Shown: positions 1 to 64,000 of the stretch, in pieces | How the letters are laid out: the number at the start of each line of letters is the position of its first letter | Position numbering within the stretch: position 1 is the first letter of the stretch | Origin: Escherichia coli | GTDB taxonomy: Bacteria; Pseudomonadota; Gammaproteobacteria; Enterobacterales; Enterobacteriaceae | Direction: 5' to 3' (one strand) | Assembly: GCF_046105845.1 (NCBI RefSeq) | Contig: NZ_CP151004.1 | Length of the DNA: 64,000 bases | Made by a program: the position numbers and the translations under genes | Notes under the pieces: model-generated | The model's database searches: none | Told to the model about the DNA's origin: nothing | What the model saw: the letters and a program-made list of their open reading frames with translations, nothing else

Positions 1-205
1 TGTACACAGATGGTGCAATATGTTTGAAAAGATCGGAGTCTATGGGTTAGTTTTTATAGCAAACGTTGTTCTCAACGGCGCTAAAAAACAGACACATTAA
101 AAATGTGGGTAATTATTTTAAAAGAAAATCATATATTAAATAATAATACGAGATATGTTTTCATATTTAGTGTACTGTATACGGCCATTTATACAGGAAA
201 AGCCT

Positions 206-376
206 ATGTCAGAACGTAAAGACTCAAAATCACGCCGTAATTATCTCGTTAAATGTTCCTGCCCAAACTGCACCCAAGAGTCAGAACACAGTTTTTCAAG
301 AGTACAAAAAGGTGCCCTTTTGATCTGCCCTCATTGCAACAAAGTATTCCAGACAAATCTTAAAGCTGTAGCTTGA
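206..376 (+). CDS. Small Cys-rich prophage protein, YnfN/YmcF-like (cold-shock-associated)
   Basis: ORF 155..376; internal ATG at 206 preceded by AGGAAA; product MSERKDSKSRRNYLVKCSCPNCTQ... with CxxC...CxxC; lies beside cspB as in K-12 prophage cold-shock clusters. Confidence 0.6.
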   Translation: MSERKDSKSRRNYLVKCSCPNCTQESEHSFSRVQKGALLICPHCNKVFQTNLKAVA

Positions 377-435
377 TTGATTTTATTCGTAACAAGTATT
401 TTTTATATTTTAATAACATATTTAAAGCAGATAAT

Positions 436-459
436 AAAAAACCCGCCTGAGCGGGTTTA
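436..459. terminator. GC hairpin (cccgc-ctga-gcggg) flanked by A/T runs; bidirectional intrinsic terminator candidate
   Basis: Stem 442-446/451-455; T-run stronger on minus strand (cspB side). Confidence 0.5.
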
Positions 460-739
460 ATATTGTGGTACTTTTTGTGGGAGTCATCCACTTACGCACT
501 TTGTTTTGCTATGCCAGCAGTTAGCTTCTGCTGTAAAACTATTCATGCAGCAAACCTGCACTTCACCACAATGGTTAGCATACTTTTCCTGATTAAGTTA
601 TTGCCAAATATGCTGGCCATTGTTTCATGTATTGGACCTCCTTACTATTTATTAAAGAGATCCAATATTCACCACTCTGTCTGTATCTCCACTCAGGCAT
701 CAGCCTTCTTCGTTATCGTATACAGACAAACTATGAATT

Positions 740-955
740 TTAATCAGTAATTATGACATTTGCTGCTGCAGGACCTTTAGCACCACTCTCTACAGAGAAG
801 GTAACCTTTTGACCTTCAAATAAGGTTCGAAAATTATCATTCTGAATCGCAGAAAAATGCACAAACACATCTTTACTACCATCAACAGGAGAAATAAAGC
901 CAAAACCTTTATCAGCGTTAAACCATTTTACTAAACCAGTCATTTTATTTGACAT
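740..955 (-). CDS. cspB: Cold shock protein CspB (CspA family)
   Basis: 71 aa [38 protein letters not shown]...; canonical RNP1/RNP2 motifs of the CspA family. Confidence 0.9.
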
Positions 956-1255
956 TCTACATTCCTTAACTTGAGCCTTTCGGCATAAATGGCTTGTATA
1001 ACAGAAACGACTTCGTACTTAATTGGAGAGACTCAAAGAAGGAATAAGTGAATAACACCTGAAATGAGAACTGCTTTAGTAAACTACTTCGTATATCGTC
1101 TGTTCTTCAAACCGACGCAATCATTAACGCATAGTTGAACATATGAAGCAATGTTTATTTTAGACATCCAGCCATCTTCAACCCCATCAAAAAACTATAG
1201 CTTTCTTCAGGAACGTGTGTATAGTGCGCCCAGTTATCAGTATTAAGGAATTTTT

Positions 1256-1468
1256 TTGTCCCGTAAAATGACAGGAATTGTCAAAACCTTTGACGGCAAA
1301 AGCGGCAAGGGTCTTATCACCCCATCCGATGGTCGTATCGATGTCCAGCTTCATGTTTCAGCGCTCAATCTCCGCGATGCAGAAGAAATTACCACCGGAT
1401 TACGCGTGGAATTTTGCCGGATAAATGGTCTGCGTGGCCCTTCAGCTGCCAATGTTTACCTTTCATGA
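1256..1468 (+). CDS. cspF: CspF/CspH-like cold shock domain protein
   Basis: 70 aa [26 protein letters not shown]...; TTG start with AAGGAA RBS; divergent from cspB as the cspB-cspF pair in K-12 Qin. Confidence 0.8.
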
Positions 1469-1755
1469 GCTATATTAAAGCTTTAATTTCAGGCCCCATC
1501 GAATCAAACATGGAGAGTTTTCATGAATAACCCCGTCTGTCTTGATGACTGGTTGATTGGCTTTAAAAGCTTATGCTGTACTTTGACCGTAATAGCTCTG
1601 CTAATAATGTAATATGCAGACTCATTGTATCTAGGGACATAGTACTGGAAGAAAACATTTTAAACATCAGGCAAAGTCACCCGATAAATAATAAGTAAAC
1701 AAACATGAATCCCGGAATGAGATTCAACATCTCTATTACCCTATTTAAAGCACAA

Positions 1756-1780
1756 AAACCCGCTCATCAGCGGGTTTTCT
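1756..1780 (+). terminator. Intrinsic terminator hairpin (cccgct-catc-agcggg + ttttct)
   Basis: Perfect 6-bp GC stem followed by T-rich tract. Confidence 0.5.
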
Positions 1781-1883
1781 ACTTTTTCTTAACGTCGGGT
1801 ATATAAAGCCCATCGTTGAAAAAATTTTATCCATATTTTTTGAAAAATGCAAGCATTACGTCGCCATCTTCGGCGAAAATCAT

Positions 1884-2636
1884 TTATCTCGTCACTTTTC
1901 TTAATTGCACCTCAGCATATGCTTCTTCCTGCCAGCACTTTGTAACCAGTTTATCAATGACATCTGCATATCCTTTGTACCACTGATAATCAGTCAGGTC
2001 TGGTACCAGCTTCTGGACATGACACCGCGCCAGTGTCGTTGGTAAACGACTAAACCGGTTTCCATTGCAACGCCCACAAATCTTATAAACAGGCGCGCCA
2101 TGAAGCCGGGTCCTTTTTTCATCCAGGACAATACCTTTACCCTTACACCCTCTGCACGCTGTGCTGACTTCTCCCTTACCATGACAATGCTGACATAGTT
2201 CCTTCACCCACTCTTCCTTGATAACAGACTCCCCGCTTCTGGAGTATTTCACCACTTCGCGCAATACATTATGAAATCCAGTACCAGCACAAGGCTCACA
2301 GCGAGCCTTACTTGCCGCAGACCTGGAATAATCAGCAAAGGCAAAACTCACAAGGTAAGGGATGATCTGTAACCGGATTTCTTCACTCAATTTGTTCAAT
2401 GTCGGGTTATCCAGTGCCATCGCGTAATTGAGCAGACCTTCAATCGCAAACTGAGGATCCTGAACGCCAGCTTTTGCCAGGAATAAGGCAAACCCAAGCG
2501 GTGCTTTCGACTGCACCATCCCCTGCGCAGCCATCACATCCGTAATCGTTAAACCACCTGAGCCTGTCGCCGGTGCGGCATCACTCAATTTTGGAGATTT
2601 TGGGGAGTAATATTTTGGTAAGGCTTCAAGGTTCAT
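1884..2636 (-). CDS. Phage late-gene antiterminator Q (QuuQ-like)
   Basis: 250 aa from internal ATG (MNLEALPKYYSPKSPKLSD...); Cys-rich zinc-binding region CxxC...CxxC; position downstream of replication/nin-like genes. Confidence 0.85.
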   Translation of the reverse strand: MNLEALPKYYSPKSPKLSDAAPATGSGGLTITDVMAAQGMVQSKAPLGFALFLAKAGVQDPQFAIEGLLNYAMALDNPTLNKLSEEIRLQIIPYLVSFAFADYSRSAASKARCEPCAGTGFHNVLREVVKYSRSGESVIKEEWVKELCQHCHGKGEVSTACRGCKGKGIVLDEKRTRLHGAPVYKICGRCNGNRFSRLPTTLARCHVQKLVPDLTDYQWYKGYADVIDKLVTKCWQEEAYAEVQLRKVTR

Positions 2637-2649
2637 GCTCGTTCTCCAC

Positions 2650-3645
2650 TTACGCCAGTACGCCAATTGCCAGCGCACGATCGATAAAACGAAATATCAG
2701 CTCCAGTTGGGAGCCATACTTCTCTTCAAATGTCACGGTATCCGCATGCAGCTCGTCGTGATGCTTTCTGCACAAAGGCAACACAAAGAGATCATGCGCT
2801 TTTGTACCCATTCCACCCTGACCGTGGCCTATCAGGTGGTGGGGATCATCAGCTGGCTTTCCACAACATGCGCACGGCTGCGTCTTAACCCAGCGCGTGT
2901 ACTTTTCATTAACCCAGCGGCGACGTTTGGGGCGTAACATAAAAGACTCCGGCGACTCCGGATCCACTTTCAGCGCCAGCACCTTTTTCGCTTTATCCTG
3001 GATGATGCTGGTGGCAGGAACCGAAGGCACAAGGTCACTTTCCCGGGTGACAGATGGCACAACAGGCTTCGGTAATCTCAGTGCCTTACGGGCTGCACTT
3101 TCCGGTAAGGCATCCGCCAAATCATTACGAACCAGCCACCAGCACAGTTCCGGCATTGTCACAACGTGACTGTCATCAAAACCGAGATCCCGACGCACGA
3201 CAGACAACACCCAGCGGGCACAGTTATCCGTTGCCATTGATTCCAGCCGTTCCGTGAACTGGTCACGCAGCTGGTTATCGCAGTGCCAGCACAGACGAAT
3301 TGCTCCCGGAGCGTGCCGCATTGTGGTCATGTTCTCGCTGTGCCAGTCGGAATGAGGCCACTGACAGCCCTTTTCACGAAGTAACCAGCTTTCAAGACAT
3401 TCCACGCCACCAGCACGACGGATCACTGCCTCATTGCGGAACACGGCCCGAACGGCAGGATCATCCGCCAGCGGTTGTGATGCCGCCGGAACGGCACCAC
3501 TGGCGAAAGATGAATAACGTTCCGGCTCAGGCTCCAGCAGGACACGCCCCTGCATAAACAGGGGCATCAGCTCTGAACCTGGCCTGAACAATACAATCCC
3601 CATACGCGGGGCAATTTCAGGGGTCAGTAGTGCTCTCACGGTCAC
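2650..3645 (-). CDS. Prophage protein with HNH-like motif (YdfU/DUF968-like)
   Basis: 331 aa; C-terminal CACCGKPADDPHHLIGHGQGG...HDLFVLPLCRKHHDELH resembles HNH nuclease signature. Confidence 0.7.
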   Translation of the reverse strand: MTVRALLTPEIAPRMGIVLFRPGSELMPLFMQGRVLLEPEPERYSSFASGAVPAASQPLADDPAVRAVFRNEAVIRRAGGVECLESWLLREKGCQWPHSDWHSENMTTMRHAPGAIRLCWHCDNQLRDQFTERLESMATDNCARWVLSVVRRDLGFDDSHVVTMPELCWWLVRNDLADALPESAARKALRLPKPVVPSVTRESDLVPSVPATSIIQDKAKKVLALKVDPESPESFMLRPKRRRWVNEKYTRWVKTQPCACCGKPADDPHHLIGHGQGGMGTKAHDLFVLPLCRKHHDELHADTVTFEEKYGSQLELIFRFIDRALAIGVLA

Positions 3646-3646
3646 C

Positions 3647-4444
3647 TCAATGAACGGTATCGAGCAGCTTTAACAGCTCAGGGAATCGGGATTCGAAGAA
3701 ATGCGGCTGCGTCTCGCGCGGATTTGCAGGACTGGTGATGTTCTTGCCGAACATGCAGCCTTTCGCCGTCAGCGACCAGAATTTTTTGATGTTGTTAATC
3801 GCGGTACGGCTGTATCGTTCGCGTTGTTCAACGATCCCCAGCTTCACCATCTGGTGATATGCCTGATTAGCCGTCAGGCGGATACCATACTGCCTCAGCA
3901 GTGCACTCAGAGACAGCGTGGGGCGACTTGAGCCATCGTGTGCATCAGCAGGAGCATCAATGGCATAGCGCGGTGCCAGATTCGGTAAGCCAACAGCCTC
4001 CTGGAGTTTCTGGCAGGCACCAAGCACTGAAGAGTTAGACAGGTTTAATTCCCGGCGCATAAAGTCCAGCAGAATCACACCAGCCTGCATCTTGTCAGCA
4101 GCCTGTCCGGATAATTTTTCCGGTGCGCTGGTTACCATGTCGAAAGTACGGATCACCTTCAGATGGAATGACGGGCTGATCCACATTGCATAGGCATACA
4201 CCAGTTCTTTGCAGACATACGTCCCCTGGTTATTTCCGCCACGAATAACGTTAACTGGCTCTATATTGACCGAGTTGCAAATCTGCAACTCGCTTATTAA
4301 ACGCTCAGTTTGCTCATTGCGGAGCCAGAATGCGGGCTTATGCTTATCCAGAGAACCAGCAGCCCTGTGCAGATCGTTCAGGCTGTAACGCCCATAAGCA
4401 TCACGACGAACTTCAATACCATCAATAACCATCAGATTATTCAT
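3647..4444 (-). CDS. KilA-N domain-containing prophage protein
   Basis: 265 aa; N-terminal VIDGIEVRRDAYGRYSLNDLHRAAG typical of KilA-N/APSES-type DNA-binding domain. Confidence 0.7.
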   Translation of the reverse strand: MNNLMVIDGIEVRRDAYGRYSLNDLHRAAGSLDKHKPAFWLRNEQTERLISELQICNSVNIEPVNVIRGGNNQGTYVCKELVYAYAMWISPSFHLKVIRTFDMVTSAPEKLSGQAADKMQAGVILLDFMRRELNLSNSSVLGACQKLQEAVGLPNLAPRYAIDAPADAHDGSSRPTLSLSALLRQYGIRLTANQAYHQMVKLGIVEQRERYSRTAINNIKKFWSLTAKGCMFGKNITSPANPRETQPHFFESRFPELLKLLDTVH

Positions 4445-4463
4445 ACTTCGTTTCTCCTCTTAA

Positions 4464-4853
4464 TCAGGCGGCTGCACCCGCCGTTTTCTCGTACTTACTG
4501 ATAGTGATCTCGACCTTCCCTTCCGGGATAACCGGTCCCCACTCCACCAGCATTCTTTTCACCTGACTGTCGTCTTCCCACACACCCGCGTGGGTCAGGG
4601 CGTCAAACAGCGCCTTGTTATAGTTGTCCAGATCGCGGATCCGGTTATCCGGAGGAAACAACACGATCTCCACTGAAGCAGGTGCCGACGTTGGTTTTGG
4701 CAGACGACGTAACTGCTCAAATATTGCTGCACACGCCGCGCTCTGGAATTTGCGCCCCGCCGCGCTTATCAGGCTCTTACCAGCAAACGCCCCTTTGTTG
4801 GGGTGTCGCCAGTACGTGTTCACGCTGGGCGGGAAAGGCAGGATCAGCTTCAT
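4464..4853 (-). CDS. rusA: RusA-family Holliday junction resolvase
   Basis: 129 aa; RusA-like motifs (RDLDNYNKALFDALT...); typical lambdoid nin-region location. Confidence 0.85.
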   Translation of the reverse strand: MKLILPFPPSVNTYWRHPNKGAFAGKSLISAAGRKFQSAACAAIFEQLRRLPKPTSAPASVEIVLFPPDNRIRDLDNYNKALFDALTHAGVWEDDSQVKRMLVEWGPVIPEGKVEITISKYEKTAGAAA

Positions 4854-5209
4854 ACTTTCAGGCCCCTCTCATGTAACCAGTGGGCTGCACGCAGTCTGGC
4901 GTTTTCCTCACCGGCAAGCAGTGCGCGGATAATCCCGGCTGCCTCGCTGTCGTCGTCCTTCACTGTGGTATGAAGCGTGATACCCCGGGCCACGCCACGC
5001 TTTATCGTGATGACGCCTTTTTTCTCCAGTGCGCGAAGATGCTCCACCGCTGCATTCACCGAACGGTATCCCAGCATGGCTGCCACCTCCTGATTGGTTG
5101 GCGGGAAACCACGTTCTTTCTGATAAGAAATCAGCATATCCAGCACCTGCTGCTGGCATTGAGTTAACGTCGTCATTAAGCCCACACGTAATTCCCTGAC
5201 AGATACCAC
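4850..5209 (-). CDS. LexA N-terminal-domain-like DNA-binding protein (no peptidase domain)
   Basis: 119 aa; LTQCQQQVLDMLISYQKERGFPPTNQEVAAMLGYRSVNAAVEHLRALEKKGVITI closely resembles the LexA winged-helix DNA-binding domain. Confidence 0.6.
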   Translation of the reverse strand: MVSVRELRVGLMTTLTQCQQQVLDMLISYQKERGFPPTNQEVAAMLGYRSVNAAVEHLRALEKKGVITIKRGVARGITLHTTVKDDDSEAAGIIRALLAGEENARLRAAHWLHERGLKV

Positions 5210-5664
5210 TCATCACCCGATACAGCGCGCTTGCTGCTTTTCCGTAAGCACCGCTCACGGCGCGCCAGAAAATTGTTTCGTTCTGACTGGGAGTGGCTTT
5301 CACGGAATGCCGCCATCCACACGGTTGCAGCACGACGGTATAAGCCCCTGGACTCCAGTTCTTCAGCCTGGCGGGTCAGGCACAAAATTACCCGGGGATC
5401 GTTAGTGCCGACATAGAAATTGCGCACAGGTCTGGTTTCACGAACTGGTTGTGGTTCCGGCTCCTGCGCTCTCTCAGTCAGGCGCGGGAAATGTCTGCGT
5501 GTATTTCCTTCACAACGGTGAGCCACACGCCCACTCTGACGTAACTTGCTTGCTGACTGCAGAACGCGCTGCCGTGAGTAACCTGCAAAAGCATCTGCAA
5601 TGTCTCCGGAAGTACACCCCGGATGGGCTTCAATGAATTTCTGAACTTCATTCAAAAGACTCAT
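5176..5664 (-). CDS. PerC/Pch-family-like transcriptional regulator
   Basis: 162 aa; C-terminal LESRGLYRRAATVWMAAF matches the conserved PerC-family RRAA..W motif (from memory). Confidence 0.5.
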   Translation of the reverse strand: MSLLNEVQKFIEAHPGCTSGDIADAFAGYSRQRVLQSASKLRQSGRVAHRCEGNTRRHFPRLTERAQEPEPQPVRETRPVRNFYVGTNDPRVILCLTRQAEELESRGLYRRAATVWMAAFRESHSQSERNNFLARRERCLRKSSKRAVSGDEWYLSGNYVWA

Positions 5665-5666
5665 GA

Positions 5667-6485
5667 TTACCCCCTGAATCCTGCCGGGATCTGGCTGTAG
5701 TCCACGTTGTCGTAACTGGCTTTGAAGTACGGGTCCTCGCGTCTGGCTGCAGATACCGCAGGAACTTCCCAGGATTCTTCGAAATGACGATCCGGACCAA
5801 AGAACGTGACAGCCTGTTTCACAAATTGTGTGCCGCTGTTACCCATCGCAGATACCCAGCCCGCGTAGCGTTTCACACCTTCCAGCATGGTTTCGGGTTT
5901 TACCCCCTCATTCAAACGGGCTTTCCAGGCTTTGAAGGCTGCAGATTTTGAATTGCCACCAGCACGTTTGGGGTATGCCAGCCATGCCTGCTCAAACTCC
6001 GGAGAGTATTCCGGTCGGTTTGAACGAACTCGCACAGACTCATCAGCAGATGCACCAACAGCTATTGGTTCATTGACTGGTTCTTTGACTGGTTCAAAAG
6101 AGTGACTGGTTCTGGGTGAATCTCCTGCACCACCCCCTGGTGCAACTCCTGCACTACCTGGTGAATTTGCTGCACCAGATAGTGAATTATTTGCACTACC
6201 CCCTAGTGAATCTCCTGCACCATCAAGATGAAGGAGATAGATATTACTTGAGTTACCTTTTTCACCTTTCCGGGTGACTTTTTTTACCAGCCCGGAATCA
6301 CAAAGGGCCGCAATATGATTCATCACAGAACGTTTGCTAATCTCGCACTGGTCAGCAATATGCTGGTAGCTGGGCCAGCACTCACCCTGATCGCTGGCAT
6401 TATCAGCCAGCTTGATCAGAACCAGTTTTCGCAATGGATTACCCACTCGAATTTTCATCGCTTTAACCATCAGCTCCATACTCAT
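5667..6485 (-). CDS. Phage replication initiation protein (O-like) with DnaT-like C-terminus
   Basis: ORF 5667..6524 (TTG); likely ATG start at 6485 overlapping upstream stop; N-terminal winged-helix, Gly/Ser/Pro-rich linker encoded by iterons, C-terminal ...YSQIPAGFRG like host DnaT. Confidence 0.7.
   Translation of the reverse strand: MSMELMVKAMKIRVGNPLRKLVLIKLADNASDQGECWPSYQHIADQCEISKRSVMNHIAALCDSGLVKKVTRKGEKGNSSNIYLLHLDGAGDSLGGSANNSLSGAANSPGSAGVAPGGGAGDSPRTSHSFEPVKEPVNEPIAVGASADESVRVRSNRPEYSPEFEQAWLAYPKRAGGNSKSAAFKAWKARLNEGVKPETMLEGVKRYAGWVSAMGNSGTQFVKQAVTFFGPDRHFEESWEVPAVSAARREDPYFKASYDNVDYSQIPAGFRG
6074..6222. repeat. Iteron array (putative prophage replication origin) inside replication gene
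   Basis: Three copies of tgactggttc (6074, 6086, 6103) then five ~18-bp repeats related to ggtgaatctcctgcacca starting at 6115, 6139, 6160, 6181, 6205 (21-24 bp period). Confidence 0.6.
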
Positions 6486-6718
6486 GCTGCACCTCCGAGA
6501 TGCTTCATGTTTTTTCCGGAGCAAAAGGCTATAAGCGGCATACTGATGCGGTAATTACGGCCCAGCGGTTCACAAATCACCTTCTGACATTCACGGTCAA
6601 CCAGGCTAACACGTAGAACATGCCCTGCAGGCGTGGTGTACCACTGCCCAACTGTAGGAATTGATGTTTTTTTACGCTGAAGCAAACGGCAAATATTGAG
6701 GATCAACGGATTAAGCAT
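6482..6718 (-). CDS. Hypothetical prophage protein
   Basis: 78-aa ORF translationally coupled (ATGA overlap) to the replication gene. Confidence 0.45.
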   Translation of the reverse strand: MLNPLILNICRLLQRKKTSIPTVGQWYTTPAGHVLRVSLVDRECQKVICEPLGRNYRISMPLIAFCSGKNMKHLGGAA

Positions 6719-7547
6719 GACGATGCCCTCCGCTGATATTCAGGAGACGGTGAATATGAAAATTAGCCTTATCCGCCAGACGAATACGTTCAGCCTGCAA
6801 GTTAAGAAGGGTTTCTACCAAAACCTGATGCGCCTGCGGATCCGAAAGAGTTACCTTGCGCAGAGCACGTAGTGCAGTTGTTACATAACTGAGTTTATGT
6901 AAGTCTTCATCATTCAGACGAGTGAGGGCTGGGACAGTAGCCATGATGGCAGCCTCCGATAACAGTGAATTACCTTCACCACCGGAAACGCCAATTTCGC
7001 TGGTGGTGAACTGAACGGGGTTGGCGTAACCGGCGTTATCGGAAACCGGCGCACCTTTCGGTGCCCCCGTCCAGCCCACCATAATTTGGGTGTGCACAGA
7101 CACAGACGATAAAAAAGACGCTGGCGCGTCATATATCGCCGATAACATTTCCAGGACGCCAATCCCGTCACCCGCTTTATAAGGTGCCTGAACAGTGTAA
7201 CGTCCCGGAATGGCAGAATCAATGTGCTGGTGGTCCTTCACACTCAACAAAATCACGCCTGAATTTCCACAAAGGACTAAAGCACTCATGCGGGTAGTCT
7301 TTGCGAAGATAGATAACGCGCTGTGTTTCTGGTTCCCAACGAATAACATGGACATAAAGCCCTCTTCCGTCACGAAACCAGCGGTTAAGTTCCCGCACAA
7401 CTCGCCCCCCACAGTCAGGTAAAGTTCTCTGTGGTTACTTACAGCCAGGTGATTTGGTAATCTGCATTCATGCCGTAACAACAGGTGTTCAGCGACACTG
7501 ACCACCAGCTGTTGCGACAAACGGTTATTTGCCGTTAAACTGTTCAT
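6711..7547 (-). CDS. Hypothetical prophage early-region protein
   Basis: 278-aa ORF in the cro-side early operon; no motif recognised. Confidence 0.55.
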   Translation of the reverse strand: MNSLTANNRLSQQLVVSVAEHLLLRHECRLPNHLAVSNHRELYLTVGGELCGNLTAGFVTEEGFMSMLFVGNQKHSALSIFAKTTRMSALVLCGNSGVILLSVKDHQHIDSAIPGRYTVQAPYKAGDGIGVLEMLSAIYDAPASFLSSVSVHTQIMVGWTGAPKGAPVSDNAGYANPVQFTTSEIGVSGGEGNSLLSEAAIMATVPALTRLNDEDLHKLSYVTTALRALRKVTLSDPQAHQVLVETLLNLQAERIRLADKANFHIHRLLNISGGHRHA

Positions 7548-8107
7548 GCGTTAGTTTCTCCACAGACACAAAACGCCACGACGCCCGGAGCTGCACACTC
7601 GCGGGCGTCACTCTTTTCTGGAGCGCAAAAGATTTTGTAGACCAGTGCTGCATGCTCTTGGAGCTTCGAAATTGACAGATACAACTCATCATTAATTGCT
7701 GTCTGCTCGTGTGGCTCCACGACCCCATCTTCGATTGCCGAACGAATCTGCTTTGAGTAATTCCCGATCTGTTCGATGACTTCCAGCAGGCGCTGGTTTA
7801 TATCGGCGTTCTCTACTTCCTCAATTTCAGGAAGCGATACGAACACCCCACCAGCAGACTGTGCGACAGCATCCGCAATGTAGTGAGTGTCAGCCGCGCG
7901 CTGTAAAACCATTGCCCATCCCAGCGGGAAAATCTGATCGCCATCGGCACGAAGGCGGTTAAATAATGCGTTCTCTGTTACATCCAGCCAGTCAGCTGCT
8001 TCAGCGTAACCACCCGGCAACGCTGCGATAGTTTTTCTGACAGCTTTCACGTACCACTCAGGCTGTTTTTCTACTTTCCAGTGATACTTACCCACGGTTA
8101 GCCTCAT
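7544..8107 (-). CDS. Hypothetical prophage regulatory protein (cII position; possibly YdaT-like)
   Basis: 187-aa ORF immediately downstream of cro-like gene. Confidence 0.5.
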   Translation of the reverse strand: MRLTVGKYHWKVEKQPEWYVKAVRKTIAALPGGYAEAADWLDVTENALFNRLRADGDQIFPLGWAMVLQRAADTHYIADAVAQSAGGVFVSLPEIEEVENADINQRLLEVIEQIGNYSKQIRSAIEDGVVEPHEQTAINDELYLSISKLQEHAALVYKIFCAPEKSDARECAAPGVVAFCVCGETNA

Positions 8108-8138
8108 CGTTCTGTGGTTAAAAATTGAAGGTGTTCTG

Positions 8139-8339
8139 TTAATCTTTCGGATAGATATCCGGTCTTAAGTCAGATTTCGTAATTGCACCTGACGTGCATT
8201 GCTCAAGTTTTTTCGCCAGCACAAAACTGGCTTTTTTATAACCATTGAAAACCAGCCGTAAGTAGCCAGGTGTTGAGCCAACTTTTCCGGCCAACTCGCC
8301 CTGCTGTTCTTTGGTTAAAGAGTCCCAATACGCTTTCAT
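8139..8339 (-). CDS. Cro-like HTH regulator
   Basis: ORF 8139..8444; probable start at internal ATG 8339 (MKAYWDSLTKEQQGELAGKVGSTPGYL...); divergent from repressor gene. Confidence 0.6.
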   Translation of the reverse strand: MKAYWDSLTKEQQGELAGKVGSTPGYLRLVFNGYKKASFVLAKKLEQCTSGAITKSDLRPDIYPKD

Positions 8340-8394
8340 ACAATATGTACCTCCAGTATACATATTACATGATTGAAATGAACCTTCAAGATAC

Positions 8395-8413
8395 TTGTAC
8401 CTTATCGGTACAA
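8395..8413. promoter_or_regulatory. Putative operator palindrome in cro/cI intergenic region
   Basis: TTGTACC-ttatc-GGTACAA perfect 7-bp inverted repeat between divergent cro-like and cI-like genes. Confidence 0.35.
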
Positions 8414-8429
8414 AGGTTTTAATTTCGTT

Positions 8430-9104
8430 ATGAAAACAATCCATGACATCCGGCGGTCTAACGCCAGAAAACTGAGAGATGGTGTTGGCGGAAATTCATC
8501 CTTTGCCACCATGATTGATCGCGAGCCAACCCAAACCAGCAGGTTTATGGGGGATGGCGCTACTAAAAATATCGGTGACAGCATGGCACGGCACATCGAA
8601 AAATGTTTCGACCTGCCTGTCGGATGGCTTGATCAAGAACACCAGACAACGAACATCACAAAAAAACCTGATGTTTCAATCACTAACAAACAAATAACGT
8701 TAGTCCCTGTCATATCATGGGTACAGGCCGGAGCATGGAAAGAAGTTGGCTATTCTGAGGTTGATTTGAGCACAGCAGAAACGTATCCCTGCCCTGTACC
8801 CTGTGGCGAAATGACTTATATCTTGCGGGTGATTGGTGATTCAATGATTGATGAGTACCGCCCTGGAGACATGATTTTTGTTGATCCCGAAGTCCCTGCC
8901 TGCCACGGTGACGACGTTATTGCATTGATGCACGATACAGGCGAAACCACCTTCAAGCGATTGATAGAAGATGGAACACAGCGTTATCTCAAAGCATTAA
9001 ACCCAAACTGGCCTGAGCCTTACATTAAGATTAACGGTAATTGCTCTATAATTGGTACAGTGATTTTCTCGGGAAAACCAAGAAGATACACAATAAAGGC
9101 CTAA
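8430..9104 (+). CDS. CI-like prophage repressor (HTH + S24 LexA-type peptidase domain)
   Basis: 224 aa; C-terminal LRVIGDSMIDEYRPGDMIFVDPE ... FKRL resembles S24 Ser/Lys autoprotease. Confidence 0.85.
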   Translation: MKTIHDIRRSNARKLRDGVGGNSSFATMIDREPTQTSRFMGDGATKNIGDSMARHIEKCFDLPVGWLDQEHQTTNITKKPDVSITNKQITLVPVISWVQAGAWKEVGYSEVDLSTAETYPCPVPCGEMTYILRVIGDSMIDEYRPGDMIFVDPEVPACHGDDVIALMHDTGETTFKRLIEDGTQRYLKALNPNWPEPYIKINGNCSIIGTVIFSGKPRRYTIKA

Positions 9105-9118
9105 TCAATATTTATGAA

Positions 9119-9139
9119 CCTGCTTCGGCAGGTTTTTTT
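9119..9139 (+). terminator. Rho-independent terminator after repressor gene
   Basis: cctgc-ttcg-gcagg followed by TTTTTTT. Confidence 0.7.
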
Positions 9140-9772
9140 ATACTTGACAATGTACCTATGAGATACATAATGTATCCAAAAGAAACATGAGGCAGGCAAG
9201 ATTCAAACAAAATTTGGTTGTAACACGGCGTATGGCACATGCGTCGTTAGCGGTCTGGGGACGTTAAAGGGGACAATCCACTCCTTGCTAGGGCAAACAA
9301 ACCAGGTAGCCGGAATGTGCAAGTCAATGATGATGCTGATAAGACGCCTAACCAGCGTGGCGATCCGGTTTGACGCCTGGGAAGAGACCAGGGTGCAACG
9401 ATGAGGGCATTTATGGAGCCGCGACAAAGTGTGGTGCCGTAACTGGCTAAGTGCTCTCAGCGTTGTGGTCATCCGCGAAATGGCGCGGCGGTAAGTATGG
9501 CTGGGTTACTCTTTCCCCGTTGAGGACACCGGATTGTCAGGTTGACCATACGCCTGAGTGACAACCCCACCACAACAGCCACTGCTTTGGCGGTACCAGT
9601 TTGTACACTTGCTTCCGGCTGGTACCGCTCTTTTTACAAAACAGAGAAGAGCATCACCGGACGACGGGCTCATAACCCAATCCATCCGGGCGGCTGCCAC
9701 CGCAGGTGTTCTTCTCTGTTTTGTGGAGAAACCAACCGACCTTGCAGGGTCGATATGATGAGGAGCAGCAAA

Positions 9773-10135
9773 ATGGCTAGCGAACGCAGTACTGATGTGC
9801 AGGCATTTATCGGGGAGCTGGACGGCGGCGTATTTGAAACCAAAATCGGCGCAGTTCTCAGTGAAGTCGCTTCCGGTGTGATGAACACGAAAACCAAAGG
9901 TAAGGTCTCACTCAACCTGGAAATCGAACCATTTGATGAGAACCGTGTGAAAATCAAACACAAACTCTCATATGTTCGCCCGACTAACCGCGGGAAAATT
10001 TCCGAAGAAGACACCACCGAAACGCCGATGTATGTCAATCGCGGTGGTCGCCTGACTATTCTGCAGGAAGACCAGGGACAATTACTGACTCTTGCCGGTG
10101 AACCTGACGGAAAACTACGCGCAGCAGGTCATTAA
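9773..10135 (+). CDS. Hypothetical prophage protein (YfdP-like)
   Basis: 120 aa from ATG 9773 with GAGGAG RBS (MASERSTDVQAFIGELDGG...). Confidence 0.55.
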   Translation: MASERSTDVQAFIGELDGGVFETKIGAVLSEVASGVMNTKTKGKVSLNLEIEPFDENRVKIKHKLSYVRPTNRGKISEEDTTETPMYVNRGGRLTILQEDQGQLLTLAGEPDGKLRAAGH

Positions 10136-10200
10136 TATCGTTCTTAATTAACTGATTATTTATCTCATCACTGAATATCTTTATATAGTGAGGACTTATT

Positions 10201-11025
10201 ATGTCTCAGAACTTAGACGCAACCGCAATTAATCAAATCCATGCCCTTATTTCTGCTCAGGGTGTTAATGAAATTATCAGTAAGATTGGTGCCGATGCTG
10301 TGGTATTGCCTGAGAATTTCCGCATTCATGATCTGGAAAAATTTAATTTAAATCGCTTCCGTTTCCGTGGTGCGCTTTCCACTGCCAGCATCGATGACTT
10401 TACCCGTTATTCTAAAGATCTTGCAGATGAAGGCACCCGCTGCTTTATCGATGCTGATAATATGCGTGCCGTCAGTGTACTTAACCTGGGTACTATTGAT
10501 GAACCAGGTCACGCAGATAACACCGCCACTCTCAAACTGAAAAAGACAGCACCGTTCTCTGCCCTGTTGTCTGTTAACGGCGAGCGTAACTCCCAGAAGT
10601 CACTGGCAGAATGGATTGAAGACTGGGCCGACTACCTTGTGGGCTTTGATGCTAATGGTGACGCTATTCAGGCAACAAAAGCGGCTGCGGCAGTCCGTAA
10701 AATCACGATTGAAGCAAACCAGACCGCTGATTTTGAAGATAATGACTTCAGCGGCAAACGCTCCCTGATGGAATCTGTCGAAGCGAAGACCAAAGACATT
10801 ATGCCAGTGGCATTTGAAATTAAATGCGTTCCGTTTGAAGGTCTGAAAGAACGTCCGTTTAAATTACGCCTCAGCATTATCACTGGCGATCGTCCTGTAC
10901 TGGTTCTGCGCATTATTCAGCTGGAAGCGGTGCAGGAAGATATGGCTAACGAATTTCGTGATCTGCTTGTTGAGAAATTCAAAGACAGCAAAGTAGAAAC
11001 CTTTATTGGTACTTTCACCGCCTGA
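10201..11025 (+). CDS. yfdQ: YfdQ-like prophage protein
   Basis: 274 aa [24 protein letters not shown]...; matches my recollection of K-12 CPS-53 YfdQ. Confidence 0.75.
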
Positions 11026-11152
11026 TTTCATTACTGCAAATGCCCCTGCGGGGGCATTTATGGAAACGTAATTAACTCAATAATCACCGGATGGTGAGGG
11101 CTTCCTTTTACCCAAACTCAGCGCGGTGCAGCGCATATACGTGGAGAACAAA

Positions 11153-11689
11153 ATGTCATTTATTAAAACTTTTTCCGGGAAGCATTTTTATTATGACAAG
11201 ATAAATAAAGACGACATCGTGATTAACGATATCGCGGTTTCCCTTTCAAATATCTGCCGCTTTGCCGGTCATCTTTCTCACTTCTACAGTGTCGCCCAAC
11301 ATGCGGTGCTTTGCAGCCAGCTGGTGCCGCAGGAATTTGCTTTTGAAGCGTTAATGCATGATGCAACAGAAGCGTATTGCCAGGATATTCCCGCTCCACT
11401 GAAACGCCTTCTTCCTGACTATAAACGGATGGAAGAAAAAATTGACGCCGTAATCCGTGAGAAATACGGGTTACCCCCAGTTATGAGTACGCCCGTGAAA
11501 TATGCCGATCTTATCATGCTGGCAACCGAACGCCGCGATCTCGGGCTTGATGATGGCTCTTTCTGGCCTGTACTGGAAGGCATCCCGGCAACAGAGATGT
11601 TCAACGTGATTCCACTGGCACCTAGCCATGCCTACGGGATGTTTATGGAACGTTTTAACGAGTTATCGGAGTTACGCAAATGCGCATGA
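11153..11689 (+). CDS. yfdR: YfdR-like HD-domain phosphohydrolase
   Basis: 178 aa from internal ATG (MSFIKTFSGKHFYYD...); HD motif region ...HFYSVAQHAVLCSQL... Confidence 0.75.
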   Translation: MSFIKTFSGKHFYYDKINKDDIVINDIAVSLSNICRFAGHLSHFYSVAQHAVLCSQLVPQEFAFEALMHDATEAYCQDIPAPLKRLLPDYKRMEEKIDAVIREKYGLPPVMSTPVKYADLIMLATERRDLGLDDGSFWPVLEGIPATEMFNVIPLAPSHAYGMFMERFNELSELRKCA

Positions 11690-12042
11690 ATGTTTTCGAA
11701 ATGGAAGGGTTTCTTCGCGGTAAATGTGTACCGCGAGATCTGAAAGTGAACGAAACAAATGCTGAGTACCTGGTACGTAAATTCGACGCGCTTGAAGCTA
11801 AATGTGCGGCACTGGAAAACAAAATAATACCAGTGTCAGCTGAACTGCCACCAGCAAATGAAAGTGTTCTGTTATTTGATGCTAACGGAGAAGGCTGGCT
11901 GATTGGCTGGCGTTCTCTCTGGTACACCTGGGGACAAAAAGAAACCGGAGAATGGCAGTGGACATTTCAGGTCGGGGACCTTGAAAACTTCAATATCACT
12001 CACTGGGCAGTAATGCCAAAAGCGCCGGAGGCTGGAGCATAA
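11680..12042 (+). CDS. yfdS: YfdS-like prophage protein
   Basis: 120-aa ORF overlapping yfdR end. Confidence 0.65.
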   Translation: MRMNVFEMEGFLRGKCVPRDLKVNETNAEYLVRKFDALEAKCAALENKIIPVSAELPPANESVLLFDANGEGWLIGWRSLWYTWGQKETGEWQWTFQVGDLENFNITHWAVMPKAPEAGA

Positions 12043-12662
12043 TGACCACATTTACCAATAAAGAACTGATTAAAGAAATCAAAGAACGAATCAGCAGCCT
12101 AGAGGTTCGAGACGATATTGAGCGCCGTGCTTATGAAATTGCTCTGGCATCGCTAGAAGAGGAGCCGGTGGCATGGCTGCATTCAGAAAATGGCTTAGGT
12201 ATTCCGGCAATAACGAGGAGTAAAAACATTGCTGACAGTTGGTTATCAAAGGGCTGGTATGTTCAGCCGCTATATATAGCCAAGCCAGTGCCGGTGGTGC
12301 CAGATGCTCGTCCGTCTTTAAATAATGGCATAGTCGGCTTTGATGAAGGCTGGAACGCCTGCCGCGCCGCCATGCTTAATGGTGCCGAACCTGTAAGCCA
12401 GACTTACAAGTTGAACGAGCTGTCGGGCAACTCTCCGGTAACTCCGGATGGTTGGATAAGCTGTAGTGAGCGAATGCCGAACGATAAACAGTATGTTTGG
12501 TGTTGGGGTAAGTCTTACGGCTGGACTGAGTACGATACCTTCGAAGGGTATTACGATTGTTCGAGAAACAAATGGTGGGCAGTTACTGACAATGGGGAAG
12601 AACCGGCATCGAAAGTAACCCACTGGATGCCGCTACCGGAGCCGCCGCAGGAGGTGAAGTAA
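12042..12662 (+). CDS. YfdT-like prophage protein
   Basis: 206-aa ORF, contiguous with yfdS-like gene. Confidence 0.65.
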   Translation: MTTFTNKELIKEIKERISSLEVRDDIERRAYEIALASLEEEPVAWLHSENGLGIPAITRSKNIADSWLSKGWYVQPLYIAKPVPVVPDARPSLNNGIVGFDEGWNACRAAMLNGAEPVSQTYKLNELSGNSPVTPDGWISCSERMPNDKQYVWCWGKSYGWTEYDTFEGYYDCSRNKWWAVTDNGEEPASKVTHWMPLPEPPQEVK

Positions 12663-12856
12663 TGAACAACTTAATGACAACTAAACAAGTCGCCGATTTC
12701 TGTGGTGTTTCAGTATCGACAGTTCTTCGCTGGAACAGCGTAAACAGGAGAACTGGCCAGAAATACAGGCCTGACTTTCCAGATCCTGATATTAAATCCT
12801 GCCCAAATAAATGGGCATCACACAAGATTTACAGATTTGCGGGAGTGATTGATTAA
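12662..12856 (+). CDS. AlpA/excisionase-family small DNA-binding protein
   Basis: 64 aa; TKQVADFCGVSVSTVLRW helix-turn-helix; located next to integrase module. Confidence 0.7.
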   Translation: MNNLMTTKQVADFCGVSVSTVLRWNSVNRRTGQKYRPDFPDPDIKSCPNKWASHKIYRFAGVID

Positions 12857-13138
12857 TATGTATTAGCTTAGATGTGAGCTGACACATCTATGATTAGATG
12901 CCAAACCAAATCTGAGCGTCCACTCTTTAACAAGAGCGGACGTTACCAATGACCATATGACATGAATCGATAAGATCAAAACATTATCGCCAAGAAATGT
13001 CATACCATTGATACAAATAAAATTGATTACCCCCTTACTCTTGTTGAAAAGTTAGTCGTAGAGTACCTATCGCAATGTAATCAGCTTTAATCATCTGAAA
13101 ATTACTCCTTAAAAATTAGCTTTTATATACTGAACAAA

Positions 13139-13858
13139 TTAAATCTCTGTTTCTTTTCCTGTTCGGCTCAACCAATACTCCATTGTTTGAGTATGAATCT
13201 TTTCAGCGTATATTTTATCAATTAATTTATCTCGTTTTTCTTTAATGACTTTACGCAGTGAATCATATAACATAAAAAAACGTTCATCATCTTCCTCATT
13301 ATTACCATAATTTATTTGATTGAGTTCTGAAAAAATATGATAGCACCTTTTTTTCTTGGTCCCCGGCAATATTAAAACCAAGCCACATTGATCATATTCA
13401 AATTCACCTTTATGGGCAGCAAAGTTATGTCTAACATTCATAATAGAATCATGTAAATCTCTGTATTTTTCTGGCACATGCTTTCTCTGCAATGTGAATC
13501 GACGCCCTTTCGCCTCTGTAAAACACTTACCGTAAGTAACAACTTTTGATATAAATAAAGACTTTAATATTAGATTCTTTTCTAAATCAGGATAAATAAA
13601 GTGTTGTTCTCTATTAATGTTATTACAAATGTTTTTTATTATATTCTCCCAACCAATAACATTCCGAAGATCTTTATCCAGCAACTGTAAGGCCACATAT
13701 TGTTCTACAAAGCGGCCTTTTAAAGGTATTCGTGGTAATATTACACCTTTCTGCTTATAAACTCTTTCTATCGTATTATCTGGATATTGGATCTTCCTTA
13801 TTTCTATTCCGTCTTCTTCTGATACCCTTACTAATGGTTCATTTTTTAACTTTGACAT
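13139..13858 (-). CDS. Hypothetical AT-rich prophage cargo (moron) protein
   Basis: 239-aa ORF in low-GC segment between excisionase and integrase; no confident motif. Confidence 0.7.
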   Translation of the reverse strand: MSKLKNEPLVRVSEEDGIEIRKIQYPDNTIERVYKQKGVILPRIPLKGRFVEQYVALQLLDKDLRNVIGWENIIKNICNNINREQHFIYPDLEKNLILKSLFISKVVTYGKCFTEAKGRRFTLQRKHVPEKYRDLHDSIMNVRHNFAAHKGEFEYDQCGLVLILPGTKKKRCYHIFSELNQINYGNNEEDDERFFMLYDSLRKVIKEKRDKLIDKIYAEKIHTQTMEYWLSRTGKETEI

Positions 13859-14143
13859 GTTAACCCTCTTAAATAAAAAACTAACTTTATCCAGATAGTG
13901 TCCGTTAAGAAGTTTTCGTTACAACTAAGTTTCTAGGTAAATCATGAATCAACCTATAGTATCAAAAACATTTGGTGGTAAACATCTGCATTTATCAAAT
14001 AGCAGGAGCGATTTAGGGGCATAGGGATAGTGATGATATCTATACCCGTGCCCTCTTATGTCAACACAATGGCGTAAACTTAACGCTCACATCTCGCTCA
14101 AAGTGTGCTAGGAGATTTGGTTATGTTCAGGTGATACAAACCG

Positions 14144-15367
14144 TCAGTTTGAATCAGAGATAGTACAATTAACAATCGATTCAACCCTCTTCCACCATGC
14201 CAGGTAAGCTTTACGCTGTTCTTCTAGATAATCGCTCTTATCATAAACTTGCCATACCCCTGGCAGCTTATGACCAAGCATAATTTCTGCGATATGAGGC
14301 GCAGTAAGATCAGAAAAATTTGTTCGTGCTGTCCGTCTCAAGTCATGAAGAGACCAATGAGGGAATTGATATCCTAAACGCCGCCACGCGTACTGCATTA
14401 AATTGTAAGGCAGCGACTGTAATGATGTCCTACCGACTGGCTCCCTGCTTCCTTCCTTAGTAAAAAGCATATCGGAACCGTTGTTCATAGAGATAACGTA
14501 TTTTATAAGCTCTTCAACCGGTTCAATAATGGGCCGCTTTAGCGGTTCGCCTGTTATGTCCCCTGTCTTATGTCGTTCAGGTGGTACAGTCCATACCTTA
14601 TTTATGAAATCAAAATCACCCACCCTAGCAGTAATTAGCTCCGAACTACGGCAACCAAAATGCAGTAATAGTTTAATGAAGGCCCGGTATTTGGGAACCA
14701 TTCTAGAGCCATCGATCGCAGCATAAAGAATTTTAATTTCATCGTGTGTCAGAAACCGTTTCTTCTGACCTTTACGGATATCCATATCTTTACCCGTGAT
14801 ATCCGACAGCGGGCGAGTTTCAATAAGCTTTCTCTTATACGCCCAGACATGGGCCTGCTTTGCGTTAATTAGCAATCGGTCTGCTATTGCTGGAGTCTTA
14901 GTGCTAAGAGGCTCCAGGACTTCTAACCAATCATGCAATGTAGCTGCATCGTGAGGGATATTCCCGATTTTAGAGAACAGGTGCAGCTCAAACGAGCGGA
15001 GTATCTGTTCAGAACCCTTTTTATTTTTTACACAATATGCTTCATACCAGGCACGGATCACAGACTCTACCGTCATGGCTTCAGTAGCTTTTCGTTTTTC
15101 AGCCTGCTTGACCAATCGTGGATTACGGTTTGACTCGAGTTCACCACGGAGACGGATAACTTCTTCTCTGGCCTCTTTTAATCCAGTTGCCGGGTAAGTT
15201 CCGATATCAAGACGCTCACCTTTCCCTGCCCATTGATAACGATATTGAAACACTACGCGACCTTTCGGTGATACTCTGACAGACAGACCATCACGATCGG
15301 ATTTAACCAAAACCTTATCACGTTCCTTTCCAACGACTGAACGCAACCACGCATCAGACAGCGCCAT
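14144..15367 (-). CDS. Tyrosine-type phage integrase
   Basis: 407 aa; C-terminal catalytic region ...HDLRRTARTNFSDL...GHKLPGVWQVY... typical of tyrosine recombinases. Confidence 0.9.
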   Translation of the reverse strand: MALSDAWLRSVVGKERDKVLVKSDRDGLSVRVSPKGRVVFQYRYQWAGKGERLDIGTYPATGLKEAREEVIRLRGELESNRNPRLVKQAEKRKATEAMTVESVIRAWYEAYCVKNKKGSEQILRSFELHLFSKIGNIPHDAATLHDWLEVLEPLSTKTPAIADRLLINAKQAHVWAYKRKLIETRPLSDITGKDMDIRKGQKKRFLTHDEIKILYAAIDGSRMVPKYRAFIKLLLHFGCRSSELITARVGDFDFINKVWTVPPERHKTGDITGEPLKRPIIEPVEELIKYVISMNNGSDMLFTKEGSREPVGRTSLQSLPYNLMQYAWRRLGYQFPHWSLHDLRRTARTNFSDLTAPHIAEIMLGHKLPGVWQVYDKSDYLEEQRKAYLAWWKRVESIVNCTISDSN

Positions 15368-15587
15368 TACTCACCTTGTACAAATCGCAAAACACCTCTG
15401 CTGCTTTGTACATTATGTACAAGCATATGTACAGATTTTTGATGAAAGCAACCTGATCGATTTAAAGTTACATGAAAGAATTTTCAATTAAAGAAGCCAC
15501 ATAACTATATGTATTTAAATGAGTTATATAACCAGACCTCAATTAACTGAAAGGATTTTGAAAGAGTAAAAGAGCTTTAATTTGGGA

Positions 15588-15662
15588 TTAATTATTGGGG
15601 TGAGAAATAATGGCAAAAGTGCGGCGCTTCGCCACCTCTTGCAAATAAGGAGACAACGTCAT
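15588..15662 (-). pseudogene. prfC: prfC 5' fragment (first 22 codons) truncated at prophage junction
   Basis: Minus-strand translation [22 protein letters not shown] then NN-stop; matches RF3 N-terminus, diverges just before the GTPase P-loop. Confidence 0.75.
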
Positions 15663-15752
15663 AATTCTTTCTTCTTGAGTAAGCGGCATCGCGCCGCGCT
15701 TGTTGAAAACGAAAAATTGCGGCTATTTTACCCATCAACGGGGGGGAGGCAA

Positions 15753-16430
15753 TCAGTGTTTACACAGGAGCTGCTCCAGTTCGTGCAACGAAGAAACTGT
15801 CCAGGTGGGCGCGATGCCTTCTGGTTGCTCGCGATTGTGCGCATTCAGCCAGCAGGTCGCAAGCCCGGCGTTGATGCCACCGAGAATATCGGACTCGGCA
15901 GTGTCGCCAACCATCAGCACGCGTGAACGGTCAGGATTGCCCGCCTGTTCCAGCGCATAATCGAAAATTTTCTTATTCGGTTTGGCAACGCCAACTTCTT
16001 CGGAAATCACCAGCAAATCGAAATAATCACGCAGGCCCGTGCGTTCCAGACGCACTTGCTGCAAAGCGCTAAAGCCGTTGGTGATGATGCCAATTTTAGC
16101 ATTGCCACGAATGGCGTTAAGCAGAGAAACCGCGCCCGGCAGCGGCGTACAGATTTCCGCCATCGCATTAATAAAGGCTTCGTTGAGTTTACCCGGCTCG
16201 ACGTTCAGCCGTTCGGCCCAGCTCTCAAACCGCCCGTGCTGAAGCTGTAATGAAGTGATCGCGCCGTTTTGATAATCCACCCACAGTGGCTTGTTAACGG
16301 CCTGATAGTCCTGAAAATCTTCAGCGGTAAAGGTGACGCTGTAATCAAGAAACATCCGCTGCAGGCCGGTGAATGAGTCAAAGGTAAACAGCGTTTCATC
16401 GGCATCAAAGAAAATCCAGTCCCACTTCAT
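15753..16430 (-). CDS. yjjG: Pyrimidine 5'-nucleotidase YjjG (HAD family)
   Basis: 225 aa [18 protein letters not shown]...; HAD motif DxDxT. Confidence 0.95.
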
Positions 16431-16444
16431 TATTCCACCTTGTC

Positions 16445-16891
16445 TTACATACTGATTGGCAACGCCATGATGATGGCGTCTTCGCGACCGTCCGTGGTGG
16501 GGTAGTAATTGCGGCGAATCGTCGCCTCGTTAAAGCCTAAACTTTCGTACAGTGCAATGGCGGCAGCGTTTGAGGCACGGACTTCCAGCCATAGCGTCGC
16601 CACGCCGCGTTTTTCCAGTTCGTCGATCAGATGTTCCAGCAGCGCCCTTCCCAATCCCTGACGCTGATAGTCAGGATCGACCGCAATATTGAACAATGTA
16701 GCTTCATCCAGCACCACTTGCGTAATCGCAAACGCCGCCATTTTGCCGTTTTGCGTTAACTGAAAGTTGAGATAACGCTCGCCCTGGTTGCTGGCAAAGG
16801 TTTTTTCACTCCACGGAAAGGCGTGGGCGCGTTGTTCAATGTGGTAAGCCGCTGGTAAATCAGTCGTTTCGAGGGAAGAAATCGTGTTCAT
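16445..16891 (-). CDS. rimI: Ribosomal protein S18 alanine N-acetyltransferase
   Basis: 148 aa GNAT acetyltransferase; conserved synteny holD-rimI-yjjG. Confidence 0.95.
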
Positions 16892-17273
16892 ATGTGCAAA
16901 TTTGTTGCCATAACGCGGCGCGTGCCGTTGGGTTTGCCCGTAATTCGGTGAGCGCCGGTGATGCCACCTGAGCGCCTTCCAGTGATAGCGGTTCGTCAGT
17001 ACCCAACCGCCAGCTGTTGCAGCGACTGCCTTGCGGCAGCATCGCGATTTTTTCTGGCGTCAGTTGCAGCACTTGATCGGGGCTGACGGTTAATGCGCGC
17101 AGAACATCGCTCACTAAAGGATCAGTCAGGGCGGGAAGATCGTTTGCCACCATCACCAGACGGACGTGTGCCGGGATCGCAATGGCAATCTCCCCCTGCA
17201 ACGCGCCAGGGCGACGCAGCGACCACTGGGTAATGCCCAGTTGCTGTAACTGCCAGTCTCGTCGGGATGTCAT
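16860..17273 (-). CDS. holD: DNA polymerase III psi subunit
   Basis: 137 aa MTSRRDWQLQQLGITQW... Confidence 0.95.
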   Translation of the reverse strand: MTSRRDWQLQQLGITQWSLRRPGALQGEIAIAIPAHVRLVMVANDLPALTDPLVSDVLRALTVSPDQVLQLTPEKIAMLPQGSRCNSWRLGTDEPLSLEGAQVASPALTELRANPTARAALWQQICTYEHDFFPRND

Positions 17274-17375
17274 AGCGAATCGCTCCTGTTGTCAGGGGCG
17301 CAAATATAGCAAATTCGTCGATACCGCGCCAACATATGGCTATAATCGCCGCCAGTATCAATTGAGGAGCATTCC

Positions 17376-18407
17376 ATGTCTGCATTTACCCCGGCAAGTG
17401 AAGTCTTGCTGCGTCACAGTGATGATTTCGAACAAAGCCGTATTCTTTTTGCCGGAGACTTACAGGATGACCTGCCCGCGCGTTTAGATACCGCGGCCAG
17501 CCGTGCTCATACCCAGCAATTCCACCATTGGCAGGTGTTAAGCCGCCAGATGGGGGATAACGCCCGTTTTAGTCTGGTCGCCACGGCGAATGATGTCGCA
17601 GATTGCGATACGTTGATTTACTACTGGCCGAAGAACAAACCGGAAGCCCAGTTCCAGTTGATGAATTTACTTTCTCTGCTGCCGGTGGGCACGGATATTT
17701 TTGTCGTTGGCGAGAACCGCAGCGGCGTGCGCAGCGCCGAACAGATGCTGGCAGATTATGCGCCGTTGAATAAAGTCGACAGCGCCCGTCGCTGTGGCCT
17801 CTATTTTGGTCGTCTGGAAAAACAGCCGGTGTTTGATGCCGATAAATTCTGGGGCGAATACAGCGTCGATGGCCTGACGGTCAAAACGCTGCCGGGCGTG
17901 TTTAGCCGCGACGGTCTGGATGTCGGTAGCCAGTTGCTGCTCTCGACGTTAACTCCGCACACGAAAGGTAAAGTGCTGGATGTCGGCTGTGGCGCGGGCG
18001 TGCTTTCTGTTGCCTTTGCGCGCCATTCGCCGAAAATTCGTCTCACTCTGTGCGATGTCTCTGCGCCAGCGGTAGAAGCCAGCCGCGCAACACTTGCCGC
18101 CAACGGTGTTGAAGGTGAAGTCTTTGCCAGTAACGTCTTTTCCGAGGTGAAAGGTCGTTTTGATATGATCATCTCCAACCCGCCGTTCCACGATGGGATG
18201 CAAACCAGCCTCGATGCGGCGCAAACGCTGATTCGCGGCGCGGTGCGTCATCTTAATAGCGGCGGCGAGCTGCGAATTGTAGCGAACGCCTTCCTGCCTT
18301 ATCCGGACGTGCTGGATGAGACATTTGGCTTCCACGAAGTGATCGCGCAAACCGGGCGCTTCAAGGTGTATCGCGCCATTATGACCCGCCAGGCGAAGAA
18401 AGGTTAA
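17376..18407 (+). CDS. rsmC: 16S rRNA m2G1207 methyltransferase
   Basis: 343 aa; SAM-binding motif [11 protein letters not shown] and NPPFH catalytic motif. Confidence 0.95.
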
Positions 18408-18423
18408 GTATCTGATATCTGTC

Positions 18424-18470
18424 GCCGCATACCGTGTCGGATGCGGCGTACACGCCTTCTCTGACCGACA
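18424..18470. repeat. REP-like palindromic element downstream of rsmC
   Basis: gccgcat...atgcggc and tgtcgg...ccgaca inverted repeats. Confidence 0.4.
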
Positions 18471-18606
18471 AACGAATTATCCACAATCCGCTGATGGACA
18501 TTTTTCCAGCAATTACACCTCCGGCGATAATTAACTATTGACGAAAAGCTGAAAACCACTAGAATGCGCCTCCGTGGTAGCAATTCTTTTTAAGAATTGA
18601 TGGTAT

Positions 18607-18693
18607 GCGAAGGTGGCGGAATTGGTAGACGCGCTAGCTTCAGGTGTTAGTGTCCTTACGGACGTGGGGGTTCAAGTCCCCCCCCTCGCACCA
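18607..18693 (+). tRNA. leuQ: tRNA-Leu (CAG)
   Basis: 87 nt GCGAAGGTGGCGGAATTGGTAGAC...CTTCAGGTG...CCTCGCACCA; anticodon loop CTTCAGGT (CAG); encoded CCA. Confidence 0.95.
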
Positions 18694-18721
18694 AAAACCA
18701 CGTTGATATTGCTCGCACTGG

Positions 18722-18808
18722 GCGAAGGTGGCGGAATTGGTAGACGCGCTAGCTTCAGGTGTTAGTGTTCTTACGGACGTGGGGGTTCAAGTCCCCCCCC
18801 TCGCACCA
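18722..18808 (+). tRNA. leuP: tRNA-Leu (CAG), one variable-arm substitution vs flanking copies
   Basis: 87 nt; identical to copy 1 except C-to-T at 18769. Confidence 0.95.
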
Positions 18809-18842
18809 AACGAGGCGATATCAAAAAAAGTAAGATGACTGT

Positions 18843-18929
18843 GCGAAGGTGGCGGAATTGGTAGACGCGCTAGCTTCAGGTGTTAGTGTCCTTACGGACG
18901 TGGGGGTTCAAGTCCCCCCCCTCGCACCA
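18843..18929 (+). tRNA. leuV: tRNA-Leu (CAG)
   Basis: 87 nt; identical to copy 1. Confidence 0.95.
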
Positions 18930-18967
18930 ATTATCTTTACTTCCTTTCTTGTTGCTTCCCTGTTTTA

Positions 18968-19204
18968 TCATCCCTGCTTCAAATTCATTATCATCAGCAT
19001 GATGCCAGCAATAAGCGCCAGGCACGATGGCAGCAAAACGTAATGCCGCAACTGTTTGTGATACAGCATCACCGGCGTCAATACTAATCCCATCAGAATG
19101 ATAATCCGCCATTGATCCGGCGATAAATCCGCATACATCAGCCCTGCAATCAGCAATCCCGGCAGCAACACTCCCCAGCCACTGCCCAGCGTACGTTGCA
19201 ACAT
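18968..19204 (-). CDS. yjjZ: Small membrane protein YjjZ
   Basis: 78 aa from internal ATG (MLQRTLGSGWGVLLPGLLIAG...); Fur-box-like sequence just upstream. Confidence 0.8.
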   Translation of the reverse strand: MLQRTLGSGWGVLLPGLLIAGLMYADLSPDQWRIIILMGLVLTPVMLYHKQLRHYVLLPSCLALIAGIMLMIMNLKQG

Positions 19205-19223
19205 GGTTTCATCTCTTTCATTG

Positions 19224-19242
19224 ATAATGATAACTAATATCA
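19224..19242. promoter_or_regulatory. Fur box candidate (yjjZ side)
   Basis: GATAATGATAACTAATATC, 15/19 match to GATAATGATAATCATTATC. Confidence 0.5.
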
Positions 19243-19304
19243 TATGATAATTTTTATCATTTGCAAGCCAGAGAAATCCCTTGCTATCGGGTAAACCTAT
19301 CGCT

Positions 19305-19327
19305 AGGATTAGCAATCATTATCATTT
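19305..19327. promoter_or_regulatory. Fur box candidate (fhuF promoter)
   Basis: ...GCAATCATTATCATT... 18 bp upstream of fhuF ATG. Confidence 0.5.
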
Positions 19328-19344
19328 AGATTACTATCCCGATT

Positions 19345-20133
19345 ATGGCCTATCGTTCCGCACCGCTCTATGAAGATGTTATCTGGCGAACGCATCTCCA
19401 GCCGCAGGATGCTGGGCTTGCACAAGCCATACGGGCGACGATCGCCGAACATCGTGAACATTTGCTCGAGTTTATCCGCCTGGATGAACCCGCTCCGCTT
19501 AACGCCATGACGCTGGCGCAATGGTCATCAACGAATGCGCTAAGTTCTCTACTCGCGGTCTATTCCGATCATATCTATCGCAACCAACCAACGATGATCC
19601 GCGAGAACAAACCGCTGATCTCACTATGGGCGCAATGGTATATCGGCCTGATGGTGCCACCATTAATGCTGGCGCTACTGACGCAGGAAAAAGCATTAGA
19701 TGTGTCGCCGGAACATTTCCACGTTGAGTTTCACGAAACCGGACGCGCCGCCTGTTTCTGGGTCGATGTGTGTGAAGATAAAAACGCAACACTACATTCG
19801 CCGCAGCAGCGAATGGAAACGTTAATCAGCCAGGCGCTTGTTCCGGTTGTGCAGGCACTAGAAGCGACGGGAGAGATCAACGGCAAACTTATCTGGAGTA
19901 ATACCGGTTATTTGATCAACTGGTATCTCACTGAGATGAAGCAGCTGCTTGGCGAGGCGACGGTTGAATCGCTGCACCATGCCCTCTTTTTTGAGAAAAT
20001 GCTCACGAACGGTGAAGATAATCCACTCTGGCGTACCGTGGTACTGCGCGACGGCCTGCTGGTGCGCCGCACTTGCTGCCAGCGTTATCGCTTACCGGAT
20101 GTGCAGCAATGTGGCGATTGTACGCTGAAATGA
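19345..20133 (+). CDS. fhuF: Ferric siderophore reductase FhuF (2Fe-2S)
   Basis: 262 aa; C-terminal C-C-x10-C-x2-C cluster (...RRTCCQRYRLPDVQQCGDCTLK). Confidence 0.95.
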   Translation: MAYRSAPLYEDVIWRTHLQPQDAGLAQAIRATIAEHREHLLEFIRLDEPAPLNAMTLAQWSSTNALSSLLAVYSDHIYRNQPTMIRENKPLISLWAQWYIGLMVPPLMLALLTQEKALDVSPEHFHVEFHETGRAACFWVDVCEDKNATLHSPQQRMETLISQALVPVVQALEATGEINGKLIWSNTGYLINWYLTEMKQLLGEATVESLHHALFFEKMLTNGEDNPLWRTVVLRDGLLVRRTCCQRYRLPDVQQCGDCTLK

Positions 20134-20170
20134 AAGCACTGCCGGGGAAGTAAACCCGGCATCATGCGGA

Positions 20171-20848
20171 TTAATAGGGATGCAACACATTACTTGCTTC
20201 GCAATGCCGCATACATAACAGAATATCTGCGGCCTCCAACAACCCTGCGTCAGAACTTACGCCCAGTTTCGACATCACATTAAATTTATGTGCACGGATC
20301 GTTTTGATATTGCGTTTAAGCTGCTCGGCAATTTGTGTCATTGAGTAGCCACGCGACATAAAGCGCAATATTTCTCTCTCCGTCGGGCTTAGCGTCCGGC
20401 TTTGGTTAATGTACCACTGATTGTTCAGTCGGTCGGTCGCCTGACGTACACCATTTAATGACAAAAAGAGTTCCTGATGAAAAATCTCCAGCGTTGACGC
20501 TTTACTTAATACACCGTCCAGCGGTGATGGCGACAATGAACCAATCAGCCGAGCTTCAATATCATCATCCGCAATAACTAAACGCCGGGTACGCGGAAAC
20601 TTAATCGCCAGTTCAGTCAGGCAAGATAATCCCTCTCTGCGCTCACTTCTCATGGCAGAAAAAGAAAAAATGACCGCCGCAAACGAGATCCGCGACATGG
20701 CATCCTGAAATGACTCCTGACTGGTATAGGTATGGAGCTTATAAGGGTTACCCGCAAACTTTCTGAATAAACTCTCAATACCGATACTACTCATGACGCA
20801 TTTTTCTATGAGTGCGACATTTCTCTTCTTAATTCGGCTGTGTTCCAT
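20171..20848 (-). CDS. bglJ: LuxR-type transcriptional regulator BglJ
   Basis: 225 aa; C-terminal LuxR HTH ([25 protein letters not shown]). Confidence 0.9.
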
Positions 20849-21531
20849 TCTGCGGCATCTCCATAAACAGAAGGCAAGTTAAGTTCTCTTGCACCCTGCG
20901 CGCTATTTATCCATGCATACATTTCAGCGTTGCTGTGAATTGCCAGTCGACGCATCGCACTGTTTTTTTGGGCGCTGATAGTTTTATTACTTTTCTTAAG
21001 CAATGAAGCTATCTGGTTGATGCCCCATCCTTTACCTAATAGCCGCAGTACCTTGCGCTCTGAAAGAGTGAGAATGACGGAGCGATAGCTAAAATCATGA
21101 GTTTCAATCATTGCCGGAGAGGTCAGCATGGCGCTGATACGCTCTGAGTGCGTATTGCCGGAACGTACGGTCTTGACCAGATTCTCAATGGGTTCAACAT
21201 CAGACAATAACGTCGCCGTAGGGCACATGAGCATTTCTACTGCCTGGGAATACCAGGAACGTGACACCATGAAAACCCAGTGAATTTCCCGATATTGTGA
21301 GATTAAAGAATAATAATGTTCACAAACAGAACGTGGATCTTCACTTTCACCGGCTAAATCAGCAATGACTAATCCGGAACGACGTAATTGTAATAAGGTA
21401 AGGTCCTCCGCAGAGGCGCTGGATATTATTTCATATTCAGGGAAGTGAGTCCTCATGACCTCTTTTAACCCTGCTTGCATAACAGGTATTTTACTGATAA
21501 CAATTCCATTTTTGCAGCATCCTGGCAACAT
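20806..21531 (-). CDS. yjjQ: LuxR-type transcriptional regulator YjjQ
   Basis: 241 aa; LuxR HTH ([23 protein letters not shown]); overlaps bglJ start. Confidence 0.9.
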
Positions 21532-22150
21532 ATTTCCTCCACATCCACTGTCTATAAATCATGATGGTTTATTCAGGATATTCATCCCTTAAATATTTTC
21601 AGCAAATTAATAGATTAAGCGAATAAATTATCCTTTGCATTCACTTTTATATCAGCATACTCCTGCTGCACATTAACTCCACTGCATGTGTCAGAAGGTT
21701 AGCATCAAATGATAACCTGGTGAAATAGCCTGGAGACATTTAAAATATCTACATTAAGTTGTTAGAAATACTTAATGAAAAACAGAAATCTCATTCATTT
21801 AATTTATAATTAAATGATATCTCTTCTCGCAGAATGCGGGAATCACACAATCAATATTTATTCAATAAAATCTAATGGTTTTAACTTGTTAACATTAAAA
21901 AACGCGCCCAGCTATCTATTATCCTGACTCGTAAAGGTCAAACAATAAATTCATTATAGTGATAATATTCATTCGATAGTTTGTTTACGGCGAGAGATAA
22001 TTCGCTTTTTATCACCAAGCGTCTCCCGATAACCAGGATTAATCAGCGCAATTTTGATCTTAACCTACCGCAAAACAGCCGTGCTTCATGATACAAATGG
22101 ATTCTCATTATCTGAACAATACGCAGCACGTCTATGACAAAGGGCGAGTT

Positions 22151-22921
22151 ATGCAAACTGAGCAACAGCGAGCCGTAACACGGCTTTGTATCCAGTGTGG
22201 ATTATTTCTTTTGCAACATGGTGCGGAAAGCGCGTTGGTTGATGAGCTTTCCTCACGACTGGGTCGGGCGCTGGGAATGGACAGCGTCGAAAGTTCTATC
22301 TCTTCGAACGCCATAGTGCTGACAACTATTAAAGATGGGCAATGCCTGACATCGACACGAAAAAATCAAGATCGCGGCATTAATATGCATGTGGTGACTG
22401 AAGTCCAGCACATTGTGATTCTGGCGGAGCATCATCTGCTGGATTACAAAGGTGTAGAGAAACGATTTAGCCAAATTCAGCCATTACGTTACCCGAGATG
22501 GCTGGTAGCCTTAATGGTCGGCCTTTCTTGCGCCTGTTTCTGTAAACTCAATAAAGGTGGCTGGGATGGTGCCGTCATCACCTTCTTTGCCAGTACGGTC
22601 GCGATGTATATCCGCCAGCTACTGGCACAGCGTCATCTTCATCCACAGATCAACTTTTGCCTCACCGCTTTCGCCGCCACCACCATTTCCGGATTGCTTT
22701 TGCAACTTCCCACTTTCAGCAATACCCCCACCATCGCGATGGCCGCCAGCGTTCTGCTGCTGGTGCCGGGCTTTCCGTTGATTAATGCCGTCGCCGATAT
22801 GTTTAAAGGCCACATCAATACCGGACTGGCACGCTGGGCGATCGCCAGTCTGCTGACACTGGCTACCTGCGTCGGCGTAGTGATGGCACTGACGATTTGG
22901 GGGCTACGCGGATGGGTGTGA
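22151..22921 (+). CDS. yjjP: Inner membrane protein YjjP
   Basis: 256 aa from internal ATG ([17 protein letters not shown]...). Confidence 0.9.
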
Positions 22922-23385
22922 TCGAATTTCTGTTAGCGTTGGCGCAGGATATTATCCTCGCCGCCATTCCTGCGGTCGGCTTTGCGATGGTGTTCAACGT
23001 TCCCGTGCGGGCGTTACGCTGGTGTGCGCTGCTTGGCGCGATTGGTCATGGTTCACGAATGATCTTAATGACCAGCGGGCTGAATATTGAGTGGTCAACC
23101 TTTATGGCCTCCATGCTGGTCGGCACCATTGGTATTCAATGGTCGCGCTGGTATCTGGCGCATCCGAAAGTGTTTACCGTGGCGGCTGTTATCCCCATGT
23201 TTCCGGGCATATCGGCTTATACCGCAATGATTTCGGCGGTAAAAATCAGCCAGCTAGGTTACAGCGAACCGTTGATGATTACCCTGTTAACCAACTTTCT
23301 TACAGCTTCATCGATTGTTGGTGCGTTATCTATCGGTCTTTCCATTCCTGGATTATGGTTGTACCGCAAGCGCCCTCGCGTATAA
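22912..23385 (+). CDS. yjjB: Inner membrane protein YjjB
   Basis: 157 aa ([15 protein letters not shown]...); overlaps yjjP stop. Confidence 0.9.
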
Positions 23386-23491
23386 AATTGCCTCGCTTAA
23401 GCACACGGATGAGAGACAGCCTCCTCTCCTCCGTGTGTTACTATAAAAGTTATCTCCCTTCTCGTTCATCGTTCCATATTTGAGAAACAGT

Positions 23492-24031
23492 ATGTCTTCC
23501 AGAGTTTTAACCCCGGACGTCGTTGGTATTGACGCCCTGGTACACGATCACCAAACCGTTCTGGCAAAAGCTGAAGGCGGTGTGGTTGCCGTATTTGCTA
23601 ACAATGCCCCGGCGTTTTATGCCGTCACGCCTGCACGCCTGGCTGAACTGCTAGCGCTGGAAGAAAAGCTGGCGCGTCCGGGAAGCGATGTCGCTCTGGA
23701 CGATCAACTCTATCAGGAACCGCAAGCTGCTCCCGTTGCTGTACCCATGGGGAAATTCGTCATGTATCCGGACTGGCAACCCGATGCCGACTTTATCCGC
23801 CTGGCGGCGCTATGGGGCGTGGCACTAAGAGAGCCGGTGACCACCGAAGAACTGGCCTCATTCATTGCCTACTGGCAGGCGGAAGGTAAAGTCTTTCACC
23901 ATGTGCAGTGGCAACAAAAACTGGCGCGCAGCCTGCAAATCGGTCGTGCCAGCAACGGCGGACTGCCGAAACGAGATGTGAATACGGTCAGTGAACCTGA
24001 CAGCCAAATTCCACCAGGATTCAGAGGGTAA
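23492..24031 (+). CDS. dnaT: Primosomal protein DnaT
   Basis: 179 aa [19 protein letters not shown]... ending [13 protein letters not shown]. Confidence 0.95.
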
Positions 24032-24033
24032 CG

Positions 24034-24771
24034 ATGAAAAACGTTGGCGACCTGATGCAACGCCTGCAAAAAATGATGCCTGCCCATATCAAACCTGCTT
24101 TCAAAACGGGTGAAGAACTACTGGCCTGGCAGAAAGAACAAGGGGCGATCCGCTCCGCCGCTCTCGAACGTGAAAATCGGGCGATGAAAATGCAGCGCAC
24201 CTTTAACCGCTCCGGTATTCGTCCACTGCATCAGAACTGCTCCTTTGAGAACTATCGCGTTGAGTGTGAAGGGCAAATGAATGCGTTAAGCAAAGCGCGC
24301 CAGTATGTCGAAGAGTTTGACGGCAACATCGCCAGCTTCATCTTTTCTGGTAAGCCAGGAACCGGCAAAAACCATCTGGCGGCGGCAATCTGCAACGAGC
24401 TGCTGCTACGCGGTAAATCCGTATTGATCATCACCGTGGCCGATATTATGTCGGCGATGAAAGATACCTTCAGGAATAGCGGTACCAGCGAAGAACAACT
24501 GCTTAACGATCTGAGCAACGTTGATCTGCTGGTGATCGATGAGATCGGCGTGCAGACCGAATCGAAATACGAAAAAGTGATCATCAACCAGATCGTCGAT
24601 CGCCGCTCTTCTTCCAAACGCCCAACCGGGATGCTGACCAACAGTAATATGGAAGAGATGACCAAGTTGCTGGGCGAACGCGTGATGGACCGTATGCGCC
24701 TGGGTAATAGTTTGTGGGTGATCTTCAACTGGGATAGCTACCGTAGTCGGGTAACGGGTAAAGAGTATTAA
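24034..24771 (+). CDS. dnaC: Helicase loader DnaC
   Basis: 245 aa; Walker A GKPGTGKNHLAAAI. Confidence 0.95.
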   Translation: MKNVGDLMQRLQKMMPAHIKPAFKTGEELLAWQKEQGAIRSAALERENRAMKMQRTFNRSGIRPLHQNCSFENYRVECEGQMNALSKARQYVEEFDGNIASFIFSGKPGTGKNHLAAAICNELLLRGKSVLIITVADIMSAMKDTFRNSGTSEEQLLNDLSNVDLLVIDEIGVQTESKYEKVIINQIVDRRSSSKRPTGMLTNSNMEEMTKLLGERVMDRMRLGNSLWVIFNWDSYRSRVTGKEY

Positions 24772-24819
24772 TCTCCGTTTCTGGCGGTATACTGCGACAC
24801 AATTCCACCTTGAGTAATG

Positions 24820-25314
24820 ATGATGAAAACTGTTAAACACCTTCTGTGCTGTGCCATTGCCGCCAGCGCATTAATTTCCACCGGGGTGCATGCTGCGTCC
24901 TGGAAAGATGCGCTCTCCAGCGCCGCCAGCGAACTTGGCAACCAAAACAGCACGACACAAGAAGGCGGTTGGTCGCTCGCGTCATTAACTAACTTGCTTA
25001 GCAGCGGGAATCAGGCCTTAAGCGCAGATAACATGAACAACGCCGCAGGCATTCTGCAATACTGCGCGAAGCAAAAGCTGGCTTCGGTAACCGATGCCGA
25101 AAACATCAAGAATCAGGTACTGGAAAAACTGGGCCTGAACAGTGAAGAGCAAAAAGAAGACACCAACTATCTGGATGGCATTCAGGGTTTGCTGAAAACT
25201 AAAGATGGTCAGCAACTCAATCTGGATAATATCGGAACGACTCCGCTGGCAGAAAAGGTGAAAACCAAAGCCTGCGATCTGGTGTTAAAGCAGGGGCTGA
25301 ACTTCATTTCCTGA
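24820..25314 (+). CDS. yjjA: Periplasmic protein YjjA
   Basis: 164 aa with signal peptide (MMKTVKHLLCCAIAASALISTGVHA). Confidence 0.85.
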   Translation: MMKTVKHLLCCAIAASALISTGVHAASWKDALSSAASELGNQNSTTQEGGWSLASLTNLLSSGNQALSADNMNNAAGILQYCAKQKLASVTDAENIKNQVLEKLGLNSEEQKEDTNYLDGIQGLLKTKDGQQLNLDNIGTTPLAEKVKTKACDLVLKQGLNFIS

Positions 25315-25567
25315 ACCGCGAAACGCCGCGTTTTAGCTGTTACCCGGCTGACGCGGCTCTCTCCTGCCCTTTTCCCTGCTCCTGGACGGTTTTCCCCCTG
25401 TTACACGGGAAGCGACCGTAATCAAAAAAGTCTGTTTATAAACTAATTCCTAACAACATCGCATTTTTTTGACACTAGAATTGCAGCAATATGGCGACGC
25501 CATTACATTGTGCTTCTCAAAAAGCTTAAACGTTGGCTAAACGGCCCGGTTTAGTGAGGATCGCCCG

Positions 25568-27859
25568 TTGTCAGAACTACTCTCTTTCGCCCTTTTTCTC
25601 GCCTCTGTGCTGATTTACGCATGGAAAGCGGGACGTAACACCTGGTGGTTTGCAGCCACATTAACGGTACTGGGGCTATTTGTCGTTTTAAATATCACCC
25701 TGTTTGCCAGCGACTATTTTACTGGCGATGGTATTAACGACGCGGTTCTCTATACCTTAACCAACAGCCTGACCGGTGCTGGTGTCAGCAAATACATTCT
25801 TCCGGGTATCGGCATTGTGCTGGGGCTGACGGCGGTGTTCGGTGCGCTGGGCTGGATCCTGCGCCGTCGTCGCCATCATCCGCACCATTTTGGTTACAGC
25901 CTGCTGGCACTATTACTGGCGCTGGGTTCAGTGGATGCCAGCCCGGCATTTCGTCAGATAACGGAACTGGTGAAATCCCAGTCACGCGACGGCGACCCGG
26001 ACTTTGCGGCTTATTATAAAGAGCCGTCGAAAACTATCCCTGACCCGAAACTCAACCTGGTTTATATCTACGGCGAAAGTCTCGAGCGAACCTATTTTGA
26101 TAACGAGGCTTTCCCGGATCTCACGCCTGAACTGGGCGCGTTGAAAAATGAAGGCCTGGATTTCAGCCACACGCAGCAGCTGCCAGGAACGGATTACACG
26201 ATTGCGGGCATGGTGGCTTCTCAGTGCGGAATACCGCTGTTTGCCCCATTTGAAGGCAACGCCTCCGCTTCTGTTTCCAGCTTCTTCCCGCAGAACATCT
26301 GTCTGGGCGATATCCTGAAAAACTCGGGTTATCAGAACTATTTCGTGCAGGGCGCGAATCTGCGTTTTGCCGGTAAAGATGTGTTCCTGAAGTCGCATGG
26401 CTTCGACCACTTATATGGCTCAGAAGAGCTGAAAAGCGTGGTGGCCGACCCGCACTATCGCAACGACTGGGGATTCTACGACGATACCGTTCTCGACGAA
26501 GCGTGGAAAAAGTTTGAAGAGCTTTCCCGCTCAGGTCAGCGATTCTCACTGTTTACCCTGACAGTCGATACCCATCACCCGGATGGTTTTATCTCGCGCA
26601 CCTGTAACCGCAAAAAATATGATTTTGACGGTAAGCCTAATCAGTCATTCAGCGCGGTAAGTTGCAGCCAGGAGAACATCGCGACGTTTATCAACAAAAT
26701 CAAAGCGTCACCGTGGTTTAAAGATACCGTCATCGTCGTCTCTTCTGACCATTTAGCGATGAACAACACGGCGTGGAAATACCTCAATAAGCAGGATCGC
26801 AATAACCTGTTTTTTGTCATCCGTGGCGACAAGCCGCAGCAAGAGACGCTGGCAGTGAAGCGTAATACGATGGATAACGGCGCGACGGTGCTGGACATTC
26901 TCGGTGGCGATAACTATCTCGGACTTGGTCGTAGCAGTTTATCCGGGCAGTCAATGTCGGAAATCTTCCTCAATATCAAAGAGAAAACATTGGCGTGGAA
27001 GCCGGATATCATCCGCCTGTGGAAATTCCCTAAAGAGATGAAAGAGTTCACCATCGACCAGCAGAAAAACATGATTGCCTTCTCGGGTAGCCATTTCCGT
27101 TTGCCGCTGCTGTTGCGGGTTTCAGACAAGCGCGTAGAACCGCTGCCGGAAAGCGAATACTCAGCACCGCTGCGTTTCCAGCTGGCCGATTTCGCTCCAC
27201 GCGACAATTTCGTCTGGGTTGACCGTTGCTACAAGATGGCACAACTTTGGGCTCCGGAACTGGCACTCTCCACCGACTGGTGTGTCTCGCAAGGGCAGCT
27301 TGGCGGTCAGCAAATTGTCCAGCATGTTGATAAAACAATGTGGAAGGGCAAAACGGCATTTAAAGATACGGTCATCGACATGGCGCGTTACAAAGGCAAT
27401 GTCGATACGCTGAAGATTGTTGATAACGATATTCGCTACAAAGCCGACAGTTTCATCTTTAACGTCGCCGGTGCGCCAGAAGAGGTGAAACAGTTTAGCG
27501 GAATTTCCCGTCCGGAGTCGTGGGGCCGCTGGTCCAACGCTCAGCTGGGCGATGAAGTAAAAATCGAGTACAAGCATCCGCTGCCGAAGAAATTTGACCT
27601 GGTGATTACCGCCAAAGCATACGGCAATAACGCCAGCCGTCCTATTCCGGTACGCGTAGGCAATGAAGAACAAACCCTTGTGCTGGGCAATGAAGTGACC
27701 ACCACCACACTGCATTTCGATAACCCAACCGATGCAGGCACACTGGTAATTGTGCCGCCGGAACCTGTCTCAACCAACGAAGGGAATATCCTCGGACACT
27801 CGCCGCGTAAGCTCGGGATCGGCATGGTGGAAATTAAAGTGGTAGAACGTGAAGGGTAA
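25568..27859 (+). CDS. opgB: Phosphoglycerol transferase I OpgB (MdoB)
   Basis: 763 aa; TTG start; N-terminal TM helices + sulfatase-like domain. Confidence 0.95.
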
Positions 27860-27871
27860 TTCCTGACTGAT

Positions 27872-27900
27872 GTGTAGGTCGCATAAGGTGCGACCTACAC
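27872..27900. other. Perfect 12-bp-stem hairpin between convergent opgB and lgoD
   Basis: gtgtaggtcgca-taagg-tgcgacctacac; no T-tract, so REP/attenuator-like rather than classic terminator. Confidence 0.5.
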
Positions 27901-27997
27901 ACCTTCTCCGGCCTACAAAACATCATTGAGAAACAGAAAAAAACAGCGCCCAACACTTCCCCGGACGCTGCATGGCAACTTTAATAATCTCGCCTTA

Positions 27998-29020
27998 TCA
28001 GAAAGTAATTACACCCTTAATCAACTCACGATTGTTAATCACATCGCGCTCGTAGGTTTCTGCCAGCGTGGCGAACGGATAGCGATGGGTTAACATCATG
28101 TCGGCAGTGATTTTCCCTTCCGCCATCAGTCGACCGACTTTAGCGAAATCTTCTGGCGTGGCGTTGCGGCTGCCCATCATCGTCGTTTCTTTTTTATGGA
28201 ATTCCGGATCGGAGAACTGCAACTCACCTTTAAACAGGCCGACAAATACCACCGTGCCGCCGTGACGAATCAGATTCACGGTGTTATTCATCGCATGTTG
28301 ATTACCTGTCGCGTCGATCACTTTCTGCGCCAGAGAACCACCAAACTGCGCCCGCAGCTGCGCGTCAAAATCTTCGGCTGACGGGTCCAGTACAGGTAAT
28401 TCCAGACGCGTTGCCACATGTTCACGGCGCGCCGGACTGGTATCCGCCACCACCACCTGTGCGCCATCGGCTTTAGCGATTGCCGCCGCGCCCAGACCGA
28501 TTGGCCCCGCCCCGACCACCAGCACCTGCTCGCCGGGAGCAATGGCTGCGCGACGCACCGCATGAGCGCTAATAGCGAAAGGTTCAATTAATGCTGCCGC
28601 CTGCGGGTCAATACCGTCTGCGGGCAAAATGTTCGCCACCGGCACGCTCAAATACTCACTAAAACCGCCATCCTGATGCACGCCAATGACTGAAATTTTT
28701 TCACAGCAATTGGTACGACCGCTTTTACATGCAGGGCATTGCTGACAGGCAACATAAGGGATCACAGCAACTTGCTGACCATTTTTAAGATCAGCAATAT
28801 TTTTACCCAGCCCAACAATCTCCCCACATATTTCATGGCCTAAAACACGTGGATAACTAAAAAATGGTTGATTTCCACCCCAGGCATGAATATCGGTACC
28901 GCAAATCCCGACAGACTTAATTTTTATTAATGCTTCATTGTCACCCGGAATAGGTATCTCGCGTTGTTTCCAGACTAATTCTTTCGGCTGCTGGCAAATT
29001 AAAACATTCATCGTAGACAT
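27998..29020 (-). CDS. lgoD: L-galactonate oxidoreductase (Zn-dependent ADH family)
   Basis: 340 aa from internal ATG; GHExxGxxxxxG zinc-ADH signature and GxGxxG. Confidence 0.9.
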   Translation of the reverse strand: MSTMNVLICQQPKELVWKQREIPIPGDNEALIKIKSVGICGTDIHAWGGNQPFFSYPRVLGHEICGEIVGLGKNIADLKNGQQVAVIPYVACQQCPACKSGRTNCCEKISVIGVHQDGGFSEYLSVPVANILPADGIDPQAAALIEPFAISAHAVRRAAIAPGEQVLVVGAGPIGLGAAAIAKADGAQVVVADTSPARREHVATRLELPVLDPSAEDFDAQLRAQFGGSLAQKVIDATGNQHAMNNTVNLIRHGGTVVFVGLFKGELQFSDPEFHKKETTMMGSRNATPEDFAKVGRLMAEGKITADMMLTHRYPFATLAETYERDVINNRELIKGVITF

Positions 29021-29158
29021 GATTCGGCTCTCCATTTTTTGTTGCCTTAGATATCAATGAAAATGAAAAATGGCAGCGGAACGGAAAATCTATTTTGTGA
29101 AAACACACGCATAAAAATGTTTTAAATCGGGTTTTAATGGACTCACAAGGAGGAAAAT

Positions 29159-30073
29159 ATGAGTCGTTCACAAAATTTACGCCACAATGTGATTAACCAG
29201 GTCATTGATGATATGGCGCGGGGTCATATCCCTTCCCCACTTCCATCGCAAAGTGCGCTGGCGGAAATGTACAACATCAGCCGCACTACAGTGCGTCATA
29301 TTCTCAGCCACTTACGCGAATGCGGCGTCTTAACGCAGGTTGGAAACGACTATGTTATTGCGCGTAAACCTGACCATGATGACGGTTTCGCCTGTACTAC
29401 CGCTTCAATGAGTGAACAAAACAAAGTGTTTGAGCAGGCTTTTTTCACGATGATAAACCAGCGCCAGTTACGCCCTGGGGAAACTTTTTCTGAACTGCAA
29501 CTGGCTCGGGCCGCGGGTGTCAGCCCGGTTGTAGTAAGAGAATATCTTTTAAAATTCGGCCGTTATAATCTTATTCAAAGCGAAAAGCGCGGCCAGTGGA
29601 GCATGAAGCAATTCGATCAATCCTACGCTGAGCAGCTGTTTGAGCTACGCGAAATGCTCGAAACTCATTCACTTCAGCACTTTCTCAACCTGCCTGATCA
29701 TGATCCTCGCTGGCTGCAGGCGAAAACCATGCTCGAACGTCATCGGCTACTGCGTGACAACATCGGCAATAGCTTTCGCATGTTCTCGCAACTTGACAGA
29801 GATTTTCACTCCTTACTGCTTTCAGCTGCCGACAATATCTTTTTTGATCAATCGCTTGAGATCATCTCAGTCATCTTTCATTTTCACTATCAATGGGACG
29901 AAAGCGATCTTAAACAGCGCAATATCATTGCCGTCGATGAGCATATGACCATTCTCAGCGCTCTGATTTGCCGCAGTGACCTTGATGCCACCCTTGCGCT
30001 CCGTAACCATTTGAATTCAGCTAAACAATCAATGATTCGATCCATTAATGAGAACACGCGTTATGCTCATTAA
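29159..30073 (+). CDS. lgoR: GntR/FadR-family regulator LgoR
   Basis: 304 aa; N-terminal GntR HTH. Confidence 0.9.
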   Translation: MSRSQNLRHNVINQVIDDMARGHIPSPLPSQSALAEMYNISRTTVRHILSHLRECGVLTQVGNDYVIARKPDHDDGFACTTASMSEQNKVFEQAFFTMINQRQLRPGETFSELQLARAAGVSPVVVREYLLKFGRYNLIQSEKRGQWSMKQFDQSYAEQLFELREMLETHSLQHFLNLPDHDPRWLQAKTMLERHRLLRDNIGNSFRMFSQLDRDFHSLLLSAADNIFFDQSLEIISVIFHFHYQWDESDLKQRNIIAVDEHMTILSALICRSDLDATLALRNHLNSAKQSMIRSINENTRYAH

Positions 30074-30287
30074 GTACGGATTAAAAACAGCAAACTATTA
30101 GCGGGTGCACGGTTTTATCAAAAGATAAATACCGGGAAATTCCCGCTTACCTATGCTCACAATCAGTCGACTAAAAATGTTTTTGTGAGCGGTAGTAAAG
30201 TCCTAAAACTTTAACCTGCCGTTAATGTCAACCTTGCGTAATGCACAATTACGTAAACAATTAAAATTATAAATACAGGAGTCCGGC

Positions 30288-31649
30288 GTGGAAAAAGAAA
30301 ATATCACCCTCGATCCGCGTTCTTCATTTACTCCATCTTCGTCGGCAGATATTCCCGTGCCACCAGATGGATTAGTTCAACGCAGTACCCGAATTAAACG
30401 CATTCAAACCACCGCCATGTTGTTATTATTTTTTGCGGCGGTAATCAATTATCTCGACCGCAGTTCGCTGTCGGTAGCAAATTTAACGATTCGTGAAGAA
30501 TTGGGATTAAGTGCCACCGAAATCGGCGCTTTGCTCTCCGTGTTTTCACTCGCTTACGGGATTGCGCAACTTCCTTGCGGCCCACTATTGGATCGTAAAG
30601 GCCCACGCCTGATGCTGGGACTGGGGATGTTCTTCTGGTCACTGTTCCAGGCCATGTCTGGCATGGTGCACAGCTTTACGCAGTTCGTGTTGGTGCGTAT
30701 CGGTATGGGAATTGGTGAAGCGCCGATGAACCCATGCGGTGTAAAAGTCATTAACGACTGGTTCAACATCAAAGAGCGCGGACGCCCGATGGGCTTCTTC
30801 AACGCAGCTTCTACCATTGGCGTTGCCGTAAGCCCACCGATTCTGGCGGCGATGATGCTGGTGATGGGCTGGCGCGGGATGTTTATTACCATTGGTGTAC
30901 TGGGGATTTTTCTCGCCATCGGCTGGTATATGCTCTATCGCAACCGCGAGCACGTAGAACTGACTGCCGTTGAACAAGCTTATCTCAATGCAGGTAGCGT
31001 CAATGCCCGCCGAGATCCGCTCAGTTTTGCCGAATGGCGCAGCCTGTTCCGTAACCGCACAATGTGGGGAATGATGCTCGGATTCAGTGGCATCAACTAC
31101 ACTGCGTGGCTGTATCTGGCCTGGCTTCCTGGTTACCTGCAAACAGCCTATAACCTGGATTTAAAAAGCACAGGGTTGATGGCGGCTATCCCTTTCCTGT
31201 TTGGGGCTGCCGGGATGCTGGTCAACGGTTACGTTACTGACTGGCTGGTCAAAGGGGGAATGGCTCCGATTAAAAGCCGTAAGATCTGCATTATTGCCGG
31301 GATGTTCTGTTCTGCCGCCTTTACGCTGGTCGTACCGCAAGCGACAACATCCATGACGGCGGTTCTGCTGATTGGCATGGCACTGTTCTGTATTCACTTT
31401 GCCGGAACATCCTGCTGGGGCTTGATCCACGTCGCAGTTGCTTCTCGCATGACGGCATCGGTGGGCAGTATCCAGAACTTTGCCAGCTTCATCTGCGCCT
31501 CTTTCGCGCCGATCATTACTGGTTTTATTGTTGATACCACCCACTCATTCCGTCTGGCACTAATCATCTGCGGTTGCGTCACTGCAGCGGGGGCACTGGC
31601 GTACATCTTCCTGGTTCGTCAGCCGATCAACGACCCGCGTAAAGATTAA
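30288..31649 (+). CDS. lgoT: L-galactonate:H+ symporter (MFS)
   Basis: 453 aa, multi-TM MFS pattern. Confidence 0.9.
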   Translation: MEKENITLDPRSSFTPSSSADIPVPPDGLVQRSTRIKRIQTTAMLLLFFAAVINYLDRSSLSVANLTIREELGLSATEIGALLSVFSLAYGIAQLPCGPLLDRKGPRLMLGLGMFFWSLFQAMSGMVHSFTQFVLVRIGMGIGEAPMNPCGVKVINDWFNIKERGRPMGFFNAASTIGVAVSPPILAAMMLVMGWRGMFITIGVLGIFLAIGWYMLYRNREHVELTAVEQAYLNAGSVNARRDPLSFAEWRSLFRNRTMWGMMLGFSGINYTAWLYLAWLPGYLQTAYNLDLKSTGLMAAIPFLFGAAGMLVNGYVTDWLVKGGMAPIKSRKICIIAGMFCSAAFTLVVPQATTSMTAVLLIGMALFCIHFAGTSCWGLIHVAVASRMTASVGSIQNFASFICASFAPIITGFIVDTTHSFRLALIICGCVTAAGALAYIFLVRQPINDPRKD

Positions 31650-31658
31650 ACTCCCTAT

Positions 31659-31691
31659 GCCCGATAACATTTTGCTTATCGGGCATTTTTA
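31659..31691 (+). terminator. Intrinsic terminator after lgoT
   Basis: gcccgataa-cattttgc-ttatcgggc followed by ATTTTTA. Confidence 0.6.
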
Positions 31692-31697
31692 TGGCGA

Positions 31698-33362
31698 TTA
31701 AAACGTTTCCCAATTCTCGCCGCTATCTGCCACGGCCATTTTACGCGGCGTAGCTGGCGTCACGGTTTTTACTACAGCCGATGTTTCACGCTGCTGTTGC
31801 TGCTGTTGCTGAATCCGGAACACTGCCACAGCTTCGGTCAGGCGACTGGCCTGCTCTTCCAGCGCGGCGGCGGCGGCGGCAGATTCTTCCACCAGCGCGG
31901 CGTTCTGTTGAGTTACCCGGTCCATCTCAGCAACCGCTAAGCCAACCTGATCGATACCACGGCTCTGCTCATCAGAAGCAGAAGCAATTTCGCCCATAAT
32001 GTCCGTCACGCGGGTCACGGCGCTGACAATCTCCGCCATTGTTTCCCCGGCGCTTTCGACCAGCGTAGAGCCAACATCCACTTTCCCCACCGAGTCTTCA
32101 ATCAGGCTTTTAATTTCACGAGCCGCCTGGGCGCTGCGCTGGGCCAGATTACGCACTTCTCCCGCGACCACCGCAAAACCGCGCCCTTGCTCACCCGCAC
32201 GCGCAGCCTCAACCGCGGCGTTCAAAGCCAGAATATTGGTCTGGAAGGCAATGCCGTCAATTACGCTGATAATATCGGCGATTTTCTGCGAACTGGTGGA
32301 GATATCGCGCATGGTCTGTACTACGTTATCCACCACTTTGCCGCCGCGTTGCGCCGTTTCAGAAGCACTTAACGCCAGATGGCTGGCCTGACGCGCATTC
32401 TCGGCGTTCTGTTTCACCGTTGCGGTCAGTTGCTCCATGCTGGCTGCCGTCTCTTCCAGCGAAGCGGCCTGTTGCTCGGTGCGCGAAGAGAGATCGTTAT
32501 TGCCGGTGGCGATTTCGCTGGCACCGCTATAAATGGCATTGGCCCCGTTGCGCACATCACCGACGGTACGCATCAGCTCTCCCTGCATATGGCGCAAACT
32601 CTCTGCCAGTTGCCCCATCTCATTAGAGCCATCCACCTCAATCGGTTTCACCAGATCGCCGCCTGCAATATGACGAATGCTGTCAATCAGGCGATTCATT
32701 GGCGCTACCAACGAGGCTTTAATACCGAACCAGACGGCGAAGATGACCGCCAGTACGACGATCATCACGCCCACCAGAATCCACATCGCCTGGCTGTAGG
32801 AGGCATTATTATCGCTGACGGCGATATCATAGAGCCGATCGTTTTGCTCCATGTAAGCCACATACTGCTTCTCGAAACCGTCCTGATATCCCTGGGTCGG
32901 CTGATCAAAGAACTCGTTGATTTTGCCTGCACCTAACAGTTGGATCAGCTCCGCCAGCGCATTGTGATAAATATCGTAATTACGTTTGATCTCTGACGCT
33001 GCGGCGGTGCTCTGACGCGGGTCACGCGGCAACGCTTCGTAATCCGCCCAGTTTTTTTCCGCCTGTTTCAGCGAAATACTGGCACTCTGCATTAGCTCAG
33101 CAACGGTTGAACCGCTACCAATATTATTCTGATCCATCATGTAGCGGATACCCGCGCGGTTGAGGGTGTTACGCGTCTGCAACAACGCAACCCAGCTGCC
33201 ATTCAGCGTGGATTGCTGCTGGCGAATGGTTTGTAAAACAGTGAAATTTTCTTTGTCATTCTTTAAGGCATTAAAGAACAGACCGCCTGATGTCAGTTGT
33301 AAAAGGCCAAAAACGGCCAAAACCAGCAGTAAGCTGGTCACAATTTTGATACGTTTTAACAT
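31698..33362 (-). CDS. tsr: Serine chemoreceptor Tsr (MCP I)
   Basis: 554 aa; HAMP and highly conserved MCP signalling domain; C-terminal NWETF pentapeptide; 7-Gln run. Confidence 0.95.
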
Positions 33363-33591
33363 GGTTTCTCTTTCCTGTGGACCGATGCAAGATTTTCGGC
33401 CTGGAAAGGAAAAACTTTATAGTCAACGTCATTATCACCGTCGAACATAATTCGTTTTGTTTCATTTTTGTACAAAACTAAGAGCGTCATGAATAAAAAA
33501 ATTAATCTTGTTTATTTATTTCACGCTATTTATCGCAATTTTGCACAATGATGCATCGTATGATGCGCGTTTTAAAGAAAGGATATCTGAT

Positions 33592-34134
33592 ATGTTAAAC
33601 CGTGATTTTGATCATCTATCAACCCTGCTCCATCTTTTTTTTGAGCGTGACGATATTTGCCAAAAGCTTAATATTATTGATCAAAACGAGATCACCGGGT
33701 GGGAAGTTTGGTTCCAGGTGGAGTTTGCTAATATGCTTTGCTCAACAGACCATGAATGGTGGCGTGAACAAACACTATCCTGTGATATGCGCAAAAAGCC
33801 CGAACGCCCCACCCTACGTACAGATTTTTTATTACGCAAAAAAGGCTGGGCACAAGATAGCTATATTGCGCTTGAAATTAAACAGAACAGAGATGCGACA
33901 AGTTGTGTTAAAAATATGATCGCAGACTTAGAGAAAAGCGCCAAAATTAAACGTTCTGAGCTTGATTTGCGTAGTTTCTGGACTTTAGGTATTACCCCGA
34001 TGATCGACAGAGAAAGACTGAACTCTCTCATCGACAGTTATTTAGATGAGAAATTCTATCTTACTAAATCTCGTAAAAAACACGTTTTACTTAAAGAAAT
34101 AAAAAATACACCATATTGCTATATTGTTATTTAA
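33592..34134 (+). CDS. Hypothetical low-GC protein, possible PD-(D/E)xK nuclease fold
   Basis: ORF 33508..34134; ATG at 33592 with AGGA RBS; 180 aa; E...D(FLL)...ALEIK spacing resembles PD-(D/E)xK motifs; AT-rich unlike flanks. Confidence 0.6.
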   Translation: MLNRDFDHLSTLLHLFFERDDICQKLNIIDQNEITGWEVWFQVEFANMLCSTDHEWWREQTLSCDMRKKPERPTLRTDFLLRKKGWAQDSYIALEIKQNRDATSCVKNMIADLEKSAKIKRSELDLRSFWTLGITPMIDRERLNSLIDSYLDEKFYLTKSRKKHVLLKEIKNTPYCYIVI

Positions 34135-34426
34135 CATTTATGGCATGAATATAATTTTTAGATGAGTAACACAACTGAGGGCTAAAACTCGCCTTGGTTG
34201 TGATCATCATCACATAAATAGCCTTCATAAACCTTGCTCAATACCGCTCAACCGCAAAACTGACCGCTTACGTCCCTAAAATAACCACTCAGTTATTTAC
34301 CTTACTTTACGCGCGCGTAACTCTGGCAACATCACTGCAGGATAGCGGTCAATTTACCTCCTCAAACGCAACGCAAACCTAGAACGGCTTCGGCCAACTA
34401 TTAATCAATACATGCCAGGTTTTACT

Positions 34427-36577
34427 ATGGATACTAAAAAGATATTCAAGCACATACCCTGGGTGATTCTCGGAATCATCGGTGCATTCTGCCTCGCGGT
34501 AGTTGCATTACGTCGGGGGGAGCACGTCAGCGCCCTGTGGATCGTGGTCGCCTCTGTGTCGGTGTATCTGGTGGCGTATCGCTACTACAGTCTGTACATC
34601 GCCCAGAAGGTGATGAAACTCGACCCCACGCGCGCGACGCCTGCGGTTATTAACAACGACGGTCTGAACTATGTTCCGACTAACCGTTACGTGTTGTTTG
34701 GTCACCACTTCGCCGCTATCGCCGGTGCTGGTCCGCTGGTTGGTCCGGTTCTCGCCGCGCAGATGGGCTACCTGCCTGGCACGCTGTGGCTGCTGGCGGG
34801 GGTAGTGCTGGCCGGTGCGGTACAGGACTTTATGGTGCTGTTTATCTCCTCTCGCCGTAACGGCGCATCTCTCGGTGAGATGATCAAAGAAGAGATGGGA
34901 CCAGTACCGGGGACTATCGCGCTGTTTGGCTGTTTCTTAATCATGATCATCATCCTCGCCGTCCTGGCGCTGATTGTGGTTAAAGCCCTGGCCGAAAGTC
35001 CGTGGGGTGTCTTCACCGTTTGCTCAACCGTACCGATTGCGCTGTTTATGGGTATCTACATGCGCTTTATCCGTCCGGGGCGTGTGGGTGAAGTCTCTGT
35101 CATTGGTATCGTGCTGCTGGTTGCCTCTATCTACTTCGGTGGCGTGATTGCTCACGATCCGTACTGGGGTCCGGCACTGACCTTTAAAGACACCACCATT
35201 ACCTTCGCGCTGATTGGCTATGCGTTTGTTTCCGCACTGCTGCCGGTGTGGCTGATCCTCGCACCGCGCGACTATCTGGCAACCTTCCTGAAAATCGGCG
35301 TTATCGTCGGCCTGGCGCTGGGTATCGTGGTGCTGAACCCGGAACTGAAAATGCCTGCGATGACCCAGTACATTGACGGTACTGGCCCGCTGTGGAAAGG
35401 CGCTCTGTTCCCGTTCCTGTTCATCACCATCGCCTGTGGTGCGGTATCTGGCTTCCACGCGCTGATCTCTTCCGGTACGACGCCGAAACTGCTGGCTAAC
35501 GAAACCGACGCGCGTTTCATTGGCTACGGCGCAATGCTGATGGAGTCCTTCGTGGCGATTATGGCGCTGGTTGCTGCGTCCATCATCGAACCGGGTCTTT
35601 ACTTCGCGATGAACACCCCGCCTGCTGGCCTTGGCATCACCATGCCTAACCTGCATGAAATGGGTGGCGAGAACGCGCCGATCATCATGGCGCAGCTGAA
35701 AGACGTTACCGCACACGCGGCAGCGACCGTCAGCTCCTGGGGCTTCGTGATTTCGCCAGAGCAGATCCTGCAAACCGCGAAAGACATTGGTGAGCCTTCT
35801 GTCCTGAACCGTGCAGGTGGTGCGCCGACGCTGGCGGTAGGTATCGCTCACGTGTTCCACAAAGTGCTGCCGATGGCTGACATGGGCTTCTGGTATCACT
35901 TCGGTATTCTGTTCGAAGCCCTGTTCATCCTGACCGCGCTGGATGCGGGTACCCGTTCTGGCCGCTTTATGCTGCAAGACCTGCTGGGTAACTTCATCCC
36001 GTTCCTGAAAAAAACCGACTCTCTGGTTGCCGGTATCATCGGTACTGCGGGCTGTGTGGGTCTGTGGGGCTACCTGCTGTATCAGGGCGTGGTCGATCCG
36101 CTGGGCGGCGTTAAGAGTCTGTGGCCGCTGTTCGGTATTTCCAACCAGATGCTGGCAGCCGTAGCGCTGGTACTGGGCACCGTTGTGCTGATTAAGATGA
36201 AGCGCACCCAATACATCTGGGTAACTGTTGTTCCGGCTGTATGGCTGCTTATCTGCACCACCTGGGCGCTGGGTCTGAAACTGTTCAGCACCAACCCGCA
36301 GATGGAAGGCTTCTTCTACATGGCAAGCCAGTACAAAGAGAAGATTGCTAACGGTACTGACCTGACGGCGCAGCAGATTGCCAACATGAACCACATCGTT
36401 GTGAATAACTACACCAACGCAGGTCTGAGTATTCTGTTCCTGATCGTGGTGTACAGCATCATCTTCTACGGTTTCAAAACCTGGCTTGCGGTGCGTAACA
36501 GCGACAAACGTACTGACAAAGAAACACCGTACGTTCCAATCCCGGAAGGCGGCGTGAAGATCTCTTCGCACCACTAA
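34427..36577 (+). CDS. btsT: Pyruvate/H+ symporter BtsT (CstA family)
   Basis: 716 aa from internal ATG (MDTKKIFKHIPWVILG...). Confidence 0.95.
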   Translation: MDTKKIFKHIPWVILGIIGAFCLAVVALRRGEHVSALWIVVASVSVYLVAYRYYSLYIAQKVMKLDPTRATPAVINNDGLNYVPTNRYVLFGHHFAAIAGAGPLVGPVLAAQMGYLPGTLWLLAGVVLAGAVQDFMVLFISSRRNGASLGEMIKEEMGPVPGTIALFGCFLIMIIILAVLALIVVKALAESPWGVFTVCSTVPIALFMGIYMRFIRPGRVGEVSVIGIVLLVASIYFGGVIAHDPYWGPALTFKDTTITFALIGYAFVSALLPVWLILAPRDYLATFLKIGVIVGLALGIVVLNPELKMPAMTQYIDGTGPLWKGALFPFLFITIACGAVSGFHALISSGTTPKLLANETDARFIGYGAMLMESFVAIMALVAASIIEPGLYFAMNTPPAGLGITMPNLHEMGGENAPIIMAQLKDVTAHAAATVSSWGFVISPEQILQTAKDIGEPSVLNRAGGAPTLAVGIAHVFHKVLPMADMGFWYHFGILFEALFILTALDAGTRSGRFMLQDLLGNFIPFLKKTDSLVAGIIGTAGCVGLWGYLLYQGVVDPLGGVKSLWPLFGISNQMLAAVALVLGTVVLIKMKRTQYIWVTVVPAVWLLICTTWALGLKLFSTNPQMEGFFYMASQYKEKIANGTDLTAQQIANMNHIVVNNYTNAGLSILFLIVVYSIIFYGFKTWLAVRNSDKRTDKETPYVPIPEGGVKISSHH

Positions 36578-36585
36578 CCGTGTTT

Positions 36586-36613
36586 AGCCCCGCTTCGGCG
36601 GGGCTTTGTTCTT
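36586..36613 (+). terminator. Intrinsic terminator after btsT
   Basis: gccccgc-ttcg-gcggggc followed by T-rich tract. Confidence 0.6.
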
Positions 36614-36626
36614 ATCAGAGTGAACT

Positions 36627-36830
36627 ATGTTTGGTAACTTAGGACAGGCAAAAAAATATCTCGGCCAGGCGGCGAAGATGTTGATTGGCATTCCAGACTA
36701 CGACAACTACGTCGAGCATATGAAGACCAACCATCCCGACAAGCCGTACATGAGCTATGAAGAATTCTTCCGCGAACGCCAGAACGCGCGCTACGGCGGC
36801 GATGGTAAAGGCGGTATGCGCTGTTGTTAA
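36627..36830 (+). CDS. yjiX: Small protein YjiX (DUF466)
   Basis: 67 aa [33 protein letters not shown]... Confidence 0.9.
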
Positions 36831-36840
36831 TGGAGAGAGC

Positions 36841-37797
36841 ATGAACCCGATTGCAGTTACCCTACTCACCGGTTTTTTAGGCGCAGGAAAAACCACCCTG
36901 CTGCGCCATATTCTTAACGAACAGCACGGCTACAAGATTGCCGTAATTGAAAACGAATTTGGCGAAGTCTCTGTTGATGATCAACTGATTGGCGACCGCG
37001 CCACGCAGATCAAAACGCTGACCAACGGCTGCATCTGTTGTTCGCGCTCCAACGAGCTGGAGGACGCGCTACTCGACCTGCTGGACAATCTCGACAAGGG
37101 CAATATTCAGTTCGATCGTCTGGTTATTGAATGCACCGGCATGGCCGATCCCGGCCCGATTATTCAGACCTTTTTCTCCCATGAAGTTTTATGCCAGCGC
37201 TACCTGCTGGACGGGGTGATTGCACTGGTGGATGCGGTACATGCCGATGAGCAGATGAACCAGTTCACCATCGCCCAGTCACAGGTTGGCTACGCCGACC
37301 GCATTCTGCTGACCAAAACCGACGTCGCAGGTGAAGCAGAAAAACTGCGTGAACGCCTGGCGCGCATCAACGCCCGTGCACCGGTCTACACCGTTACCCA
37401 CGGCGATATCGACCTGGGCCTGCTATTCAACACCAACGGTTTTATGCTGGAAGAGAACGTGGTCAGCACCAAACCGCGTTTCCACTTTATCGCGGATAAA
37501 CAAAACGATATTTCGTCGATTGTGGTGGAACTGGATTACCCGGTAGATATCAGCGAAGTTTCTCGGGTGATGGAAAACCTGCTGCTGGAATCGGCAGATA
37601 AACTGCTGCGTTACAAAGGGATGCTGTGGATTGACGGCGAACCTAACCGCCTGCTGTTCCAGGGCGTTCAGCGCCTCTACAGCGCCGACTGGGACCGCCC
37701 GTGGGGCGATGAAAAACCGCATAGCACGATGGTGTTTATCGGGATTCAGCTGCCGGAGGAAGAGATTCGGGCAGCGTTTGCGGGGTTGAGGAAGTAA
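36841..37797 (+). CDS. yjiA: P-loop GTPase YjiA (COG0523 family)
   Basis: 318 aa from internal ATG; GFLGAGKTT Walker A; CxCC metal-binding motif (GCICCS). Confidence 0.9.
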   Translation: MNPIAVTLLTGFLGAGKTTLLRHILNEQHGYKIAVIENEFGEVSVDDQLIGDRATQIKTLTNGCICCSRSNELEDALLDLLDNLDKGNIQFDRLVIECTGMADPGPIIQTFFSHEVLCQRYLLDGVIALVDAVHADEQMNQFTIAQSQVGYADRILLTKTDVAGEAEKLRERLARINARAPVYTVTHGDIDLGLLFNTNGFMLEENVVSTKPRFHFIADKQNDISSIVVELDYPVDISEVSRVMENLLLESADKLLRYKGMLWIDGEPNRLLFQGVQRLYSADWDRPWGDEKPHSTMVFIGIQLPEEEIRAAFAGLRK

Positions 37798-37842
37798 GGG
37801 GTTATGGGCCGGATAAGGCGCAGCCGCATCTGGCCTGATATT

Positions 37843-38757
37843 TCACTCAAAATAGTCCATATCCAGTTTCGGCACCTTCAACAAACGTGAAGAAACCCCT
37901 ACTTCGTTTTCGATCATTAAGTGCACCAGGCGTTCCCCATCAACCAGCACCATACCCTCGACGGATTGGGCAAAGTCACGCGCCTGAGAAGTAAACCCAG
38001 AAGTGGTAATAAACACCCCACGTTTCGCTTTTTGCCCAGCCAGTGCGCCGTAAAATGCCTGTAATTCTGGCCTGCCTACAGTATTCTGCCAACGTTTTGC
38101 CTGAACATAAACTTTCTCCAGGCCAAGTTTATCAAGCGATATCACACCATCGATGCCACCATCTCCAGTACCGCCAACACGCTGCAAATCATCACGGTGG
38201 CCGCCATACCCCAGGCGATGCAAAACATCCAGAACAATGACTTCAAAGCGCGAAGGAGAAACCTGCAATAAGTTTTCCAGAACCTCATCAGCCACCGCAT
38301 CACGAAGCTCTTTTAGCGCCTGATCTAACCGATCGTCCGGGCTGCTCTTTGCAAGTTCTTCATGATCGGGAGAGTCGGCTTTCGGATCTAAATCGACGGC
38401 ATCCGGCCGTGACTTAAGTTTGACATTCACAAAAGCGAAGGCCAGATGGTTCGTCTCCTGCTCCGTCATTGGCTGGGGATGAGACGCAACCCAGTCAAAA
38501 CCCGCAGGAGTCAGGCACCATTTGCCACGCGACAAACTTTGCGACAACCCGGCACGTTTTAAACGGTCATGCGCCCAGCCTGCACGATTTTTATAAACAA
38601 GTTGTCCGCTGGTAATGACTTTCGCTCGCTGGCTGTCATCCAGTCCTAATGCATCCGCGGCAGCCTCATGAACATCACGCGCGGCTGCACCTTCCGGTTT
38701 TGTCGCCAGATAACGCAGAACAGGTTCAATAAATTTGTCATAGGTTGGAACCGTCAT
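37843..38757 (-). CDS. mrr: Type IV methyl-directed restriction endonuclease Mrr
   Basis: 304 aa MTVPTYDKFIEPVLRYLATKPEG...; PD-(D/E)xK region ...VISLDKLGLEKVYVQAKRW... Confidence 0.95.
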   Translation of the reverse strand: MTVPTYDKFIEPVLRYLATKPEGAAARDVHEAAADALGLDDSQRAKVITSGQLVYKNRAGWAHDRLKRAGLSQSLSRGKWCLTPAGFDWVASHPQPMTEQETNHLAFAFVNVKLKSRPDAVDLDPKADSPDHEELAKSSPDDRLDQALKELRDAVADEVLENLLQVSPSRFEVIVLDVLHRLGYGGHRDDLQRVGGTGDGGIDGVISLDKLGLEKVYVQAKRWQNTVGRPELQAFYGALAGQKAKRGVFITTSGFTSQARDFAQSVEGMVLVDGERLVHLMIENEVGVSSRLLKVPKLDMDYFE

Positions 38758-38944
38758 AGTACATCCTTGCAGAATCAGGTAGATGTTTTTCGGCTACTAT
38801 AACACTACAAAAATAGACGAACACGTTAGAAATGAGTCAGTTGCTGTGACTCCGGTCATTGCCCGGAAAGGTACAGAAAGCTAAGATAGGGCGTTATGGG
38901 CCTTAAATATTTGGACAGGCCCACACAGCAATGGATTAATAACA

Positions 38945-41900
38945 ATGATGAATAAATCCAACTTCGAATTCCTGAAGGGCGTCAACGACTTCACTTATGC
39001 CATCGCCTGTGCGGCGGAAAATAACTACCCGGATGATCCCAACACGACGCTGATTAAAATGCGTATGTTTGGCGAAGCCACAGCGAAACATCTTGGTATG
39101 TTACTCAACATCCCCCCTTGTGAGAATCAACACGATCTCCTGCGCGAACTCGGCAAAATCGCCTTCGTTGATGACAACATTCTCTCTGTATTCCACAAAT
39201 TACGCCGCATTGGTAACCAGGCGGTGCACGAATATCATAACGATCTCGACGATGCCCAGATGTGCCTGCGGCTAGGCTTCCGTCTGGCTGTCTGGTACTA
39301 CCGTCTGGTCACCAAAGATTATGACTTCCCGGTGCCGGTATTTGTGTTGCCGGAACGTGGCGAAAACCTCTATCACCAGGAAGTGCTGACGCTAAAACAA
39401 CAGCTTGAACAGCAGGCGCGAGAAAAAGCGCAGACTCAGGCAGAAGTCGAAGCGCAACAGCAGAAGCTGGTTGCCCTGAACGGCTATATCGCCATTCTGG
39501 AAGGCAAACAGCAGGAAACAGAAGCGCAAACCCAGGCTCGCCTTGCGGCGCTGGAAGCACAGCTTGCCGAGAAGAACGCGGAACTGGCAAAACAGACCGA
39601 ACAGGAACGTAAGGCTTACCACAAAGAAATTACCGATCAGGCCATCAAGCGCGCACTCAACCTTAGCGAAGAAGAGAGCCGCTTCCTGATTGACGCGCAA
39701 CTGCGTAAAGCAGGCTGGCAGGCCGATAGCAAAACCCTGCGCTTCTCCAAAGGCGCACGCCCGGAACCCGGCGTCAATAAAGCCATTGCCGAATGGCCGA
39801 CCGGGAAAGATGAAACGGGTAATCAGGGCTTTGCGGATTATGTGCTGTTTGTCGGCCTCAAGCCCATCGCGGTGGTAGAGGCGAAACGTAAAAATATCGA
39901 CGTTCCCGGCAAGCTCAATGAGTCGTATCGCTACAGCAAATGCTTCGATAATGGCTTCCTGCGGGAAACCTTGCTTGAGCATTACTCGCCGGATGAAGTG
40001 CATGAAGCGGTGCCGGAGTATGAAACCAGCTGGCAGGACACCAGCGGCCAACAACGGTTTAAAATCCCCTTCTGCTACTCGACCAACGGGCGCGAATACC
40101 GCGCAGCAATGAAGACTAAAAGTGGCATCTGGTATCGCGACGTGCGTGATACCCGCAATATGTCGAAAGCCTTACCCGAGTGGCATCGCCCGGAAGAGCT
40201 GCTGGAAATGCTCGGCAGCGAACCGCAAAAACAGAATCAGTGGTTTGCCGATAACCCTGGCATGAGCGAGCTGGGCCTGCGTTATTATCAGGAAGATGCT
40301 GTCCGCGCGGTGGAAAAGGCAATCGTCAAGGGTCAACAAGAGATCCTGCTGGCGATGGCGACCGGTACCGGTAAAACCCGTACCGCAATTGCCATGATGT
40401 TCCGCCTGATCCAGTCCCAGCGTTTTAAACGCATTCTCTTCCTTGTCGATCGCCGTTCTCTTGGCGAGCAGGCGCTGGGGGCGTTTGAAGATACGCGTAT
40501 TAACGGCGACACCTTCAACAGCATTTTCGACATTAAAGGTCTGACGGATAAATTCCCGGAAGACAGCACCAAAATTCACGTTGCCACCGTACAGTCGCTG
40601 GTGAAACGCACCCTGCAATCAGATGAACCGATGCCGGTGGCCCGTTACGACTGTATCGTCGTCGATGAAGCGCATCGCGGCTATATTCTCGATAAAGAGC
40701 AGACCGAAGGCGAGCTGCAATTCCGCAGCCAGCTGGATTACGTCTCTGCCTACCGTCGCATTCTCGATCACTTCGATGCGGTAAAAATCGCCCTCACCGC
40801 CACCCCGGCGCTGCATACGGTACAGATTTTCGGCGAGCCGGTTTACCGTTATACCTACCGTACCGCGGTTATCGACGGGTTTCTGATCGACCAGGATCCG
40901 CCTATTCAGATCATCACCCGCAACGCCCAGGAGGGGGTTTATCTCGCCAAAGGCGAGCAGGTTGAGCGCATCAGCCCACAGGGGGAAGTGATCAACGACA
41001 CCCTGGAAGACGATCAGGATTTTGAGGTCGCCGACTTTAACCGTGGCCTGGTGATCCCGGCGTTTAACCGCGCCGTCTGTAACGAACTCACCAACTACCT
41101 TGATCCGACCGGGTCACAAAAAACGCTGGTCTTCTGCGTCACCAATGCCCATGCCGATATGGTGGTGGAAGAGTTGCGTACCGCGTTCAAGAAAAAGTAT
41201 CCGCAACTGGAGCACGACGCGATCATCAAGATCACCGGTGATGCCGATAAAGACGCGCGCAAAGTGCAGACCATGATCACCCGCTTCAATAAAGAGCGGC
41301 TGCCCAATATCGTGGTAACCGTCGACCTGCTGACGACCGGCGTCGATATTCCGTCGATCTGTAACATCGTGTTCCTGCGTAAAGTACGCAGCCGTATTCT
41401 GTACGAGCAGATGAAAGGCCGCGCCACGCGCTTATGCCCGGACGTGAATAAAACCAGCTTTAAGATTTTCGACTGTGTCGATATCTACAGCACGCTGGAG
41501 AGCGTCGACACCATGCGTCCGGTGGTGGTGCGTCCGAAGGTGGAACTGCAAACGCTGGTCAATGAAATTACCGATTCAGAAACCTATAAAATCACCGAAG
41601 CGGACGGCCGTAGCTTTGCCGAGCACAGCCATGAACAACTGGTGGCGAAGCTCCAGCGCATCATCGGCCTGGCCACGTTTAACCGTGATCGCAGCGAAAC
41701 GATAGATAAACAGGTGCGTCGTCTGGATGAGCTATGCCAGGACGTGGCGGGGGTGAGCTTTAACGGCTTCGCCTCGCGCCTGCGGGAAAAAGGACCGCAC
41801 TGGAGCGCCGAAGTCTTTAACAAACTGCCTGGCTTTATCGCCCGCCTGGAAAAGCTGAAAACCGACATCAATAGCCTGAATGATGCGCCGATCTTCCTCG

Positions 41901-42457
41901 ATATTGACGATGAAGTGGTGAGCGTAAAATCGCTGTACGGTGATTACGACACGCCGCAGGATTTCCTCGAAGCCTTTGACTCGCTGGTGCAACGTTCCCC
42001 GAACGCGCAACCGGCATTGCAGGCGGTGATCAATCGCCCGCGCGATCTCACCCGTAAAGGGCTGGTTGAACTCCAGGAGTGGTTTGACCGCCAGCACTTT
42101 GAGGAATCTTCCCTGCGCAAAGCGTGGAAAGAGACGCGCAATGAAGATATCGCTGCCCGGCTGATTGGACATATTCGCCGCGCTGCGGTGGGCGATGCGC
42201 TGAAACCGTTTGAGGAACGTGTCGATCACGCGCTGACGCGCATTAAGGGCGAAAACGACTGGAGCAGCGAGCAATTAAGCTGGCTCGATCGTTTAGCGCA
42301 GGCGCTGAAAGAGAAAGTGGTGCTCGACGACGATGTCTTCAAAACCGGCAACTTCCACCGTCGCGGCGGGAAGGCGATGCTGCAAAGAACCTTTGACGAT
42401 AATCTCGACAACCTGCTTGATAAATTCAGCGATTATATCTGGGACGAGCTGGCCTGA
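38945..42457 (+). CDS. hsdR: Type I restriction enzyme R subunit HsdR (type IA, EcoKI-like)
   Basis: 1170 aa; SF2 motor motifs MATGTGKT and VVDEAHRG. Confidence 0.95.
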   Translation: MMNKSNFEFLKGVNDFTYAIACAAENNYPDDPNTTLIKMRMFGEATAKHLGMLLNIPPCENQHDLLRELGKIAFVDDNILSVFHKLRRIGNQAVHEYHNDLDDAQMCLRLGFRLAVWYYRLVTKDYDFPVPVFVLPERGENLYHQEVLTLKQQLEQQAREKAQTQAEVEAQQQKLVALNGYIAILEGKQQETEAQTQARLAALEAQLAEKNAELAKQTEQERKAYHKEITDQAIKRALNLSEEESRFLIDAQLRKAGWQADSKTLRFSKGARPEPGVNKAIAEWPTGKDETGNQGFADYVLFVGLKPIAVVEAKRKNIDVPGKLNESYRYSKCFDNGFLRETLLEHYSPDEVHEAVPEYETSWQDTSGQQRFKIPFCYSTNGREYRAAMKTKSGIWYRDVRDTRNMSKALPEWHRPEELLEMLGSEPQKQNQWFADNPGMSELGLRYYQEDAVRAVEKAIVKGQQEILLAMATGTGKTRTAIAMMFRLIQSQRFKRILFLVDRRSLGEQALGAFEDTRINGDTFNSIFDIKGLTDKFPEDSTKIHVATVQSLVKRTLQSDEPMPVARYDCIVVDEAHRGYILDKEQTEGELQFRSQLDYVSAYRRILDHFDAVKIALTATPALHTVQIFGEPVYRYTYRTAVIDGFLIDQDPPIQIITRNAQEGVYLAKGEQVERISPQGEVINDTLEDDQDFEVADFNRGLVIPAFNRAVCNELTNYLDPTGSQKTLVFCVTNAHADMVVEELRTAFKKKYPQLEHDAIIKITGDADKDARKVQTMITRFNKERLPNIVVTVDLLTTGVDIPSICNIVFLRKVRSRILYEQMKGRATRLCPDVNKTSFKIFDCVDIYSTLESVDTMRPVVVRPKVELQTLVNEITDSETYKITEADGRSFAEHSHEQLVAKLQRIIGLATFNRDRSETIDKQVRRLDELCQDVAGVSFNGFASRLREKGPHWSAEVFNKLPGFIARLEKLKTDINSLNDAPIFLDIDDEVVSVKSLYGDYDTPQDFLEAFDSLVQRSPNAQPALQAVINRPRDLTRKGLVELQEWFDRQHFEESSLRKAWKETRNEDIAARLIGHIRRAAVGDALKPFEERVDHALTRIKGENDWSSEQLSWLDRLAQALKEKVVLDDDVFKTGNFHRRGGKAMLQRTFDDNLDNLLDKFSDYIWDELA

Positions 42458-42658
42458 CACGTATACACTTCATCCTTCAGGCTACCTCTGCGTTGGCTGC
42501 GCTCGTTCACCCCGGTCACGTACTTCTGTACGCTCCCGGGGATTCACTCACTTGCCGCCTTGATGCAACCTGAATGATTTTGTGTATATTACCCTCGGCA
42601 ATTTCTTTTTCTGCGGCCCCAAACAATGCGGGCCGCTGCTTAATTTACGGAACTCACA

Positions 42659-44248
42659 ATGAACAATAACGATCTGGTCGCGAAGCTGTGGAAGCTGTGC
42701 GACAACCTGCGCGATGGCGGCGTTTCCTATCAAAACTACGTCAATGAACTCGCCTCGCTGCTGTTTTTGAAAATGTGTAAAGAGACCGGACAGGAAGCGG
42801 AGTACCTGCCGGTAGGCTACCGCTGGGATGATCTGAAATCCCGTATCGGTCAGGAGCAGTTGCAGTTCTACCGTAACCTGCTGGTACATCTGGGCGCCGA
42901 CAATCAAAAGCTGGTGCAGGCGGTGTTCCAGAACGTCAACACCACCATTACCCAGCCGAAACAGTTGACCGAGCTGGTCAGCAATATGGATTCACTGGAC
43001 TGGTACAACGGTGCGCACGGTAAGTCGCGCGATGACTTCGGCGATATGTACGAAGGGCTGCTGCAGAAGAACGCCAACGAAACCAAGTCTGGCGCGGGCC
43101 AGTACTTCACCCCGCGTCCGCTGATTAAAACCATTATTCATCTGCTGAAACCGCAGCCGCGTGAAGTGGTGCAGGATCCGGCAGCAGGTACGGCGGGCTT
43201 TTTGATTGAAGCCGACCGCTACGTTAAGTCGCAAACCAATGATCTGGACGACCTTGATGGCGACACGCAGGATTTCCAGATCCACCGCGCCTTTATCGGC
43301 CTCGAACTGGTGCCCGGCACCCGTCGTCTGGCGCTGATGAACTGCCTGCTACACGATATTGAAGGCAACCTCGACCACGGCGGCGCAATCCGTCTGGGCA
43401 ACACCCTGGGTAGCGACGGTGAAAATCTGCCGAAGGCGCATATTGTCGCCACTAACCCGCCGTTTGGCAGCGCCGCAGGCACCAACATTACCCGCACCTT
43501 TGTCCACCCGACCAGCAACAAACAGTTGTGCTTTATGCAGCATATTATCGAAACGCTGCATCCCGGCGGTCGTGCGGCGGTAGTGGTGCCAGATAACGTG
43601 CTGTTTGAAGGCGGCAAAGGCACCGACATCCGTCGTGACCTGATGGATAAGTGTCATCTGCATACCATCCTGCGTCTGCCGACCGGTATTTTTTACGCTC
43701 AGGGCGTGAAAACTAACGTGCTGTTCTTTACCAAAGGGACGGTGGCGAACCCGCATCAGGATAAGAACTGCACCGATGATGTGTGGGTGTACGACCTGCG
43801 TACCAATATGCCGAGCTTCGGCAAGCGCACGCCGTTTACCGACGAGCATTTGCAGCCGTTTGAGCGCGTGTATGGCGAAGATCCCCACGGTTTAAGCCCG
43901 CGCACTGAAGGTGAATGGAGTTTTAACGCCGAAGAGACGGAAGTTGCCGACAGCGAAGAGAACAAAAACACCGATCAGCATCTGGCTACCAGCCGCTGGC
44001 GCAAGTTCAGCCGCGAGTGGATCCGCACCGCGAAATCCGATTCGCTGGATATCTCCTGGCTGAAAGATAAAGACAGTATTGATGCCGACAACCTGCCGGA
44101 GCCGGATGTATTAGCGGCAGAAGCGATGGGTGAACTGGTGCAGGCGCTGGGCGAACTGGATGCGCTGATGCGTGAACTGGGGGCGAGCGATGAGGCCGAT
44201 TTGCAGCGTCAGTTGCTGGAAGAAGCATTTGGTGGGGTGAAGGAATGA
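42659..44248 (+). CDS. hsdM: Type I restriction-modification M subunit HsdM (N6-adenine methyltransferase)
   Basis: 529 aa; SAM motif DPAAGTAGF and catalytic NPPF. Confidence 0.95.
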   Translation: MNNNDLVAKLWKLCDNLRDGGVSYQNYVNELASLLFLKMCKETGQEAEYLPVGYRWDDLKSRIGQEQLQFYRNLLVHLGADNQKLVQAVFQNVNTTITQPKQLTELVSNMDSLDWYNGAHGKSRDDFGDMYEGLLQKNANETKSGAGQYFTPRPLIKTIIHLLKPQPREVVQDPAAGTAGFLIEADRYVKSQTNDLDDLDGDTQDFQIHRAFIGLELVPGTRRLALMNCLLHDIEGNLDHGGAIRLGNTLGSDGENLPKAHIVATNPPFGSAAGTNITRTFVHPTSNKQLCFMQHIIETLHPGGRAAVVVPDNVLFEGGKGTDIRRDLMDKCHLHTILRLPTGIFYAQGVKTNVLFFTKGTVANPHQDKNCTDDVWVYDLRTNMPSFGKRTPFTDEHLQPFERVYGEDPHGLSPRTEGEWSFNAEETEVADSEENKNTDQHLATSRWRKFSREWIRTAKSDSLDISWLKDKDSIDADNLPEPDVLAAEAMGELVQALGELDALMRELGASDEADLQRQLLEEAFGGVKE

Positions 44249-45615
44249 GTGCGGAGAAATTGCCGGAGGGGTGGGTTGAGTGTGAATTATCCGAACTCGG
44301 TAACATTGTTACAGGGAAAACTCCCAGTACCAAGGAGCCTTCCAATTTTGGAGGCAGCATTCCTTTCATTAAACCAGGCGATCTTGATCTCGGTGGCTAT
44401 ATCATGAATACCGCCGATACTCTGACGGAGAAAGGGTTATCTCTTGTCCCCACTCTTCCTGCCAATTCAGTCGTTGTGACGTGTATTGGAAATTTAGGAA
44501 AAGTTGGAATTACCGCTAAAAAATCAGCATCTAATCAACAAATAAATGCATTGATCCCGTCAGAAAAGCTAAATGTAAAATTTGTTTATTACCAAATTTT
44601 AACATTAAAACCATGGTTAGAGTCTCAATCAGCAGCTACTACAATTGCGATTGTGAACAAGAGCAAATTTTCTCAGGCACCATTTAAATTCCCGTCGCTT
44701 GCCGAACAAAAAATCATCACTGAAAAACTCGATACGCTGCTGGCGCAGGTAGACAGCACCAAAGCACGTCTTGAGCAAATCCCACAAATCCTGAATCGTT
44801 TTCGTCAGGCTATTCTAGCTAATGCTGTGGAAGGAAAATTGACCGACGAATGGCGAGCCGGAAAATGTTATATTACAGAAATCAAAAAAATATCTGATAT
44901 TATTCAGAATGCTCAAGTCGGATTAGTTCGTTCAGCTTCAGATCAAAGCGAAATATGCACTCAAAAAATGAGAACGCCTTATATAAAAATGAATAACATT
45001 CACAATGTTCTCGGAACAAATTTAGAAAAACTCGCTTATGTCAACTGTGATAGCTATGAACTGGAAAAATATAGATTAAAAAATGGAGATTGGCTCTTTA
45101 ATACACGAAATAGTTATGAGTTAGTTGGTAAATCCTGTGTCTGGAATGGATGTAGCAATGCTGTATATAATAATAATATATTAAGAGTTAGACTAAAAGA
45201 AAACTACAATTCTGTTTTTTTAGATTATTGGTTTCACTCGTTCTATGGAGTGAGCATGCTTAATAGTATTAAATCCGCAACAACAAATGTTGCTGCGATA
45301 TATCAGAAAGAACTCTTAAGTAAAAGTGTTCCATTCCCCCCCCTTCCCGAACAAGCCGAGATTGTTCGCCGCGTCGAACAACTCTTCGCCTACGCCGACA
45401 CCATAGAAAAACAGGTCAACAACGCCTTAGCCCGCGTTAACAACCTGACGCAATCCATCCTGGCAAAAGCGTTCCGTGGTGAACTCACCGCCCAGTGGCG
45501 GGCCGAAAACCCGGATTTAATCAGCGGAGAAAACAGCGCCGCCGCGTTGCTGGAAAAAATCAAAGCTGAACGCGCAGCCAGCGGGGGTAAAAAAGCCTCG
45601 CGTAAAAAATCCTGA
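44245..45615 (+). CDS. hsdS: Type I R-M specificity subunit HsdS, apparently non-EcoKI TRDs
   Basis: 456 aa; ATGA overlap with hsdM; conserved N-terminal, central (LAEQKIITEKLDTLLAQVDSTKAR) and C-terminal regions flank two low-GC variable TRDs. Confidence 0.9.
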   Translation: MSAEKLPEGWVECELSELGNIVTGKTPSTKEPSNFGGSIPFIKPGDLDLGGYIMNTADTLTEKGLSLVPTLPANSVVVTCIGNLGKVGITAKKSASNQQINALIPSEKLNVKFVYYQILTLKPWLESQSAATTIAIVNKSKFSQAPFKFPSLAEQKIITEKLDTLLAQVDSTKARLEQIPQILNRFRQAILANAVEGKLTDEWRAGKCYITEIKKISDIIQNAQVGLVRSASDQSEICTQKMRTPYIKMNNIHNVLGTNLEKLAYVNCDSYELEKYRLKNGDWLFNTRNSYELVGKSCVWNGCSNAVYNNNILRVRLKENYNSVFLDYWFHSFYGVSMLNSIKSATTNVAAIYQKELLSKSVPFPPLPEQAEIVRRVEQLFAYADTIEKQVNNALARVNNLTQSILAKAFRGELTAQWRAENPDLISGENSAAALLEKIKAERAASGGKKASRKKS

Positions 45616-45749
45616 TCATTATTTTCTGGCGCACCTTTCCGGTGCGCTTTTTATTATTTTACGCCAATCATAACTCACGCAAATATATTTAAATCATTCC
45701 AGAAATTGCCTATTTTATTCTATTTTTAGCTGGACTTTCCCTGTATTTA

Positions 45750-45765
45750 CTGATGATATATCCAG
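45750..45765. promoter_or_regulatory. Putative LexA (SOS) box upstream of symE
   Basis: CTGATGATATATCCAG (CTG-N10-CAG) about 80 bp upstream of symE ATG. Confidence 0.4.
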
Positions 45766-45842
45766 GTATTTAGCGCGGTGCGGATGTGCGCCAACACACC
45801 CGCACCGCTCATCACAATCACTATTCCAGGAGAATAGCAGTT

Positions 45843-46184
45843 ATGACTGACACGCATTTTATTGCACAACCGTTCGAAGCAGAAGTCTCCCCGGCAAATA
45901 ACCGTCAATTAACCGTGAGTTATGCGAGCCGCTACCCGGATTACAGCCGTATTCCCGCCATCACCCTGAAAGGTCAGTGGCTGGAAGCCGCCGGTTTTGC
46001 CACCGGCACGGCGGTAGATGTCAAAGTGATGGAAGGCTGTATTGTCCTCACCGCCCAACCCCCCGCCGCTGAAGAGAGCGAACTGATGCAGTCGCTGCGC
46101 CAGGTGTGCAAACTGTCGGCGCGTAAACAAAAGCAGGTGCAGGCGTTTATTGGAGTGATTGCCGGTAAACAGAAAGTCGCGTAA
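45843..46184 (+). CDS. symE: SOS-induced toxin-like protein SymE (AbrB/SpoVT fold)
   Basis: 113 aa [52 protein letters not shown]... Confidence 0.9.
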
Positions 46185-46345
46185 CAGCGTTTACTCCCGG
46201 TTAACCACCGGGAGCCTTCCACTGACTCAATAGAAACTTTCCCCCTCAGTAAATATTTACCTGCCTGATTGTGCAGTAAAAATCTATTGTTTCAGTACGT
46301 TGCGAAAGCGATAATAGAGGCTTAGCAATGAGGAAGGCACATCTT

Positions 46346-47725
46346 ATGGAATCAATTCAAGCCTGGATTGAAAAATTTATTGAGCAAGCACAGCAACAAA
46401 GTTCGCAATCCACTAAAGATTATCCAACGTCTTACCGTAACCTGCGAGTAAAAGTGAGTTTCGGTTATGGCAATTTTACATCTATTCCCTGGTTTGCATT
46501 TCTTGGAGAAGGTCAGGAAGTTTCTAACGGTATATATCCCGTTATTCTCTATTATAAAGATTTTGATGAGTTGGTTTTGGCTTATGGTATAAGTGACACG
46601 AATAAACCACATGCACAATGGCACTTTTCTTCTGACATACCTAAAACAATCGCAGAGTATTTCCAGGCAACTTCAGGTGTATATCCTAAAAAATACGGAC
46701 AGTCCTATTACGCCTGTTCCCAAAAAGTCTCACAGGGTCTTGATTATACCCGGCTTGCCTCCATGCTGGACAACATAATCAACGACTATAAATTAATATT
46801 TAATTCTGGCAAGAGTGTTATTCCACCTATGTCAAAAACTGAATCATACTGTCTGGAAGATGCGTTAAATGATTTGTTTATCCCTGAAACCACAATAGAG
46901 ACGATACTCAAACGATTAACCATCAAAAAAAATATTATCCTCCAGGGGCCGCCCGGCGTTGGAAAAACCTTTGTTGCACGCCGTCTGGCTTACTTGCTGA
47001 CAGGAGAAAAGGCTCCGCAACGCGTCAATATGGTTCAGTTCCATCAATCTTATAGCTATGAGGATTTTATACAGGGCTATCGTCCGAATGGTGTCGGCTT
47101 CCGACGTAAAGACGGTATATTTTACAATTTTTGTCAGCAAGCTAAAGAGCAGCCAGAGAAAAAGTATGTTTTTATTATAGATGAAATTAATCGTGCCAAT
47201 CTCAGTAAAGTATTTGGCGAAGTGATGATGTTAATGGAACATGATAAACGAGGTGAAAACTGGTCTGTTCCCTTAACCTACTCCGAAAACGATGAAGAAC
47301 GATTCTATGTCCCGGAGAATGTTTATATTATCGGTTTAATGAATACTGCCGATCGCTCTCTGGCCGTTGTTGATTATGCCCTGCGCAGACGATTTTCTTT
47401 CATAGATATTGAGCCAGGTTTTGATACACCACAGTTCCGGAATTTTTTACTGAATAAAAAAGCAGAACCTTCATTTGTTGAGTCTTTATGCCAAAAAATG
47501 AACGAGTTAAACCAGGAAATCAGCAAAGAGGCCACTATCCTTGGGAAAGGATTCCGCATTGGGCATAGTTACTTCTGCTGTGGGTTGGAAGATGGCACCT
47601 CTCCGGATACGCAATGGCTTAATGAAATTGTGATGACGGATATCGCCCCTTTACTCGAAGAATATTTCTTTGATGACCCCTATAAACAACAGAAATGGAC
47701 CAACAAATTATTAGGGGACTCATAG
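46346..47725 (+). CDS. mcrB: 5-methylcytosine-specific restriction enzyme McrB (GTPase subunit)
   Basis: 459 aa from internal ATG with AGGAAGG RBS; AAA+ Walker A GPPGVGKT. Confidence 0.95.
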   Translation: MESIQAWIEKFIEQAQQQSSQSTKDYPTSYRNLRVKVSFGYGNFTSIPWFAFLGEGQEVSNGIYPVILYYKDFDELVLAYGISDTNKPHAQWHFSSDIPKTIAEYFQATSGVYPKKYGQSYYACSQKVSQGLDYTRLASMLDNIINDYKLIFNSGKSVIPPMSKTESYCLEDALNDLFIPETTIETILKRLTIKKNIILQGPPGVGKTFVARRLAYLLTGEKAPQRVNMVQFHQSYSYEDFIQGYRPNGVGFRRKDGIFYNFCQQAKEQPEKKYVFIIDEINRANLSKVFGEVMMLMEHDKRGENWSVPLTYSENDEERFYVPENVYIIGLMNTADRSLAVVDYALRRRFSFIDIEPGFDTPQFRNFLLNKKAEPSFVESLCQKMNELNQEISKEATILGKGFRIGHSYFCCGLEDGTSPDTQWLNEIVMTDIAPLLEEYFFDDPYKQQKWTNKLLGDS

Positions 47726-48771
47726 TGGAACAGCCCGTGATACCTGTCCGTAATATCTATTACATGCTTACCTATGCATGGGGTTATTTACAGGACATTA
47801 AGCAGGCCGACCTTGAAGCCATACCCGGTAACAATCTTCTTGATATCCTGGGGTATGTATTAAATAAAGGGGTTTTACAGCTTTCACGCCGAGGGCTTGA
47901 GCTTGATTACAATCCTAATACCGAGATCATTCCTGGCATCAAAGGGCGAATAGAGTTTGCTAAAACAATACGCGGCTTCCATCTTAATCATGGGAAAACC
48001 GTCAGTACTTTTGATATGCTTAATGAAGACACGCTGGCTAACCGAATTATAAAAAGCACATTAGCCATATTAATTAAGCATGAAAAGTTAAATTCAACTA
48101 TCAGAGATGAAGCTCGTTCACTTTATAGAAAATTACCGGGCATTAGCACTCTTCATTTAACTCCGCAGCATTTCAGCTATCTGAACGGCGGAAAAAATAC
48201 GCGTTATTATAAATTCGTTATCAGTGTCTGCAAATTCATCGTCAATAATTCTATTCCAGGTCAAAACAAAGGACACTACCGTTTCTATGATTTTGAAAGA
48301 AACGAAAAAGAGATGTCATTACTTTATCAAAATTTTCTTTTTGAATTTTGCCGTCGTGAATTACCATCTGTAAATACAACTCGCCCACATTTAAAATGGG
48401 ATGCATCAAGCATATCGGATCAATCACTTAGCTTGTTACCTCGAATGGAAACTGACATCACCATTAACTCATCAGGGAAAATACTTATCGTTGATGCCAA
48501 ATACTATAAAAGCATTTTTTCACGACGAATGGGTACAGAAAAGTTTCATTCTCAAAATCTATATCAACTGATGAGTTACTTATGGTCGTTAAAGCCTGAA
48601 AATGGCGAAAAAACAGGGGGGTTATTAATATACCCACACGTAGACACCTCAGTGAAACATCGTTATAAAATTAATGGCTTCGATATTGGCTTGTGTACCG
48701 TCAATTTAGGTCAGGAATGGCCGTGTATACATCAAGAATTACTCGACATTTTCGGTGAATATCTCAAATAA
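47725..48771 (+). CDS. mcrC: McrBC endonuclease subunit McrC
   Basis: 348 aa from GTG overlapping mcrB stop by 1 nt (TAGTG); PD-(D/E)xK region ...DITINSSGKILIVDAKYYKS. Confidence 0.9.
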   Translation: MEQPVIPVRNIYYMLTYAWGYLQDIKQADLEAIPGNNLLDILGYVLNKGVLQLSRRGLELDYNPNTEIIPGIKGRIEFAKTIRGFHLNHGKTVSTFDMLNEDTLANRIIKSTLAILIKHEKLNSTIRDEARSLYRKLPGISTLHLTPQHFSYLNGGKNTRYYKFVISVCKFIVNNSIPGQNKGHYRFYDFERNEKEMSLLYQNFLFEFCRRELPSVNTTRPHLKWDASSISDQSLSLLPRMETDITINSSGKILIVDAKYYKSIFSRRMGTEKFHSQNLYQLMSYLWSLKPENGEKTGGLLIYPHVDTSVKHRYKINGFDIGLCTVNLGQEWPCIHQELLDIFGEYLK

Positions 48772-48793
48772 GCGGTAAGTTTTATAGAAAATA

Positions 48794-48820
48794 CCGCTCC
48801 CGACACCACATCGGGAGCGG
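48794..48820. terminator. Hairpin between convergent mcrC and large helicase gene
   Basis: ccgctcccga-caccaca-tcgggagcgg 10-bp perfect stem; A/T-rich on minus-strand downstream side. Confidence 0.5.
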
Positions 48821-48827
48821 CTCATCA

Positions 48828-51800
48828 TCAGGAGGCGATCACCTCCACCAGCACATCCGTTGCCCAACTCTCTTCGCTGTTGGCGACATTCCCTTCCTTG
48901 CAGGCCTGAGCCATTTTGACTAACTGGAAAGAAACGTCATCGCGGAAATCAAAGTAATGCCATTGCGATGCAAAGTTGATGCGCCAGTAGCCCATCCCCT
49001 GATCGAAGCGGATCTTCAATACCTGACCATCATCAAAAGTCACCGTCAGTTTACGATGGTGAGGGATATCGCGCGGCGAGTCGAACACCGTCAGTTCTAC
49101 CGGCCTGCCCAGCGCAGCAGCAAACCACTGATCAGCGAAATCCTGAAAATCCGCTATGCTCATCCAGTCATGGAAAGGCCGGTTACCGGGGCGATCTTTA
49201 TCTTTAAATAGCGTATCCAGCGTCACTTCAGCGCCATCGGTCAGCTTTGTTTTTAGCGGTCTCAAAATTGATCCCAACAACGCCAGCGCAACCGGGTTTT
49301 GCAGATAGCGATCGGTATAGTGAACGCCGGTAATTCGCGTGTTATTCATCAGTGACTGCGCTTCTTCATGGTCGTTAAACAGCACGTCCCAGAAGCGTTG
49401 CCCAAACTGCGACAGTGGTCCATTCAACTGTTTGTGGATCTGAATGTCTTTGACCCGCTCGACAGCGTTGGCGGCTTTAGCCGGCAGAATAAATTCGTTC
49501 AGCTCTACCGTTTTATAGCCGAGACTACGTACCACCAGTTCGTCATTCAGGTGCCACTCCGGCCCCGGAATCGTTGCCTGCTGGCTACGAGAGGCCAGCG
49601 TCATCACGCGATCGGCAAAGGTGACCTGAGCAACGATCGGTAATTTCAAATCCTGTTCAACATGGCATAGCCGCACACCCAGCGCAGTAAATTGCGATAG
49701 TTCGTGCAACAGGTCCGGGTCATCCACTCCCGCAGGAATAACAAGATCGACCTCGACGTTGTCTTTTAGCCGATAGTTCTGAACCGCCGCGCGGAACTGA
49801 CGTGCGTATAAATCCCACTCATTGGGCGCGCCGGTCATCCACAGGGTGAGCTTTTCAGCGCCTTCGTTAATCGCCCGGCGAATCGTATCGCCAATGGCGC
49901 CAGGGCAGTAGCGGGCATCCGGCAGCGAGAATGTCTCTTCATCCGGTAAACCGATGTAATACGTGAAGTCATCGCCAAGCCAGGCCAGCGCCGCTTTGCG
50001 ATCCAGCAAATCGTGATCGTGGCGAGTCTGGGAATCAAGCAGGCATTCACTACATGCAGTCTCACAATGGCGGCAGCCTAACTGTTTCACCATTCCCTGC
50101 AATATAGCTTCAATGTGTACCGGTGCGCTGGAGGCAAAACCTGCACCACCGCTGATCACATCATAAAGCTGTACGGCTAATACCGATTGCCCATCCTCCA
50201 GTCTGACCGGACGTACAGAATAGCCGAGTTCTGCGGCGGAGATACCCAGAACGCCCGCCAGCGCCTGACGCAGAGCAACCGCCAGAGTCATGGCAACAAT
50301 CCGCCCCTCCTCTGTGTTATCTGGCAGATACTCGCCGTTTTGCGGTTTGCGCAGAACCATTTCAAAGACATCGGTGCGCGCCAGTGCGCCCAGGGTGACG
50401 TTCTTCATGAGTGCCGTCGAACCGGGGCAAATCAGACGATGATTCTGGCTATCGCGGTCCGCTTTACCCGGACGCGGTGGATAGTGAGCTTCCATGCTTT
50501 TCGGCGCATCATTTTCATTCAGCATCGACTCAGCACGGCCACAGCTCAGACACAATGCATAACCGTGTCCACCTTCCCCCAAACTTTGCTGGAAAACATG
50601 CCCATCAGCCCCAGAAGCCATATAACCCATTAGCGGGTTAGGCAACGGTACGGGCTCTGCTTTAACAAAGACCCACGCGGGGACAACCGGGACGAATTTC
50701 ATGGTTTCAATATTGTTCGTTACCGGAGCGTGTGCATCGGTGACAAACCCGGCAGGCTGCAGCACCTGACGGCGATTATCCATGATTATTTTTTCGCCGC
50801 AGGCGCTATTGGAGCAAAAGAGCATCCCGGAACTGCTCATCCCCTCTTCATAGCCAATGGTCCCGCATTTGTGACAGCGCCAGGCGCAATCCAGACGCTG
50901 GGCTTCATTGGTATCAGCATTAATGTTGTGCCAGTGCAGTGAGACACCGGCAGAGCGGAAGACACGGCCATCAAGAATGATCTCTGCTCCCGGTGCATAT
51001 TCACGAATGGCAACACCGAGGTTACGGGAAGGTAATCCTTTATAACGGGAGACGTTATCTTCACGGTCCTTTTTATCACGACTTTTTTGCGATTTTTCGC
51101 GGATATAATCTTCCATTGTGAAGTTATCAAACGTCACTACATCTGTCGGGAAACCGTATCCCGGCAAGAAGGTTCTGGCAGCTAGATCGCGCAGCAGATA
51201 CTCGCCACAGTGCCGTTTCTTCTCCAGCTCTATGCGCTTACGATAAGGCGTTTGCGGCTGCGACTCACGCTCCTGTGTCACGAGATCGCGATAAACGGAG
51301 AGCCACCGCTGCTGCAGGAAGGTGATCGCGTTGATTGTTTTATCCCGCAGATATTCGGCTCTTGCACCATGCAACGCCGTACCTTTCACCAGCCGTTCCA
51401 GCGCCGTGTCGATATCAAGAACAGGGCGTTCCAGCCAGACTTTGAAGCGTTCGCATTTTGACTGCCCGTCATCTTCACCGAAAAACCAGAGGCTATCGAG
51501 GCTGGTTTTCTCTTTATCGGTTTCGCCAATAACGTTACATAAAAAGTCGGACAGTAATAATGCATTGACGTGACGTTGCACCAGTCGGGCGGAGTTCATC
51601 GCGACCATGGGTGCCGGGATCATGGTTTCAAATGGCCAGAGCGGGTTGGCAAAAACCTGCTGGTCGTGTGGGTTACCTTTACATAGGGTGTAAGAGATCG
51701 CACGTGATTCTTTACTACGCCCGGCTCGCCCGGCGCGCTGTAAATAGTTGGCCGGATGTGGCGGTACGTTGTTCATTACCACCGCAGTAATGCCCCCGAT

Positions 51801-54800
51801 ATCAACCCCCATTTCCATGGTGGTGGAACAGTTGAGAACATTTAGTTGCCCATTCTTGAACATCTTTTCATAGCTTTGCAGACGTTCTGACGACTGCTGG
51901 GCAGAGTGCTCGGCAGTGCGATAGTAGAAACCGCCTTCCACGACACGATCGTTGATGTCTGTCCAGACGTTTTCCGACCGCAATTGTGCGATCAGCGGAT
52001 CATTGCTGACCCAGTCGCGTGCTTTTGCCAGACCCTCTGCGTAGTCTTCCTGTGAACGATCCAGCTTCCAGATTTCCGGCATGGTGACTTTCTGCGCGAC
52101 AAAAGTGTCATATTGCGCCTGGGTAAGATGCTCGAACGAAATATGGGTAGGCAGATAAGGGGTTAAGCCTTTAAAAGCCGTATCCAGGATTTTATTGGTT
52201 ACCGGGCAAATCCAGGCATCCGTGATTAATGAAAAAGTCATATGCTCTTTCGGTAAATAAAAACGGTTGCCATCGGGTTTCAGTACTGCAAGCGGTCCGG
52301 TAAGTTGGGCCCATGCTTCTTTCAGCCATGTATTGATAATATCAATAGTCGCCGTATTGACGGTTTTGAATCCAGCCCCCAGCATCAGTAACTTCGCTAA
52401 ACGATGGGATACGTTGCCATTACGAATTTGAGGCCAGCGTCTGTTCTGATTATCTTCAGGATCTTTTGATTCCGGGTTACGGACGAATTTTGATGAAAAA
52501 CGGCTACCGATCCAGTTTTTCAGCTCATCATCCAGCTGTGTGAAGTTGCTCTCACGAACGTAATGATCCAGCGTAACTTTGAGAAAATCGCGCCAGTCAT
52601 CCAGCGTTAATCCTTTTTCCTGCCAGTGCAGAGGGATCTTATGTATTTTCTCCAGCCCCAGGTAACCAACCTGAACCAGCCCTTGTGTTTCCAGGCTGTT
52701 AGTCCGTTTAGGGCGACGCATGAATTCCCGGAATAACAACATTTCCGAAAGCTTTAGAGGCCCGCCGTTTTCATTAAACACTTCAGGCTTAAGATAATGG
52801 TTATATTGCAGAACCGGGCCACGGATATCGGCTCTCTCTTTAAGCTCGTTAACCATTTCTGTCCAGGTTCGGGATACCAGAGTAATTGCAGCTTTTCCAC
52901 CGATTGCAGACTGGTAAGCCTGTTCAAGCTGCTCGGCCTGCGCTTCTGATAATTTCGCTTGATCCGGCAATCCCCAGCTTCGATATTCTTCTGCCTGCTC
53001 ACGGGCTTGCTTTACCCTGGTCGCTAATTTTTCCAGATCGGCATTAGCGTTCGGCGCCGTGGGCGTTTGCGTTCGTTGATGCCAGCTCAGAATTTCGACT
53101 ACGCTTCCGCGTAAGCGACTACGTTCTGCTTCTTGCTGCATACGCACCGCCATCCGGGCTGTCCCTTGTCGACTATCCGTAAAGGTAATGAGTCGACGTC
53201 CTCGCCCTGGCAACGAATCTGGTCCGACGCCCTCTTTGCCTTCATCACTGGCAAAGTCCTGACAATACTCAAGAACGGTAGGCACGATGTTAGTAACGTA
53301 AAATGGCCCACCTAATAATGCACGCCGAAAGGGTTGTTTTCCGCTCATGCCTCGGTAGCCACAGCCGCTGGCGCTACAAACCTGTTCAATATCATTAATA
53401 ATCAGCGGAATGCTGTCATTATTAATAACGCCAATACGGCGCGTCTGACGGTCGAGGCGTTGTAGGGTATAGCCTGTCTCGCTGGTCTCTCCTGCGGCAA
53501 TAATCAACGGAGGCTGGAAACTGTTCTCTTTTTCGACTTTTTCCTCTGTAGTGTCATGTTCAACAGGTACTTCATCCTGCAAGGAGAACTCATCGCCACC
53601 TTTATTTTCCCATTGGACAAGTTTGCCCTTTTTGTCCTGCGCCAGAAGATGAGGCTCATTACAATCATTACAGAACGCCACTTCGTATACAGGGCTTCCA
53701 CAGTCACAATTTTGTCGCTGGTTCACATACACATAGCCAAAGGGCCAGCCTTTTTCGAGCGGTGTACCGTGCTTTAATCTGCAATCTTTATCAACACAAG
53801 CCCATATTCCCTGGGTATTACGCTGGAAGATATGCGCCCTGACTTTAAGAAATGCGGGATCCTTTGCATTAGGTTGAGTCCCTGAACAGACATCGATCCA
53901 ACGCAGTACTTCCTGCTGGCTGTAATGCTGTTTTGTCAGCACGTTTAACCGCTCTGTTATCTCATCCAGCTTCATCGGATTGGGCTGTTTGACCAACATC
54001 TCACGTATGTAACGCGCTTCGGGGGAATGCGTAAGCGCATAAAAGCGATCAGGACTTATACCTTTAATTTTATTATCATTTTTATCTCTTAGATCCAGAT
54101 CGGGTATTTGCTCTATTTCGTCTAACGGAAGAGAAACGTTTTTGGATGGTTCCAGTTCAGGAATCACCCGACTTCCGTCCAGAACATCGATGCGCTCCTT
54201 CGGGATACCGGATAATTCAGAGAGAAATTTTTTCAGCTGCTTTTCGACGTCGCTGCCGGCAATGGTCGCAGAGGTCGCTACAAAGCGCACATCATCTGGC
54301 GTCACGCCAAACGCTGTCATCACACGACGCAGCTGGAGCGCCAGTTCAGCGGCCTGCGACCCGACATAGGTATGCGCTTCATCCAGTACAATCCAGCGTA
54401 GTGATTTTTGTGCTTTGGATTGCTGGATAATCGGGGCGTCGACCTGGCGAACCATCATATATTCCAGCATCGTGCCGTTGGTCACCAGAATCGGGGCAGG
54501 TTCTTCACGCATTTTTTCGCGCGAGAGCACCTCATTCGGCCTTTTTGCCTGTTCGCTTTTTACCGAAGCGTGTAGGTTTTCGGTGTTACCGTTGTAAAGG
54601 CAGTAGCGGATCCCGGTACCAAAACCACGCGTCCAGGCATCCAGACGCTCGCGCTGTGAATTAATCAGGGCGTTCAATGGATAGAGAAAAAGGGCTCGGA
54701 CACCGACCAACGGATTGTTGCCATTTTCATGCAGTTCCCGGTAAAGATCTTCCAGCACCGGTACCATAAAACATTCCGTTTTACCTGAACCCGTACCACT

Positions 54801-55172
54801 GGTTACCACCACTGAATGTTTCTTTTCCAGCAAAGCTTTCCAACTGGCTAACTGGTGTGTAAAAGGCTTCCAGTCAGCACCAAATCGGTACCGGCCATTA
54901 CTCTGATCATCCAGTGAATCAACCACTGCTTTGCTCAACAATGCGTTGCCTTCCGTCAGACTGCGCATCGTGTGGTTTGACTCCTTCCAGCCAAACATTT
55001 GCTGGAATACCGGAGAAGCAAGGAATGAGCCCGGTTTCCCACAATCAGCCCCCATTTGTTGCGCGAGATGTTCACGCAGCTGCGGGTTGGTTACGCCCAT
55101 GATACTGAGCGTTGCTTCAGTTGAACGAGACAACGATTGTTCAATAAGTGACGAAAAATAGCGTGTAGTCAT
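48828..55172 (-). CDS. Large SF2 helicase with C-terminal Cys clusters (DUF1998-like); candidate DruE of a Druantia type III-like system
   Basis: 2114 aa; Walker [16 protein letters not shown] (aa ~125-135), DEAH box IVLDEAHTY (~262-269), motif III ATSAT, motif [10 protein letters not shown]; Cys pairs CHKCG...CSNSACG and CLSCG. Confidence 0.85.
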
Positions 55173-55184
55173 CCTTATTCCTTT

Positions 55185-58100
55185 TTATTTTTTAGCAACA
55201 TAACGCAACAGGCTGCACTGAAAGATGGTCTTAAACCAGCGGGAATCGAAGTCCCTGACTTGCCTCAGGAAAAATACGGCACCGGGTTTACGGTCAAATA
55301 CAGCTTCAAAAGAAGTATTTCCGCTTGCCACAGCTGCAGCGAAGACGGGTAACCAGGCCACGGAATAGCGGTGATTTGCGTCAGGATTAATACCAATCAC
55401 TGGCTTTTTTTGTGACATCATCCATTTATACAGACGCTTGCAGCCATATTCAGGCCAGCGAGCTTCACTGTGCTCACGTAAAAGCTCCTGATACCACCCG
55501 TGGACACAAGATTCAGGAATAGACGGAGGGAGATATCCGTTACTTAACCATTTCTCAATTTCATCGGCATATGTCGGGAACACGAGCCCCAGCCGTTGAA
55601 ACATATTAGTAACCAGTAATTTCTGGGTTTCCTCCGGTGCACCTTTTTGGCTCAGGAACAATTTGAAACGCTCAGATGCAGCTTTGATCTCAAAGATGGG
55701 GAAAAACTCCCATAGAATAGGGAACTCATTCTCAATACGACTCAGGTACTCTGCTGACATTTCAAATTTGAAGAGCGACATTGCCAATGCCTGCGGATGC
55801 TGCACCAGTGCACGCCATACTTCAAAGGTTGCCAGTGGTAAATACCCGAATTGATCGTACAGGCTACGCATAAATTGCCAGCCGGAATGGGCAGGATCGT
55901 TAGCCATCTGTCCGAGAACCAGTGTGATGGTATTAACTTCTGCCTGTGGATTAAAAAGCTGGGTCGCTTTCTGCAATGAGCGGATGTTGCTTTCTTCTAC
56001 CGGTAACGAAGATTCGCCACGAATGAAGCAGGGACGAAAAGCCATCTCTTCACCCGGTTTAGGGACAACCAACCACGGTCCATTTTTGTTAACGATTGAG
56101 CTCAACTCATATTCACCGACAGGCACTCCCTCGCTCATTCTAGATGCTAAGGGAATGGATTTCCTCTCGGGTTCACTTAACAGCATGATAACGGGGGAAG
56201 GAATCTGCCCAGCACGATGGTTCACTGACTGGCTGAGTAATAGTTCTTTTTCATAATCATAGCGCAGGCTGTATTTATAGCGACGAATTTGCCAGGCCAT
56301 GACCACACCTGCCCCCGTAATACGCATCTCAACAACCTGATCAATACCTGCCTCAAGTGAAATCAGGTTCTCAATATGTTCGCGAAGACTATAGAGATTC
56401 AATTCAACAGGACGATCGCTCAACGCCGTATAACACCATTCATGCCATGCCTGTAATCCACTAACGGAGCGCAAATACAACTGCAATGTATATTTTGTCG
56501 GCTCACCATTTCTGGAGAACAGAAACGCTCTGGAACCCAGCAGATCATGCAGCGTAATGTTTTTATCCAGAGGACGTCCGTTTACATCAAGAGCGAGACA
56601 GCCTTTAGCGGGAAAAGGTAACTCAATGTCGATGGGGTCAGCCGCCAAATTAGGCAGAACTTGTAATGTAATAAATGCCGGAGGTACCCCTTCCGCTTTA
56701 AGTTGTATCTCTGTTCGCCCCTCAGTACGCTTACGTGTAGCCTCCAATGTTTTATCTTTAAGTTTTGCTACACAAGGATGCTGTGTGGTGATTAAGATAG
56801 TGCCTTCATTTGCGTGCATTCCACCTTTTATCTCAATACTGAAATCAGCAGGCAAGATACCGATTTTGCGACGCAAGAGCGTTTCATTGTTACTATTACG
56901 GATAGAAAGATATTGAGCCCCCAGCATCTCTTGTATATGACATTGCTCAATTGAAATTCCGCTCAGGTAACGCGTTACATCAATGCTTTGAATATCCGGT
57001 AGTGTAGAAATGACTTTTGGTACACCAATAAATGTTTCATCTGGATGACAAACCCAGCTTGCACGCTTTCCATTTAGAGCAAACCTTCCGATGCTGATTT
57101 GTTCTCTTCCGGTGCGAATCCGATAAGTTTCATTTGCTGTAACTGTAACGTCCTGACATCCCTTCACAGGTAGTGCTTTTAGTCCTAATACGTTTACTGC
57201 GCTCGATTGGCCATCAAAACCAGCAACATTGCTATTATCCCGAGGGAGTACAATCAGAACATCGCTGCTTCGCACACTGCAAGAAGCCTGTCCCTGTAAC
57301 AGCCATTGATCTGCATCAACGATGAAGGTTAACGGCACCTCACCAATGGCAATTTCACTGTCATCAAGTTTAATGCTCCCAACAATCATCCCTCCAGCAC
57401 GAGCCACTAATGACAAACCTGCCGATGGATTTTGCCTGACAAATCTCACTTCGCTTTTACGTAATCGAACTGTTGCCTGTCTGTTTTCCAGGGAAGCATA
57501 GGCTGGCCCAAGGCCAGAGACTTCCTCACCATCTTCACAAATGGCAAGTTCAAAGCGCGTAGTTGACGGCTCGCTTGTTACAGGAAAGGAAACTTCGTCC
57601 GGAAGAGATACTATCACCCTAAGCTCATCTGGATGCTTTTCTGACCAATAGAATTGGCAACGCGTACTCTTATTTTTTTGTAGTCGAGGCTTAGCCTCTA
57701 CAGAGGCTGCGCATAGCAGTCCATTCAAAAAATGCGTTCCTGTTTCATCATCTAACGGTATTGGAAACTCGCTTCGCCAGGTAGGGTGAACCTTCTCAAG
57801 CTGTTGTACTGGTTCTTTGTGATTTATTAGGTTGTGAGTAAGTACTAAGGAATTGAGGTTATCAGCCATATGACTGATAAGTTCTACAGAGGTATCTTCG
57901 CTAAAAACAGTTGGCAGCGCTGATTTTTCTATGACAGCTCTTGCCAGCGAAAGGGCAGAAAAACCTGACTGCTTTGCTTGCTCATATTGTCCAAGGATCC
58001 TGGAGAAAACAGCCAGAAAGCGACTGTCTGATTCTTTGAGTAGCCGGAAAGGTAAACCACCTTCACTGAATAATGTTCCGAGAAAATTGCGTCGTTCAGA

Positions 58101-58475
58101 TTCATAAAATCGAATTGGGCGCAGCCAGTAATCTTCCATCCCTTTCGGTACGATAGTACCAAGCTCTGTGGCGGTGAATGAAATCCCTATTTTTTTATAT
58201 ATAGGGTCCCACGTCCATCCGCATTGCCGTTCATAATCCCTGCGGTACCACTCAGAGCAAAAAAGAACAAAACAGGCAGCAAAGTCCCTATTACATATAT
58301 TAGATTGTGATTGATCGACCGCACGGAGTAGCTGCGTTAATTGGGTATATTCATCATTGGTTGCATGATATTCATAAAGAGGACGGCCATCCGGTTGTCT
58401 CAACCCTCTAAGATTCACAAAGTTACTTAGCCAGGAAGTACATTTTACCCATGAAATGTATTCTGATTGACCCAA
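55185..58475 (-). CDS. Large protein with no recognisable motif; candidate DruH-like partner of the helicase
   Basis: ORF 55185..58523 (GTG); preferred TTG start at 58475 preceded by AAGGAG with 6-nt spacer; 12-bp gap to downstream helicase gene. Confidence 0.8.
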   Translation of the reverse strand: MGQSEYISWVKCTSWLSNFVNLRGLRQPDGRPLYEYHATNDEYTQLTQLLRAVDQSQSNICNRDFAACFVLFCSEWYRRDYERQCGWTWDPIYKKIGISFTATELGTIVPKGMEDYWLRPIRFYESERRNFLGTLFSEGGLPFRLLKESDSRFLAVFSRILGQYEQAKQSGFSALSLARAVIEKSALPTVFSEDTSVELISHMADNLNSLVLTHNLINHKEPVQQLEKVHPTWRSEFPIPLDDETGTHFLNGLLCAASVEAKPRLQKNKSTRCQFYWSEKHPDELRVIVSLPDEVSFPVTSEPSTTRFELAICEDGEEVSGLGPAYASLENRQATVRLRKSEVRFVRQNPSAGLSLVARAGGMIVGSIKLDDSEIAIGEVPLTFIVDADQWLLQGQASCSVRSSDVLIVLPRDNSNVAGFDGQSSAVNVLGLKALPVKGCQDVTVTANETYRIRTGREQISIGRFALNGKRASWVCHPDETFIGVPKVISTLPDIQSIDVTRYLSGISIEQCHIQEMLGAQYLSIRNSNNETLLRRKIGILPADFSIEIKGGMHANEGTILITTQHPCVAKLKDKTLEATRKRTEGRTEIQLKAEGVPPAFITLQVLPNLAADPIDIELPFPAKGCLALDVNGRPLDKNITLHDLLGSRAFLFSRNGEPTKYTLQLYLRSVSGLQAWHEWCYTALSDRPVELNLYSLREHIENLISLEAGIDQVVEMRITGAGVVMAWQIRRYKYSLRYDYEKELLLSQSVNHRAGQIPSPVIMLLSEPERKSIPLASRMSEGVPVGEYELSSIVNKNGPWLVVPKPGEEMAFRPCFIRGESSLPVEESNIRSLQKATQLFNPQAEVNTITLVLGQMANDPAHSGWQFMRSLYDQFGYLPLATFEVWRALVQHPQALAMSLFKFEMSAEYLSRIENEFPILWEFFPIFEIKAASERFKLFLSQKGAPEETQKLLVTNMFQRLGLVFPTYADEIEKWLSNGYLPPSIPESCVHGWYQELLREHSEARWPEYGCKRLYKWMMSQKKPVIGINPDANHRYSVAWLPVFAAAVASGNTSFEAVFDRKPGAVFFLRQVRDFDSRWFKTIFQCSLLRYVAKK

Positions 58476-58973
58476 AGCAAGCTCCTTAGAGATAAAAGAT
58501 ACAAAAACAAAACCCCACAACACTTCTAATTTGAAAGAAAACTTTTCAAAATATCGTATAATTAATCAGGCGGCAACAACTAATTTTTCAGGTCGGTACT
58601 ATAAATTAATTTTAGATAAAAATGATATCAACCATCTATTAATCACAACTCATTTATCACCTGGTTTTATAATTTCAAATGAAAATAAATCTCAAACAAT
58701 CAAAAAGTATGCAGTAGCTAACATTTAACTTTCCAGGATATAAAACAATTAGAGAAACTGCACAATAGCGAATAATGAAAGTTGTAAAGTCAGTCAAAAA
58801 ACACAAGCAATCAGTGTGCGTTTTTTGACCGTTATCGACATGAGTTTAAAGAGTTTAGTGAAGAAGATATTCCTGTACACTCCATACCTATTGATGAATT
58901 GTCTCGGGAAAATTTTTATAACTTAATTTAAAAACATAAAAACGTTTTATTATATATAAATCTATACCCCCCC

Positions 58974-59138
58974 TCACTCCACATCCTCCCTGCGTAACCC
59001 AATATCCCTCAACCGCTCATCACTCATCTGCTGTAACACCCGCCGGGCCTGCATTTGCCGCCGCCAACGCCTCACTGCCTGCCAGAGTTGCACAAGTCCA
59101 ATAAACGGTGCTTTAGCTTTGTTTTCGTGAAATTCCAT
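58974..59138 (-). CDS. yjiS: Small protein YjiS (DUF1127)
   Basis: 54 aa hand-translated: MEFHENKAKAPFIGLVQLWQAVRRWRRQMQARRVLQQMSDERLRDIGLRREDVE; below ORF-track size cut-off. Confidence 0.85.
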   Translation of the reverse strand: MEFHENKAKAPFIGLVQLWQAVRRWRRQMQARRVLQQMSDERLRDIGLRREDVE

Positions 59139-59314
59139 CTGCTGCCTCCTCATCTTTCAGAGGCTTCATCATCCGTCTTCTGGCAGTTCACAATACAGAT
59201 GCAAATATTAGTTTTATTTAACATACAGACAGGTTAAAACAGCATCTGCATCCGGTTTTTTAGCCTCATCTGTACCGGTTTTTCTCTCTGTATGGTCCAA
59301 ATAAGGAACACAGC

Positions 59315-60727
59315 ATGACGCGTTATCAACATCTGGCGACTCTACTTGCCGAGCGGATTGAGCAGGGGCTGTATCGTCACGGGGAGAAATTGCCGTCGGT
59401 GCGCAGCTTAAGTCAGGAGCACGGCGTCAGTATCAGCACCGTGCAGCAAGCGTACCAGACGCTGGAGACGATGAAGCTCATCACTCCGCAGCCGCGTTCG
59501 GGTTATTTTGTCGCACAACGTAAAGCCCAGCCGCCAGTGCCGCCGATGACGCGTCCGGTGCAGCGCCCGGTGGAAATAACCCAGTGGGATCAGGTGCTGG
59601 ACATGCTGGAGGCGCATAGCGACAGTTCCATTGTTCCGTTAAGCAAAAGCACGCCGGATGTCGAAACGCCCAGCCTGAAACCGCTCTGGCGGGAGCTAAG
59701 CCGGGTGGTGCAGCATAATCTGCAAACCGTTCTCGGTTATGACTTGTTAGCCGGTCAGCGGGTATTGCGCGAGCAGATTGCCCGCCTGATGCTCGACAGC
59801 GGCTCGGTAGTCACCGCCGATGACATCATCATTACCAGCGGCTGCCATAATTCGATGTCGATGGCGTTAATGGCGGTGTGTAAACCGGGCGATATTGTCG
59901 CGGTCGAATCCCCCTGTTATTACGGTTCGATGCAGATGCTGCGCGGCATGGGCGTGAAAGTGATTGAAATCCCAACCGATCCAGAAACTGGCATCAGCGT
60001 TGAAGCGCTGGAATTGGCGCTGGAACAGTGGCCGATTAAAGGCATCATTCTGGTGCCAAACTGTAATAATCCGCTGGGATTTATTATGCCGGACGCGCGC
60101 AAACGGGCCGTTCTCTCGCTCGCTCAGCGTCATGATATTGTGATTTTTGAAGATGATGTCTACGGCGAACTGGCGACGGAGTATCCGCGCCCGCGGACCA
60201 TTCATTCCTGGGATATCGACGGGCGAGTGCTACTGTGCAGCTCGTTCAGTAAAAGTATTGCACCTGGCCTGCGCGTGGGTTGGGTCGCACCGGGGCGTTA
60301 TCACGATAAACTGATGCATATGAAATACGCCATCAGCAGCTTTAATGTGCCGTCCACGCAAATGGCGGCGGCAACGTTTGTGCTGGAAGGTCACTATCAT
60401 CGCCATATCCGGCGGATGCGGCAGATCTATCAGCGCAATCTGGCACTTTATACCTGCTGGATACGGGAATATTTTCCCTGCGAAATCTGTATTACGCGCC
60501 CGAAAGGCGGATTTTTACTGTGGATAGAATTGCCTGAACAGGTCGATATGGTCTGCGTCGCGCGGCAGCTGTGCCGCATGAAAATCCAGGTGGCGGCAGG
60601 CTCGATTTTCTCGGCTTCCGGCAAATACCGTAATTGTCTGCGCATCAACTGCGCTTTGCCGCTCAGCGAAACCTATCGCGAAGCACTAAAACAAATTGGC
60701 GAGGCCGTGTATCGGGCAATGAAATGA
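59315..60727 (+). CDS. yjiR: MocR/GntR-family regulator with aminotransferase-like domain
   Basis: 470 aa; N-terminal GntR HTH + class I aminotransferase-like fold. Confidence 0.9.
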   Translation: MTRYQHLATLLAERIEQGLYRHGEKLPSVRSLSQEHGVSISTVQQAYQTLETMKLITPQPRSGYFVAQRKAQPPVPPMTRPVQRPVEITQWDQVLDMLEAHSDSSIVPLSKSTPDVETPSLKPLWRELSRVVQHNLQTVLGYDLLAGQRVLREQIARLMLDSGSVVTADDIIITSGCHNSMSMALMAVCKPGDIVAVESPCYYGSMQMLRGMGVKVIEIPTDPETGISVEALELALEQWPIKGIILVPNCNNPLGFIMPDARKRAVLSLAQRHDIVIFEDDVYGELATEYPRPRTIHSWDIDGRVLLCSSFSKSIAPGLRVGWVAPGRYHDKLMHMKYAISSFNVPSTQMAAATFVLEGHYHRHIRRMRQIYQRNLALYTCWIREYFPCEICITRPKGGFLLWIELPEQVDMVCVARQLCRMKIQVAAGSIFSASGKYRNCLRINCALPLSETYREALKQIGEAVYRAMK

Positions 60728-60970
60728 ATTCGAAATAGTGGCGAGCCCCCTGATTTCCTCTCACGAATAGCGTGTGACTCGTTTTAACTTTGCAGGGTCA
60801 TCTCCACGTTCCAGCATGGCTTAGGCAAAATGCGCTTCGTTCATGCCGGATGCCATGTGAACGCCTTACCAGGGCTACAAAAATCTTTAAAATTCAATAT
60901 ATTGAATTAGTTATGTAGACCTGATAAGCGTAGCACATCAGGCAGCTTTGCGTTTGTCATCAGTCTCTGA

Positions 60971-61928
60971 TTAGTACTCGATCCAAGGATCGCGCTTGCT
61001 TTCAGGCAAGGGCTGCTCTAATGCCTGCATTTGCTCTGCCGAGAGTCCGGTATATCGTTGTATCCATTCAGGATCTGCCCCATTCTGCAACAACAATCGG
61101 AGGAGGCTCCGTTCCCCTTCTACTTTCCCTTCTTTCCTCCCCCTCTCCCTTCCCAACAGCCATCCATCATTATGAATTCGCTCTGCAATCGTCATTATTC
61201 GCTCCCTTTGTTGTGGCATTCGACTGGTTAGTTCGCTGATAAACTCTTTAAAACGCGCTTCATCGCCAGTCAGTAAAATGTAATTTAACAGCGCAGTTAT
61301 CTGGCTGTCATTAGTACACTCTGTAACCAGTAATACTACCAGTTGGTCGATAAGTCCCATCAGATCGCGCTGGCGAATATGCTTTTGGATCAACTCCAAC
61401 AGGGCGACTCTGCGATGCTGCACAATCTCGTCGTCTGGCACGACAGTGACATCCACCAGCGGGAACGCGGCGTTATAAACTTTCCGTGCGGTAGCCGGGT
61501 CGGCAAATTCGTCCAGCCAGCACAGGGACCAGGGATAAGGACTACGGCTACCGTGATAAAACAGCATCGGGATGACCAGCGGTAGCGGCCGGCGTTTATC
61601 ATGCTCGATATGGCGCTGCATCACCGCCATGGAATAGCGCATAAGGCGAAACGCCATATGAATATCCTCGCGGCTCTGATGTTCAATCACTACGTAAATA
61701 TAACCATCACCTTCACGGGTCTTTACCGACCACAGAAATATCGGAATGTAGCGCCCGCAATTTTTCATCGACAAAGCTGGCGGATTCCAGTTTTAAGCTG
61801 TCGAGATCGCACAGTTCACGTAAATCTTTGGGTAAGTGGATCTCCATAAAATCCCGCGCGGTGTCAGGGTGCGTGAGAAAGGATTTAAATAATGCGTCAT
61901 GCGGCGTGCTGGTTGTGAAGTTTGTCAT
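60971..61928 (-). pseudogene. rpnD: Rpn (YhgA-like) recombination-promoting nuclease gene, frameshifted
   Basis: N-terminal 71-aa ORF (61713..61928, [18 protein letters not shown]...) and C-terminal 267-aa ORF (60971..61774, ...[13 protein letters not shown]...) overlap in different frames. Confidence 0.75.
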
Positions 61929-62405
61929 GGCGATCCGTCACCTGTAGATAAGATGGCCCGACTGTAGCGACTAACAAAACCATTCTCACCCGGCAATTTC
62001 TCGTTCCCCGAGGCGCTTTCCAGGCTATTTTTATTCTTCTGCAAACGATACATTTTTCCGGAAACAGGCTCGCATTTTACATTTCCTGTACCCGGCAGAT
62101 ATTCCCCTTTCCACCGCGCTCTTTTGATTAACCGCAAATTTTAATTACACTTAAGGTGTATATTTTCTATGCAACCCATCAATTCAAGAGGTGTAATGTG
62201 CTGATGACTATTTGTAATCGTTATACATTCTGACCTGGAGTCAGAAGGTATTTCTCTGTCTGTGTGTTCACAGGCAGTGTGGTTGATTACATGAAATTCA
62301 GTACATTTGCAGTCTCGTTGCCCTTCTCGCCTGCCTTTCGTCATTACCGACGGTATTGAATTTCGTTTTCCCCGTTGGGGTTCTCCGGACAAGGAGTTGT
62401 TTGTT

Positions 62406-63638
62406 ATGCCACGTTTTTTTGCTCGCCATGCCGCCACGTTGTTTTTCCCGATGGCGTTGATTTTGTATGACTTTGCTGCGTATCTGTCGACGGACCTGAT
62501 CCAGCCTGGGATCATTAATGTGGTCCGTGATTTTAATGCCGATGTCAGTCTGGCCCCTGCTGCCGTCAGTCTCTATCTGGCTGGAGGCATGGCGTTACAG
62601 TGGCTGCTGGGGCCGCTTTCCGACAGAATTGGCCGCAGGCCGGTGCTGATTACCGGGGCGCTAATTTTTACCCTTGCCTGCGCTGCGACAATGCTCACAA
62701 CGTCTATGACACAGTTTCTTATCGCACGTGCAATTCAGGGCACCAGTATCTGTTTTATTGCCACCGTTGGTTATGTCACGGTGCAGGAGGCGTTCGGACA
62801 GACAAAAGGGATCAAGTTGATGGCGATTATCACCTCCATCGTACTGATTGCGCCGATTATTGGCCCGCTTTCCGGCGCAGCTCTGATGCACTTTGTGCAT
62901 TGGAAAGTCCTTTTTGCCATCATTGCGGTTATGGGTTTTATCTCATTTGTTGGCTTACTGCTGGCGATGCCAGAGACGGTGAAGCGCGGCGCGGTTCCGT
63001 TTAGCGCCAAAAGCGTCTTGCGCGATTTTCGTAATGTCTTTTGCACTCGGCTGTTCCTCTTTGGCGCAGCAACCATCTCTTTAAGCTATATCCCAATGAT
63101 GAGCTGGGTGGCTGTCTCGCCGGTGATCCTGATCGACGCAGGCGGCTTAACAACTTCGCAGTTCGCCTGGACACAGGTTCCGGTGTTCGGCGCGGTGATT
63201 GTCGCGAATGCCATCGTGGCGCGTTTCGTTAAAGATCCGACCGAACCGCGGTTTATCTGGCGTGCCGTCCCCATTCAACTGGTCGGCCTCGCGCTGTTGA
63301 TTATCGGCAATCTGCTGTCGCCGCACGTCTGGCTGTGGTCGGTGCTGGGCACCAGTCTGTATGCTTTCGGGATTGGTTTGATTTTCCCGACCTTATTCCG
63401 CTTTACGCTGTTTTCCAATAACTTACCGAAAGGGACCGTCTCCGCATCGCTAAATATGGTGATCCTGATGGTGATGTCGGTCTCGGTCGAAATCGGCCGC
63501 TGGCTGTGGTTTAACGGCGGTCGCTTGCCGTTTCATCTATTAGCCGTTGTGGCGGGCGTTATCGTCGTTTTCACCCTGGCGGGATTGCTCAATCGCGTGC
63601 GCCAACATCAGGCTGCCGAGCTGGCGGAGGAGCGGTGA
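62406..63638 (+). CDS. mdtM: Multidrug efflux MFS transporter MdtM
   Basis: 410 aa from internal ATG ([22 protein letters not shown]...). Confidence 0.9.
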
Positions 63639-63678
63639 TTTTTGCGCGATCCTACCGTCAGGCTCTATTCTTAACGTT

Positions 63679-64000
63679 ATGAATAAACTCATTGAACTCA
63701 GACGCGCCAAAATGTTGGCGCTCTCTTTACTGCTTATCGCCGCTGCTACCTTTGTCGTTACGCTGTTTTTGCCACCCAATTTTTGGGTGAGCGGCGTGAA
63801 GGCGATTGCTGAAGCGGCGATGGTCGGCGCACTGGCGGACTGGTTTGCGGTGGTGGCGCTGTTTCGCCGCGTGCCGATTCCGATCATTTCTCGTCATACG
63901 GCGATTATTCCGCGTAATAAAGACCGGATTGGCGAAAATCTCGGCCAGTTCGTGCAGGAAAAATTTCTCGATACCCAGTCTCTGGTGGCATTGATTCGAC
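63679..64000 (+). CDS. yjiN: Inner membrane protein YjiN (DUF445), 5' partial at window end
   Basis: ATG at 63679; [27 protein letters not shown]... runs off the window end. Confidence 0.85.

Follow-up and report, generated by a model that had tools for sequence, protein, structure and literature searches.

Positions 1-15639 of a 64,000-nt stretch of Escherichia coli DNA (NCBI RefSeq assembly GCF_046105845.1, contig NZ_CP151004.1; hereafter the window) form a single collinear match, at 99.5%, to the temperate isolate Escherichia phage 2H10 (genus Glaedevirus). Between the excisionase (xis) and tyrosine integrase (int) genes of this prophage lies an open reading frame (ORF) encoding a protein of 239 amino acids, and the features surrounding it are collected in Table 1. 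The product is identical to gp29 of phage 2H10, whose gene is situated between gp28 (integrase) and gp30 (excisionase). A sequence-only reading of the window had described an AT-rich ORF at this place, transcribed against the yfdQRST block, and it was right on both counts: the GC content of the whole gene is 0.312 (GC3 0.25) against 0.488 for the window, staying at 0.30-0.32 along the gene and at 0.43-0.55 in the flanks, and the yfdP/Q/R/S-DUF551 genes are on the plus strand, with the gene itself on the minus strand.

Table 1. Features at the xis-int locus, in window coordinates
Feature	Position	Strand	Evidence and remarks
Excisionase gene	12662..12856	+	Convergent with the 239-aa gene; phrog_1553, E 6e-36; 2H10 gp30 "excisionase"
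Gene-to-xis spacer	12857..13138		Phage backbone, outside the mobile cassette; hairpins; non-conserved 19-codon mini-ORF
Solo HEPN-like CDS	13139..13858	-	239 aa, start ATG; WP_000040219.1 = phage 2H10 gp29 = PHROG 8440; ORF call
RHNFAAH codons (R143-H149), predicted HEPN Rx4-6H catalytic motif	13412..13432	-	End of helix 3
Int-to-gene intergenic region, 285 bp	13859..14143	-	Without a terminator-like site
Shine-Dalgarno sequence AAGAGGG	13864..13870	-	Strong; 5 nt 5' of the ATG; direct sequence reading
Upstream non-coding block	13935..14015	-	Also in the Cronobacter cassette (blastn, 71% over 93 nt); MAFFT alignment
Tyrosine integrase gene	14144..15367	-	Same orientation, directly 5' of the gene; phrog_1, E 5e-74; RefSeq annotation
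Approximate prophage/chromosome junction (att)	15639		Adjoins yjjG; end of 2H10 collinearity

Orthologs from Cronobacter and Leclercia, with 83-85% protein identity, are likewise AT-rich (GC 0.31-0.35), and the Shine-Dalgarno sequence is kept in both when the loci are aligned with MAFFT. Since dN/dS against these orthologs is only 0.05-0.12 (dS 0.6-1.8), the ORF is a genuine gene under purifying selection. The identical protein is present on at least 1000 public contigs, its gene is found in 70 of 5426 complete E. coli genomes, and in all sources it is annotated as "hypothetical". The gene is common among avian-pathogenic and clinical E. coli.

Comparison with the Cronobacter and Leclercia loci also delimits the mobile DNA, which comprises the ORF and approximately 170 bp upstream of it; the similarity of the cassette stops at the stop codon. 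The shared upstream block presumably houses the gene's own promoter region, and a simple promoter scan of the int-gene spacer called no consensus sigma-70 site. No terminator-like site separates int from the gene, so read-through from int is also possible.

Protein family and conserved motif

The 239-aa protein matches phrog_8440 in PHROGs, a group of unknown function. A word-indexed search recovered 25 clusters, all from Enterobacterales, and an exhaustive phmmer search (E ≤1e-3) recovered 498 representative clusters, nearly all with lengths of 220-260 aa. The family reaches environmental Vibrio, Acinetobacter, Marinobacter and others. The pattern R[HN]xxxAHxG, to which the RHNFAAH of the E. 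coli protein belongs, is present in 144 of the 149 full-length family representatives; four of the five that lack it retain R-x5-H, which is thus kept in 148 of 149, and the residue following the motif arginine is histidine or asparagine in each variant listed. The sequence-only reading had noted a weak R-x5-H that could be HEPN-like or a chance occurrence. Conservation on this scale removes the suggestion of weakness or chance, while the HEPN-like half of that statement is upheld by the structural results described below.

When 103 diverse members were aligned (mean column identity 26%), D63, Y109, R119, H136 and R143 proved invariant, and L59, W70, K111, F113, A148, H149, G151 and L197 were conserved in at least 90% of them. 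Seven polar residues (D63, Y109, K111, R119, H136, R143 and H149) are therefore near-invariant among proteins that share only about 25% identity, and this points to an active site. An HKD-type reading of the segment AHKGEFEYD was rejected, as K150 is conserved in the closest clade only.

Curated models do not recognise the family. PADLOC (PADLOC-DB 2.0) returned zero families for the E. coli protein at E-values up to 1 and a single weak partial match, to PDC-M66B, for 10 diverse relatives; NCBIfam gave nothing significant for the protein or these relatives, and Pfam gave no match for the former and none of significance for the latter. The sole Pfam family matched by more than two of the 103 aligned members was HEPN_AbiU2 (PF18734), which was hit below threshold in three of them (best i-Evalue 5.6e-3). 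Neither the protein nor the 103-member profile retrieved anything but noise from the PDB sequences, in a copy of the database that may lack the entry for the HEPN protein HepS. A word-indexed search with the family profile added zero further annotated relatives, a scan of genome contigs yielded no confirmed locus, and nothing was found for WP_000040219.1 in a literature search.

Predicted structure and probable assignment to the HEPN superfamily

From the alignment of the family, AlphaFold2 produced a confident model (mean pLDDT 86.5, pTM 0.75). It consists of a three-stranded N-terminal sheet (residues 9-36), four helices (49-79, 92-111, 130-148 and 188-221) and a beta-hairpin (157-180), and its core is a four-helix bundle of the all-alpha, up-down kind. 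R143 lies in the last two turns of helix 3 and H149 is the first residue beyond it. Residues 112-129, which carry the conserved block CFTEAKGRRF, are non-helical and form an insert between helices 2 and 3, and the first long helix contains an E/D-x3-R motif (consensus IEKDLR, D61 to R65) that includes the invariant D63.

HEPN proteins have an all-alpha core of four helices in an up-down bundle and a conserved Rx4-6H motif, located at the end of helix 3, in which the residue after the arginine is typically N, D or H; an insert separating helices 2 and 3 is a further mark of the fold, and many families have an upstream E-x3-[KR] motif (PMC3710099). The four-helix core, the Rx4-6H motif, the polar residue after its arginine, the position of the motif in the fold and the insert between helices 2 and 3 are all found in the 239-aa protein. 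Its E/D-x3-R motif, however, is in the first long helix, whereas the conserved acidic residue of HEPN proteins is placed in helix 2 (PMC3710099), and none of the curated HEPN models in Pfam or NCBIfam matches the protein significantly.

The fold search proposed with the sequence-only reading led to the same superfamily. Foldseek found nothing significant in the PDB and 227 matches at E ≤1e-3 in AFDB50, where all annotated matches within the top 50 belong to HEPN families. They comprise a Cthe-2314-like HEPN protein (32% identity, E 7e-18, TM 0.83-0.85), Apea-like HEPN (E 1e-10, TM up to 0.78), AbiU2-like HEPN (E 8e-9 and weaker, with several at 1e-8 to 1e-7) and AbiV (E 5e-7), each with a probability of 1.00; the description "HEPN domain-containing" also occurs. 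These labels are AFDB's own entry descriptions. Because of the motif, its position in the fold and the names carried by these structural neighbours, we regard membership of the HEPN superfamily as very likely. The protein would represent a separate HEPN family, outside AbiU2, ApeA, AbiV and HepT and probably also outside HepS.

It could instead be that the HEPN likeness is convergent and that the protein is a non-catalytic helical bundle, or a lysogenic-conversion or virulence factor. The lack of any significant curated HEPN model, together with the frequency of the gene in avian-pathogenic and clinical E. coli, would suit such a reading, which we nevertheless consider quite unlikely. A non-catalytic bundle would not be expected to hold its seven polar residues near-invariant at this level of divergence, and the motif agrees with HEPN in its spacing, in the residue that follows the arginine and in its structural position. 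Against a role in virulence, the protein is predicted to be cytoplasmic with neither a signal peptide nor a transmembrane segment, and the environmental members show that the family is not tied to pathogens. With a pI of 9.15 and no membrane segments, the protein fits a cytoplasmic RNA-binding enzyme.

Genomic context across mobile elements

We investigated the genomic context of the family by clustering the neighbouring ORFs of 46 loci from 16 sequence clades. In the lambdoid prophage, as in phage 2H10, the gene lies 285 bp 3' of a long integrase gene transcribed away from the att junction. In P2/186-like prophages of Enterobacter, Citrobacter, Yersinia and others it closes the cI-int operon, with the partial-tRNA att core 140-250 bp away, and in two of these clades the beginning of the gene and the end of int share 17-20 nt. 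In a Cronobacter siphovirus prophage, genes for the tail fibre and umuDC precede the 85% ortholog, which is situated at the other end of the prophage. Other members are located between the lysis genes and HNH/terminase of an E. coli phage-plasmid, in the accessory region of a filamentous Vibrio phage (an inovirus), where the annotator's note reads "endonuclease", and beside a Schlafen/AlbA_2-type gene on a conjugative element.

The position directly 3' of int in two phage lineages raises the possibility of an accessory to integration or excision that is tied to the integrase; the gene is co-oriented with int and immediately follows it in six P2/186-like clades as well as in the window, and the overlapping start and stop codons would be in accord with such a link. 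This explanation is very improbable. The integrases of the lambdoid and P2/186-like carriers are unrelated (E 0.25), which also excludes an inherited module of int plus the gene. Furthermore, close orthologs lie far from any integrase (with umuDC, between lysis and terminase genes, in the inovirus and on the conjugative element), about 90% of the prophages with the window's integrase type do not have the gene, and the fold is neither DNA-binding nor Xis-like.

No universal partner gene emerged from the 46 loci and 16 clades, and no MNT nucleotidyltransferase gene is conserved next to the gene in this set. The recurrent neighbours are int (six clades), umuC (four clades) and a small protein of the umuDC module. 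Two neighbours of approximately 370 aa were rejected as partners as they are unrelated, and a small upstream protein of 79-104 aa was rejected because it is part of the phage umuDC-like module. As lactococcal AbiV was recently shown to be a type III toxin that requires an adjacent RNA antitoxin (abiV2), we also searched the flanks for RNA; there was no Rfam match and there were no tandem repeats, and conservation of the gene does not extend to its flanks. A recurring downstream segment of approximately 130 bp was rejected as an RNA partner, since it corresponds to the 3' half of a tRNA plus a terminator, i.e. the att core. The gene moves alone, without a conserved partner gene or RNA.

These observations bear on a further alternative, in which the prophage is stabilised by a toxin-antitoxin or addiction module and the protein is its toxin, counteracted by an unrecognised small RNA or a tiny adjacent ORF. 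Many HEPN proteins are toxins of this kind (HepT/MntA, RnlA/RnlB), the structural neighbour AbiV depends on its adjacent RNA, and in the window a 19-codon ORF preceded by AAGGAG lies just 3' of the gene, within a spacer that is moderately structured (fold z -2.59). However, the mini-ORF and the spacer do not travel with the gene, given that the cassettes share no similarity past the stop codon. Among P2-like prophages the gene begins ahead of the int stop, and downstream conservation is confined to the partial tRNA att core. Folding of the upstream block gave nothing significant (z -1.06), Rfam matches and tandem repeats are absent, and no partner gene recurs in the 16 clades. An addiction module is accordingly a rather improbable account of the gene.

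The xis-int slot of yjjG-integrating prophages

The sequence-only reading had placed the gene at a moron site, where prophages carry cargo. Prophage morons may also be virulence or fitness genes, and variable phage hotspots also house anti-defence genes. The integrase type of the window occurs in 699 complete E. coli genomes and the DUF551-xis module in approximately 420, compared with 70 for the gene. We sampled nine sister prophages that occupy the same site by yjjG and found the slot to be variable: eight of the nine hold other cargo, and in three of these the PADLOC matches are strong. FY10 carries AbiU (PADLOC 5e-67 and 6e-28), O121 RM8352 carries Borvo (BovA; 1e-174 and 9e-49) and 1303 carries an anti-phage dCTP deaminase (1e-163). 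Weak PADLOC matches were obtained for a DUF4365 protein in 2014C-3061 (Aga_REase 9e-9, PDC-M02A 9e-5) and for a 646-aa TPR protein in MB98 (PDC-M02A). The occupants in S88 (331 aa), 2013C-3492 (436 and 81 aa) and O145 RM12367 (160 and 150 aa) are unknown proteins with no PADLOC match. The ninth prophage, DETEC-S792, carries the 239-aa gene itself, cut by IS1 at residue 227 and likewise with no PADLOC match. The slot between xis/DUF551 and int of yjjG-integrating lambdoid E. coli prophages is a defence hotspot. On a viral contig (locus L040) the gene is located between PDC-S42 (1e-90) and a TIR/ThsB-like gene (2e-25), and a hotspot between int and att of P2 has been reported in the literature.

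The nature of the slot also helps in judging whether the protein might serve the phage, as an RNase or RNA-binding protein acting in host takeover, lytic RNA turnover or counter-defence. The same HEPN-type features would be expected of such a protein, its carriers are phages of very different types, and anti-defence genes share hotspots of this sort. We consider a benefit to the phage of this kind unlikely, for three reasons. The gene belongs to the cI-int lysogeny operon of P2/186-like prophages, which implies its expression in the lysogen; it also resides on a conjugative element; and those alternative occupants of the slot that can be identified are defence systems rather than anti-defence genes.

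Discussion

Two characterised systems offer the nearest parallels for a HEPN protein that acts alone. HepS (STM14_3211), from the Salmonella prophage Gifsy-1, is a solo HEPN abortive-infection protein that exists as a latent tetramer; siphovirus tail-tip proteins switch it on, and it then cuts tRNAs in their anticodon loops (PMC13043305). Its crystal structure has been deposited. As with HepS, one small HEPN-type protein is specified by a gene at an accessory site in a lambdoid prophage, where neither a partner nor an inhibitor is encoded alongside it, and both proteins possess a canonical Rx4-6H motif. The protein described here differs from HepS in its extra beta elements, a sheet at the N-terminus and a hairpin, and in its additional invariant positions; the Rx4H of HepS lies at residues 100-105, compared with the Rx5H at 143-149 in the 239-aa protein, and no sequence relationship between the two was detected in PDB searches, although the HepS entry may be absent from the copy searched.

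ApeA is a single-gene HEPN defence protein of approximately 600 aa that works as a homodimeric sensor-RNase (bioRxiv 10.64898/2026.03.20.713152). The parallel lies in the use of one protein with one HEPN domain, predicted here to form a homodimer, that would combine sensing and RNase activity, and Apea-like HEPN proteins are significant structural neighbours of the 239-aa protein. They differ in that ApeA, at its far greater length, has a large N-terminal sensor domain and an RNKITH (Rx4H) motif, and in that no PADLOC defence-system model is significant for the 239-aa protein or 10 of its relatives.

Based on the analogy with HepS and ApeA, we propose a latent, phage-triggered mechanism. The gene would, on balance, probably encode a self-contained, single-gene anti-phage factor, a HEPN RNase that is latent in the lysogen until a phage triggers it. 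The prophage-carried protein would be made in the lysogen, whether its transcription starts in the adjoining upstream region, reads through from int or, in P2-like phages, is that of the cI-int operon, and would be held catalytically latent. Upon infection by another phage, a phage-derived cue would activate it. Formation of a homodimer would join two R143-x5-H149 motifs into a metal-independent RNase site, as in other HEPN enzymes, with H136, D63, Y109 and R119 as probable auxiliary residues, and cleavage of tRNA, rRNA or phage RNA would then abort or block the infection. RNase activity, dimerisation, latency, trigger, RNA target and defence phenotype are all predictions of this model.

Of the named families, AbiU2-like (PF18734) and Cthe_2314-like HEPN proteins are closest to the 239-aa protein. 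To our knowledge, neither has a characterised mechanism. The 239-aa protein differs from AbiU2 in that its family reaches the corresponding Pfam model only below threshold and in few members, with no match for the E. coli protein. AbiU2 and Cthe_2314 are both listed among the bacterial HEPN families that conserve Rx4-6H (PMC3710099). AbiV is a similar-sized, small HEPN abortive-infection protein as well as a structural neighbour, yet it needs the abiV2 RNA antitoxin, whereas no conserved RNA flanks the 239-aa gene; it also typically lacks the motif histidine (PMC3710099), which is conserved in the present family. HepT/MntA is a type II pair in which an MNT protein serves as antitoxin to the HEPN toxin, and here there is neither an MNT gene nor any other conserved neighbour; the 239-aa protein is moreover approximately 100 aa longer than HepT, with added beta elements.

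A more specific proposal, to which we would give an even chance, is that PHROG 8440 constitutes an unnamed single-protein anti-phage system: a compact HEPN RNase of approximately 240 aa whose beta-sheet would be an integral sensor and whose invariant site would be enlarged to take in all seven near-invariant polar residues. As an AT-rich cassette of one gene it would pass between siphoviruses, P2-like myoviruses, inoviruses, phage-plasmids and conjugative elements, and its trigger or RNA target could be unlike those of HepS and ApeA. Such a system is of a well-precedented kind and would cause a specialist little surprise, but the family is large, unnamed and compact.

If this is correct, an unnamed family of approximately 500 clusters, which PADLOC, Pfam and NCBIfam miss, would join the single-gene HEPN immune proteins. 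The isolated phage 2H10, with its identical gene, offers a well-defined and readily testable example, and the unknown occupants of the slot in S88, 2013C-3492 and O145 RM12367 are further defence candidates. The small size of the protein and its extra invariant residues may make it a minimal model for how solo HEPN proteins are kept latent and triggered.

The prophage at yjjG and its cargo slot

The stretch of prophage in the window, which carries the 239-aa HEPN-like gene, is nearly identical to an isolated temperate phage, Escherichia phage 2H10, which matches it collinearly and in a single block at 99.5%. The left edge of the window falls within the prophage, in the lysis region, and the structural genes therefore lie beyond it. 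At the other end, between int and yjjG, the junction of prophage and chromosome is spanned by a 69-bp RefSeq feature labelled "incomplete hypothetical protein"; this pseudo-CDS is present again in every sister prophage examined and may be a leftover of the integration target. Further into the chromosome, downstream of rsmC, three tandem tRNA-Leu(CAG) genes are ordinary chromosomal context.

Within the prophage, the YfdQ-family gene is intact (274 aa), whereas a frameshift is annotated in strain BEN2908, and the DUF551 gene is likewise intact, although in other strains, BEN2908 among them, it is broken up into pseudogene fragments. Between the CI-like repressor gene and yfdP lies a gap that has no annotation, and GC content peaks locally there at 0.54; the annotation of phage 2H10 has a 64-aa "Phage protein" at this place.

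The content of the slot between xis/DUF551 and int is hypervariable when the window is compared with the sister prophages at yjjG (L047-L055). Its occupants in sister E. coli prophages include AbiU, Borvo (BovA), a dCTP deaminase, a DUF4365/REase-like protein and a 646-aa TPR protein. Unrelated hypothetical proteins are found there in S88 (331 aa), 2013C-3492 (436 and 81 aa) and O145 RM12367 (160 and 150 aa), and these are candidate defence genes themselves.

Coordinates of the features discussed
Feature	Window	Other sequence
Match to phage 2H10	1-15639	NC_049950, 42329 down to 26690
CI-like repressor gene	8430-9104	
GC peak	9200-9800	
64-aa "Phage protein"	9506-9700 (-)	
YfdQ-family gene	10201-11025	BEN2908 (L001) 15604-16426
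DUF551 gene	12042-12662	
xis/DUF551-int slot	12857-14143	
69-bp junction pseudo-CDS	~15594-15662	L001 20995-21063
tRNA-Leu(CAG) x3	18607-18929	
~130-bp segment, P2-like prophages		L005 8893-9031
		L008 7959-8088
		L039 6856-6997
		L042 6884-7029
		L045 6946-7085
Two defence-type genes flanking the homolog		L040 3035-3961 and 8223-8999

Homologs in other prophages

Inactivated copies of the gene occur. In E. coli DETEC-S792 (L050), the final 12 residues are replaced as a result of an IS1 insertion, and the copies on two viral contigs (L037, L038) are truncated or frameshifted.

Downstream of the homolog in P2-like prophages, a segment of ~130 bp recurs in which a tRNA 3' half, with ...CACCA at its end, stands together with the tRNA's terminator, and this is the att core. 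Since the other half of the tRNA is missing, ARAGORN makes no call on this segment.

At the end of several siphovirus prophages, an SOS mutagenesis-like module of a small protein, umuD and umuC lies directly upstream of the homolog (L019-L021, L034, L036, L039 and L040); in L010 and L022, all that is left of the module is the small protein plus part of umuD. On the viral contig L040, the homolog, placed after the umuC-like gene, is flanked on one side by a full-length match to the PADLOC candidate defence model PDC-S42 (E 1e-90) and on the other by a TIR/ThsB-like protein (PDC-S66, E 2e-25), an arrangement that makes this end of the prophage a small defence cluster.

Follow-up and report, generated by a model that had tools for sequence, protein, structure and literature searches.

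A cdtI/2H10-type lambdoid prophage within the 5' end of Escherichia coli prfC, with probable rebuilding of the gene as a full-length hybrid

The stretch at positions 15588–15752 of the window, by which we mean the whole 64,000 nucleotides of Escherichia coli DNA analysed here (contig NZ_CP151004.1), is where a lambdoid prophage (cdtI/2H10 type) meets the chromosome on its integrase side, a junction named attL in the convention used for SXT. We consider it very probable that a phage of this type was inserted here by site-specific recombination, with prfC, the gene for RF3 (peptide chain release factor 3), rebuilt as a full-length hybrid rather than split. The arrangement has already been described (Ogura 2007; Hochhut & Waldor 1999; Smyshlyaev 2021), the phage type, the site and the mechanism are all known, and it is common in E. 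coli.

On the minus strand past yjjG (Table 1), an ATG at 15662–15660 opens 22 native prfC codons (15662–15597), which are followed by two phage codons (N, N) and a stop, the ORF ending at 15588. In a near-identical genome, this 22-codon remnant is called by RefSeq an incomplete pseudogene without C-terminus. The preliminary description, in which the minus strand past yjjG encodes the RF3 N-terminus and then passes into phage sequence toward the integrase, is correct on this point, with int lying at 15367–14144. The outcome that it had set against itself, an intact prfC continuing below 15597, is not what is found, because the sequence there is phage; and a search of the 64-kb window found no prfC past codon 22. 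Upstream of the remnant, the intergenic region toward yjjG contains a promoter-like TTGCCT-16-TAAAAT at 15752–15725 (−). When the stretch from this site to int was scanned, a terminator-like site was absent, so that readthrough from the native prfC promoter region into int would be possible.

The att core, ATTATTTCTCACCC, 14 nt at 15598–15611 (−), is the longest stretch common to both junctions of the prophage. It had earlier been placed around 15594–15600, a range that takes in just the phage-side edge and has to be replaced, since the core shared by host and phage is 15598–15611. The same 14 bp are annotated in the GenBank records of the clonal complex 119 (CC119) Stx phages as a duplication caused by the insertion (one Stx2c record was inspected).

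Table 1. Features at and near the integrase-side junction (positions in the 64-kb window)
Feature	Position	Strand	Basis or remark
Integrase-proximal 15.6 kb of lambdoid prophage	1..15597	.	99.9% identity, window 1–16500 vs NZ_OY754416.1; continues past left edge
Excisionase (xis)	12662..12856	+	phrog_1553, E = 6e-36; annotated excisionase in phage 2H10
239-aa phage protein between xis and int, no function assigned	13139..13858	-	phrog_8440, E = 2e-144
Tyrosine integrase (int), 407 aa	14144..15367	-	phrog_1 integrase, E = 5e-74
Integrase-side attP arm, 230 nt, AT-rich	15368..15597	-	2 mismatches vs attP arm of free phage 2H10
Orphaned native prfC 5' end, 22 native and 2 phage codons and stop	15588..15662	-	Translation; RefSeq pseudogene fragment
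att core ATTATTTCTCACCC, crossover region	15598..15611	-	Codons I18-I19-S20-H21 and first two bases of P22
Native yjjG-prfC intergenic region, 90 nt, with native prfC ribosome-binding site and promoter-like site 15752–15725	15663..15752	-	Now faces int
yjjG, chromosomal flank	15753..16430	-	Annotated yjjG, pyrimidine 5'-nucleotidase, in matching genomes

The DNA of the int region, that is int and its arm, is 99.4% identical to phage 2H10 (NC_049950). A three-way alignment of the 2H10 attP with both prophage junctions showed that in the free phage the distal and int arms, with the core between them, form one contiguous attP, and that the junction in the window passes at the core from host attB sequence into attP sequence. 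The contiguous attP of the free phage confirms site-specific (Campbell-type) integration. Moreover, the 2H10 attP holds a small prfC-5'-like coding stretch, which lies upstream of int and is read in its direction. Phages cdtI and Ayreon agree with 2H10 in the prfC-like start, in the core and in the phage sequence that comes after it, and the same attP module is carried in the Stx1a/Stx2c phage records of clonal complex 119. Compared with the 15 listed Stx2c and the first four listed Stx1a phage records, the integrase DNA is ~95% identical. The present prophage resembles the lambdoid prfC phages (cdtI, AB285204, Asakura 2007; 2H10; Ayreon; the Stx1a/Stx2c phages of STEC O103/CC119) in its integrase (95–99% DNA identity) and the 14-nt core and, going by NZ_OY754416.1, also in the prfC 5' mimic that the phage carries and in a dinI-like gene at the distal end. 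The main difference is in the cargo: cdtI has cdtABC beside the dinI-like gene, whereas the near-identical genome NZ_OY754416.1 has there a gene for serine acetyltransferase, a pseudogene fragment and tail-fibre genes, and neither a stx nor a cdt gene is annotated in its prophage. Stx phages at prfC are in routine typing use (PMC10132054), and the change of the RF3 N-terminus by phages of STEC O103 was described by Ogura 2007 (PMC2323221), who left its expression undecided. In the attP of phage Ayreon (extract L036, about 2015), a host-type GCC stands directly 5' of the core, where the other phages have GCA, and this base brings the stretch identical to attB up to 20 nt; it may be the footprint of an earlier cycle of integration and excision in K-12.

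The occurrence of the arrangement was surveyed in 5426 complete E. coli genomes, the query for the empty site being a reconstruction from the yjjG side of the window and prfC of the reference genome. The int-side junction is present in 698 genomes, the hybrid junction in 691 and the empty site in 4717, and the int-side junction and the empty site together leave ~11 genomes unaccounted for. The matches to the empty site are one uninterrupted yjjG-prfC stretch with identity up to 99.7%. Because the site is uninterrupted in that many genomes, the remnant beside yjjG is not a chance resemblance to prfC; together with the contiguous attP of free phage 2H10, this upholds the earlier claim that the prophage is inserted inside prfC's 5' end.

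Several complete E. coli chromosomes match the first 16,500 positions of the window at 99.9% identity, and only two mismatches separate NZ_OY754416.1 from the window across the 15.6 kb of prophage that they share. This part holds genes for a Q-like antiterminator, a DUF968 protein, KilA-N and RusA, a cI/cro-like ymfK/ymfT pair, yfdPQR, xis and int, and the annotation of the matching genome lists a Q-like antiterminator, a cI/cro-like pair, terminase, portal, capsid, tail, tail-fibre and lysis genes. The xis gene is convergent with int, not co-oriented with it, and is left unannotated by RefSeq in the near-identical genome. A 206-aa ORF at 12042–12662 (+) is intact in the window, while RefSeq annotates the same DNA of the near-identical genome as two partial pseudogenes, one of them DUF551.

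Since the window is without the rest of prfC, the distal end of the prophage was taken from NZ_OY754416.1, where it lies ~29 kb past the left edge of the window and where the prophage measures ~44.7 kb from the dinI-like gene to int (RefSeq annotation). At this end, a second copy of the core is present, as the preliminary description had suggested looking for, and it is fused to prfC codon 23: 21 phage-borne codons are joined to that codon in frame at the core. The resulting gene encodes 528 aa, is an ordinary prfC from DAGKTT on, adjoins the dinI-like gene in divergent orientation, and is annotated by RefSeq as intact peptide chain release factor 3. Relative to the native protein, only residues 2–8 are changed and the hybrid is one residue shorter; the element itself supplies an in-frame replacement for the 5' coding sequence, as seen in the hybrid ORF of NZ_OY754416.1. 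It had been stated earlier that prfC is split unless the distal end supplies a new 5' end; the split does not stand, while the exception does, in the form of this in-frame hybrid. From the near-identity of the two sequences, we infer that the genome to which the window belongs has the same distal end, and the junction expected there would read ATGACAAGCCTTTTGGCCGCAGAGGTAGCGAAAAGAAGAACCTTTGCA, ATTATTTCTCACCC and GGACGCCGGTAAGACT, the last of these from prfC codon 23 onward.

The events can be pictured as follows. The attP of the phage carries a mimic of the start of prfC, with 21 codons ending in ATTATTTCTCACCC and, ahead of them, a ribosome-binding region and further upstream sequence. Recombination within the core strands the native promoter and 22 codons beside int, as is seen in the window. 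At the other prophage end, which lies outside the window at a distance of ~44.7 kb, the same recombination would join prfC codon 23 in frame to the start brought in by the phage, with a full-length hybrid RF3 as the outcome.

Two other readings concern the nature of the junction and of the element, and both are extremely improbable. Lysogens do have two similar prfC 5' segments, and the 22 codons beside yjjG might on that account be a phage-borne duplicate, with the native end elsewhere, or an artefact of assembly or rearrangement. However, the copy on the yjjG side is the one found in the 4717 prophage-free genomes, by which this reading was rejected, the other copy is the one carried by free phage genomes, and the same junction recurs in 698 independent complete genomes. 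The second reading is that the inserted element is an integrative conjugative element (ICE) of the SXT/R391 type, with which it shares the target codons in prfC and a homologous integrase. The att site of SXT/R391 is ATCATCTCTCACCC(T/G)GA (PMC6541609), and the present core overlaps it codon for codon. SXT-family integrases are reported to be 99% identical among members (PMC2791158), whereas the present integrase has 38–39% protein identity to them along its full length (39% over residues 1–402), far from the near-identity to IntSXT by which membership is recognised; the SXT-type int genes used here were recovered by scanning genome contigs for the published IntSXT primer sequence, and the SXT att sequences were taken from PMC6541609. 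The attP of SXT is ATCATCTCTCACCCTGA, as against ATTATTTCTCACCC in the present prophage. Furthermore, SXT/R391 elements (Hochhut & Waldor 1999) are conjugative, measure ~100 kb and are under SetR/SetCD control, but the element here is a lambdoid phage: a conjugative backbone (tra, setR/setCD) was not found among the genes annotated in the matching genome, which encode lambdoid head, tail, lysis and regulatory functions and none of which is annotated as conjugation. The ICE was accordingly rejected on an integrase just 39% identical to the SXT family and an int region 99.4% identical to a sequenced free phage. None of the best 120 of 1091 integrase homologues carries an SXT label, and tblastn of a plasmid collection gave nothing beyond mislabelled chromosomes and Pantoea megaplasmids. 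Homologues of 50–61% identity in Shewanella, Pseudomonas and Serratia each adjoin a truncated prfC ending in ...AIISHP, and ...AIISHPDA is the end of the native prfC remnant next to SXT-type int genes in 14 species. The cdtI phage integrase and IntSXT fall into one cluster of prfC-targeting integrases (Smyshlyaev 2021, PMC8138268).

A more serious question is whether the hybrid gene is made, since an intact hybrid ORF alone is no proof of expression. If the phage arm were without an adequate promoter or ribosome-binding site, RF3 would not be made and prfC would be inactivated in spite of the hybrid ORF. The prophage does separate the native promoter and ribosome-binding site from the body of prfC, a sigma-70 scan gave no strong match beside the hybrid start, and prfC is listed among the prophage-disrupted genes by Bobay et al. 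2013 (PMC3603311). In the consensus scan and by manual inspection, no strong sigma-70 promoter was found near the hybrid start on the prfC strand, and the sole candidate there, TCTACA-16-TATTAT, matches at 9 of 12 positions, lies ~180 nt upstream of the start and overlaps a LexA box of the promoter of the divergent dinI-like gene. Against inactivation stand several features of the sequence. The context of the phage start, ACAATTATGAC, resembles the native AGAATTATGAC, the reading frame is preserved exactly across the hybrid junction, and prfC is annotated as intact, not as a pseudogene, in the sampled lysogens that were checked. Over the nine codons 9–17, the phage and host copies differ at eight nucleotides, all eight of them synonymous, and none of 200,000 random variants with eight substitutions kept the peptide, which argues for selection acting on the encoded peptide, not for mere similarity of DNA, and for a hybrid that would be translated and important. 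In addition, the replaced residues 2–8 fall in a naturally variable stretch of gammaproteobacterial RF3, for which the N-termini of Serratia, Yersinia, Pseudomonas and Shewanella provide examples including MSGNKVEVDKRRTF, and the invariant block of 16 residues leading into the GTPase P-loop is retained in the hybrid. For other elements of similar design, SXT at the same site is reported to bring a new promoter with the restored gene, and the genes restored by dusA-targeting elements were expressed in lacZ fusions (PMC8409611). Taking both sides together, we regard inactivation as unlikely, and the evidence argues that the scoring of prfC as disrupted in PMC3603311 is an artefact of the scoring where this phage family is concerned. 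Since only a weak promoter match was found, expression of the rebuilt prfC is what we infer from these features; the phage arm presumably supplies a working promoter, and the hybrid RF3 is presumably active.

A parallel in design is given by the dusA-specific elements (IMEVchUSA3, PMC8409611), which likewise insert at the 5' end of a conserved gene, provide a new promoter, alter the N-terminus and restore the frame. They differ in the target gene and in being mobilisable islands, and for them the expression of the rebuilt gene has been measured. Restoration at the opposite end of a gene is also familiar. Phage 21 and e14 integrate into icd and carry the displaced 3' segment themselves, and the target stays intact. 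In the case of icd, where the 3' end is replaced, the supply of a promoter is unnecessary, but in the case of prfC the 5' end, the ribosome-binding site and the promoter must be phage-derived. Duplication of 3' ends by prophages is mentioned in PMC3603311.

Rebuilding of prfC from phage DNA would also open ways for its regulation. Two LexA boxes are shared with the dinI-like gene, and one of them is overlapped by the promoter candidate toward the hybrid prfC; a 22-nt TGTACA repeat, moreover, closely precedes the phage prfC start as well as int. Binding of Int or LexA there could modulate transcription. That the expression of RF3 in lysogens is under phage or SOS control is a quite improbable proposal, rated a little below inactivation; if it were true, ~13% of sequenced E. 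coli would have the quality control of termination tied to DNA damage or to the state of the prophage. In addition, promoters might be swapped, with int under the promoter of the phage prfC mimic as long as the phage is circular and under the host prfC promoter once it is integrated. At the distal end (about 3800–3850 of extract L001, outside the window), the two LexA boxes (CTGT-N8-ACAG) lie in and just past the dinI-like promoter TTGACA-18-AAAAAT.

The domain set of the integrase is that of the IntSXT/P4-like subgroup (Arm-DNA-bind_3, Phage_int_M and the catalytic domain), and for a protein 97% identical to it the precomputed Pfam matches are PF13356, PF22022 and PF00589; NCBIfam gave generic integrase matches only, below threshold. 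Four TGTACA palindromes start at 15377, 15407, 15416 and 15428 in the int-side arm, out of 11 in the whole window. In a 4.5-kb stretch of 2H10, all eight copies of TGTACA, four per arm, are confined to positions −183 to +229 relative to the core (extract L002, 1346–1763). Since the integrase has an arm-binding domain, these repeats are plausible candidates for arm-type Int-binding sites. A 22-nt direct repeat, TGTACATATG(A/C)TTGTACATAAT, also recurs on the two attP arms, one copy lying a short way upstream of the start codon of the phage prfC mimic and the other likewise upstream of that of int. The TGTACA palindromes and the 22-nt repeats possibly have a regulatory role.

As for the wider meaning of the arrangement, a prophage junction that seems to cut a gene short calls for caution in annotation, as the far end of the element may rebuild that gene. 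One integrase lineage has kept to one target, the codons for I-I-S-H-P, a conserved segment that directly precedes the GTPase P-loop of RF3. It does so in mobile elements as different as lambdoid phages with cdt or stx toxin genes and the SXT/R391 resistance ICEs, and in hosts ranging over Escherichia, Serratia, Pseudomonas and Shewanella. In roughly one in eight E. coli genomes, the altered promoter and N-terminus may change the level or activity of RF3.

Outside the prophage, further loci were seen in the window. Three tandem tRNA-Leu(CAG) genes at 18607–18929 (+) are consistent with the leuV/P/Q array beside rsmC. Two very large adjoining ORFs at 48828–58523 (−) match the defence proteins DruE3 (2114 aa, 2697 bits) and DruH3 (1112 aa, 1829 bits) of Druantia type III. 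Beside them are ORFs at 38945–45615 whose sizes would fit hsdR, hsdM and hsdS, and a pair encoding 465 aa and 358 aa at 46328–48771.

Follow-up and report, generated by a model that had tools for sequence, protein, structure and literature searches.

Here we describe the intergenic region of the divergently transcribed yjjZ and fhuF genes of Escherichia coli, 140 bp that very probably hold two back-to-back sigma-70 promoters, each provided with its own Fur operator and both repressed by Fe2+-Fur. The analysis was carried out on a stretch of 64,000 nucleotides (hereafter the window, to whose numbering all positions refer unless stated otherwise), and the results were set beside published K-12 data and beside orthologous loci of other Enterobacteriaceae. 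The original prediction had recorded iron control of both genes as an expected feature, and rightly. Fur operators between yjjZ and fhuF are already known from direct experiments at the same locus in K-12; current understanding of Fur is unchanged by this locus. What is added is the exact mapping onto this strain, four single nucleotide differences, and comparative evidence pointing to a lineage-specific fusion of two independent operators.

Positions 19205-19344 are exactly the 140-bp intergenic region of yjjZ (minus strand) and fhuF (plus strand) of the E. coli chromosome, with a base composition of 68% A+T. The yjjZ coding sequence (18968..19204, start codon at 19204) specifies a small protein of 78 amino acids (Pfam DUF1435, E = 6.6e-37), and fhuF (19345..20133, start at 19345) a ferric-siderophore reductase of 262 amino acids (Pfam FhuF, E = 1.3e-25; FhuF_C, E = 6.4e-07). 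The open reading frame list, the RefSeq annotation of a 99.3%-identical genome and Pfam agree on the gene identities and the divergent arrangement that had been proposed, and the coordinates are exact. On the yjjZ side are located rsmC (17376-18407, plus strand; open reading frame list and annotation of a related genome) and three tRNA-Leu genes (18607-18926, plus strand; Rfam), and past fhuF the gene order gives bglJ and yjjQ, both on the minus strand. The stretch 18600-20200 was matched over at least 80% of its length in 5423 of 5426 complete E. coli genomes (top identity 99.3%), and the 140-bp region itself was found in 5424 of them, all except 10 being at least 95% identical.

In the mechanically made open reading frame list the yjjZ frame stays open to 115 amino acids, starting from a TTG at 19315 (18968-19315, minus strand) and running across the whole intergenic region. 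This longer form was rejected: the start codon ATG at 19204 and the run of purines preceding it, a candidate Shine-Dalgarno sequence, are conserved between genera (kept in 43 non-Escherichia genomes), and both the annotation and the DUF1435 profile correspond to 78 amino acids. Salmonella yjjZ is likewise open upstream, with an extended form of 91 amino acids, and since the ATG and the purine-rich stretch are conserved, the extensions in both organisms are likely untranslated. The yjjZ leader contains AGAGATGA, which reads GAGGTG in several other genera. The fhuF leader has 31 nt (from the transcription start site, TSS, at 19314 to the ATG at 19345), and no obvious Shine-Dalgarno sequence precedes the ATG within 19316-19344, which ends with ACTATCCCGATTATG. 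An Rfam search of 18400-19600 (E ≤ 1) gave no RNA element in the intergenic region; its sole hits were the three tRNA-Leu genes and, outside of the region, a naRNA4 match below threshold.

The presence of Fur-box-like sequence well above chance was confirmed by two kinds of search. When all 64 kb were searched with the classical 19-mer GATAATGATAATCATTATC, allowing up to three mismatches, one match was obtained, at 19223-19241 (16/19), against 0.02 expected. Ranking of every 19-mer of the window placed the top three all in the intergenic region, namely the 16/19 match at 19223, a 15/19 match at 19246-19264 and a 15/19 match on the opposite strand at 19223. The second search employed a position weight matrix (PWM), built de novo on 18 further K-12 promoter regions whose Fur sites had been shown by footprinting or gel shift (fepA-fes, fepD-entS, fepB, entC, fecA, fecI, fur, tonB, cir, sodA, gpmA, ryhB, sufA, bfd, mntH, ydiE, yqjH and efeU), fhuF and yjjZ being left out to avoid circularity. 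The motif was found by expectation-maximisation with every fourth 19-mer of the training set as a seed; it reads AATGATAATAATTATCAAT, which is the Fur box, and carries 17 bits of information, the training sites themselves scoring 16.2-27.4 bits.

With this matrix five positions in the intergenic region were scored as Fur sites. Beside yjjZ these are site 1a (19220-19238, 14.1 bits), site 1b (19226-19244, 18.0 bits), which overlaps the 16/19 consensus match, and site 1c (19243-19261, centre 19252), whose 21.8 bits is the highest score of the 64-kb window, as given by the PWM scan that the original prediction had proposed. Near fhuF there are site 2a (19308-19326, 18.1 bits), which agrees with the classical 19-mer at just 12 of 19 positions by hand count, and, offset from it by 6 bp, the weak site 2b (19314-19332, 6.3 bits). 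The four stronger sites, at 14.1-21.8 bits, compare with the training range given above. The signal behind the two Fur-box-like sequences that had been predicted is therefore real, and the description as two boxes is too simple: the sites overlap one another in two clusters, with three of them beside yjjZ and one or two beside fhuF.

It might be argued that such matches simply reflect the A+T-richness of promoter DNA and serve no specific function. The region is indeed 68% A+T, Markov simulations of the whole window now and then reach 21.7 bits, and a 19.6-bit match occurs at 58678-58696, in a stretch of 36% G+C with no known link to iron. Against this, when sequence with the base composition of the region (68% A+T) was simulated 5000 times by a first-order Markov model, the top score and the occurrence of four sites above 10 bits within 140 bp each had P of about 2e-4; the box positions are near-invariant over about 25 genera, with flanking intergenic bases that vary; and Fur footprints have been published on a sequence differing at 4 of 140 bases. 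We therefore give this explanation a negligible probability.

The footprints in question were obtained for the K-12 yjjZ-fhuF region by Chen et al. 2007 (PMC2189734; Nucleic Acids Res 35:6762), where DNase I footprinting revealed two Fur-protected regions, fhuF1 of high affinity (K-12 v2 coordinates 4603763-4603815) and fhuF2 of low affinity (4603680-4603733), the strong cluster being also gel-shifted. The same source gives the fhuF TSSs (4603717/4603716), the translation starts of yjjZ (4603827) and fhuF (4603686), a strongest site of 22.3 bits at coordinate 4603779 and a second, weaker site of 9.3 bits. The alignment of K-12 with the window is gap-free, and the coordinates were converted as window = 4623031 - K-12 v2 coordinate. 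In this manner fhuF1 is placed at 19216..19268 (cluster 1, the yjjZ operator) and fhuF2 at 19298..19351 (cluster 2, the fhuF operator, an extent that covers the fhuF -10, TSS, 5' UTR and start codon). The two PWM clusters coincide with the two published footprints; the strongest published site falls at 19252, the centre of site 1c, and our weak site 2b parallels the 9.3-bit site.

Physical Fur binding as well as Fur-dependent expression were taken from published K-12 work. For yjjZ, a small membrane protein gene among the most tightly Fur-repressed ones, transcription was undetectable in the wild type and was seen only when fur had been deleted or in vitro (PMC10301672); the gene is part of the core Fur regulon defined over nine E. 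coli strains, with upregulation upon fur deletion (PMC10164565), and its membership in the direct Fur regulon of UPEC CFT073 is also published. In Salmonella a PyjjZ-gfp fusion responds to iron, with repression when iron is added and induction by the chelator DPI, and the source paper cites yjjZ as a Fur-regulon member. As for fhuF, it appears in a gene table of PMC10164565 alongside exbB, tonB, ent and nrd genes, a table which we read as the conserved regulon list, and fhuF::lacZ is the reporter of the Fur titration assay, derepressed when Fur is titrated (PMC3145626). Footprints and published Fur-dependent expression thus agree in K-12 with the predicted Fur control of both genes, which for the present strain is indicated by its sequence.

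Over the 140 bp the window and K-12 share 136 bases, with no insertion or deletion and with four SNPs, each changing PWM scores by 1.6 bits at most. Position 19206 (G in the window, A in K-12) lies in the yjjZ leader and position 19273 (G, T in K-12) between the clusters. Position 19235 (T, C in K-12) is located inside site 1b and costs about 1 to 1.6 bits, the K-12 allele of site 1a scoring 15.7 bits and that of site 1b 18.9 bits; of 12 other genera aligned, 11 have C at this position, as K-12 does. The fourth SNP, at 19306 (G, T in K-12), falls in the fhuF -10, which reads TAGGAT here and TATGAT in K-12. Because 9 of the 12 other genera in the alignment share TAGGAT with this strain, TATGAT of K-12 is apparently a derived, more consensus-like allele. 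In E. albertii and E. whittamii the hexamer is TAGTAT. The two strains share the locus, its 140-bp length, the five PWM-positive positions in two clusters and the strongest site, and we infer that the alleles of the present strain would behave like those of K-12.

The yjjZ promoter (19231..19266, minus strand) was assigned from a promoter scan (9/12) and from the published TSS. It comprises the -35 TTGCAA (19266-19261), a 16-nt spacer, the -10 TATGAT (19244-19239) and the TSS at 19231. The latter is given in PMC10301672 as 4,605,777 of NC_000913.3, 27 nt upstream of the ATG (4,605,804); the spacer of 16 counted here contrasts with the value of 18 in that paper. The entire promoter, from the -35 to the TSS, falls within cluster 1. 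For fhuF (19281..19315, plus strand) the TSSs were mapped from Chen et al. 2007 and the hexamers were read from the sequence: the -35 TTGCTA (19281-19286), a 17-nt spacer, the -10 TAGGAT (19304-19309) and the TSS at 19314/19315. With TAGGAT as the -10 this promoter reaches just 8/12 and for that reason was not called by the consensus promoter scan in this strain; the TSS lies merely 4-5 nt past the proposed -10 hexamer, shorter than usual, which counts against the proposed promoter. Site 2a reaches from the end of the -10 across the TSS. The two promoters stand back to back and do not overlap, their -35 elements being about 14 bp and their TSSs 83 bp apart.

Within cluster 1 there is in addition a promoter-like pair on the plus strand, TTGATA-16-TATGAT (19221-19248), directed to fhuF. 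Were it a genuine promoter, cluster 1 would also control a second, tightly Fur-controlled fhuF transcript with a leader of about 90 nt, and with 10/12 it is the best consensus promoter match of the region. We hold this for very unlikely: Fur boxes resemble promoter hexamers in composition, conservation of the hexamers is explained by Fur-box bases, and the only reported fhuF TSSs are those at 19314/15 (Chen et al. 2007, PMC2189734). The pair is probably a look-alike made by Fur-box bases.

The simplest mechanism would be classical repression by Fur through occlusion of each promoter. When iron is sufficient, Fe2+-Fur dimers would occupy both operators and block RNA polymerase. In cluster 1 (19220-19261) the three overlapping high-scoring sites would bury the yjjZ -35, spacer, -10 and TSS and keep the gene tightly off; in cluster 2 (19308-19332) one good and one weak site on the fhuF -10, TSS and leader would give a weaker, more easily relieved repression. 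Upon iron limitation Fur would depart, allowing divergent transcription of yjjZ and fhuF. For annotation this means that the strain is predicted to keep the standard iron control of both genes.

The independence of the operators was examined by comparison across the Enterobacteriaceae. A scan for FhuF, with one genome per species, yielded 52 loci from about 25 enterobacterial genera, in which yjjZ and fhuF were located and the PWM was applied. The gap between the two genes is 140 bp in five Escherichia loci (E. coli, E. albertii, E. whittamii and two Escherichia sp.), 155-166 bp in Leclercia and Silvania, and 1396-1444 bp in 40 other loci, among them those of Salmonella, Citrobacter, Klebsiella, Raoultella, Enterobacter, Lelliottia, Kosakonia, Kluyvera, Siccibacter, Trabulsiella, Pseudocitrobacter and Superficieibacter. 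In the one long-gap locus examined, that of Salmonella enterica subsp. arizonae, the gap contains a 354-amino acid open reading frame on the fhuF strand with a GGDEF domain (E = 4.4e-47). The GGDEF gene (diguanylate cyclase) is placed at 816-1880 of locus L024 and at equivalent positions in L021-L068. STM4551 is a Salmonella GGDEF gene; a literature search for it together with fhuF gave no earlier account of this gene order, and the name is therefore not given here to the gene in the gap.

At short (140 bp) and long (about 1420 bp) gaps alike, the Fur sites keep to their own gene. On the fhuF side all 52 loci have a site scoring 14 bits or more, located 34-46 bp before the ATG, and on the yjjZ side at least one site of at least 12 bits accompanies the gene in all 49 loci with a detectable yjjZ, one to three sites being found within about 40 bp of the ATG. 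The phylogenetic footprint on the yjjZ side, taken over 43 non-Escherichia genomes, covers 19223-19250 and 19253-19268, mostly at 90% conservation or more. On the fhuF side conservation falls on CTTGC (-35), TAGGATT (-10) and CAATCATTATCATTTAGATT (Fur site and TSS); over 46 non-Escherichia genomes the first two are at least 90% conserved, and 19313-19332 likewise. At these orthologous promoters the columns of the Fur boxes themselves are at least 90% conserved in 43-46 non-Escherichia genomes. The arrangement with the GGDEF gene (Salmonella, Citrobacter, Klebsiella, Enterobacter, Kosakonia and others) shares with that of E. coli the orthologous genes, the Fur boxes beside each and the promoter hexamers, and differs in that the operators are about 1400-1445 bp apart, with the GGDEF gene and the sequence upstream of it in between.

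Conservation of the yjjZ side stops at 19268 and that of the fhuF side starts at 19271, which sets the approximate junction of yjjZ-side and fhuF-side ancestral sequence at 19269..19270, and at this position most other genera hold about 1.28 kb, the GGDEF gene included. These alignments suggest that the Escherichia region arose from two old, independent operator-promoter units, brought into contact at about 19269/70 by loss of about 1.28 kb. Loss in Escherichia would be the most parsimonious reading, given that sister genera and more distant ones alike possess the GGDEF gene; the differing junction of Leclercia and Silvania suggests that their loss of the GGDEF gene may have been a separate event. 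What databases show as a divergent Fur-regulated region would then be two single-gene operators joined by gene loss, and this is the evolutionary part of what the analysis adds.

Beyond the Fur cluster as seen from yjjZ, at a distance of about 95-130 bp from its ATG, there is a block consisting of TGATGACA, about 16 nt and then GGTGATAAATTG, which is conserved in Citrobacter, Salmonella, Klebsiella, Enterobacter and Kosakonia (L022-L035 and others) and is missing from Escherichia. Lying outside the Fur cluster, it is likely the promoter of the GGDEF gene.

These comparisons bear on the question which gene each cluster serves, since both K-12 footprints were named as fhuF sites (Chen et al. 2007, PMC2189734). 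It can be envisaged that both clusters act jointly on fhuF, the high-affinity upstream one recruiting or nucleating Fur which then extends or loops to the weak one, with repression of yjjZ as a side effect. Besides the naming of the footprints, the extended 'secondary' footprints which Fur gives at higher concentration (Chen et al. 2007, PMC2189734) and the distance of 65 bp from the centre of one cluster (19252) to that of the other (19317), which at some six helical turns would put both on the same face of DNA, would be in line with it. However, in about 40 genomes of other genera both clusters are conserved with about 1.4 kb and a gene between them, and each must accordingly function without the other; cluster 1 exactly covers the -35, -10 and TSS of yjjZ, a strongly Fur-repressed gene; and it is located upstream of the fhuF -35, where occlusion of polymerase is not obvious. 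Joint action on fhuF thus appears to us unlikely.

We infer instead that each cluster serves only its adjacent gene. If the two operators are ancient single-gene units made neighbours by gene loss, this argues for assigning the high-affinity 'fhuF1' to yjjZ and the low-affinity 'fhuF2' to fhuF. The Fur titration assay works because Fur is easily titrated off the fhuF promoter, which fits control of fhuF by the weaker cluster; with cluster 2 as the fhuF operator, the easily titrated reporter is explained despite a very strong Fur cluster 93 bp upstream of the fhuF start codon. Another interaction may be conceived, in which loss of the GGDEF gene in the Escherichia lineage, and separately in Leclercia and Silvania, brought the strong operator to about 65 bp from the weak fhuF operator, on the same face, and Fur bound there cooperatively stabilises Fur at fhuF. 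We regard this as doubtful; if true, the iron threshold of fhuF would differ in Escherichia from that in Salmonella or Klebsiella, and regulation would have been rewired through a deletion and not through a change of binding sites.

Among other divergent Fur promoters two types are useful for comparison. At fepA-fes and fepD-entS a single operator, as described by Escolar in 1998 and Christoffersen in 2001, reportedly serves both overlapping promoters. Like yjjZ-fhuF these are pairs of divergent promoters under Fur repression with a short stretch between the genes (both studies cited in Chen et al. 2007); unlike them, yjjZ-fhuF has non-overlapping promoters with TSSs 83 bp apart and an operator for each. 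Two clusters, TSSs at 19231 and 19314, and a distance of 1.4 kb between the clusters in other genera do not correspond to the shared-operator type of fepA-fes. The closer parallel is fepB-entC, where divergent genes have two separate Fur-protected regions, one per promoter (Brickman et al. 1990, cited in Chen et al. 2007); the fepB and entC footprints are listed separately in Table 3 of Chen et al. (PMC2189734) and both were recovered as separate sites in our PWM training set. In that pair, however, 374 bp lie between the coding sequences, compared with 140 bp here, and both genes belong to one pathway, while yjjZ and fhuF are functionally unrelated as far as known and are neighbours only in Escherichia, Leclercia and Silvania.

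The fhuF promoter may also be a target of OxyR. A candidate site (19286..19322, centre 19304) matches ATAG-N7-CTAT-N7-ATAG-N7-CTAT, whose four elements start 11 bp apart and which was scored together with its T/A positions, at 13/20, the best in the intergenic region and no better than chance, as 3 places in the window reach 14/20 and 11 reach 13/20; because 14 places score equal or higher, the match was not used as evidence. An OxyR footprint at fhuF, from the work of Zheng in 2001, is said to be positioned '40 bp upstream of fhuF'. PMC3378865 cites OxyR as binding the control region of fhuF, and PMC8115020 suggests that fhuF is repressed by OxyR. Oxidised OxyR would probably bind over the fhuF promoter too and repress fhuF.

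Elsewhere in the window the sole other strong Fur-PWM match is the 19.6-bit one at 58678-58696; since whole-window simulations reach 21.7 bits, it probably reflects compositional chance. It is located about 155 bp upstream of a large minus-strand open reading frame ending at 58523. This frame (55185-58523, 1112 amino acids) contains no Pfam domain; in PADLOC it matches DruH (PDLC00049, 1829 bits), which belongs to the Druantia type III anti-phage system. The stretches at 44-49 kb and 58-59 kb have a lower G+C content, 36-45%, which suggests island DNA.

Follow-up and report, generated by a model that had tools for sequence, protein, structure and literature searches.

The pentapeptide NWETF is where CheR and CheB dock, and the linker that leads to it is unstructured and about 30 to 35 residues long (PMC7390727, PMC10561060). 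In K-12 Tsr, the flexible chain that tethers CheR starts at I517 and comprises 30 residues, compared with 34 in Tar (PMC10561060). When the Tar chain was engineered to lengths of 22, 29, and 46 residues, the peak position of tethered CheR shifted linearly, by 0.128 ± 0.048 nm per residue, and tether length altered adaptation behavior; the methylation sites themselves lie 2.1 to 7.05 nm from the tether point (PMC10561060). A second relevant class comprises the VNTR-type in-frame coding repeats of bacterial genes, which have a unit divisible by three, change recurrently, and keep the reading frame.

Here, we describe a natural length polymorphism in the tether of the Escherichia coli serine chemoreceptor, which we followed up from a 64,000-nucleotide (nt) stretch of E. 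coli DNA (here, the window). The tsr alleles share with the engineered Tar tethers (22, 29, 34, and 46 residues; PMC10561060) the same kind of structure, an unstructured chain to NWETF that varies in length. Counted from I517 as in that study, they would give chains of 30, 33, and 35 to 36 residues, a range comparable to that of the Tar constructs. The Tar variants, however, are laboratory indels placed beside the pentapeptide, whereas the tsr variants are natural, sit at the helix-proximal end, change in three-residue steps, and are known from sequence. Like the VNTR-type repeats, the tsr tract has a unit divisible by three, recurrent changes, and an intact frame. Its array is very short (1 to 3 units) and stable, unlike hypermutable contingency loci or the long VNTRs of surface proteins. 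A literature search found no paper describing the polymorphism reported below and no measurement of its natural alleles.

The gene in the window is tsr, encoding the serine chemoreceptor, methyl-accepting chemotaxis protein I (Table 1). It is orthologous to K-12 Tsr over the full length, including the periplasmic ligand-binding domain. In a full-length alignment with the MG1655 protein (b4355, NC_000913, 551 amino acids [aa]), 546 of 554 residues are identical (99%), five substitutions separate the two (E92Q, A123S, H178Y, A537T, and E545G in K-12 numbering), and the sole gap is three glutamines at the tract, which corresponds to one clean 9-bp gap in the DNA alignment. Precomputed Pfam assignments for a database protein that is 100% identical to the window Tsr (P0001) comprise PF02203 (TarH), PF00672 (HAMP), and PF00015 (MCP signaling), and the same three domains occur in all 120 best matches of a full-length protein search. 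That search was saturated by 554-aa variants from E. coli and Shigella, which indicates that the 554-aa form is widespread, and it returned no outgroups. Of the complete E. coli genomes, 5,385 have a gene annotated as tsr. The chromosomal position of the gene is also conserved, with lgoR, lgoT, and tsr collinear in the window, K-12, and strain C4, and with btsT on the other side.

Table 1 Positions of tsr features in the window, and lengths of the spacer between the tethering point and the pentapeptide in Tsr sequences
Feature	Position	Strand	Carriers	Basis
tsr CDS (serine chemoreceptor, 554 aa, Q7 allele)	31698..33362	-		ORF and K-12 identity
tsr stop codon	31698-31700	-		ORF translation
NWETF pentapeptide codons (AAT TGG GAA ACG TTT)	31701..31715	-		Sequence; docking role from PMC7390727, PMC10561060
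Rest of C-terminal tether, 25 aa	31716..31790	-		Translation
Q7 tract, (CAGCAACAG)x2 + CAG, 2.3-2.4 copies of 9 bp	31791..31811	-		Sequence, TRF, K-12 alignment
AVAVFR-I codons, end of last methylation helix and tethering point (R516/I517, K-12 numbering)	31812..31829	-		Translation, PMC10561060
Sigma-28-type promoter-like site upstream of tsr, TAAAGTTT-N11-GCCGAAAA	33393..33419	-		Pattern match, one mismatch
FRI/FRL-NWETF spacer, 29 residues			K-12, IMT5155	
FRI/FRL-NWETF spacer, 32 residues			Window, CFT073, both Citrobacter, both Siccibacter, Cedecea	
FRI/FRL-NWETF spacer, 33 residues			Atlantibacter	
FRI/FRL-NWETF spacer, 34 residues			E. whittamii	
FRI/FRL-NWETF spacer, 35 residues			Q10 alleles (SCU-111, LAM_HS)	

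The window protein ends in NWETF, a member of the xZxxZ pentapeptide class, and carries a 32-residue spacer after FRI. With a linker of about 30 to 35 residues that terminates in the pentapeptide, it belongs with the pentapeptide-tethered (high-abundance) chemoreceptors. K-12 Tsr shares with it the locus (with btsT and lgoT on the two sides), the FRI tethering point, a 28-residue tail as compared here, and the pentapeptide. The two differ in that K-12 has one 9-bp unit (Q4, 29-residue spacer) and the window has two (Q7, 32-residue spacer). With the end of the helix placed from PMC10561060, the Q7 tract starts directly after I517, at the junction between the helix and the flexible tether.

A preliminary description of the window had reported a run of seven glutamines ahead of the NWETF tether, and the tsr ORF does contain seven consecutive glutamine codons at that place. 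The plus strand reads ctgctgttgctgctgttgctg, the reverse complement of which is CAG CAA CAG CAG CAA CAG CAG, and K-12 tsr has CAG CAA CAG CAG (Q4) at the same site. The protein lengths that the description gave, 554 aa here and 551 aa for K-12, are likewise correct, with the whole of the difference falling in the glutamine tract. The alignment with K-12 tsr that it called for could have revealed the same Q7 tract in both genes; instead, K-12 has Q4. The description went on to call the tract a likely trinucleotide-repeat expansion, and here our reading departs from it. Tandem Repeats Finder (TRF) gave 2.4 copies at 100% match (score, 44) for a period of 9, compared with a 78% match and a lower score of 30 for a period of 3.

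All of the alleles that we aligned can be written as (CAGCAACAG)n+CAG, with n values of 1, 2, and 3 giving Q4, Q7, and Q10. The corresponding genes encode 551 aa (1,656 nt), 554 aa (1,665 nt), and 557 aa (1,674 nt), all in frame, and the aligned strain sequences differ at the tract by 9 or 18 bp only. Q4 is carried by K-12, C288, CFIAFB20190167, and IMT5155; Q7 by the window, C4, 372_BP0083, strain 550, and CFT073; and Q10 (CAG CAA CAG CAG CAA CAG CAG CAA CAG CAG) by SCU-111, LF82, LAM_HS, and S51. The Q7 run is no chance occurrence: at a glutamine content of 4.4%, about 4 × 10^-4 such runs are expected per proteome, and only two homopolymer runs of at least 5 residues, Q7 among them, occur in all of the long ORFs of the window. 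On the basis of these sequences, the Tsr tract is a short in-frame 9-bp copy-number polymorphism and not a trinucleotide repeat.

The preliminary description had also proposed a survey of repeat length across strains, and we carried this out in 5,426 complete E. coli genomes. We used allele-specific queries (40 and 49 nt, with 14-nt flanks) that are unable to seed megablast on another allele. These replaced a 120-nt Q10 query, for which the low-complexity filter apparently masks the 30-nt tract, with Q4 matches being joined from two pieces. The Q7 query gave a full-coverage match in 4,051 genomes (75%), and the Q4 query matched in 1,208 (22%); a further 75 showed a partial match at 73% coverage, as would be predicted for alleles of Q10 or longer. 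These counts hinge on exact seeding by 28-mers, and the genome collection is skewed to laboratory and clinical strains, such that the frequencies are not population estimates. The share of Q4 in particular is pushed up by laboratory genomes derived from K-12 and B, of which there are many among its matches. A one-mismatch flank occurs in 71 of the 1,208 Q4 genomes, and the four of these that were listed include IMT5155. Q7 was seen in O157:H7, O55:H7, O121, O145, O26, and O111 strains, in CFT073, and in Shigella flexneri records.

A search with the 203-nt 3' end of tsr, which matched in 5,382 of the 5,426 genomes, gave a similar picture. The matches were gap-free at 95% identity or more in 4,042 genomes and fell between 90 and 95% identity in 1,335, with the sampled rows of this second band all being 9 bp shorter. 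An evenly spaced sample of 60 genomes contained 45 of the Q7 length and 14 of the Q4 length. Q4, Q7, and Q10 together account for 5,334 of the 5,382 genomes with a tsr 3' end. The remaining approximately 48 presumably carry single-nucleotide polymorphisms (SNPs) that break the query seed, and intermediate lengths are possible among them. The allele-specific query for Q1 matched none of the 5,426 genomes. For Q13, there was no single-piece full-length match among the best matches listed, and a Q13 allele on a divergent flank may exist. Q7 is thus the majority allele, and the Q4 of K-12 is a minority allele.

We then compared 12 full-length tsr genes with the tract columns removed. The Q4 strain IMT5155 lies 2 SNPs from strain 550, which has Q7, and 28 SNPs from K-12, which has Q4. 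LAM_HS and S51, both Q10, lie 8 SNPs from a Q4 strain and 25 to 31 SNPs from LF82 and SCU-111, the other Q10 strains. Because strains with the same allele are in these cases farther apart by SNPs than strains with different alleles, Q4 and Q10 each appear to have at least two origins. Part of this apparent recurrence could be explained by short-patch recombination rather than by new slippage. A recombination patch confined to the tract would have to be very short, since lineage-specific SNPs flank it at 6 nt on the downstream side and at 42 nt on the upstream side.

To place these alleles relative to other species, we drew outgroups from a single scan with a degenerate DNA pattern for ADSxENWETF*, run on one genome per species, which yielded 7 loci. 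The pattern missed E. coli itself and Salmonella, and the comparison stands without E. albertii, E. fergusonii, E. marmotae, and Salmonella. The Tsr orthologs of Citrobacter sedlakii (89% identity) and Siccibacter turicensis (81% identity) are both 554 aa long and align with the window protein over 554 columns without a gap. In Citrobacter, the seven columns of the Q7 tract are filled by QQEQQRA. The FRI/FRL motif is kept in all of the outgroup orthologs, and in five of the six from other genera the spacer before NWETF is 32 residues, the same as in Q7. Within the genus, Escherichia whittamii has a tract of 9 residues rather than 7 (QQTQQQQQQ; CAG CAG ACG CAA CAG CAG CAA CAG CAG) in which two CAACAGCAG units are kept.

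The K-12-type 3' flank (GCTGCG, Ala537) is also seen beside Q7 (O26 and O111 strains) and beside Q10 (LAM_HS and S51), a distribution that fits Q7 being parental to both Q4 and Q10 within this haplogroup. Since Q7 is the majority allele, since the other-genus orthologs have the 554-aa length and the 32-residue spacer, and since E. whittamii retains two units, Q7 is the common and probably ancestral length, and the Q4 of K-12 and its relatives is probably a contraction; close outgroups that bear on this direction are few, with E. whittamii being the only one within the genus.

We therefore consider it highly probable that the tract is an ordinary in-frame 9-bp copy-number polymorphism at the junction of helix and tether, with two units as the common and probably ancestral state and one in K-12 and its relatives, and that it is probably near neutral. 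As judged from the repeat structure, the number of units would change by slipped-strand mispairing or by unequal exchange between tandem units, and each unit lost or gained would alter the tether by three residues. A deletion from two units to one could use 12 nt of register-shifted homology, and a duplication from one unit to two would have only the 3 nt of CAG. Contraction may thus be easier than gain.

The expectation of near neutrality comes from the engineered Tar tethers. Using the shift per residue measured in that system, we estimate that Q7 would extend the reach of CheR by about 0.38 nm relative to the K-12 Q4 allele, with an increase of 1.1 nm in contour length, although this figure of roughly 0.4 nm is extrapolated from Tar constructs that were altered at the opposite end of the tether. 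Q7 would also bring the Tsr chain to 33 residues, near the 34 of Tar. Because a shift of about 0.38 nm is small beside methylation-site distances of 2.1 to 7.05 nm, we expect a small functional effect, and the tether difference between Q4 and Q7 is probably close to neutral. The statement in the preliminary description that linker length affects CheR/CheB tethering stands for changes of 5 to 12 residues in Tar (PMC10561060) and may extend to the natural three-residue case in Tsr by analogy.

One alternative is that copy number is under selection, with lineages tuning the tether to 29, 32, or 35 residues for CheR/CheB reach, adaptation, and serine taxis. The three discrete and recurrent lengths could in this case be selected to set the reach of CheR and CheB, the speed and precision of adaptation, and the assistance neighborhood, and models that use the 30-residue Tsr tether, explained by the position of the methylation sites, would rest on a minority K-12 contraction. 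Several of our observations are in line with this idea: Q4 and Q10 appear to have arisen independently more than once, the range is confined to 1 to 3 units with Q1 absent from the survey, the 32-residue spacer is kept across genera, and in engineered Tar adaptation does change with tether length (PMC10561060). We nevertheless regard it as unlikely. Tandem repeats recur without selection anyway, the predicted shift of about 0.4 nm is slight against distances of 2.1 to 7.05 nm, and the hosts listed for Q4 and for Q7 strains show no habitat pattern. In addition, CFT073, which has Q7, was reported to respond to amino acids much as does the K-12 strain RP437, which has Q4 (PMC3559539), a similarity that argues weakly against a gross functional difference.

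Less probable again is the view taken in the preliminary description, in which the Q4 of K-12 is the reference state and the window strain carries a recent CAG/CAA trinucleotide expansion. The two proteins do differ in length at the tract alone, with Q4 in K-12 and Q7 in the window, and expansions do happen here, as seen from Q10 on two different backgrounds. However, an expansion in this particular strain is difficult to reconcile with a Q7 allele that spans many lineages and 75% of complete genomes, with other-genus orthologs of 554 aa and 32-residue spacers, and with the two units retained in E. whittamii. The unit is moreover 9 bp and not 3 bp, with Q4, Q7, and Q10 the only lengths seen, and a step from one unit to two would have only 3 nt of repeat homology to draw on. 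Finally, although the tract is a short tandem repeat within a coding sequence, there is next to no chance that it is a phase-variable contingency repeat switching Tsr on and off or an artifact of sequencing or assembly, since every observed step is 9 bp and in frame with no on/off switching, the three lengths that cover 5,334 of 5,382 genomes are far too stable for a contingency locus, and an identical Q7 sequence recurs across 4,051 genomes finished independently of one another as well as in a crystallized construct.

For genome biology, a 9-bp polymorphism of this kind matters little, as the tract is a stable and common allele of a well-known gene. The Q7 sequence is already known from thousands of annotated RefSeq genomes and from PDB 3ZX6. 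The Tsr part of that structure, the C-terminal 120 residues, is identical to the window protein (31701-32060), including Q7, PATPRK, and SGENWETF; the crystallized protein is a HAMP-Tsr chimera engineered with a HAMP domain of archaeal origin, and the likeness is a sequence match only. PDB 6S1K carries the K-12 Q4 form. The window haplotype that 3ZX6 matches is an uncommon one, with Q7, Thr in PATPRK, and Gly in SGENWETF, and the construct therefore derives from a non-K-12 tsr allele.

For work on chemotaxis, the polymorphism is a reason for caution, as the K-12 form of Tsr, 551 aa long and credited with a 30-residue tether, does not represent the typical receptor of E. coli. Around three quarters of sequenced strains, along with the other-genus orthologs, have a tether that is three residues longer and near the 34 of Tar, and chemotaxis models parameterized on the K-12 tether use a minority and probably contracted allele. 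Because the K-12 tether is atypical, arguments that set the "shorter" Tsr tether against the position of the methylation sites (PMC10561060) need to be checked with Q7.

Other length variation was seen within Tsr. A second repeat lies on the minus strand at 31864-31880, where (GCC/GCG)n encodes six alanines (SAAAAAAL) in the last methylation helix; TRF gave a period of 3 and 5.7 copies. One protein of 553 aa (P0048), found on one contig in the database, has five alanines at this place, which would shift the helix register and might reflect either an error or a defective allele. Two further variants, each from a single E. coli record, carry in-frame tandem duplications: 16 aa in the HAMP domain of a 570-aa protein (P0015) and 14 aa in the first methylation helix of a 568-aa protein (P0079).

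The genes beside tsr also vary among strains. The gene at its 3' side is lgoT in the window (30288-31649), K-12, C4, LAM_HS, and S51. In CFT073, LF82, IMT5155, strain 550, SCU-111, and 372_BP0083, a TRAP transporter (binding protein plus large and small permease) occupies this place, followed in CFT073 by a Na+/H+ antiporter. This looks like a lineage-specific replacement.

On the other side, the sequence upstream of tsr contains a putative sigma-28-type promoter (Table 1), which is context for the gene and not part of the glutamine-tract polymorphism. The site reads TAAAGTTTTTCCTTTCCAGGCCGAAAA, with one mismatch to TAAAGTTT-N11-GCCGATAA, and there is one such match in the window, compared with 0.07 expected by chance. 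It falls within the stretch of 58 nt before the tsr ATG that is common to the window, K-12, CFT073, and C4. Because these four genomes share just those first 58 nt, the gap between tsr and btsT is a variable insertion hotspot. In the window, the gap (33421-34243) is AT-rich and about 820 bp long and contains an orphan plus-strand ORF of 180 aa (approximately 33592-34134) with no Pfam match. The same gap is about 137 nt in K-12 and CFT073 and holds a 12-kb hpa (4-hydroxyphenylacetate) cluster in C4. The promoter-like site lies exactly at the inner edge of this variable region, and the insertion breakpoint therefore abuts the putative tsr promoter.

Farther from tsr, a prophage-like block at approximately 1750-15400 shares 96 to 97% identity with a prophage in E. 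coli strain C4. The annotation in C4 lists RusA and KilA-N along with an antitermination protein, a methyltransferase, and a LexA-like repressor, and the prophage ends in a tyrosine integrase beside yjjG. The block is absent at the same place in CFT073, where prfC comes after yjjG. At the other end of the window, beyond yjiA (approximately 37800-64000), the sequence is not collinear with CFT073 except for a pair of short matching stretches close to symE and an Rpn-family nuclease gene, and this segment is probably the variable restriction- and defense-rich region near hsd/mcr.

Follow-up and report, generated by a model that had tools for sequence, protein, structure and literature searches.

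The spacer separating tsr from btsT in the Escherichia coli chromosome analysed here contains a gene that strain K-12 lacks at this position, which raises the questions of how the gene is maintained there and what its product might do. The stretch of DNA under study (64,000 nucleotides; hereafter the window) had been inspected earlier from its letters alone, and the resulting preliminary description drew attention to an AT-rich open reading frame (ORF) encoding 180 aa, to residues compatible with a restriction-endonuclease-like fold, and to a possible single-gene defence or toxin element. We refer to this ORF (33592..34134, plus strand) as gene X. It is already annotated, without a function, in RefSeq (CDS WP_001558494.1, "hypothetical protein") and in the protein collections examined, with the same label in every source. 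What is new here is (i) the assignment of a fold with invariant catalytic residues, (ii) the delimitation of a protein family, and (iii) a pattern of single-gene mobility. Searches of the literature on the O157 locus tags, the tsr/yjiY locus and comparable prophage nucleases retrieved nothing specific.

Organization of the tsr-btsT spacer

According to the ORF list of the window, tsr (minus strand) has its boundary at position 33362, and btsT was taken to start at 34427, as in the RefSeq record of a nearly identical locus. The spacer between these genes (33363..34426) is 1064 bp long, and not 1065 bp as first given; the presence, coordinates and low GC content of its one substantial ORF, gene X, were confirmed. 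The GC content dips to 33–36% along the spacer, with 36% in the variable segment delimited below against 49% for the whole window, and 37.6% in the gene X ORF, whose third codon positions are 36% GC compared with 69% in btsT. The good ribosome-binding site pointed out previously can be read from the sequence as the Shine-Dalgarno motif GAAAGGA (33577-33583, plus strand), located 8 nt before the ATG codon.

The spacer of the window was aligned with that of K-12 and with that of one O157-type strain. Directly after tsr, the alignment contains a run of 58 bases identical to K-12 (33363..33420, minus strand), which comprises the conserved tsr leader and promoter block and whose last base is 33420. 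Within this block we read a putative sigma-28-type promoter on the minus strand, composed of TAAAGTTT (33412-33419), an 11-nt spacer and GCCGAAAA (33393-33400); the FliA consensus is TAAAGTTT-N11-GCCGATAA, and the identity to K-12 ends one base past this match. The following segment (33421..34198; 778 bp, 36% GC) is the variable cassette that contains gene X, and its K-12 counterpart consists of 89 unrelated bases. Homology to K-12 restarts at a palindrome, TGTGATCATCATCACA (34199..34214, plus strand; TGTGATATGAATCACA in K-12), which is labelled CRP-like by comparison with the CRP site consensus, TGTGA-N6-TCACA. Further downstream, in the conserved btsT promoter region, a direct repeat ACCGCTCA / ACCGCTTA (34243..34270, plus strand) is identical in K-12; it resembles the BtsR (YehT) boxes of the published yjiY promoter, and this putative BtsR-box repeat is kept intact 3' of the cassette. 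Judged by these elements, the edges of the variable slot in E. coli coincide exactly with the predicted promoters of tsr and btsT.

Neither a consensus sigma-70 promoter nor an intrinsic terminator was identified in the region 33300-34500, and within the same limits the cassette is not surrounded by terminal direct or inverted repeats, the mark of a transposable element. No Rfam family matched any part of the spacer.

Alternative alleles at the locus

As the preliminary description had suggested, K-12 has no gene at this position, and its tsr-btsT spacer is only 377 bp long. Between the conserved edges, the 778-bp segment of the window alternates with an 89-bp segment in K-12 to which it bears no homology: their local alignment scored 18, which is below the mean for shuffled sequences (20.5 +/- 2.5), and thus the possibility that the K-12 segment is a remnant of the cassette was ruled out. 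The succession of a 58-bp identity, unrelated segments of 778 and 89 bp, and renewed homology indicates an alternative filling of the same slot and not a clean insertion. In other E. coli strains, the DNA directly 5' of btsT is occupied by the hpa catabolic cluster or by a D-amino-acid island. The tsr-btsT site is a general recombination hot spot with several alternative fillings.

Gene X was detected in 362 of 5426 complete E. coli genomes, i.e. it is absent from 93% of them; where present, it is always chromosomal, in a single copy, and in the full spacer context. Almost all of these genomes (358/362) carry an allele approximately 90% identical to that of the window at the DNA level and typified by O157:H7/O55:H7, serotypes to which most of the sampled carriers belong, with others among unrelated isolates. 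The window allele, at a match of at least 99%, was found in only two complete E. coli genomes. In a larger collection, exact copies of both proteins were found on hundreds of contigs, and the protein cluster of gene X also takes in E. marmotae and E. ruysiae. With this distribution (362/5426) and with its third-position GC of 36% against 69%, gene X is not a gene conserved in all E. coli with ordinary codon usage.

The two E. coli alleles differ mainly at synonymous sites (dN 0.019, dS 0.68, dN/dS 0.028). This ratio, together with the 322 homologous cluster representatives described below and the RefSeq CDS, speaks for more than a chance ORF: gene X is genuine and is subject to strong purifying selection. 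The upstream non-coding DNA, as seen in the alignment, is poorly conserved between the alleles. The flanking genes tsr, btsT and lgoT show a dS of only 0.04-0.10, from which it follows that the alleles are far older than the diversification of E. coli. The arrangement tsr-X-btsT is also present in several Citrobacter species and in Phytobacter, and in Franconibacter the gene adjoins tsr. Between E. coli and Citrobacter, the identity of the gene X protein (79%) is somewhat lower than that of Tsr (86%) and BtsT (95%). These observations are compatible with a gene that has long occupied the locus and has repeatedly been lost, or that has been exchanged by way of its flanks. The gene had been described as an insertion, which holds insofar as it is missing from K-12 and from 93% of E. 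coli. A simple recent insertion is at odds with the non-homologous 778- and 89-bp segments, the identical position in Citrobacter and Phytobacter, and the dS of 0.68.

Predicted fold and active site

An AlphaFold model of the gene X protein was built from a 21-sequence alignment (mean pLDDT 88.4, pTM 0.86). It contains two N-terminal helices, followed by a helix (residues 38-50), three strands (54-64, 74-83 and 91-98), a second helix (102-116) and a further strand (126-136), and so includes the alpha-beta-beta-beta-alpha-beta core of the PD-(D/E)xK superfamily. Ten residues (W37, E38, W40, Q42, E44, E59, D78, K97, D112 and K115) are invariant in all 111 non-identical homologs, and E95 is kept in 110 of them, which yields the signature W-E-x-W-x-Q-x-E ... 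D ... E-x-K ... D-x-x-K. The putative catalytic residues are located on the elements expected for the superfamily, i.e. E38 and E44 (codons 33703-33705 and 33721-33723, plus strand) on helix 1, the acid D78 (33823-33825) on strand 2, and the (D/E)-x-K pair E95 and K97 (33874-33876 and 33880-33882) on strand 3.

The model and the conservation in 111 homologs both bear out the fold and the residues proposed from the sequence: the aspartate of the motif TDFLL is D78 (111/111), and the E-x-K of ALEIKQ corresponds to E95-x-K97 (110/111 and 111/111, respectively). Structure prediction thus returned a nuclease core, and the modelled product has the PD-(D/E)xK (restriction-endonuclease-like) fold. Judging from the model and the retained residues, this stand-alone, single-domain protein of 180 aa is very likely an active nuclease. 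A structure search of BFVD gave only weak, generic PD-(D/E)xK matches with TM-scores <0.5.

Extent of the gene X family

A profile search over 1.84 billion protein representatives identified 322 cluster representatives at E<=1e-3 (198 at E<=1e-10); a word-indexed search recovered only 39 clusters. Nearly all members are 170-200 aa in length and match from end to end. As delimited by these sequence comparisons, they constitute an unnamed family (~320 clusters, nearly all of ~180 aa and single-domain) inside a well-known superfamily.

Searches against curated collections yielded little. For gene X and any of 80 family members, Pfam gave nothing at E<=0.001; the nearest entry is TnsA-like_N (PF08722), with an E value of 0.1 for gene X and E<=0.1 in 8 of the 80 members. 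The protein had no match in NCBIfam. In PHROGs we obtained only matches of E~0.1 to families without an assigned function, and the profile search of PDB sequences produced only a chance match to a ribosomal protein (E 1.3). PADLOC-DB v2.0.0 (systems up to 2023) contained no significant known-defence match, the sole match being weak and covering just 64 of 444 positions of a model for orphan methyltransferases (E 2.4e-4). All neighbours in AFDB50 bear the name "uncharacterized protein" or generic labels. Moreover, tblastn returned zero matches both for three family members against 50,697 phage records and for the E. coli protein against 72,556 plasmids.

In a neighbour-joining tree, a phage clade is set apart from a mainly cellular clade, and the E. 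coli protein is placed among those of Enterobacterales, within which the tree is roughly taxonomic.

Genomic contexts of gene X homologs

The surroundings of gene X were compared for loci fetched from species-representative genomes (80) and viral contigs (54), with five neighbours per side being clustered. Across 137 loci, no neighbour family recurs beyond local synteny, by which a conserved partner (methylase, antitoxin or helicase) was ruled out. The view of gene X as a solitary gene was thereby extended from the window to the family. In 122 of 125 loci, its GC content is ~8 points under that of the surroundings.

In 42 viral contigs, gene X is immediately divergent from the gene for TerS, which is followed by those for TerL and the portal protein (PHROG assignments). 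It lies 2-4 genes from TerL of a different terminase type in eight Pseudomonas (pro)phage loci, and it adjoins the portal gene in a P2-like Vibrio prophage. Phages whose TerL is >=61% identical were then compared, the count being restricted to those with enough upstream DNA: gene X is present in 21 and absent in 25. It is hence not a core gene of the TerS-adjacent phage lineage, being absent from 25 of 46 close relatives. In the phages without it, the slot is filled by other opposite-strand genes, mostly of no named family. Two such contigs encode a 606-aa OLD-family nuclease there (PADLOC Old, 4.7e-75), the only known defence gene recognized among the ~20 alternative slot-cargo proteins tested.

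A different setting was found in Vibrio genomosp. F10, where the ORF (608-1150) lies between ~120-bp repeats (460-582 and 1153-1274) that are 692 bp apart. We take these repeats to be attC sites because of their spacing and their TAAC / GTTA ends, as compared with the V. cholerae repeat. The gene X ORF exactly fills one integron cassette, which holds this ORF only, and the same one-gene arrangement is present in cassette arrays of Colwellia and V. hepatarius. Such a cassette implies that gene X is mobilised, and presumably works, alone. Integron-cassette bounds were observed for the Vibrio and Colwellia homologs; the E. coli copy has no flanking repeats.

Other homologs are associated with (i) an integrase island of Serratia fonticola, together with JukA and a type I HsdR, (ii) a type I HsdR gene located directly upstream, in one Xenorhabdus, (iii) an adjoining retron-type reverse transcriptase in Marinospirillum, (iv) a relaxase-bearing element in Pectobacterium, and (v) a cI/cro remnant in Xenorhabdus bovienii. 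As a lone gene amid housekeeping genes, gene X was noted in the orders prpB-prpC-(acnD)-X in Acinetobacter and zwf-pgl-X-gnd in Pasteurellaceae, and also in Billgrantia and one Alteromonadaceae genome. Thus, gene X moves as a one-gene module, whose settings include integron cassettes, prophage cargo, mobile islands and chromosomal spacers, and it turns up repeatedly at sites where accessory genes related to conflict gather.

Comparison with known nuclease systems

Restriction enzymes of the type IIP BglII / BamHI / BstYI / OkrAI group and R.SwaI share only 7-11% sequence identity with gene X. As a rule, type II enzymes are individual in sequence and each depends on its cognate methylase, whereas gene X represents one well-conserved family over many genera, and no methyltransferase adjoins it either in the E. 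coli spacer and its flanks or at the 137 loci, which argues against a type II restriction-modification system. The nuclease domains of Wolbachia CinB and CidB (related to Pfam PDDEXK_9) are 8-9% identical to gene X; they are parts of 650-730-aa toxins paired with an antidote, in contrast to the free and partnerless 180-aa protein studied here. Membership in a toxin-antitoxin or toxin-immunity system likewise finds no counterpart in the data: neighbouring genes are not conserved, the spacer matches no Rfam family, and the Vibrio cassette consists of the ORF only; a novel small RNA would be a possible exception.

Among Pfam families, only the N-terminal catalytic domain of TnsA (PF08722) comes near significance (E 0.1), and some relatives of gene X are labelled TnsA-like in UniProt. 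Identity with Tn7 TnsA was rejected: none of the 80 members matched at E<=0.001, and there is no TnsA C-terminal domain, no tnsB/C/D and no Tn7 ends. As for the single-protein PD-(D/E)xK systems Shedu SduA, NucC and Mrr, no PADLOC or Pfam model of these matches gene X. It has neither an additional sensor or reader domain, as SduA and Mrr do, nor the cyclic-nucleotide partner genes that accompany NucC. Type IV enzymes are solitary, as is gene X, but usually possess a separate modification-reader domain; gene X is single-domain and has no PADLOC type IV match. Another parallel concerns location and not ancestry. Like Old of phage P2 and other moron cargo, gene X occupies a variable slot at the edge of the packaging genes, oriented against the late genes, and in related phages an OLD-family nuclease resides in the very same slot. 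The P2 Old protein belongs to an unrelated family, and the defence role of gene X is putative.

A possible defence role and its alternatives

Of the roles considered, the most economical is that of an autonomous single-gene defence nuclease directed against phages or other foreign DNA; it is quite possible, if still somewhat short of probable, that gene X encodes such an enzyme. The product would be a metal-dependent DNA endonuclease in need of no partner protein, and the beneficiary could be either the cell or a resident prophage. It would cut DNA, and its target would be foreign DNA. As neither a methyltransferase nor an immunity gene is present, the sparing of host DNA would have to come about through the choice of substrate or through silencing. 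The substrate may be a DNA end, a modified base, or an intermediate of replication or packaging; alternatively, gene X may be tightly silenced, in line with its high AT content and with the failure to find a consensus promoter.

This reading is favoured by the purifying selection, the invariant active site, the autonomy of the gene, its status as optional prophage cargo, its mobile settings and its low GC content, as well as by the defence genes near it in Serratia, Xenorhabdus, Marinospirillum and the island of the window. Several observations count against it: (i) no known defence model in PADLOC matches gene X, (ii) many chromosomal copies are situated amid ordinary housekeeping genes with no defence neighbour, (iii) the roughly taxonomic tree and the locus common to Escherichia, Citrobacter and Phytobacter also fit a long-resident cellular gene, (iv) Old is the only known defence gene among the ~20 slot-cargo proteins, (v) the family is absent from the 50,697 phage records and 72,556 plasmids, (vi) 180 residues leave little space for a sensor or modification-reader domain, (vii) a sigma-70 consensus promoter was not found upstream, and (viii) no means of sparing host DNA is visible.

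As supporting background for the defence reading, in the integron of V. cholerae 18% of the tested cassettes of unknown function provided phage resistance (10.1101/2024.07.02.601686). The nucleases named in that study (Epona, Divona, Damona, Sirona and Nemetona) include none that is recognisably of the gene X family (10.1101/2024.07.02.601686).

Among the other explanations, we consider it unlikely that gene X is a selfish endonuclease of homing or addiction type, which cuts "empty" alleles or resists its own loss and spreads by recombination through the flanks with no benefit to the host. Homing endonucleases with the PD-(D/E)xK fold exist (I-Ssp6803I), and the idea would account for the presence/absence polymorphism that several families show at set positions between conserved genes, for the position beside terminase genes (a classic location of free-standing homing endonucleases), for the patchy occurrence in close phage relatives (21 with, 25 without), and for the many naturally transformable hosts (Acinetobacter, Pasteurellaceae, Neisseria and Vibrio). 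The E. coli alleles, however, give no sign of a clean insertion into a recognisable target, since a 778-bp segment stands in place of 89 bases to which it is unrelated; in phages, where the slot may hold other cargo instead, the gene runs against the packaging genes, which is the pattern of morons and not of homing genes; the single locus is stable across genera, with a divergence similar to that of its flanks; and no isolated lytic phage among the records searched carries the gene. An old accessory gene of Gammaproteobacteria, lost in most lineages and encoding a cellular nuclease of DNA repair or recombination (e.g. structure- or mismatch-specific), is likewise improbable. Its absence from 93% of E. 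coli and patchiness everywhere, its consistently AT-rich composition relative to the host, and its residence in integron cassettes and prophage cargo, untypical homes for repair genes, all speak against such a function, to be set against strong purifying selection, a roughly taxonomic tree, the lack of a partner gene, and a locus that is fixed within, but differs between, Enterobacteriaceae, Acinetobacter and Pasteurellaceae, where the neighbours are housekeeping genes, sometimes co-oriented.

The tight association with TerS in all 42 phage-clade members, the distance of 2-4 genes from TerL in the Pseudomonas group, and the cI/cro remnant beside the gene in Xenorhabdus are what would be expected if gene X served the phage itself, by degrading host or competitor DNA, countering host defence or aiding packaging-linked DNA processing, with the chromosomal copies being leftovers of decayed prophages. 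This appears quite improbable, given that gene X is dispensable in more than half of the closely related phages, is oriented against late transcription, and persists intact and under selection in E. coli, Citrobacter, Acinetobacter and Pasteurellaceae with no phage genes nearby. Finally, we consider it very improbable that gene X encodes a toxin standing alone, whose antitoxin, either a small RNA or the product of a distant locus, escaped notice, or a protein that binds DNA but is catalytically dead. A nuclease gene without companions or evident protection of the host does call a toxin to mind, yet this reading is weakened by the absence of any antitoxin or immunity gene. The spacer has no Rfam match, the non-coding sequence upstream shows poor conservation from one allele to the other, and a partner would not fit into the one-gene integron cassettes. 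The conservation of all catalytic residues argues against a dead binder.

Returning to the defence nuclease, we tentatively propose, with somewhat more reserve than for the role itself, that gene X may be the founding E. coli member of an unnamed, minimal (~180 aa) and partner-free family of PD-(D/E)xK single-gene anti-phage proteins, spread over prophage slots, integrons and hot spots of Gamma- and Betaproteobacteria, which would discriminate between self and foreign DNA with neither a methyltransferase nor a sensor domain. If this is true, gene X would be among the smallest self-contained defence nucleases known, a function would be given to a gene labelled "hypothetical protein" in all sources examined, and a third line of evidence for the family would join the integron cassettes and the prophage cargo slots. 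A clear question would then be how the chromosome of the host is spared by an enzyme of 180 residues that is accompanied by neither a methylase nor an immunity protein and has no sensor domain. The O157:H7/O55:H7 lineage carries gene X and K-12 does not, so that the latter strain offers a natural null background for a gain-of-function test. Were the role to lie elsewhere, gene X would still represent a widely distributed and strongly selected nuclease family.

Defence island downstream of gene X

The gene had been placed at the border of a defence island. There is indeed such an island in the window, 3.7-24 kb downstream, but three core genes (btsT, yjiX and yjiA) intervene between it and gene X. 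The island opens with an Mrr-type type IV enzyme (37843-38757). This is followed by a type I restriction system (38945-45615), by a candidate McrB/McrC pair that was assigned by gene size only, without a model match (46328-48771), and by Druantia type III, consisting of DruE3 (48828-55172) and DruH3 (55185-58523).

Variable gene content around tsr and btsT

Comparison of the regions flanking X, the gene of a 180-aa predicted PD-(D/E)xK nuclease located between tsr and btsT, revealed that the genes surrounding this locus differ among E. coli strains. In strains XH993, AUSMDU00014361 and TCM3e1 (loci L142-L144), the place of tsr upstream of btsT is taken either by the hpa (4-hydroxyphenylacetate) cluster or by an island of amino-acid deaminase / D-aminoacylase genes, which marks the DNA to the left of btsT as a general hot spot where gene content varies. 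In E. coli GF43 (L001), the one complete genome with the window's allele of X that was inspected, a TRAP transporter operon is present upstream of tsr (1526-4302 of this locus), whereas the window has lgoT at this position; the X allele therefore occurs on differing backgrounds to the left of tsr.

The two sides of the hot spot also differ in their divergence between E. coli and Citrobacter portucalensis, with dS values of 0.52-0.62 for btsT, yjiX and yjiA, and of 1.25-1.39 for tsr and lgoT. The lower dS on the btsT side may point to tighter codon constraint, or to exchange between the genera.

The Tsr protein encoded in the window (31698-33362) is composed of 554 aa and has seven consecutive glutamines close to its C-terminus, while in both K-12 and GF43 the tsr gene is 1656 bp long (551 codons); the glutamine repeat may be the source of this length difference. 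The mechanically called ORF of btsT begins with an ATG at 34412 (MPGFT-MDTKK...), i.e. 15 nt upstream of the RefSeq start at 34427, and it is the latter that sets the end coordinate of the tsr-btsT spacer.

Immigration-control region and Druantia type III

Downstream lies a classical immigration-control region (37843-48771), comprising, in order, a gene for an Mrr-type type IV enzyme, type I hsdR/hsdM with an hsdS-sized ORF, and a pair of genes encoding proteins of 465 and 358 aa, the size of McrB and McrC, respectively (putative assignment). PADLOC matches of the 465-aa protein were weak and only to "type II REase", and the 358-aa protein produced no PADLOC matches. The region is followed by an intact Druantia type III system on the minus strand (48828-58523), whose 2114-aa and 1112-aa proteins match DruE3 and DruH3, respectively, over their full length. 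In K-12, only remnants are known at this position.

Decay and other genomic contexts of X

The match to X is 542 bp long in E. coli N3 and 530 bp in O55:H7 USDA5905, against the expected 543 bp, which suggests a frameshift in the former and a 13-bp deletion in the latter. Split ORFs were found at five further loci of the X family (L038, L042, L045, L063, L067). Sporadic decay of this family is still under way.

In Marinospirillum alkaliphilum (L207, 8685-10540), X is divergent from a 93-aa ORF placed 332 bp away, which is followed by a gene for a retron-type reverse transcriptase of 259 aa (RT_I-B as its best PADLOC match, 6e-23), the whole locus being situated between dus and queG. This could be a small islet of two systems, or X could act as a retron effector.

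A recurrent pair of opposite-strand genes (approx. 171-191 aa and 135-136 aa) was observed upstream of TerS in viral contigs L164, L170, L173, L180 and L196. The pair, corresponding to phrog_20749 / phrog_2336 (PHROG families of unknown function), occupies the same slot that is used by X and Old in related phages, and is another candidate system.

Follow-up and report, generated by a model that had tools for sequence, protein, structure and literature searches.

We found that the run of genes at 37843-58523 of the window, the 64,000-nt stretch of Escherichia coli DNA analysed here, is almost certainly the E. coli immigration control region (ICR) in a complete form, with a cargo that is swapped between lineages. 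The run comprises nine uninterrupted, contiguous genes (mrr, hsdR, hsdM, hsdS, symE, mcrB, mcrC, druE and druH/yjiT), and inspection of the ORFs across 37843-58523 revealed zero internal stops in all named island genes. The back-to-back block of about 20.7 kb reported by the initial annotation was therefore confirmed, all the genes named there being present, intact and contiguous. Its count of five defence modules was partly right: the gene systems are present, but SymE is not a shown defence gene, and the island contains one toxin-antitoxin pair alongside four nucleic-acid defence systems that are independent of one another. The roles given below to all five modules are predicted from family membership and the literature.

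Position and content of the island

Synteny with annotated E. coli genomes places the island directly downstream of yjiA and upstream of yjiS-yjiR-rpn-mdtM-yjiN, and the yjiS, yjiR, rpn and mdtM ORFs were found within the window. Cross-strain alignment showed that the strain-variable DNA extends from 37798 to 58973, slightly beyond the gene run itself. Counts in 5426 complete E. coli genomes, a sample biased by numerous K-12 and B laboratory derivatives, revealed a strain-variable cargo in which type I and type IV restriction predominate. The features of the locus are as follows.

36841..37797 (+): yjiA, GTPase, conserved left anchor; its stop codon is where homology to every alternative layout ends
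37798..37842 (no strand): yjiA-mrr spacer of 45 bp, filled by a REP-like palindrome; first variable DNA
37843..38757 (-): mrr, type IV modification-dependent restriction endonuclease, 304 aa, intact (Pfam Mrr_N and Mrr_cat)
38945..42457 (+): hsdR, type IA (EcoKI-family) restriction subunit, 1170 aa (GTGKT, DEAH and PD-(D/E)xK-like motifs)
42470..42595 (no strand): ERIC/IRU-like dispersed repeat in the hsdR-hsdM spacer, absent from strain EC24
42659..44248 (+): hsdM, type I N6-adenine methyltransferase, 529 aa (N6_Mtase, NPPF motif)
44245..45615 (+): hsdS, type IA specificity subunit, 456 aa (two Methylase_S domains)
44278-44689 (+): hsdS TRD1, GC 0.39
44690-44857 (+): hsdS central conserved region
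44858-45336 (+): hsdS TRD2, GC 0.31
45628..45648 (+): terminator-like hairpin and T run after hsdS
45748..45767 (+): candidate LexA-box-like site TACTGATGATATATCCAGGT, CTG-N10-CAG, upstream of symE (sequence match)
45772..45848 (-): symR antisense sRNA (Rfam RF01809, 93.5 bits, gathering score 61)
45843..46184 (+): symE, SOS-induced type I toxin, 113 aa (NCBIfam 226 bits, cutoff 132)
46346..47725 (+): mcrB, GTPase and DNA-binding subunit of type IV McrBC, 459 aa (GPPGVGKT and NTAD motifs)
47725..48771 (+): mcrC, nuclease subunit of McrBC, 348 aa (NCBIfam)
48793..48821 (-): strong terminator hairpin with a 13-bp stem between convergent mcrC and druE; right edge of the mcrBC indel cassette
48828..55172 (-): druE, helicase-nuclease, 2114 aa (PADLOC DruE3, 2697 bits, full length)
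55185..58523 (-): druH (yjiT; STY4851/ECs_5259 family), non-helicase partner (PADLOC DruH3, 1829 bits, full length)
58524..58973 (no strand): AT-rich spacer, about 29% GC, upstream of druH; last variable DNA before yjiS
58974..59138 (-): yjiS, DUF1127, 54 aa, right framework gene

The ICR, the archetype of a defence island, accounts for the classical K, B and C host-restriction phenotypes. It was reportedly published as the immigration control region by Sibley and Raleigh in 2004, and the K-12 version, mrr-hsdRMS-symE-mcrBC, is said to have been described by Raleigh in 1992. The same locus is defence hotspot #36 of Hochhauser et al. 2023, which "occasionally included Druantia and type IV RM" (PMC10121019), and a 2025 EcoSal review gives yjiA-yjiN as its anchors (PMC12707154). 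Nothing in the locus is thus new, as the ICR is published and Druantia and type IV systems are on record there (PMC12707154, PMC10121019); the feature was correctly recognised, had been described before and adds no new biology. What the window supplies is a reference copy of the undecayed locus, the K-12 version of which carries the yjiV/yjiT pseudogenes, together with base-level junctions of the swappable cassettes and a rare hsdS allele.

The restriction, toxin and Druantia modules

The mrr product combines an N-terminal winged-helix Mrr_N domain with an Mrr_cat nuclease domain bearing the D...(Q/E)xK motif. NCBIfam profiles gave no match for Mrr, and its identity stands on Pfam, PADLOC (mREase_IV, 580 bits) and DNA identity (99.6% at the nucleotide level to K-12 mrr). 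As a type IV enzyme, it would cut methylated DNA. The adjacent hsd genes encode all three type IA subunits, R, M and S; HsdR scored 1743 bits against the NCBIfam equivalog NF008521 (cutoff 729), and the hsdRM DNA is 96-98% identical to K-12-type hsdRM. HsdS contains two TRDs with conserved central and C-terminal regions, and alignment with other IA alleles is limited to the conserved regions. This allele is rare, as TRD1 was found in 5 of the 5426 genomes and TRD2 in 3; HCP5S3_I2 and ETEC1738 are among its carriers. By analogy with the EcoKI family, the products would assemble into an HsdR2M2S1 enzyme that methylates the host's bipartite sites and cuts unmodified DNA, the HsdS TRDs setting the target. 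In the one public annotation inspected, that of strain HCP5S3_I2, PGAP calls this hsdS allele two partial pseudogenes; the ORF is intact.

Downstream of hsdS, symR covers the ribosome-binding site and the start codon of symE (45843), the arrangement of a SymE/SymR type I system. The candidate LexA site is a single CTG-N10-CAG with 2 mismatches to the 20-nt consensus, and symE is reported to be under LexA control (PMC4147584). symE/symR is probably an SOS (LexA)-controlled toxin restrained by an antisense RNA. The symE core was detected in 2872 of the 5426 genomes and, in alternative layouts, symE/symR persists on the downstream side of the hsd genes, irrespective of their family. It fits a conserved framework segment within the island more closely than exchangeable defence cargo.

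McrB associates an N-terminal DNA-binding domain with AAA+ GTPase motifs, and the mcrB stop codon shares position 47725 with the mcrC start codon. Both proteins exceeded the cutoffs of their NCBIfam equivalogs (McrB, 1100 bits vs 637; McrC, 441 bits vs 338), identifying a type IV enzyme that would cut 5mC/5hmC DNA via GTP-driven translocation.

The last two genes had been annotated as a helicase pair. Two large intact genes are indeed present, but DruE alone is a helicase(-nuclease) and DruH is a non-helicase protein; by sequence, the two genes together form an intact Druantia type III system of predicted function. This type (DruH-DruE) was reportedly defined by Doron et al. in 2018. Its gene layout was recognised here, namely a two-gene druH-druE operon, a DruE of about 2100 aa and a DruH of about 1100 aa belonging to the YjiT family (NCBIfam YjiT_fam, 1262 bits). 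druH and druE are adjacent with a 12-bp spacer, and druH has two candidate starts, a TTG at 58475 that gives 1096 aa and a GTG at 58523 that gives 1112 aa. The DruE domain set is present, with DEAD/DEAH, Helicase_C and MZB/DUF1998 domains in Pfam and GSGKT and DEAH motifs, and druE is intact where its K-12 counterpart, yjiV, is a pseudogene. Both proteins are only distantly related to the solved Druantia III proteins (PDB 9tu7, 9tud): the window DruE aligned with solved DruE over its full length (1026 bits), whereas DruH matched solved DruH over its N-terminal 250 aa only (80 bits). DruH has been assigned to the YjiT family within the ICR in a study that gives the mechanism of Druantia III, which works on RecBCD-linked DNA intermediates (PMC13192584).

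Variability of the locus across E. coli

The initial annotation had proposed to compare the interval across E. coli genomes and had named invariance as the outcome that would contradict it. We observed that the whole layout (at least 80% of the interval) is kept in only 225 of the 5426 genomes and that unrelated cargo occupies the site elsewhere. The interval is hypervariable, and invariance therefore does not hold. Individual modules are more frequent: mrr was found in 951 genomes, type IA hsdRM in 938, mcrBC in 596 and any druEH DNA in 674, near-complete in 231 of them.

The K-12 ICR occupies the same position, between yjiA and yjiS-yjiR-rpn-mdtM-yjiN, with the same gene order and orientation, and shares 95-99.6% nucleotide identity with the window over mrr, hsdR, hsdM, symE, mcrB and mcrC. 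In contrast, the TRDs of K-12 hsdS differ, as only the conserved 34% of the gene aligns, and K-12 druE/druH are the deleted pseudogenes yjiV/yjiT (46% coverage), whereas the window pair is intact. Other strains diverge further. The ICR carries type IB hsd and GmrSD-like genes in O157:H7, type IA hsd and GmrSD-like genes in UPEC UTI89, BrnTA, Mrr-like and type ID hsd genes in Esc27, and penicillin G acylase in the "empty" sites of E. coli C type. These variants share the anchors, and their junctions are identical at the yjiA/yjiS stop codons, but to one or both sides of symE they carry wholly different cargo that shares no homology. Overall, cargo found at the same site comprises type IB and ID hsd, the Mrr-like PDC-S02, GmrSD-like DUF262/HNH enzymes, BrnTA and penicillin G acylase, and the alternative cargo is classed as defence-related by PADLOC.

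These layouts bear on whether the cluster is ancestral and vertically inherited, with strain variation arising from differential loss (deletion and IS decay) and no exchange of cargo. Loss is certainly visible: druE/druH of K-12 have lost two internal stretches (49616-51796 and 53950-56966), B strains are truncated via IS1, insertions of IS1, IS3, IS5, IS100 and IS621 occur, and 21AR0303 retains an hsd deletion remnant. However, non-homologous alternatives (IB/ID hsd, GmrSD-like, PDC-S02, BrnTA, penicillin G acylase) occupy the same slot, and loss alone is therefore insufficient. Furthermore, segment identity shifts between donor strains at module borders, and the hsdS TRDs recombine independently, as shown by O169:H41, which has TRD1 without TRD2. 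We thus regard a history of loss only as very unlikely, while differential loss from a larger ancestor could lie behind some of the layout states.

Junctions, mosaicism and probable cassette exchange

On the left, homology breaks at the yjiA stop codon (37797/8); on the right, it breaks at the yjiS stop codon (58969-58976) and resumes there in the layouts that keep yjiS (O157:H7, Esc27, 21AR0303 and 50EVA). yjiA and yjiS had both been presented as conserved flanks. This holds for yjiA, present in 5394 of the 5426 genomes, but yjiS is not universal: yjiS(-yjiR) was found in 3760 genomes, about 31% lack it, and yjiN is the accepted right anchor of the ICR. Inside the island, the edges of the symE/symR cassette lie at 45693/45711 and 46160/46180. 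The mcrBC cassette extends from 46181 to about 48794, bounds that were set because strain 120899 fuses symE directly to druE. Additional breakpoints fall at the TRD borders of hsdS (44277, 44690-44857 and 45337). The view that the spacers between modules are exchange points was borne out, as breaks do occur in spacers or at gene ends, with the qualification that not every spacer has one and extra breaks lie inside hsdS. A deletion of mcrBC by crossover between the hairpin following symE (about 46194-46214) and that at 48793-48821 was also considered; the junction in strain 120899 keeps druE-side sequence up to the symE stop codon, and therefore no simple hairpin-hairpin crossover of that kind accounts for it.

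The closest relatives differ from segment to segment. hsdS and symE are 100% identical to HCP5S3_I2, mcrBC and druE are 99.2-99.3% identical to 2012C-4221 and O169:H41, and mrr is 99.6-99.8% identical to K-12, while yjiX-yjiA is only 96.3-97.6% identical to these four strains. TRD1 of the window hsdS is common to O169:H41, TRD2 is not. Within the mosaic, mrr, hsdR and hsdM travel together (951 vs 938 genomes), as do druE and druH. A divergent Escherichia lineage had been suspected, as complete genomes reached at most about 97.9% identity across the island and 97.4% across the left flank. This was ruled out, as the first 14 kb of the window (a prophage) are 100% identical to several E. coli strains and island segments reach 99-100% identity with various strains. 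The low identity of the island as a whole reflects mosaicism and high local polymorphism.

Base composition is equally patchy. GC3 is 0.65-0.68 in hsdR and hsdM, 0.38 in hsdS and mcrB, 0.35 in mcrC, 0.40 in druH and 0.53 in druE; per-gene values follow the modules, in agreement with the proposal that the modular arrangement explains the compositional patchiness. The cumulative GC skew falls smoothly with no switch within the island; GC3, unlike GC skew, is informative on island composition.

A patchy, partly low-GC composition could also be that of a mobile genomic island of the conventional kind, an integrative element whose 21 kb would have been inserted together by site-specific recombination, and hotspot #36 is described as flanked by a transposable element (Hochhauser et al., PMC10121019), with an rpn-family gene 2 kb to the right of the window's island. 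Yet no integrase, transposase or tRNA gene occurs within the island or at its edges, and a search for direct and inverted terminal or att repeats at the island ends returned only short chance-level repeats. The absence of a resident site-specific recombinase and of att repeats is a feature of the ICR, the junctions lie at anchor-gene stop codons with no common att sequence, and the locus is reported to lack mobilising activity (PMC12707154). Moreover, all 684 places of druEH and all 596 places of mcrBC in the 5426 genomes lie on the chromosome, the median number per genome being one for each. Finally, the modules occur in many partial combinations and the best relatives differ per segment; the block therefore did not move as one unit, and we consider insertion of a single mobile element extremely improbable.

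The breakpoints and mosaic identity instead point to homologous recombination as the probable mechanism of exchange in a swapped ICR. The ICR would be a fixed chromosomal slot downstream of yjiA, in which restriction and anti-phage systems gather and are swapped among lineages. Homologous recombination in the framework segments (yjiA, symE/symR and yjiS-yjiR) would replace entire cassettes. The left cargo (mrr and an hsd family) would assort independently of the right cargo, which is mcrBC, GmrSD, Druantia or absent. The TRDs may be shuffled by recombination in conserved stretches of hsdS, and deletions and IS insertions would erode the systems, as seen in K-12, where druE/druH are now the pseudogenes yjiV/yjiT.

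Whether the order of the island is itself functional, combining a role of symE/symR in coupling or anchoring, synergy of Druantia III and a novel specificity of the TRD pair, is doubtful as a joint reading. Lying between the left and right cargo in over half of E. coli, symE/symR might be coupled to the nucleases beside it. Damage that restriction inflicts on the cell itself could be what it responds to, or it could be a selected homology anchor enabling cassette exchange. Druantia III might act in synergy with the breaks that the type I and type IV enzymes next to it introduce. On a smaller scale, the rare HsdS TRD pair (3 of 5426 genomes) might encode an uncharacterised type IA recognition sequence.

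The rpn-family (recombination-promoting nuclease) gene, 2 kb to the right of the island at 60971-61894, carries an in-frame stop in the window; a gene of this family beside the island could have contributed to exchange.

Gene content and module functions

The interval 37843-58523 is the immigration control region (ICR), a locus whose definition came from genetics in K-12. The ORF map revealed nine long open reading frames, each uninterrupted and separated from the next by short spacers, that fill the interval beyond the end of yjiA (37797). Each gene was identified independently of the others. Gene set and coordinates, drawn from the ORF map and profile matches, confirmed the initial annotation in that restriction and defence modules lie back to back between yjiA and yjiS.

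Features of the ICR and its borders, with per-gene GC3
mrr, 37843-38757, minus strand: Mrr_N and Mrr_cat domains; PADLOC type IV model, 580 bits; DNA 99.6% identical to K-12 mrr; GC3 0.47
hsdR, 38945-42457: NCBIfam equivalog for EcoKI-type endonuclease, 1743 bits (cutoff 729); GTGKT and DEAH motifs kept; GC3 0.65
hsdM, 42659-44248: N6_Mtase domain; NPPF motif; GC3 0.68
hsdS, 44245-45615 (10245-11615 of L001): two specificity domains; intact 456-aa ORF; GC3 0.38
symR, 45772-45848, minus strand: Rfam match, 93.5 bits (gathering score 61); overlaps symE start
symE, 45843-46184: above cutoff of its NCBIfam equivalog; GC3 0.62
mcrB, 46346-47725: above equivalog cutoff; GPPGVGKT and NTAD motifs; GC3 0.38
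mcrC, 47725-48771: above equivalog cutoff; GC3 0.35
druE, minus strand: 2114 aa; PADLOC DruE3, 2697 bits end to end; DEAD/DEAH, Helicase_C and MZB (DUF1998) domains; GC3 0.53
druH, minus strand: 1096/1112 aa; PADLOC DruH3, 1829 bits end to end; NCBIfam YjiT family match; GC3 0.40
yjiS, 58974-59138, minus strand: DUF1127, 54 aa
flanking genes: GC3 0.64-0.69

On their profile matches, the two large minus-strand genes are identified as Druantia type III, for which solved structures provide detectable relatives of both products (9tu7 for druE, 9tud for druH). The "helicase pair" read here initially is present as this gene pair, but only the druE product is a helicase. A Druantia III preprint places DruH in the YjiT family and its E. 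coli member in the ICR (PMC13192584).

Module functions were taken from the literature and family membership. On this basis, Mrr and McrBC would cleave modified DNA, and the type IA enzyme would methylate its own bipartite sites and cut unmodified DNA after translocation. symE is under LexA control and repressed by SymR (PMC4147584), and a CTG-N10-CAG motif at 45748-45767 is a candidate LexA site by sequence match. Originally reported to be an endoribonuclease, SymE was later found to bind DNA and condense the nucleoid (Thompson et al. 2022, as cited in PMC11894785). Because SymE is not known to act against phages, symE is a defence module only in a loose sense.

Variability and cassette borders

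Segment matches among 5426 complete E. coli genomes revealed that the interval is variable rather than invariant. The yjiA flank matched in 5394 genomes, whereas at least 80% of 37000-59500 was found in just 225. Matches to mrr occurred in 951 genomes, to type IA hsdR-hsdM in 938, to the symE/symR core in 2872, to mcrBC in 596 and to any druE-druH DNA in 674 (near-complete in 231). The resulting frequencies (type IA 17%, Mrr 18%, McrBC 11%) are of the same order as those given for Enterobacteriaceae in a 2025 review (14%, 22% and 6%, respectively; PMC12707154). yjiS-yjiR was found in 3760 genomes and is missing from ~31%, which fits the choice of yjiA and yjiN as ICR anchors in that review.

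The site is occupied by a DUF262/HNH enzyme, type IB hsd, symE and a GmrSD-like pair in O157:H7; by mrr, type IA hsd, symE and a GmrSD-like gene, without yjiS-yjiR, in UTI89; by brnTA, a Mrr-like gene, another type I family and symE in Esc27 (21AR0303 has a layout derived from this one by deletion); by penicillin G acylase only in 50EVA; and by brnTA, IS1 and then mdtM in 0H15. PADLOC recognized the enzymes of alternative layouts as defence-type proteins and returned no match for the penicillin acylase or BrnT.

Homology breaks were placed by pairwise blastn of the window against alternative loci and confirmed by junction alignments. All alternative layouts diverge right after the yjiA stop codon (37797/37798), and in those retaining yjiS homology resumes at the stop codon of that gene (58969-58976). 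The symE/symR cassette, from 45693/45711 to 46160/46180, is common to the layouts regardless of either neighbour. The mcrBC cassette extends from 46181 to ~48794; in strain 120899 mcrBC is absent, ~13 bp take its place and druE directly adjoins symE. In contrast to these cassettes, mrr, hsdR and hsdM almost always co-occur, and no separate exchange of druE and druH was seen in the compared genomes. The proposal that spacers act as exchange points holds for framework-gene junctions and mcrBC, but not for every spacer, and it overlooked intragenic exchange in hsdS.

Two similar terminator hairpins bracket the mcrBC cassette, at 46194-46214 (CTCCCGG...CCGGGAG) and 48793-48821 (CTCCCGA...TCGGGAG); the junction of 120899 looks unlike a simple crossover between them. 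The yjiA-mrr spacer (37798-37842, 45 bp) is a REP-like palindrome throughout (GCCGGATAAGGCGCAGCCGCATCTGGCC), also present in K-12 and absent from non-mrr layouts. An ERIC/IRU-like dispersed repeat occupies the hsdR-hsdM spacer (42470-42595) and matches the ERIC1R primer sequence at 42526-42547 with 3 mismatches (chance expectation none); EC24 lacks the repeat, and other strains have a related copy upstream of btsT.

Mosaicism, the hsdS allele and decay

Identity to HCP5S3_I2 is 100% in hsdS and symE but 96-98% in mcrBC and druE, which share 99.2-99.3% with 2012C-4221 and O169:H41. For mrr, identity to K-12 and to 2012C-4221 is 99.6-99.8%; for yjiX-yjiA it is only 96.3-97.6% to any of these strains. 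The island has no associated recombinase or tRNA gene and no terminal repeats. This segment-wise mosaic and the junctions at conserved-gene ends fit homologous recombination within framework genes, by which cassettes would be replaced.

hsdS aligns with other type IA alleles in three places only: over its first 33 bases, across 44690-44857 in the middle, and from 45337 to the 3' end. These are the known conserved regions flanking the two target-recognition domains (TRDs). TRD1 was found in 5 and TRD2 in 3 of the 5426 genomes. O169:H41 combines the same TRD1 with a different TRD2, showing TRD shuffling. PGAP annotation of this allele was checked in one public genome, HCP5S3_I2, where the identical DNA is given as two overlapping partial pseudogenes though the ORF is intact; the split is probably an artefact of the chimeric TRDs. 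The allele comes almost exclusively from pig isolates.

Decay of the island is frequent among strains. In K-12, deletion of 49616-51796 and 53950-56966 has left pseudogenes annotated yjiV and yjiT; B strains carry IS1 insertions in hsdS and a druE truncation bounded by IS1; and IS1, IS3, IS5, IS100 or IS621 lie inside or beside druEH in others.

The initial interpretation was essentially right, and every element had been published before. Sibley and Raleigh (2004, as cited in PMC12707154) described the ICR as a variable locus of cassette-like make-up. The account in the 2025 review (PMC12707154, section 60) agrees with the picture of recombination in framework genes, and the review also points out that the region maps to one of Milkman's "bastions of polymorphism". 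Our analysis adds base-level cassette borders, a Druantia III intact relative to K-12, and a rare hsdS allele probably mis-split by PGAP in HCP5S3_I2.

Composition and neighbouring segments

GC3 tracks the modules, so that their stacking explains the compositional patchiness, as initially suggested; overall GC of the hsdS TRDs is 0.39 and 0.31. Cumulative GC skew showed nothing special. The 500-bp spacer between druH and yjiS (58476-58973), presumably the druHE promoter region, has a GC of 29%, is kept wherever druH is present and holds a 65-aa ORF (58531-58728, plus strand) annotated in EC24 as a hypothetical protein.

Elsewhere, 1-15400 is a lambdoid prophage segment (ydfT antiterminator, DUF968, KilA-N, RusA, yfdN-yfdR genes) terminating in a tyrosine integrase that adjoins yjjG; its first 14 kb are 100% identical to prophages of Ec1119, NCTC11151 and other E. 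coli strains. The leuVPQ cluster of three tandem tRNA-Leu(CAG) genes (18607-18929) lies well outside the island, and no tRNA gene was found at the ICR borders. The tsr-btsT spacer (33000-34400) is AT-rich (GC 0.39-0.42); the window lacks the 11-kb hpa (4-hydroxyphenylacetate) operon that Ec1119 and 2012C-4221 carry here. An rpn-family (recombination-promoting nuclease/putative transposase) gene at 60971-61894 (minus strand) is interrupted by an in-frame stop close to its 5' end and, at only ~94.5% identity to comparison strains, is the most diverged shared segment of the window.
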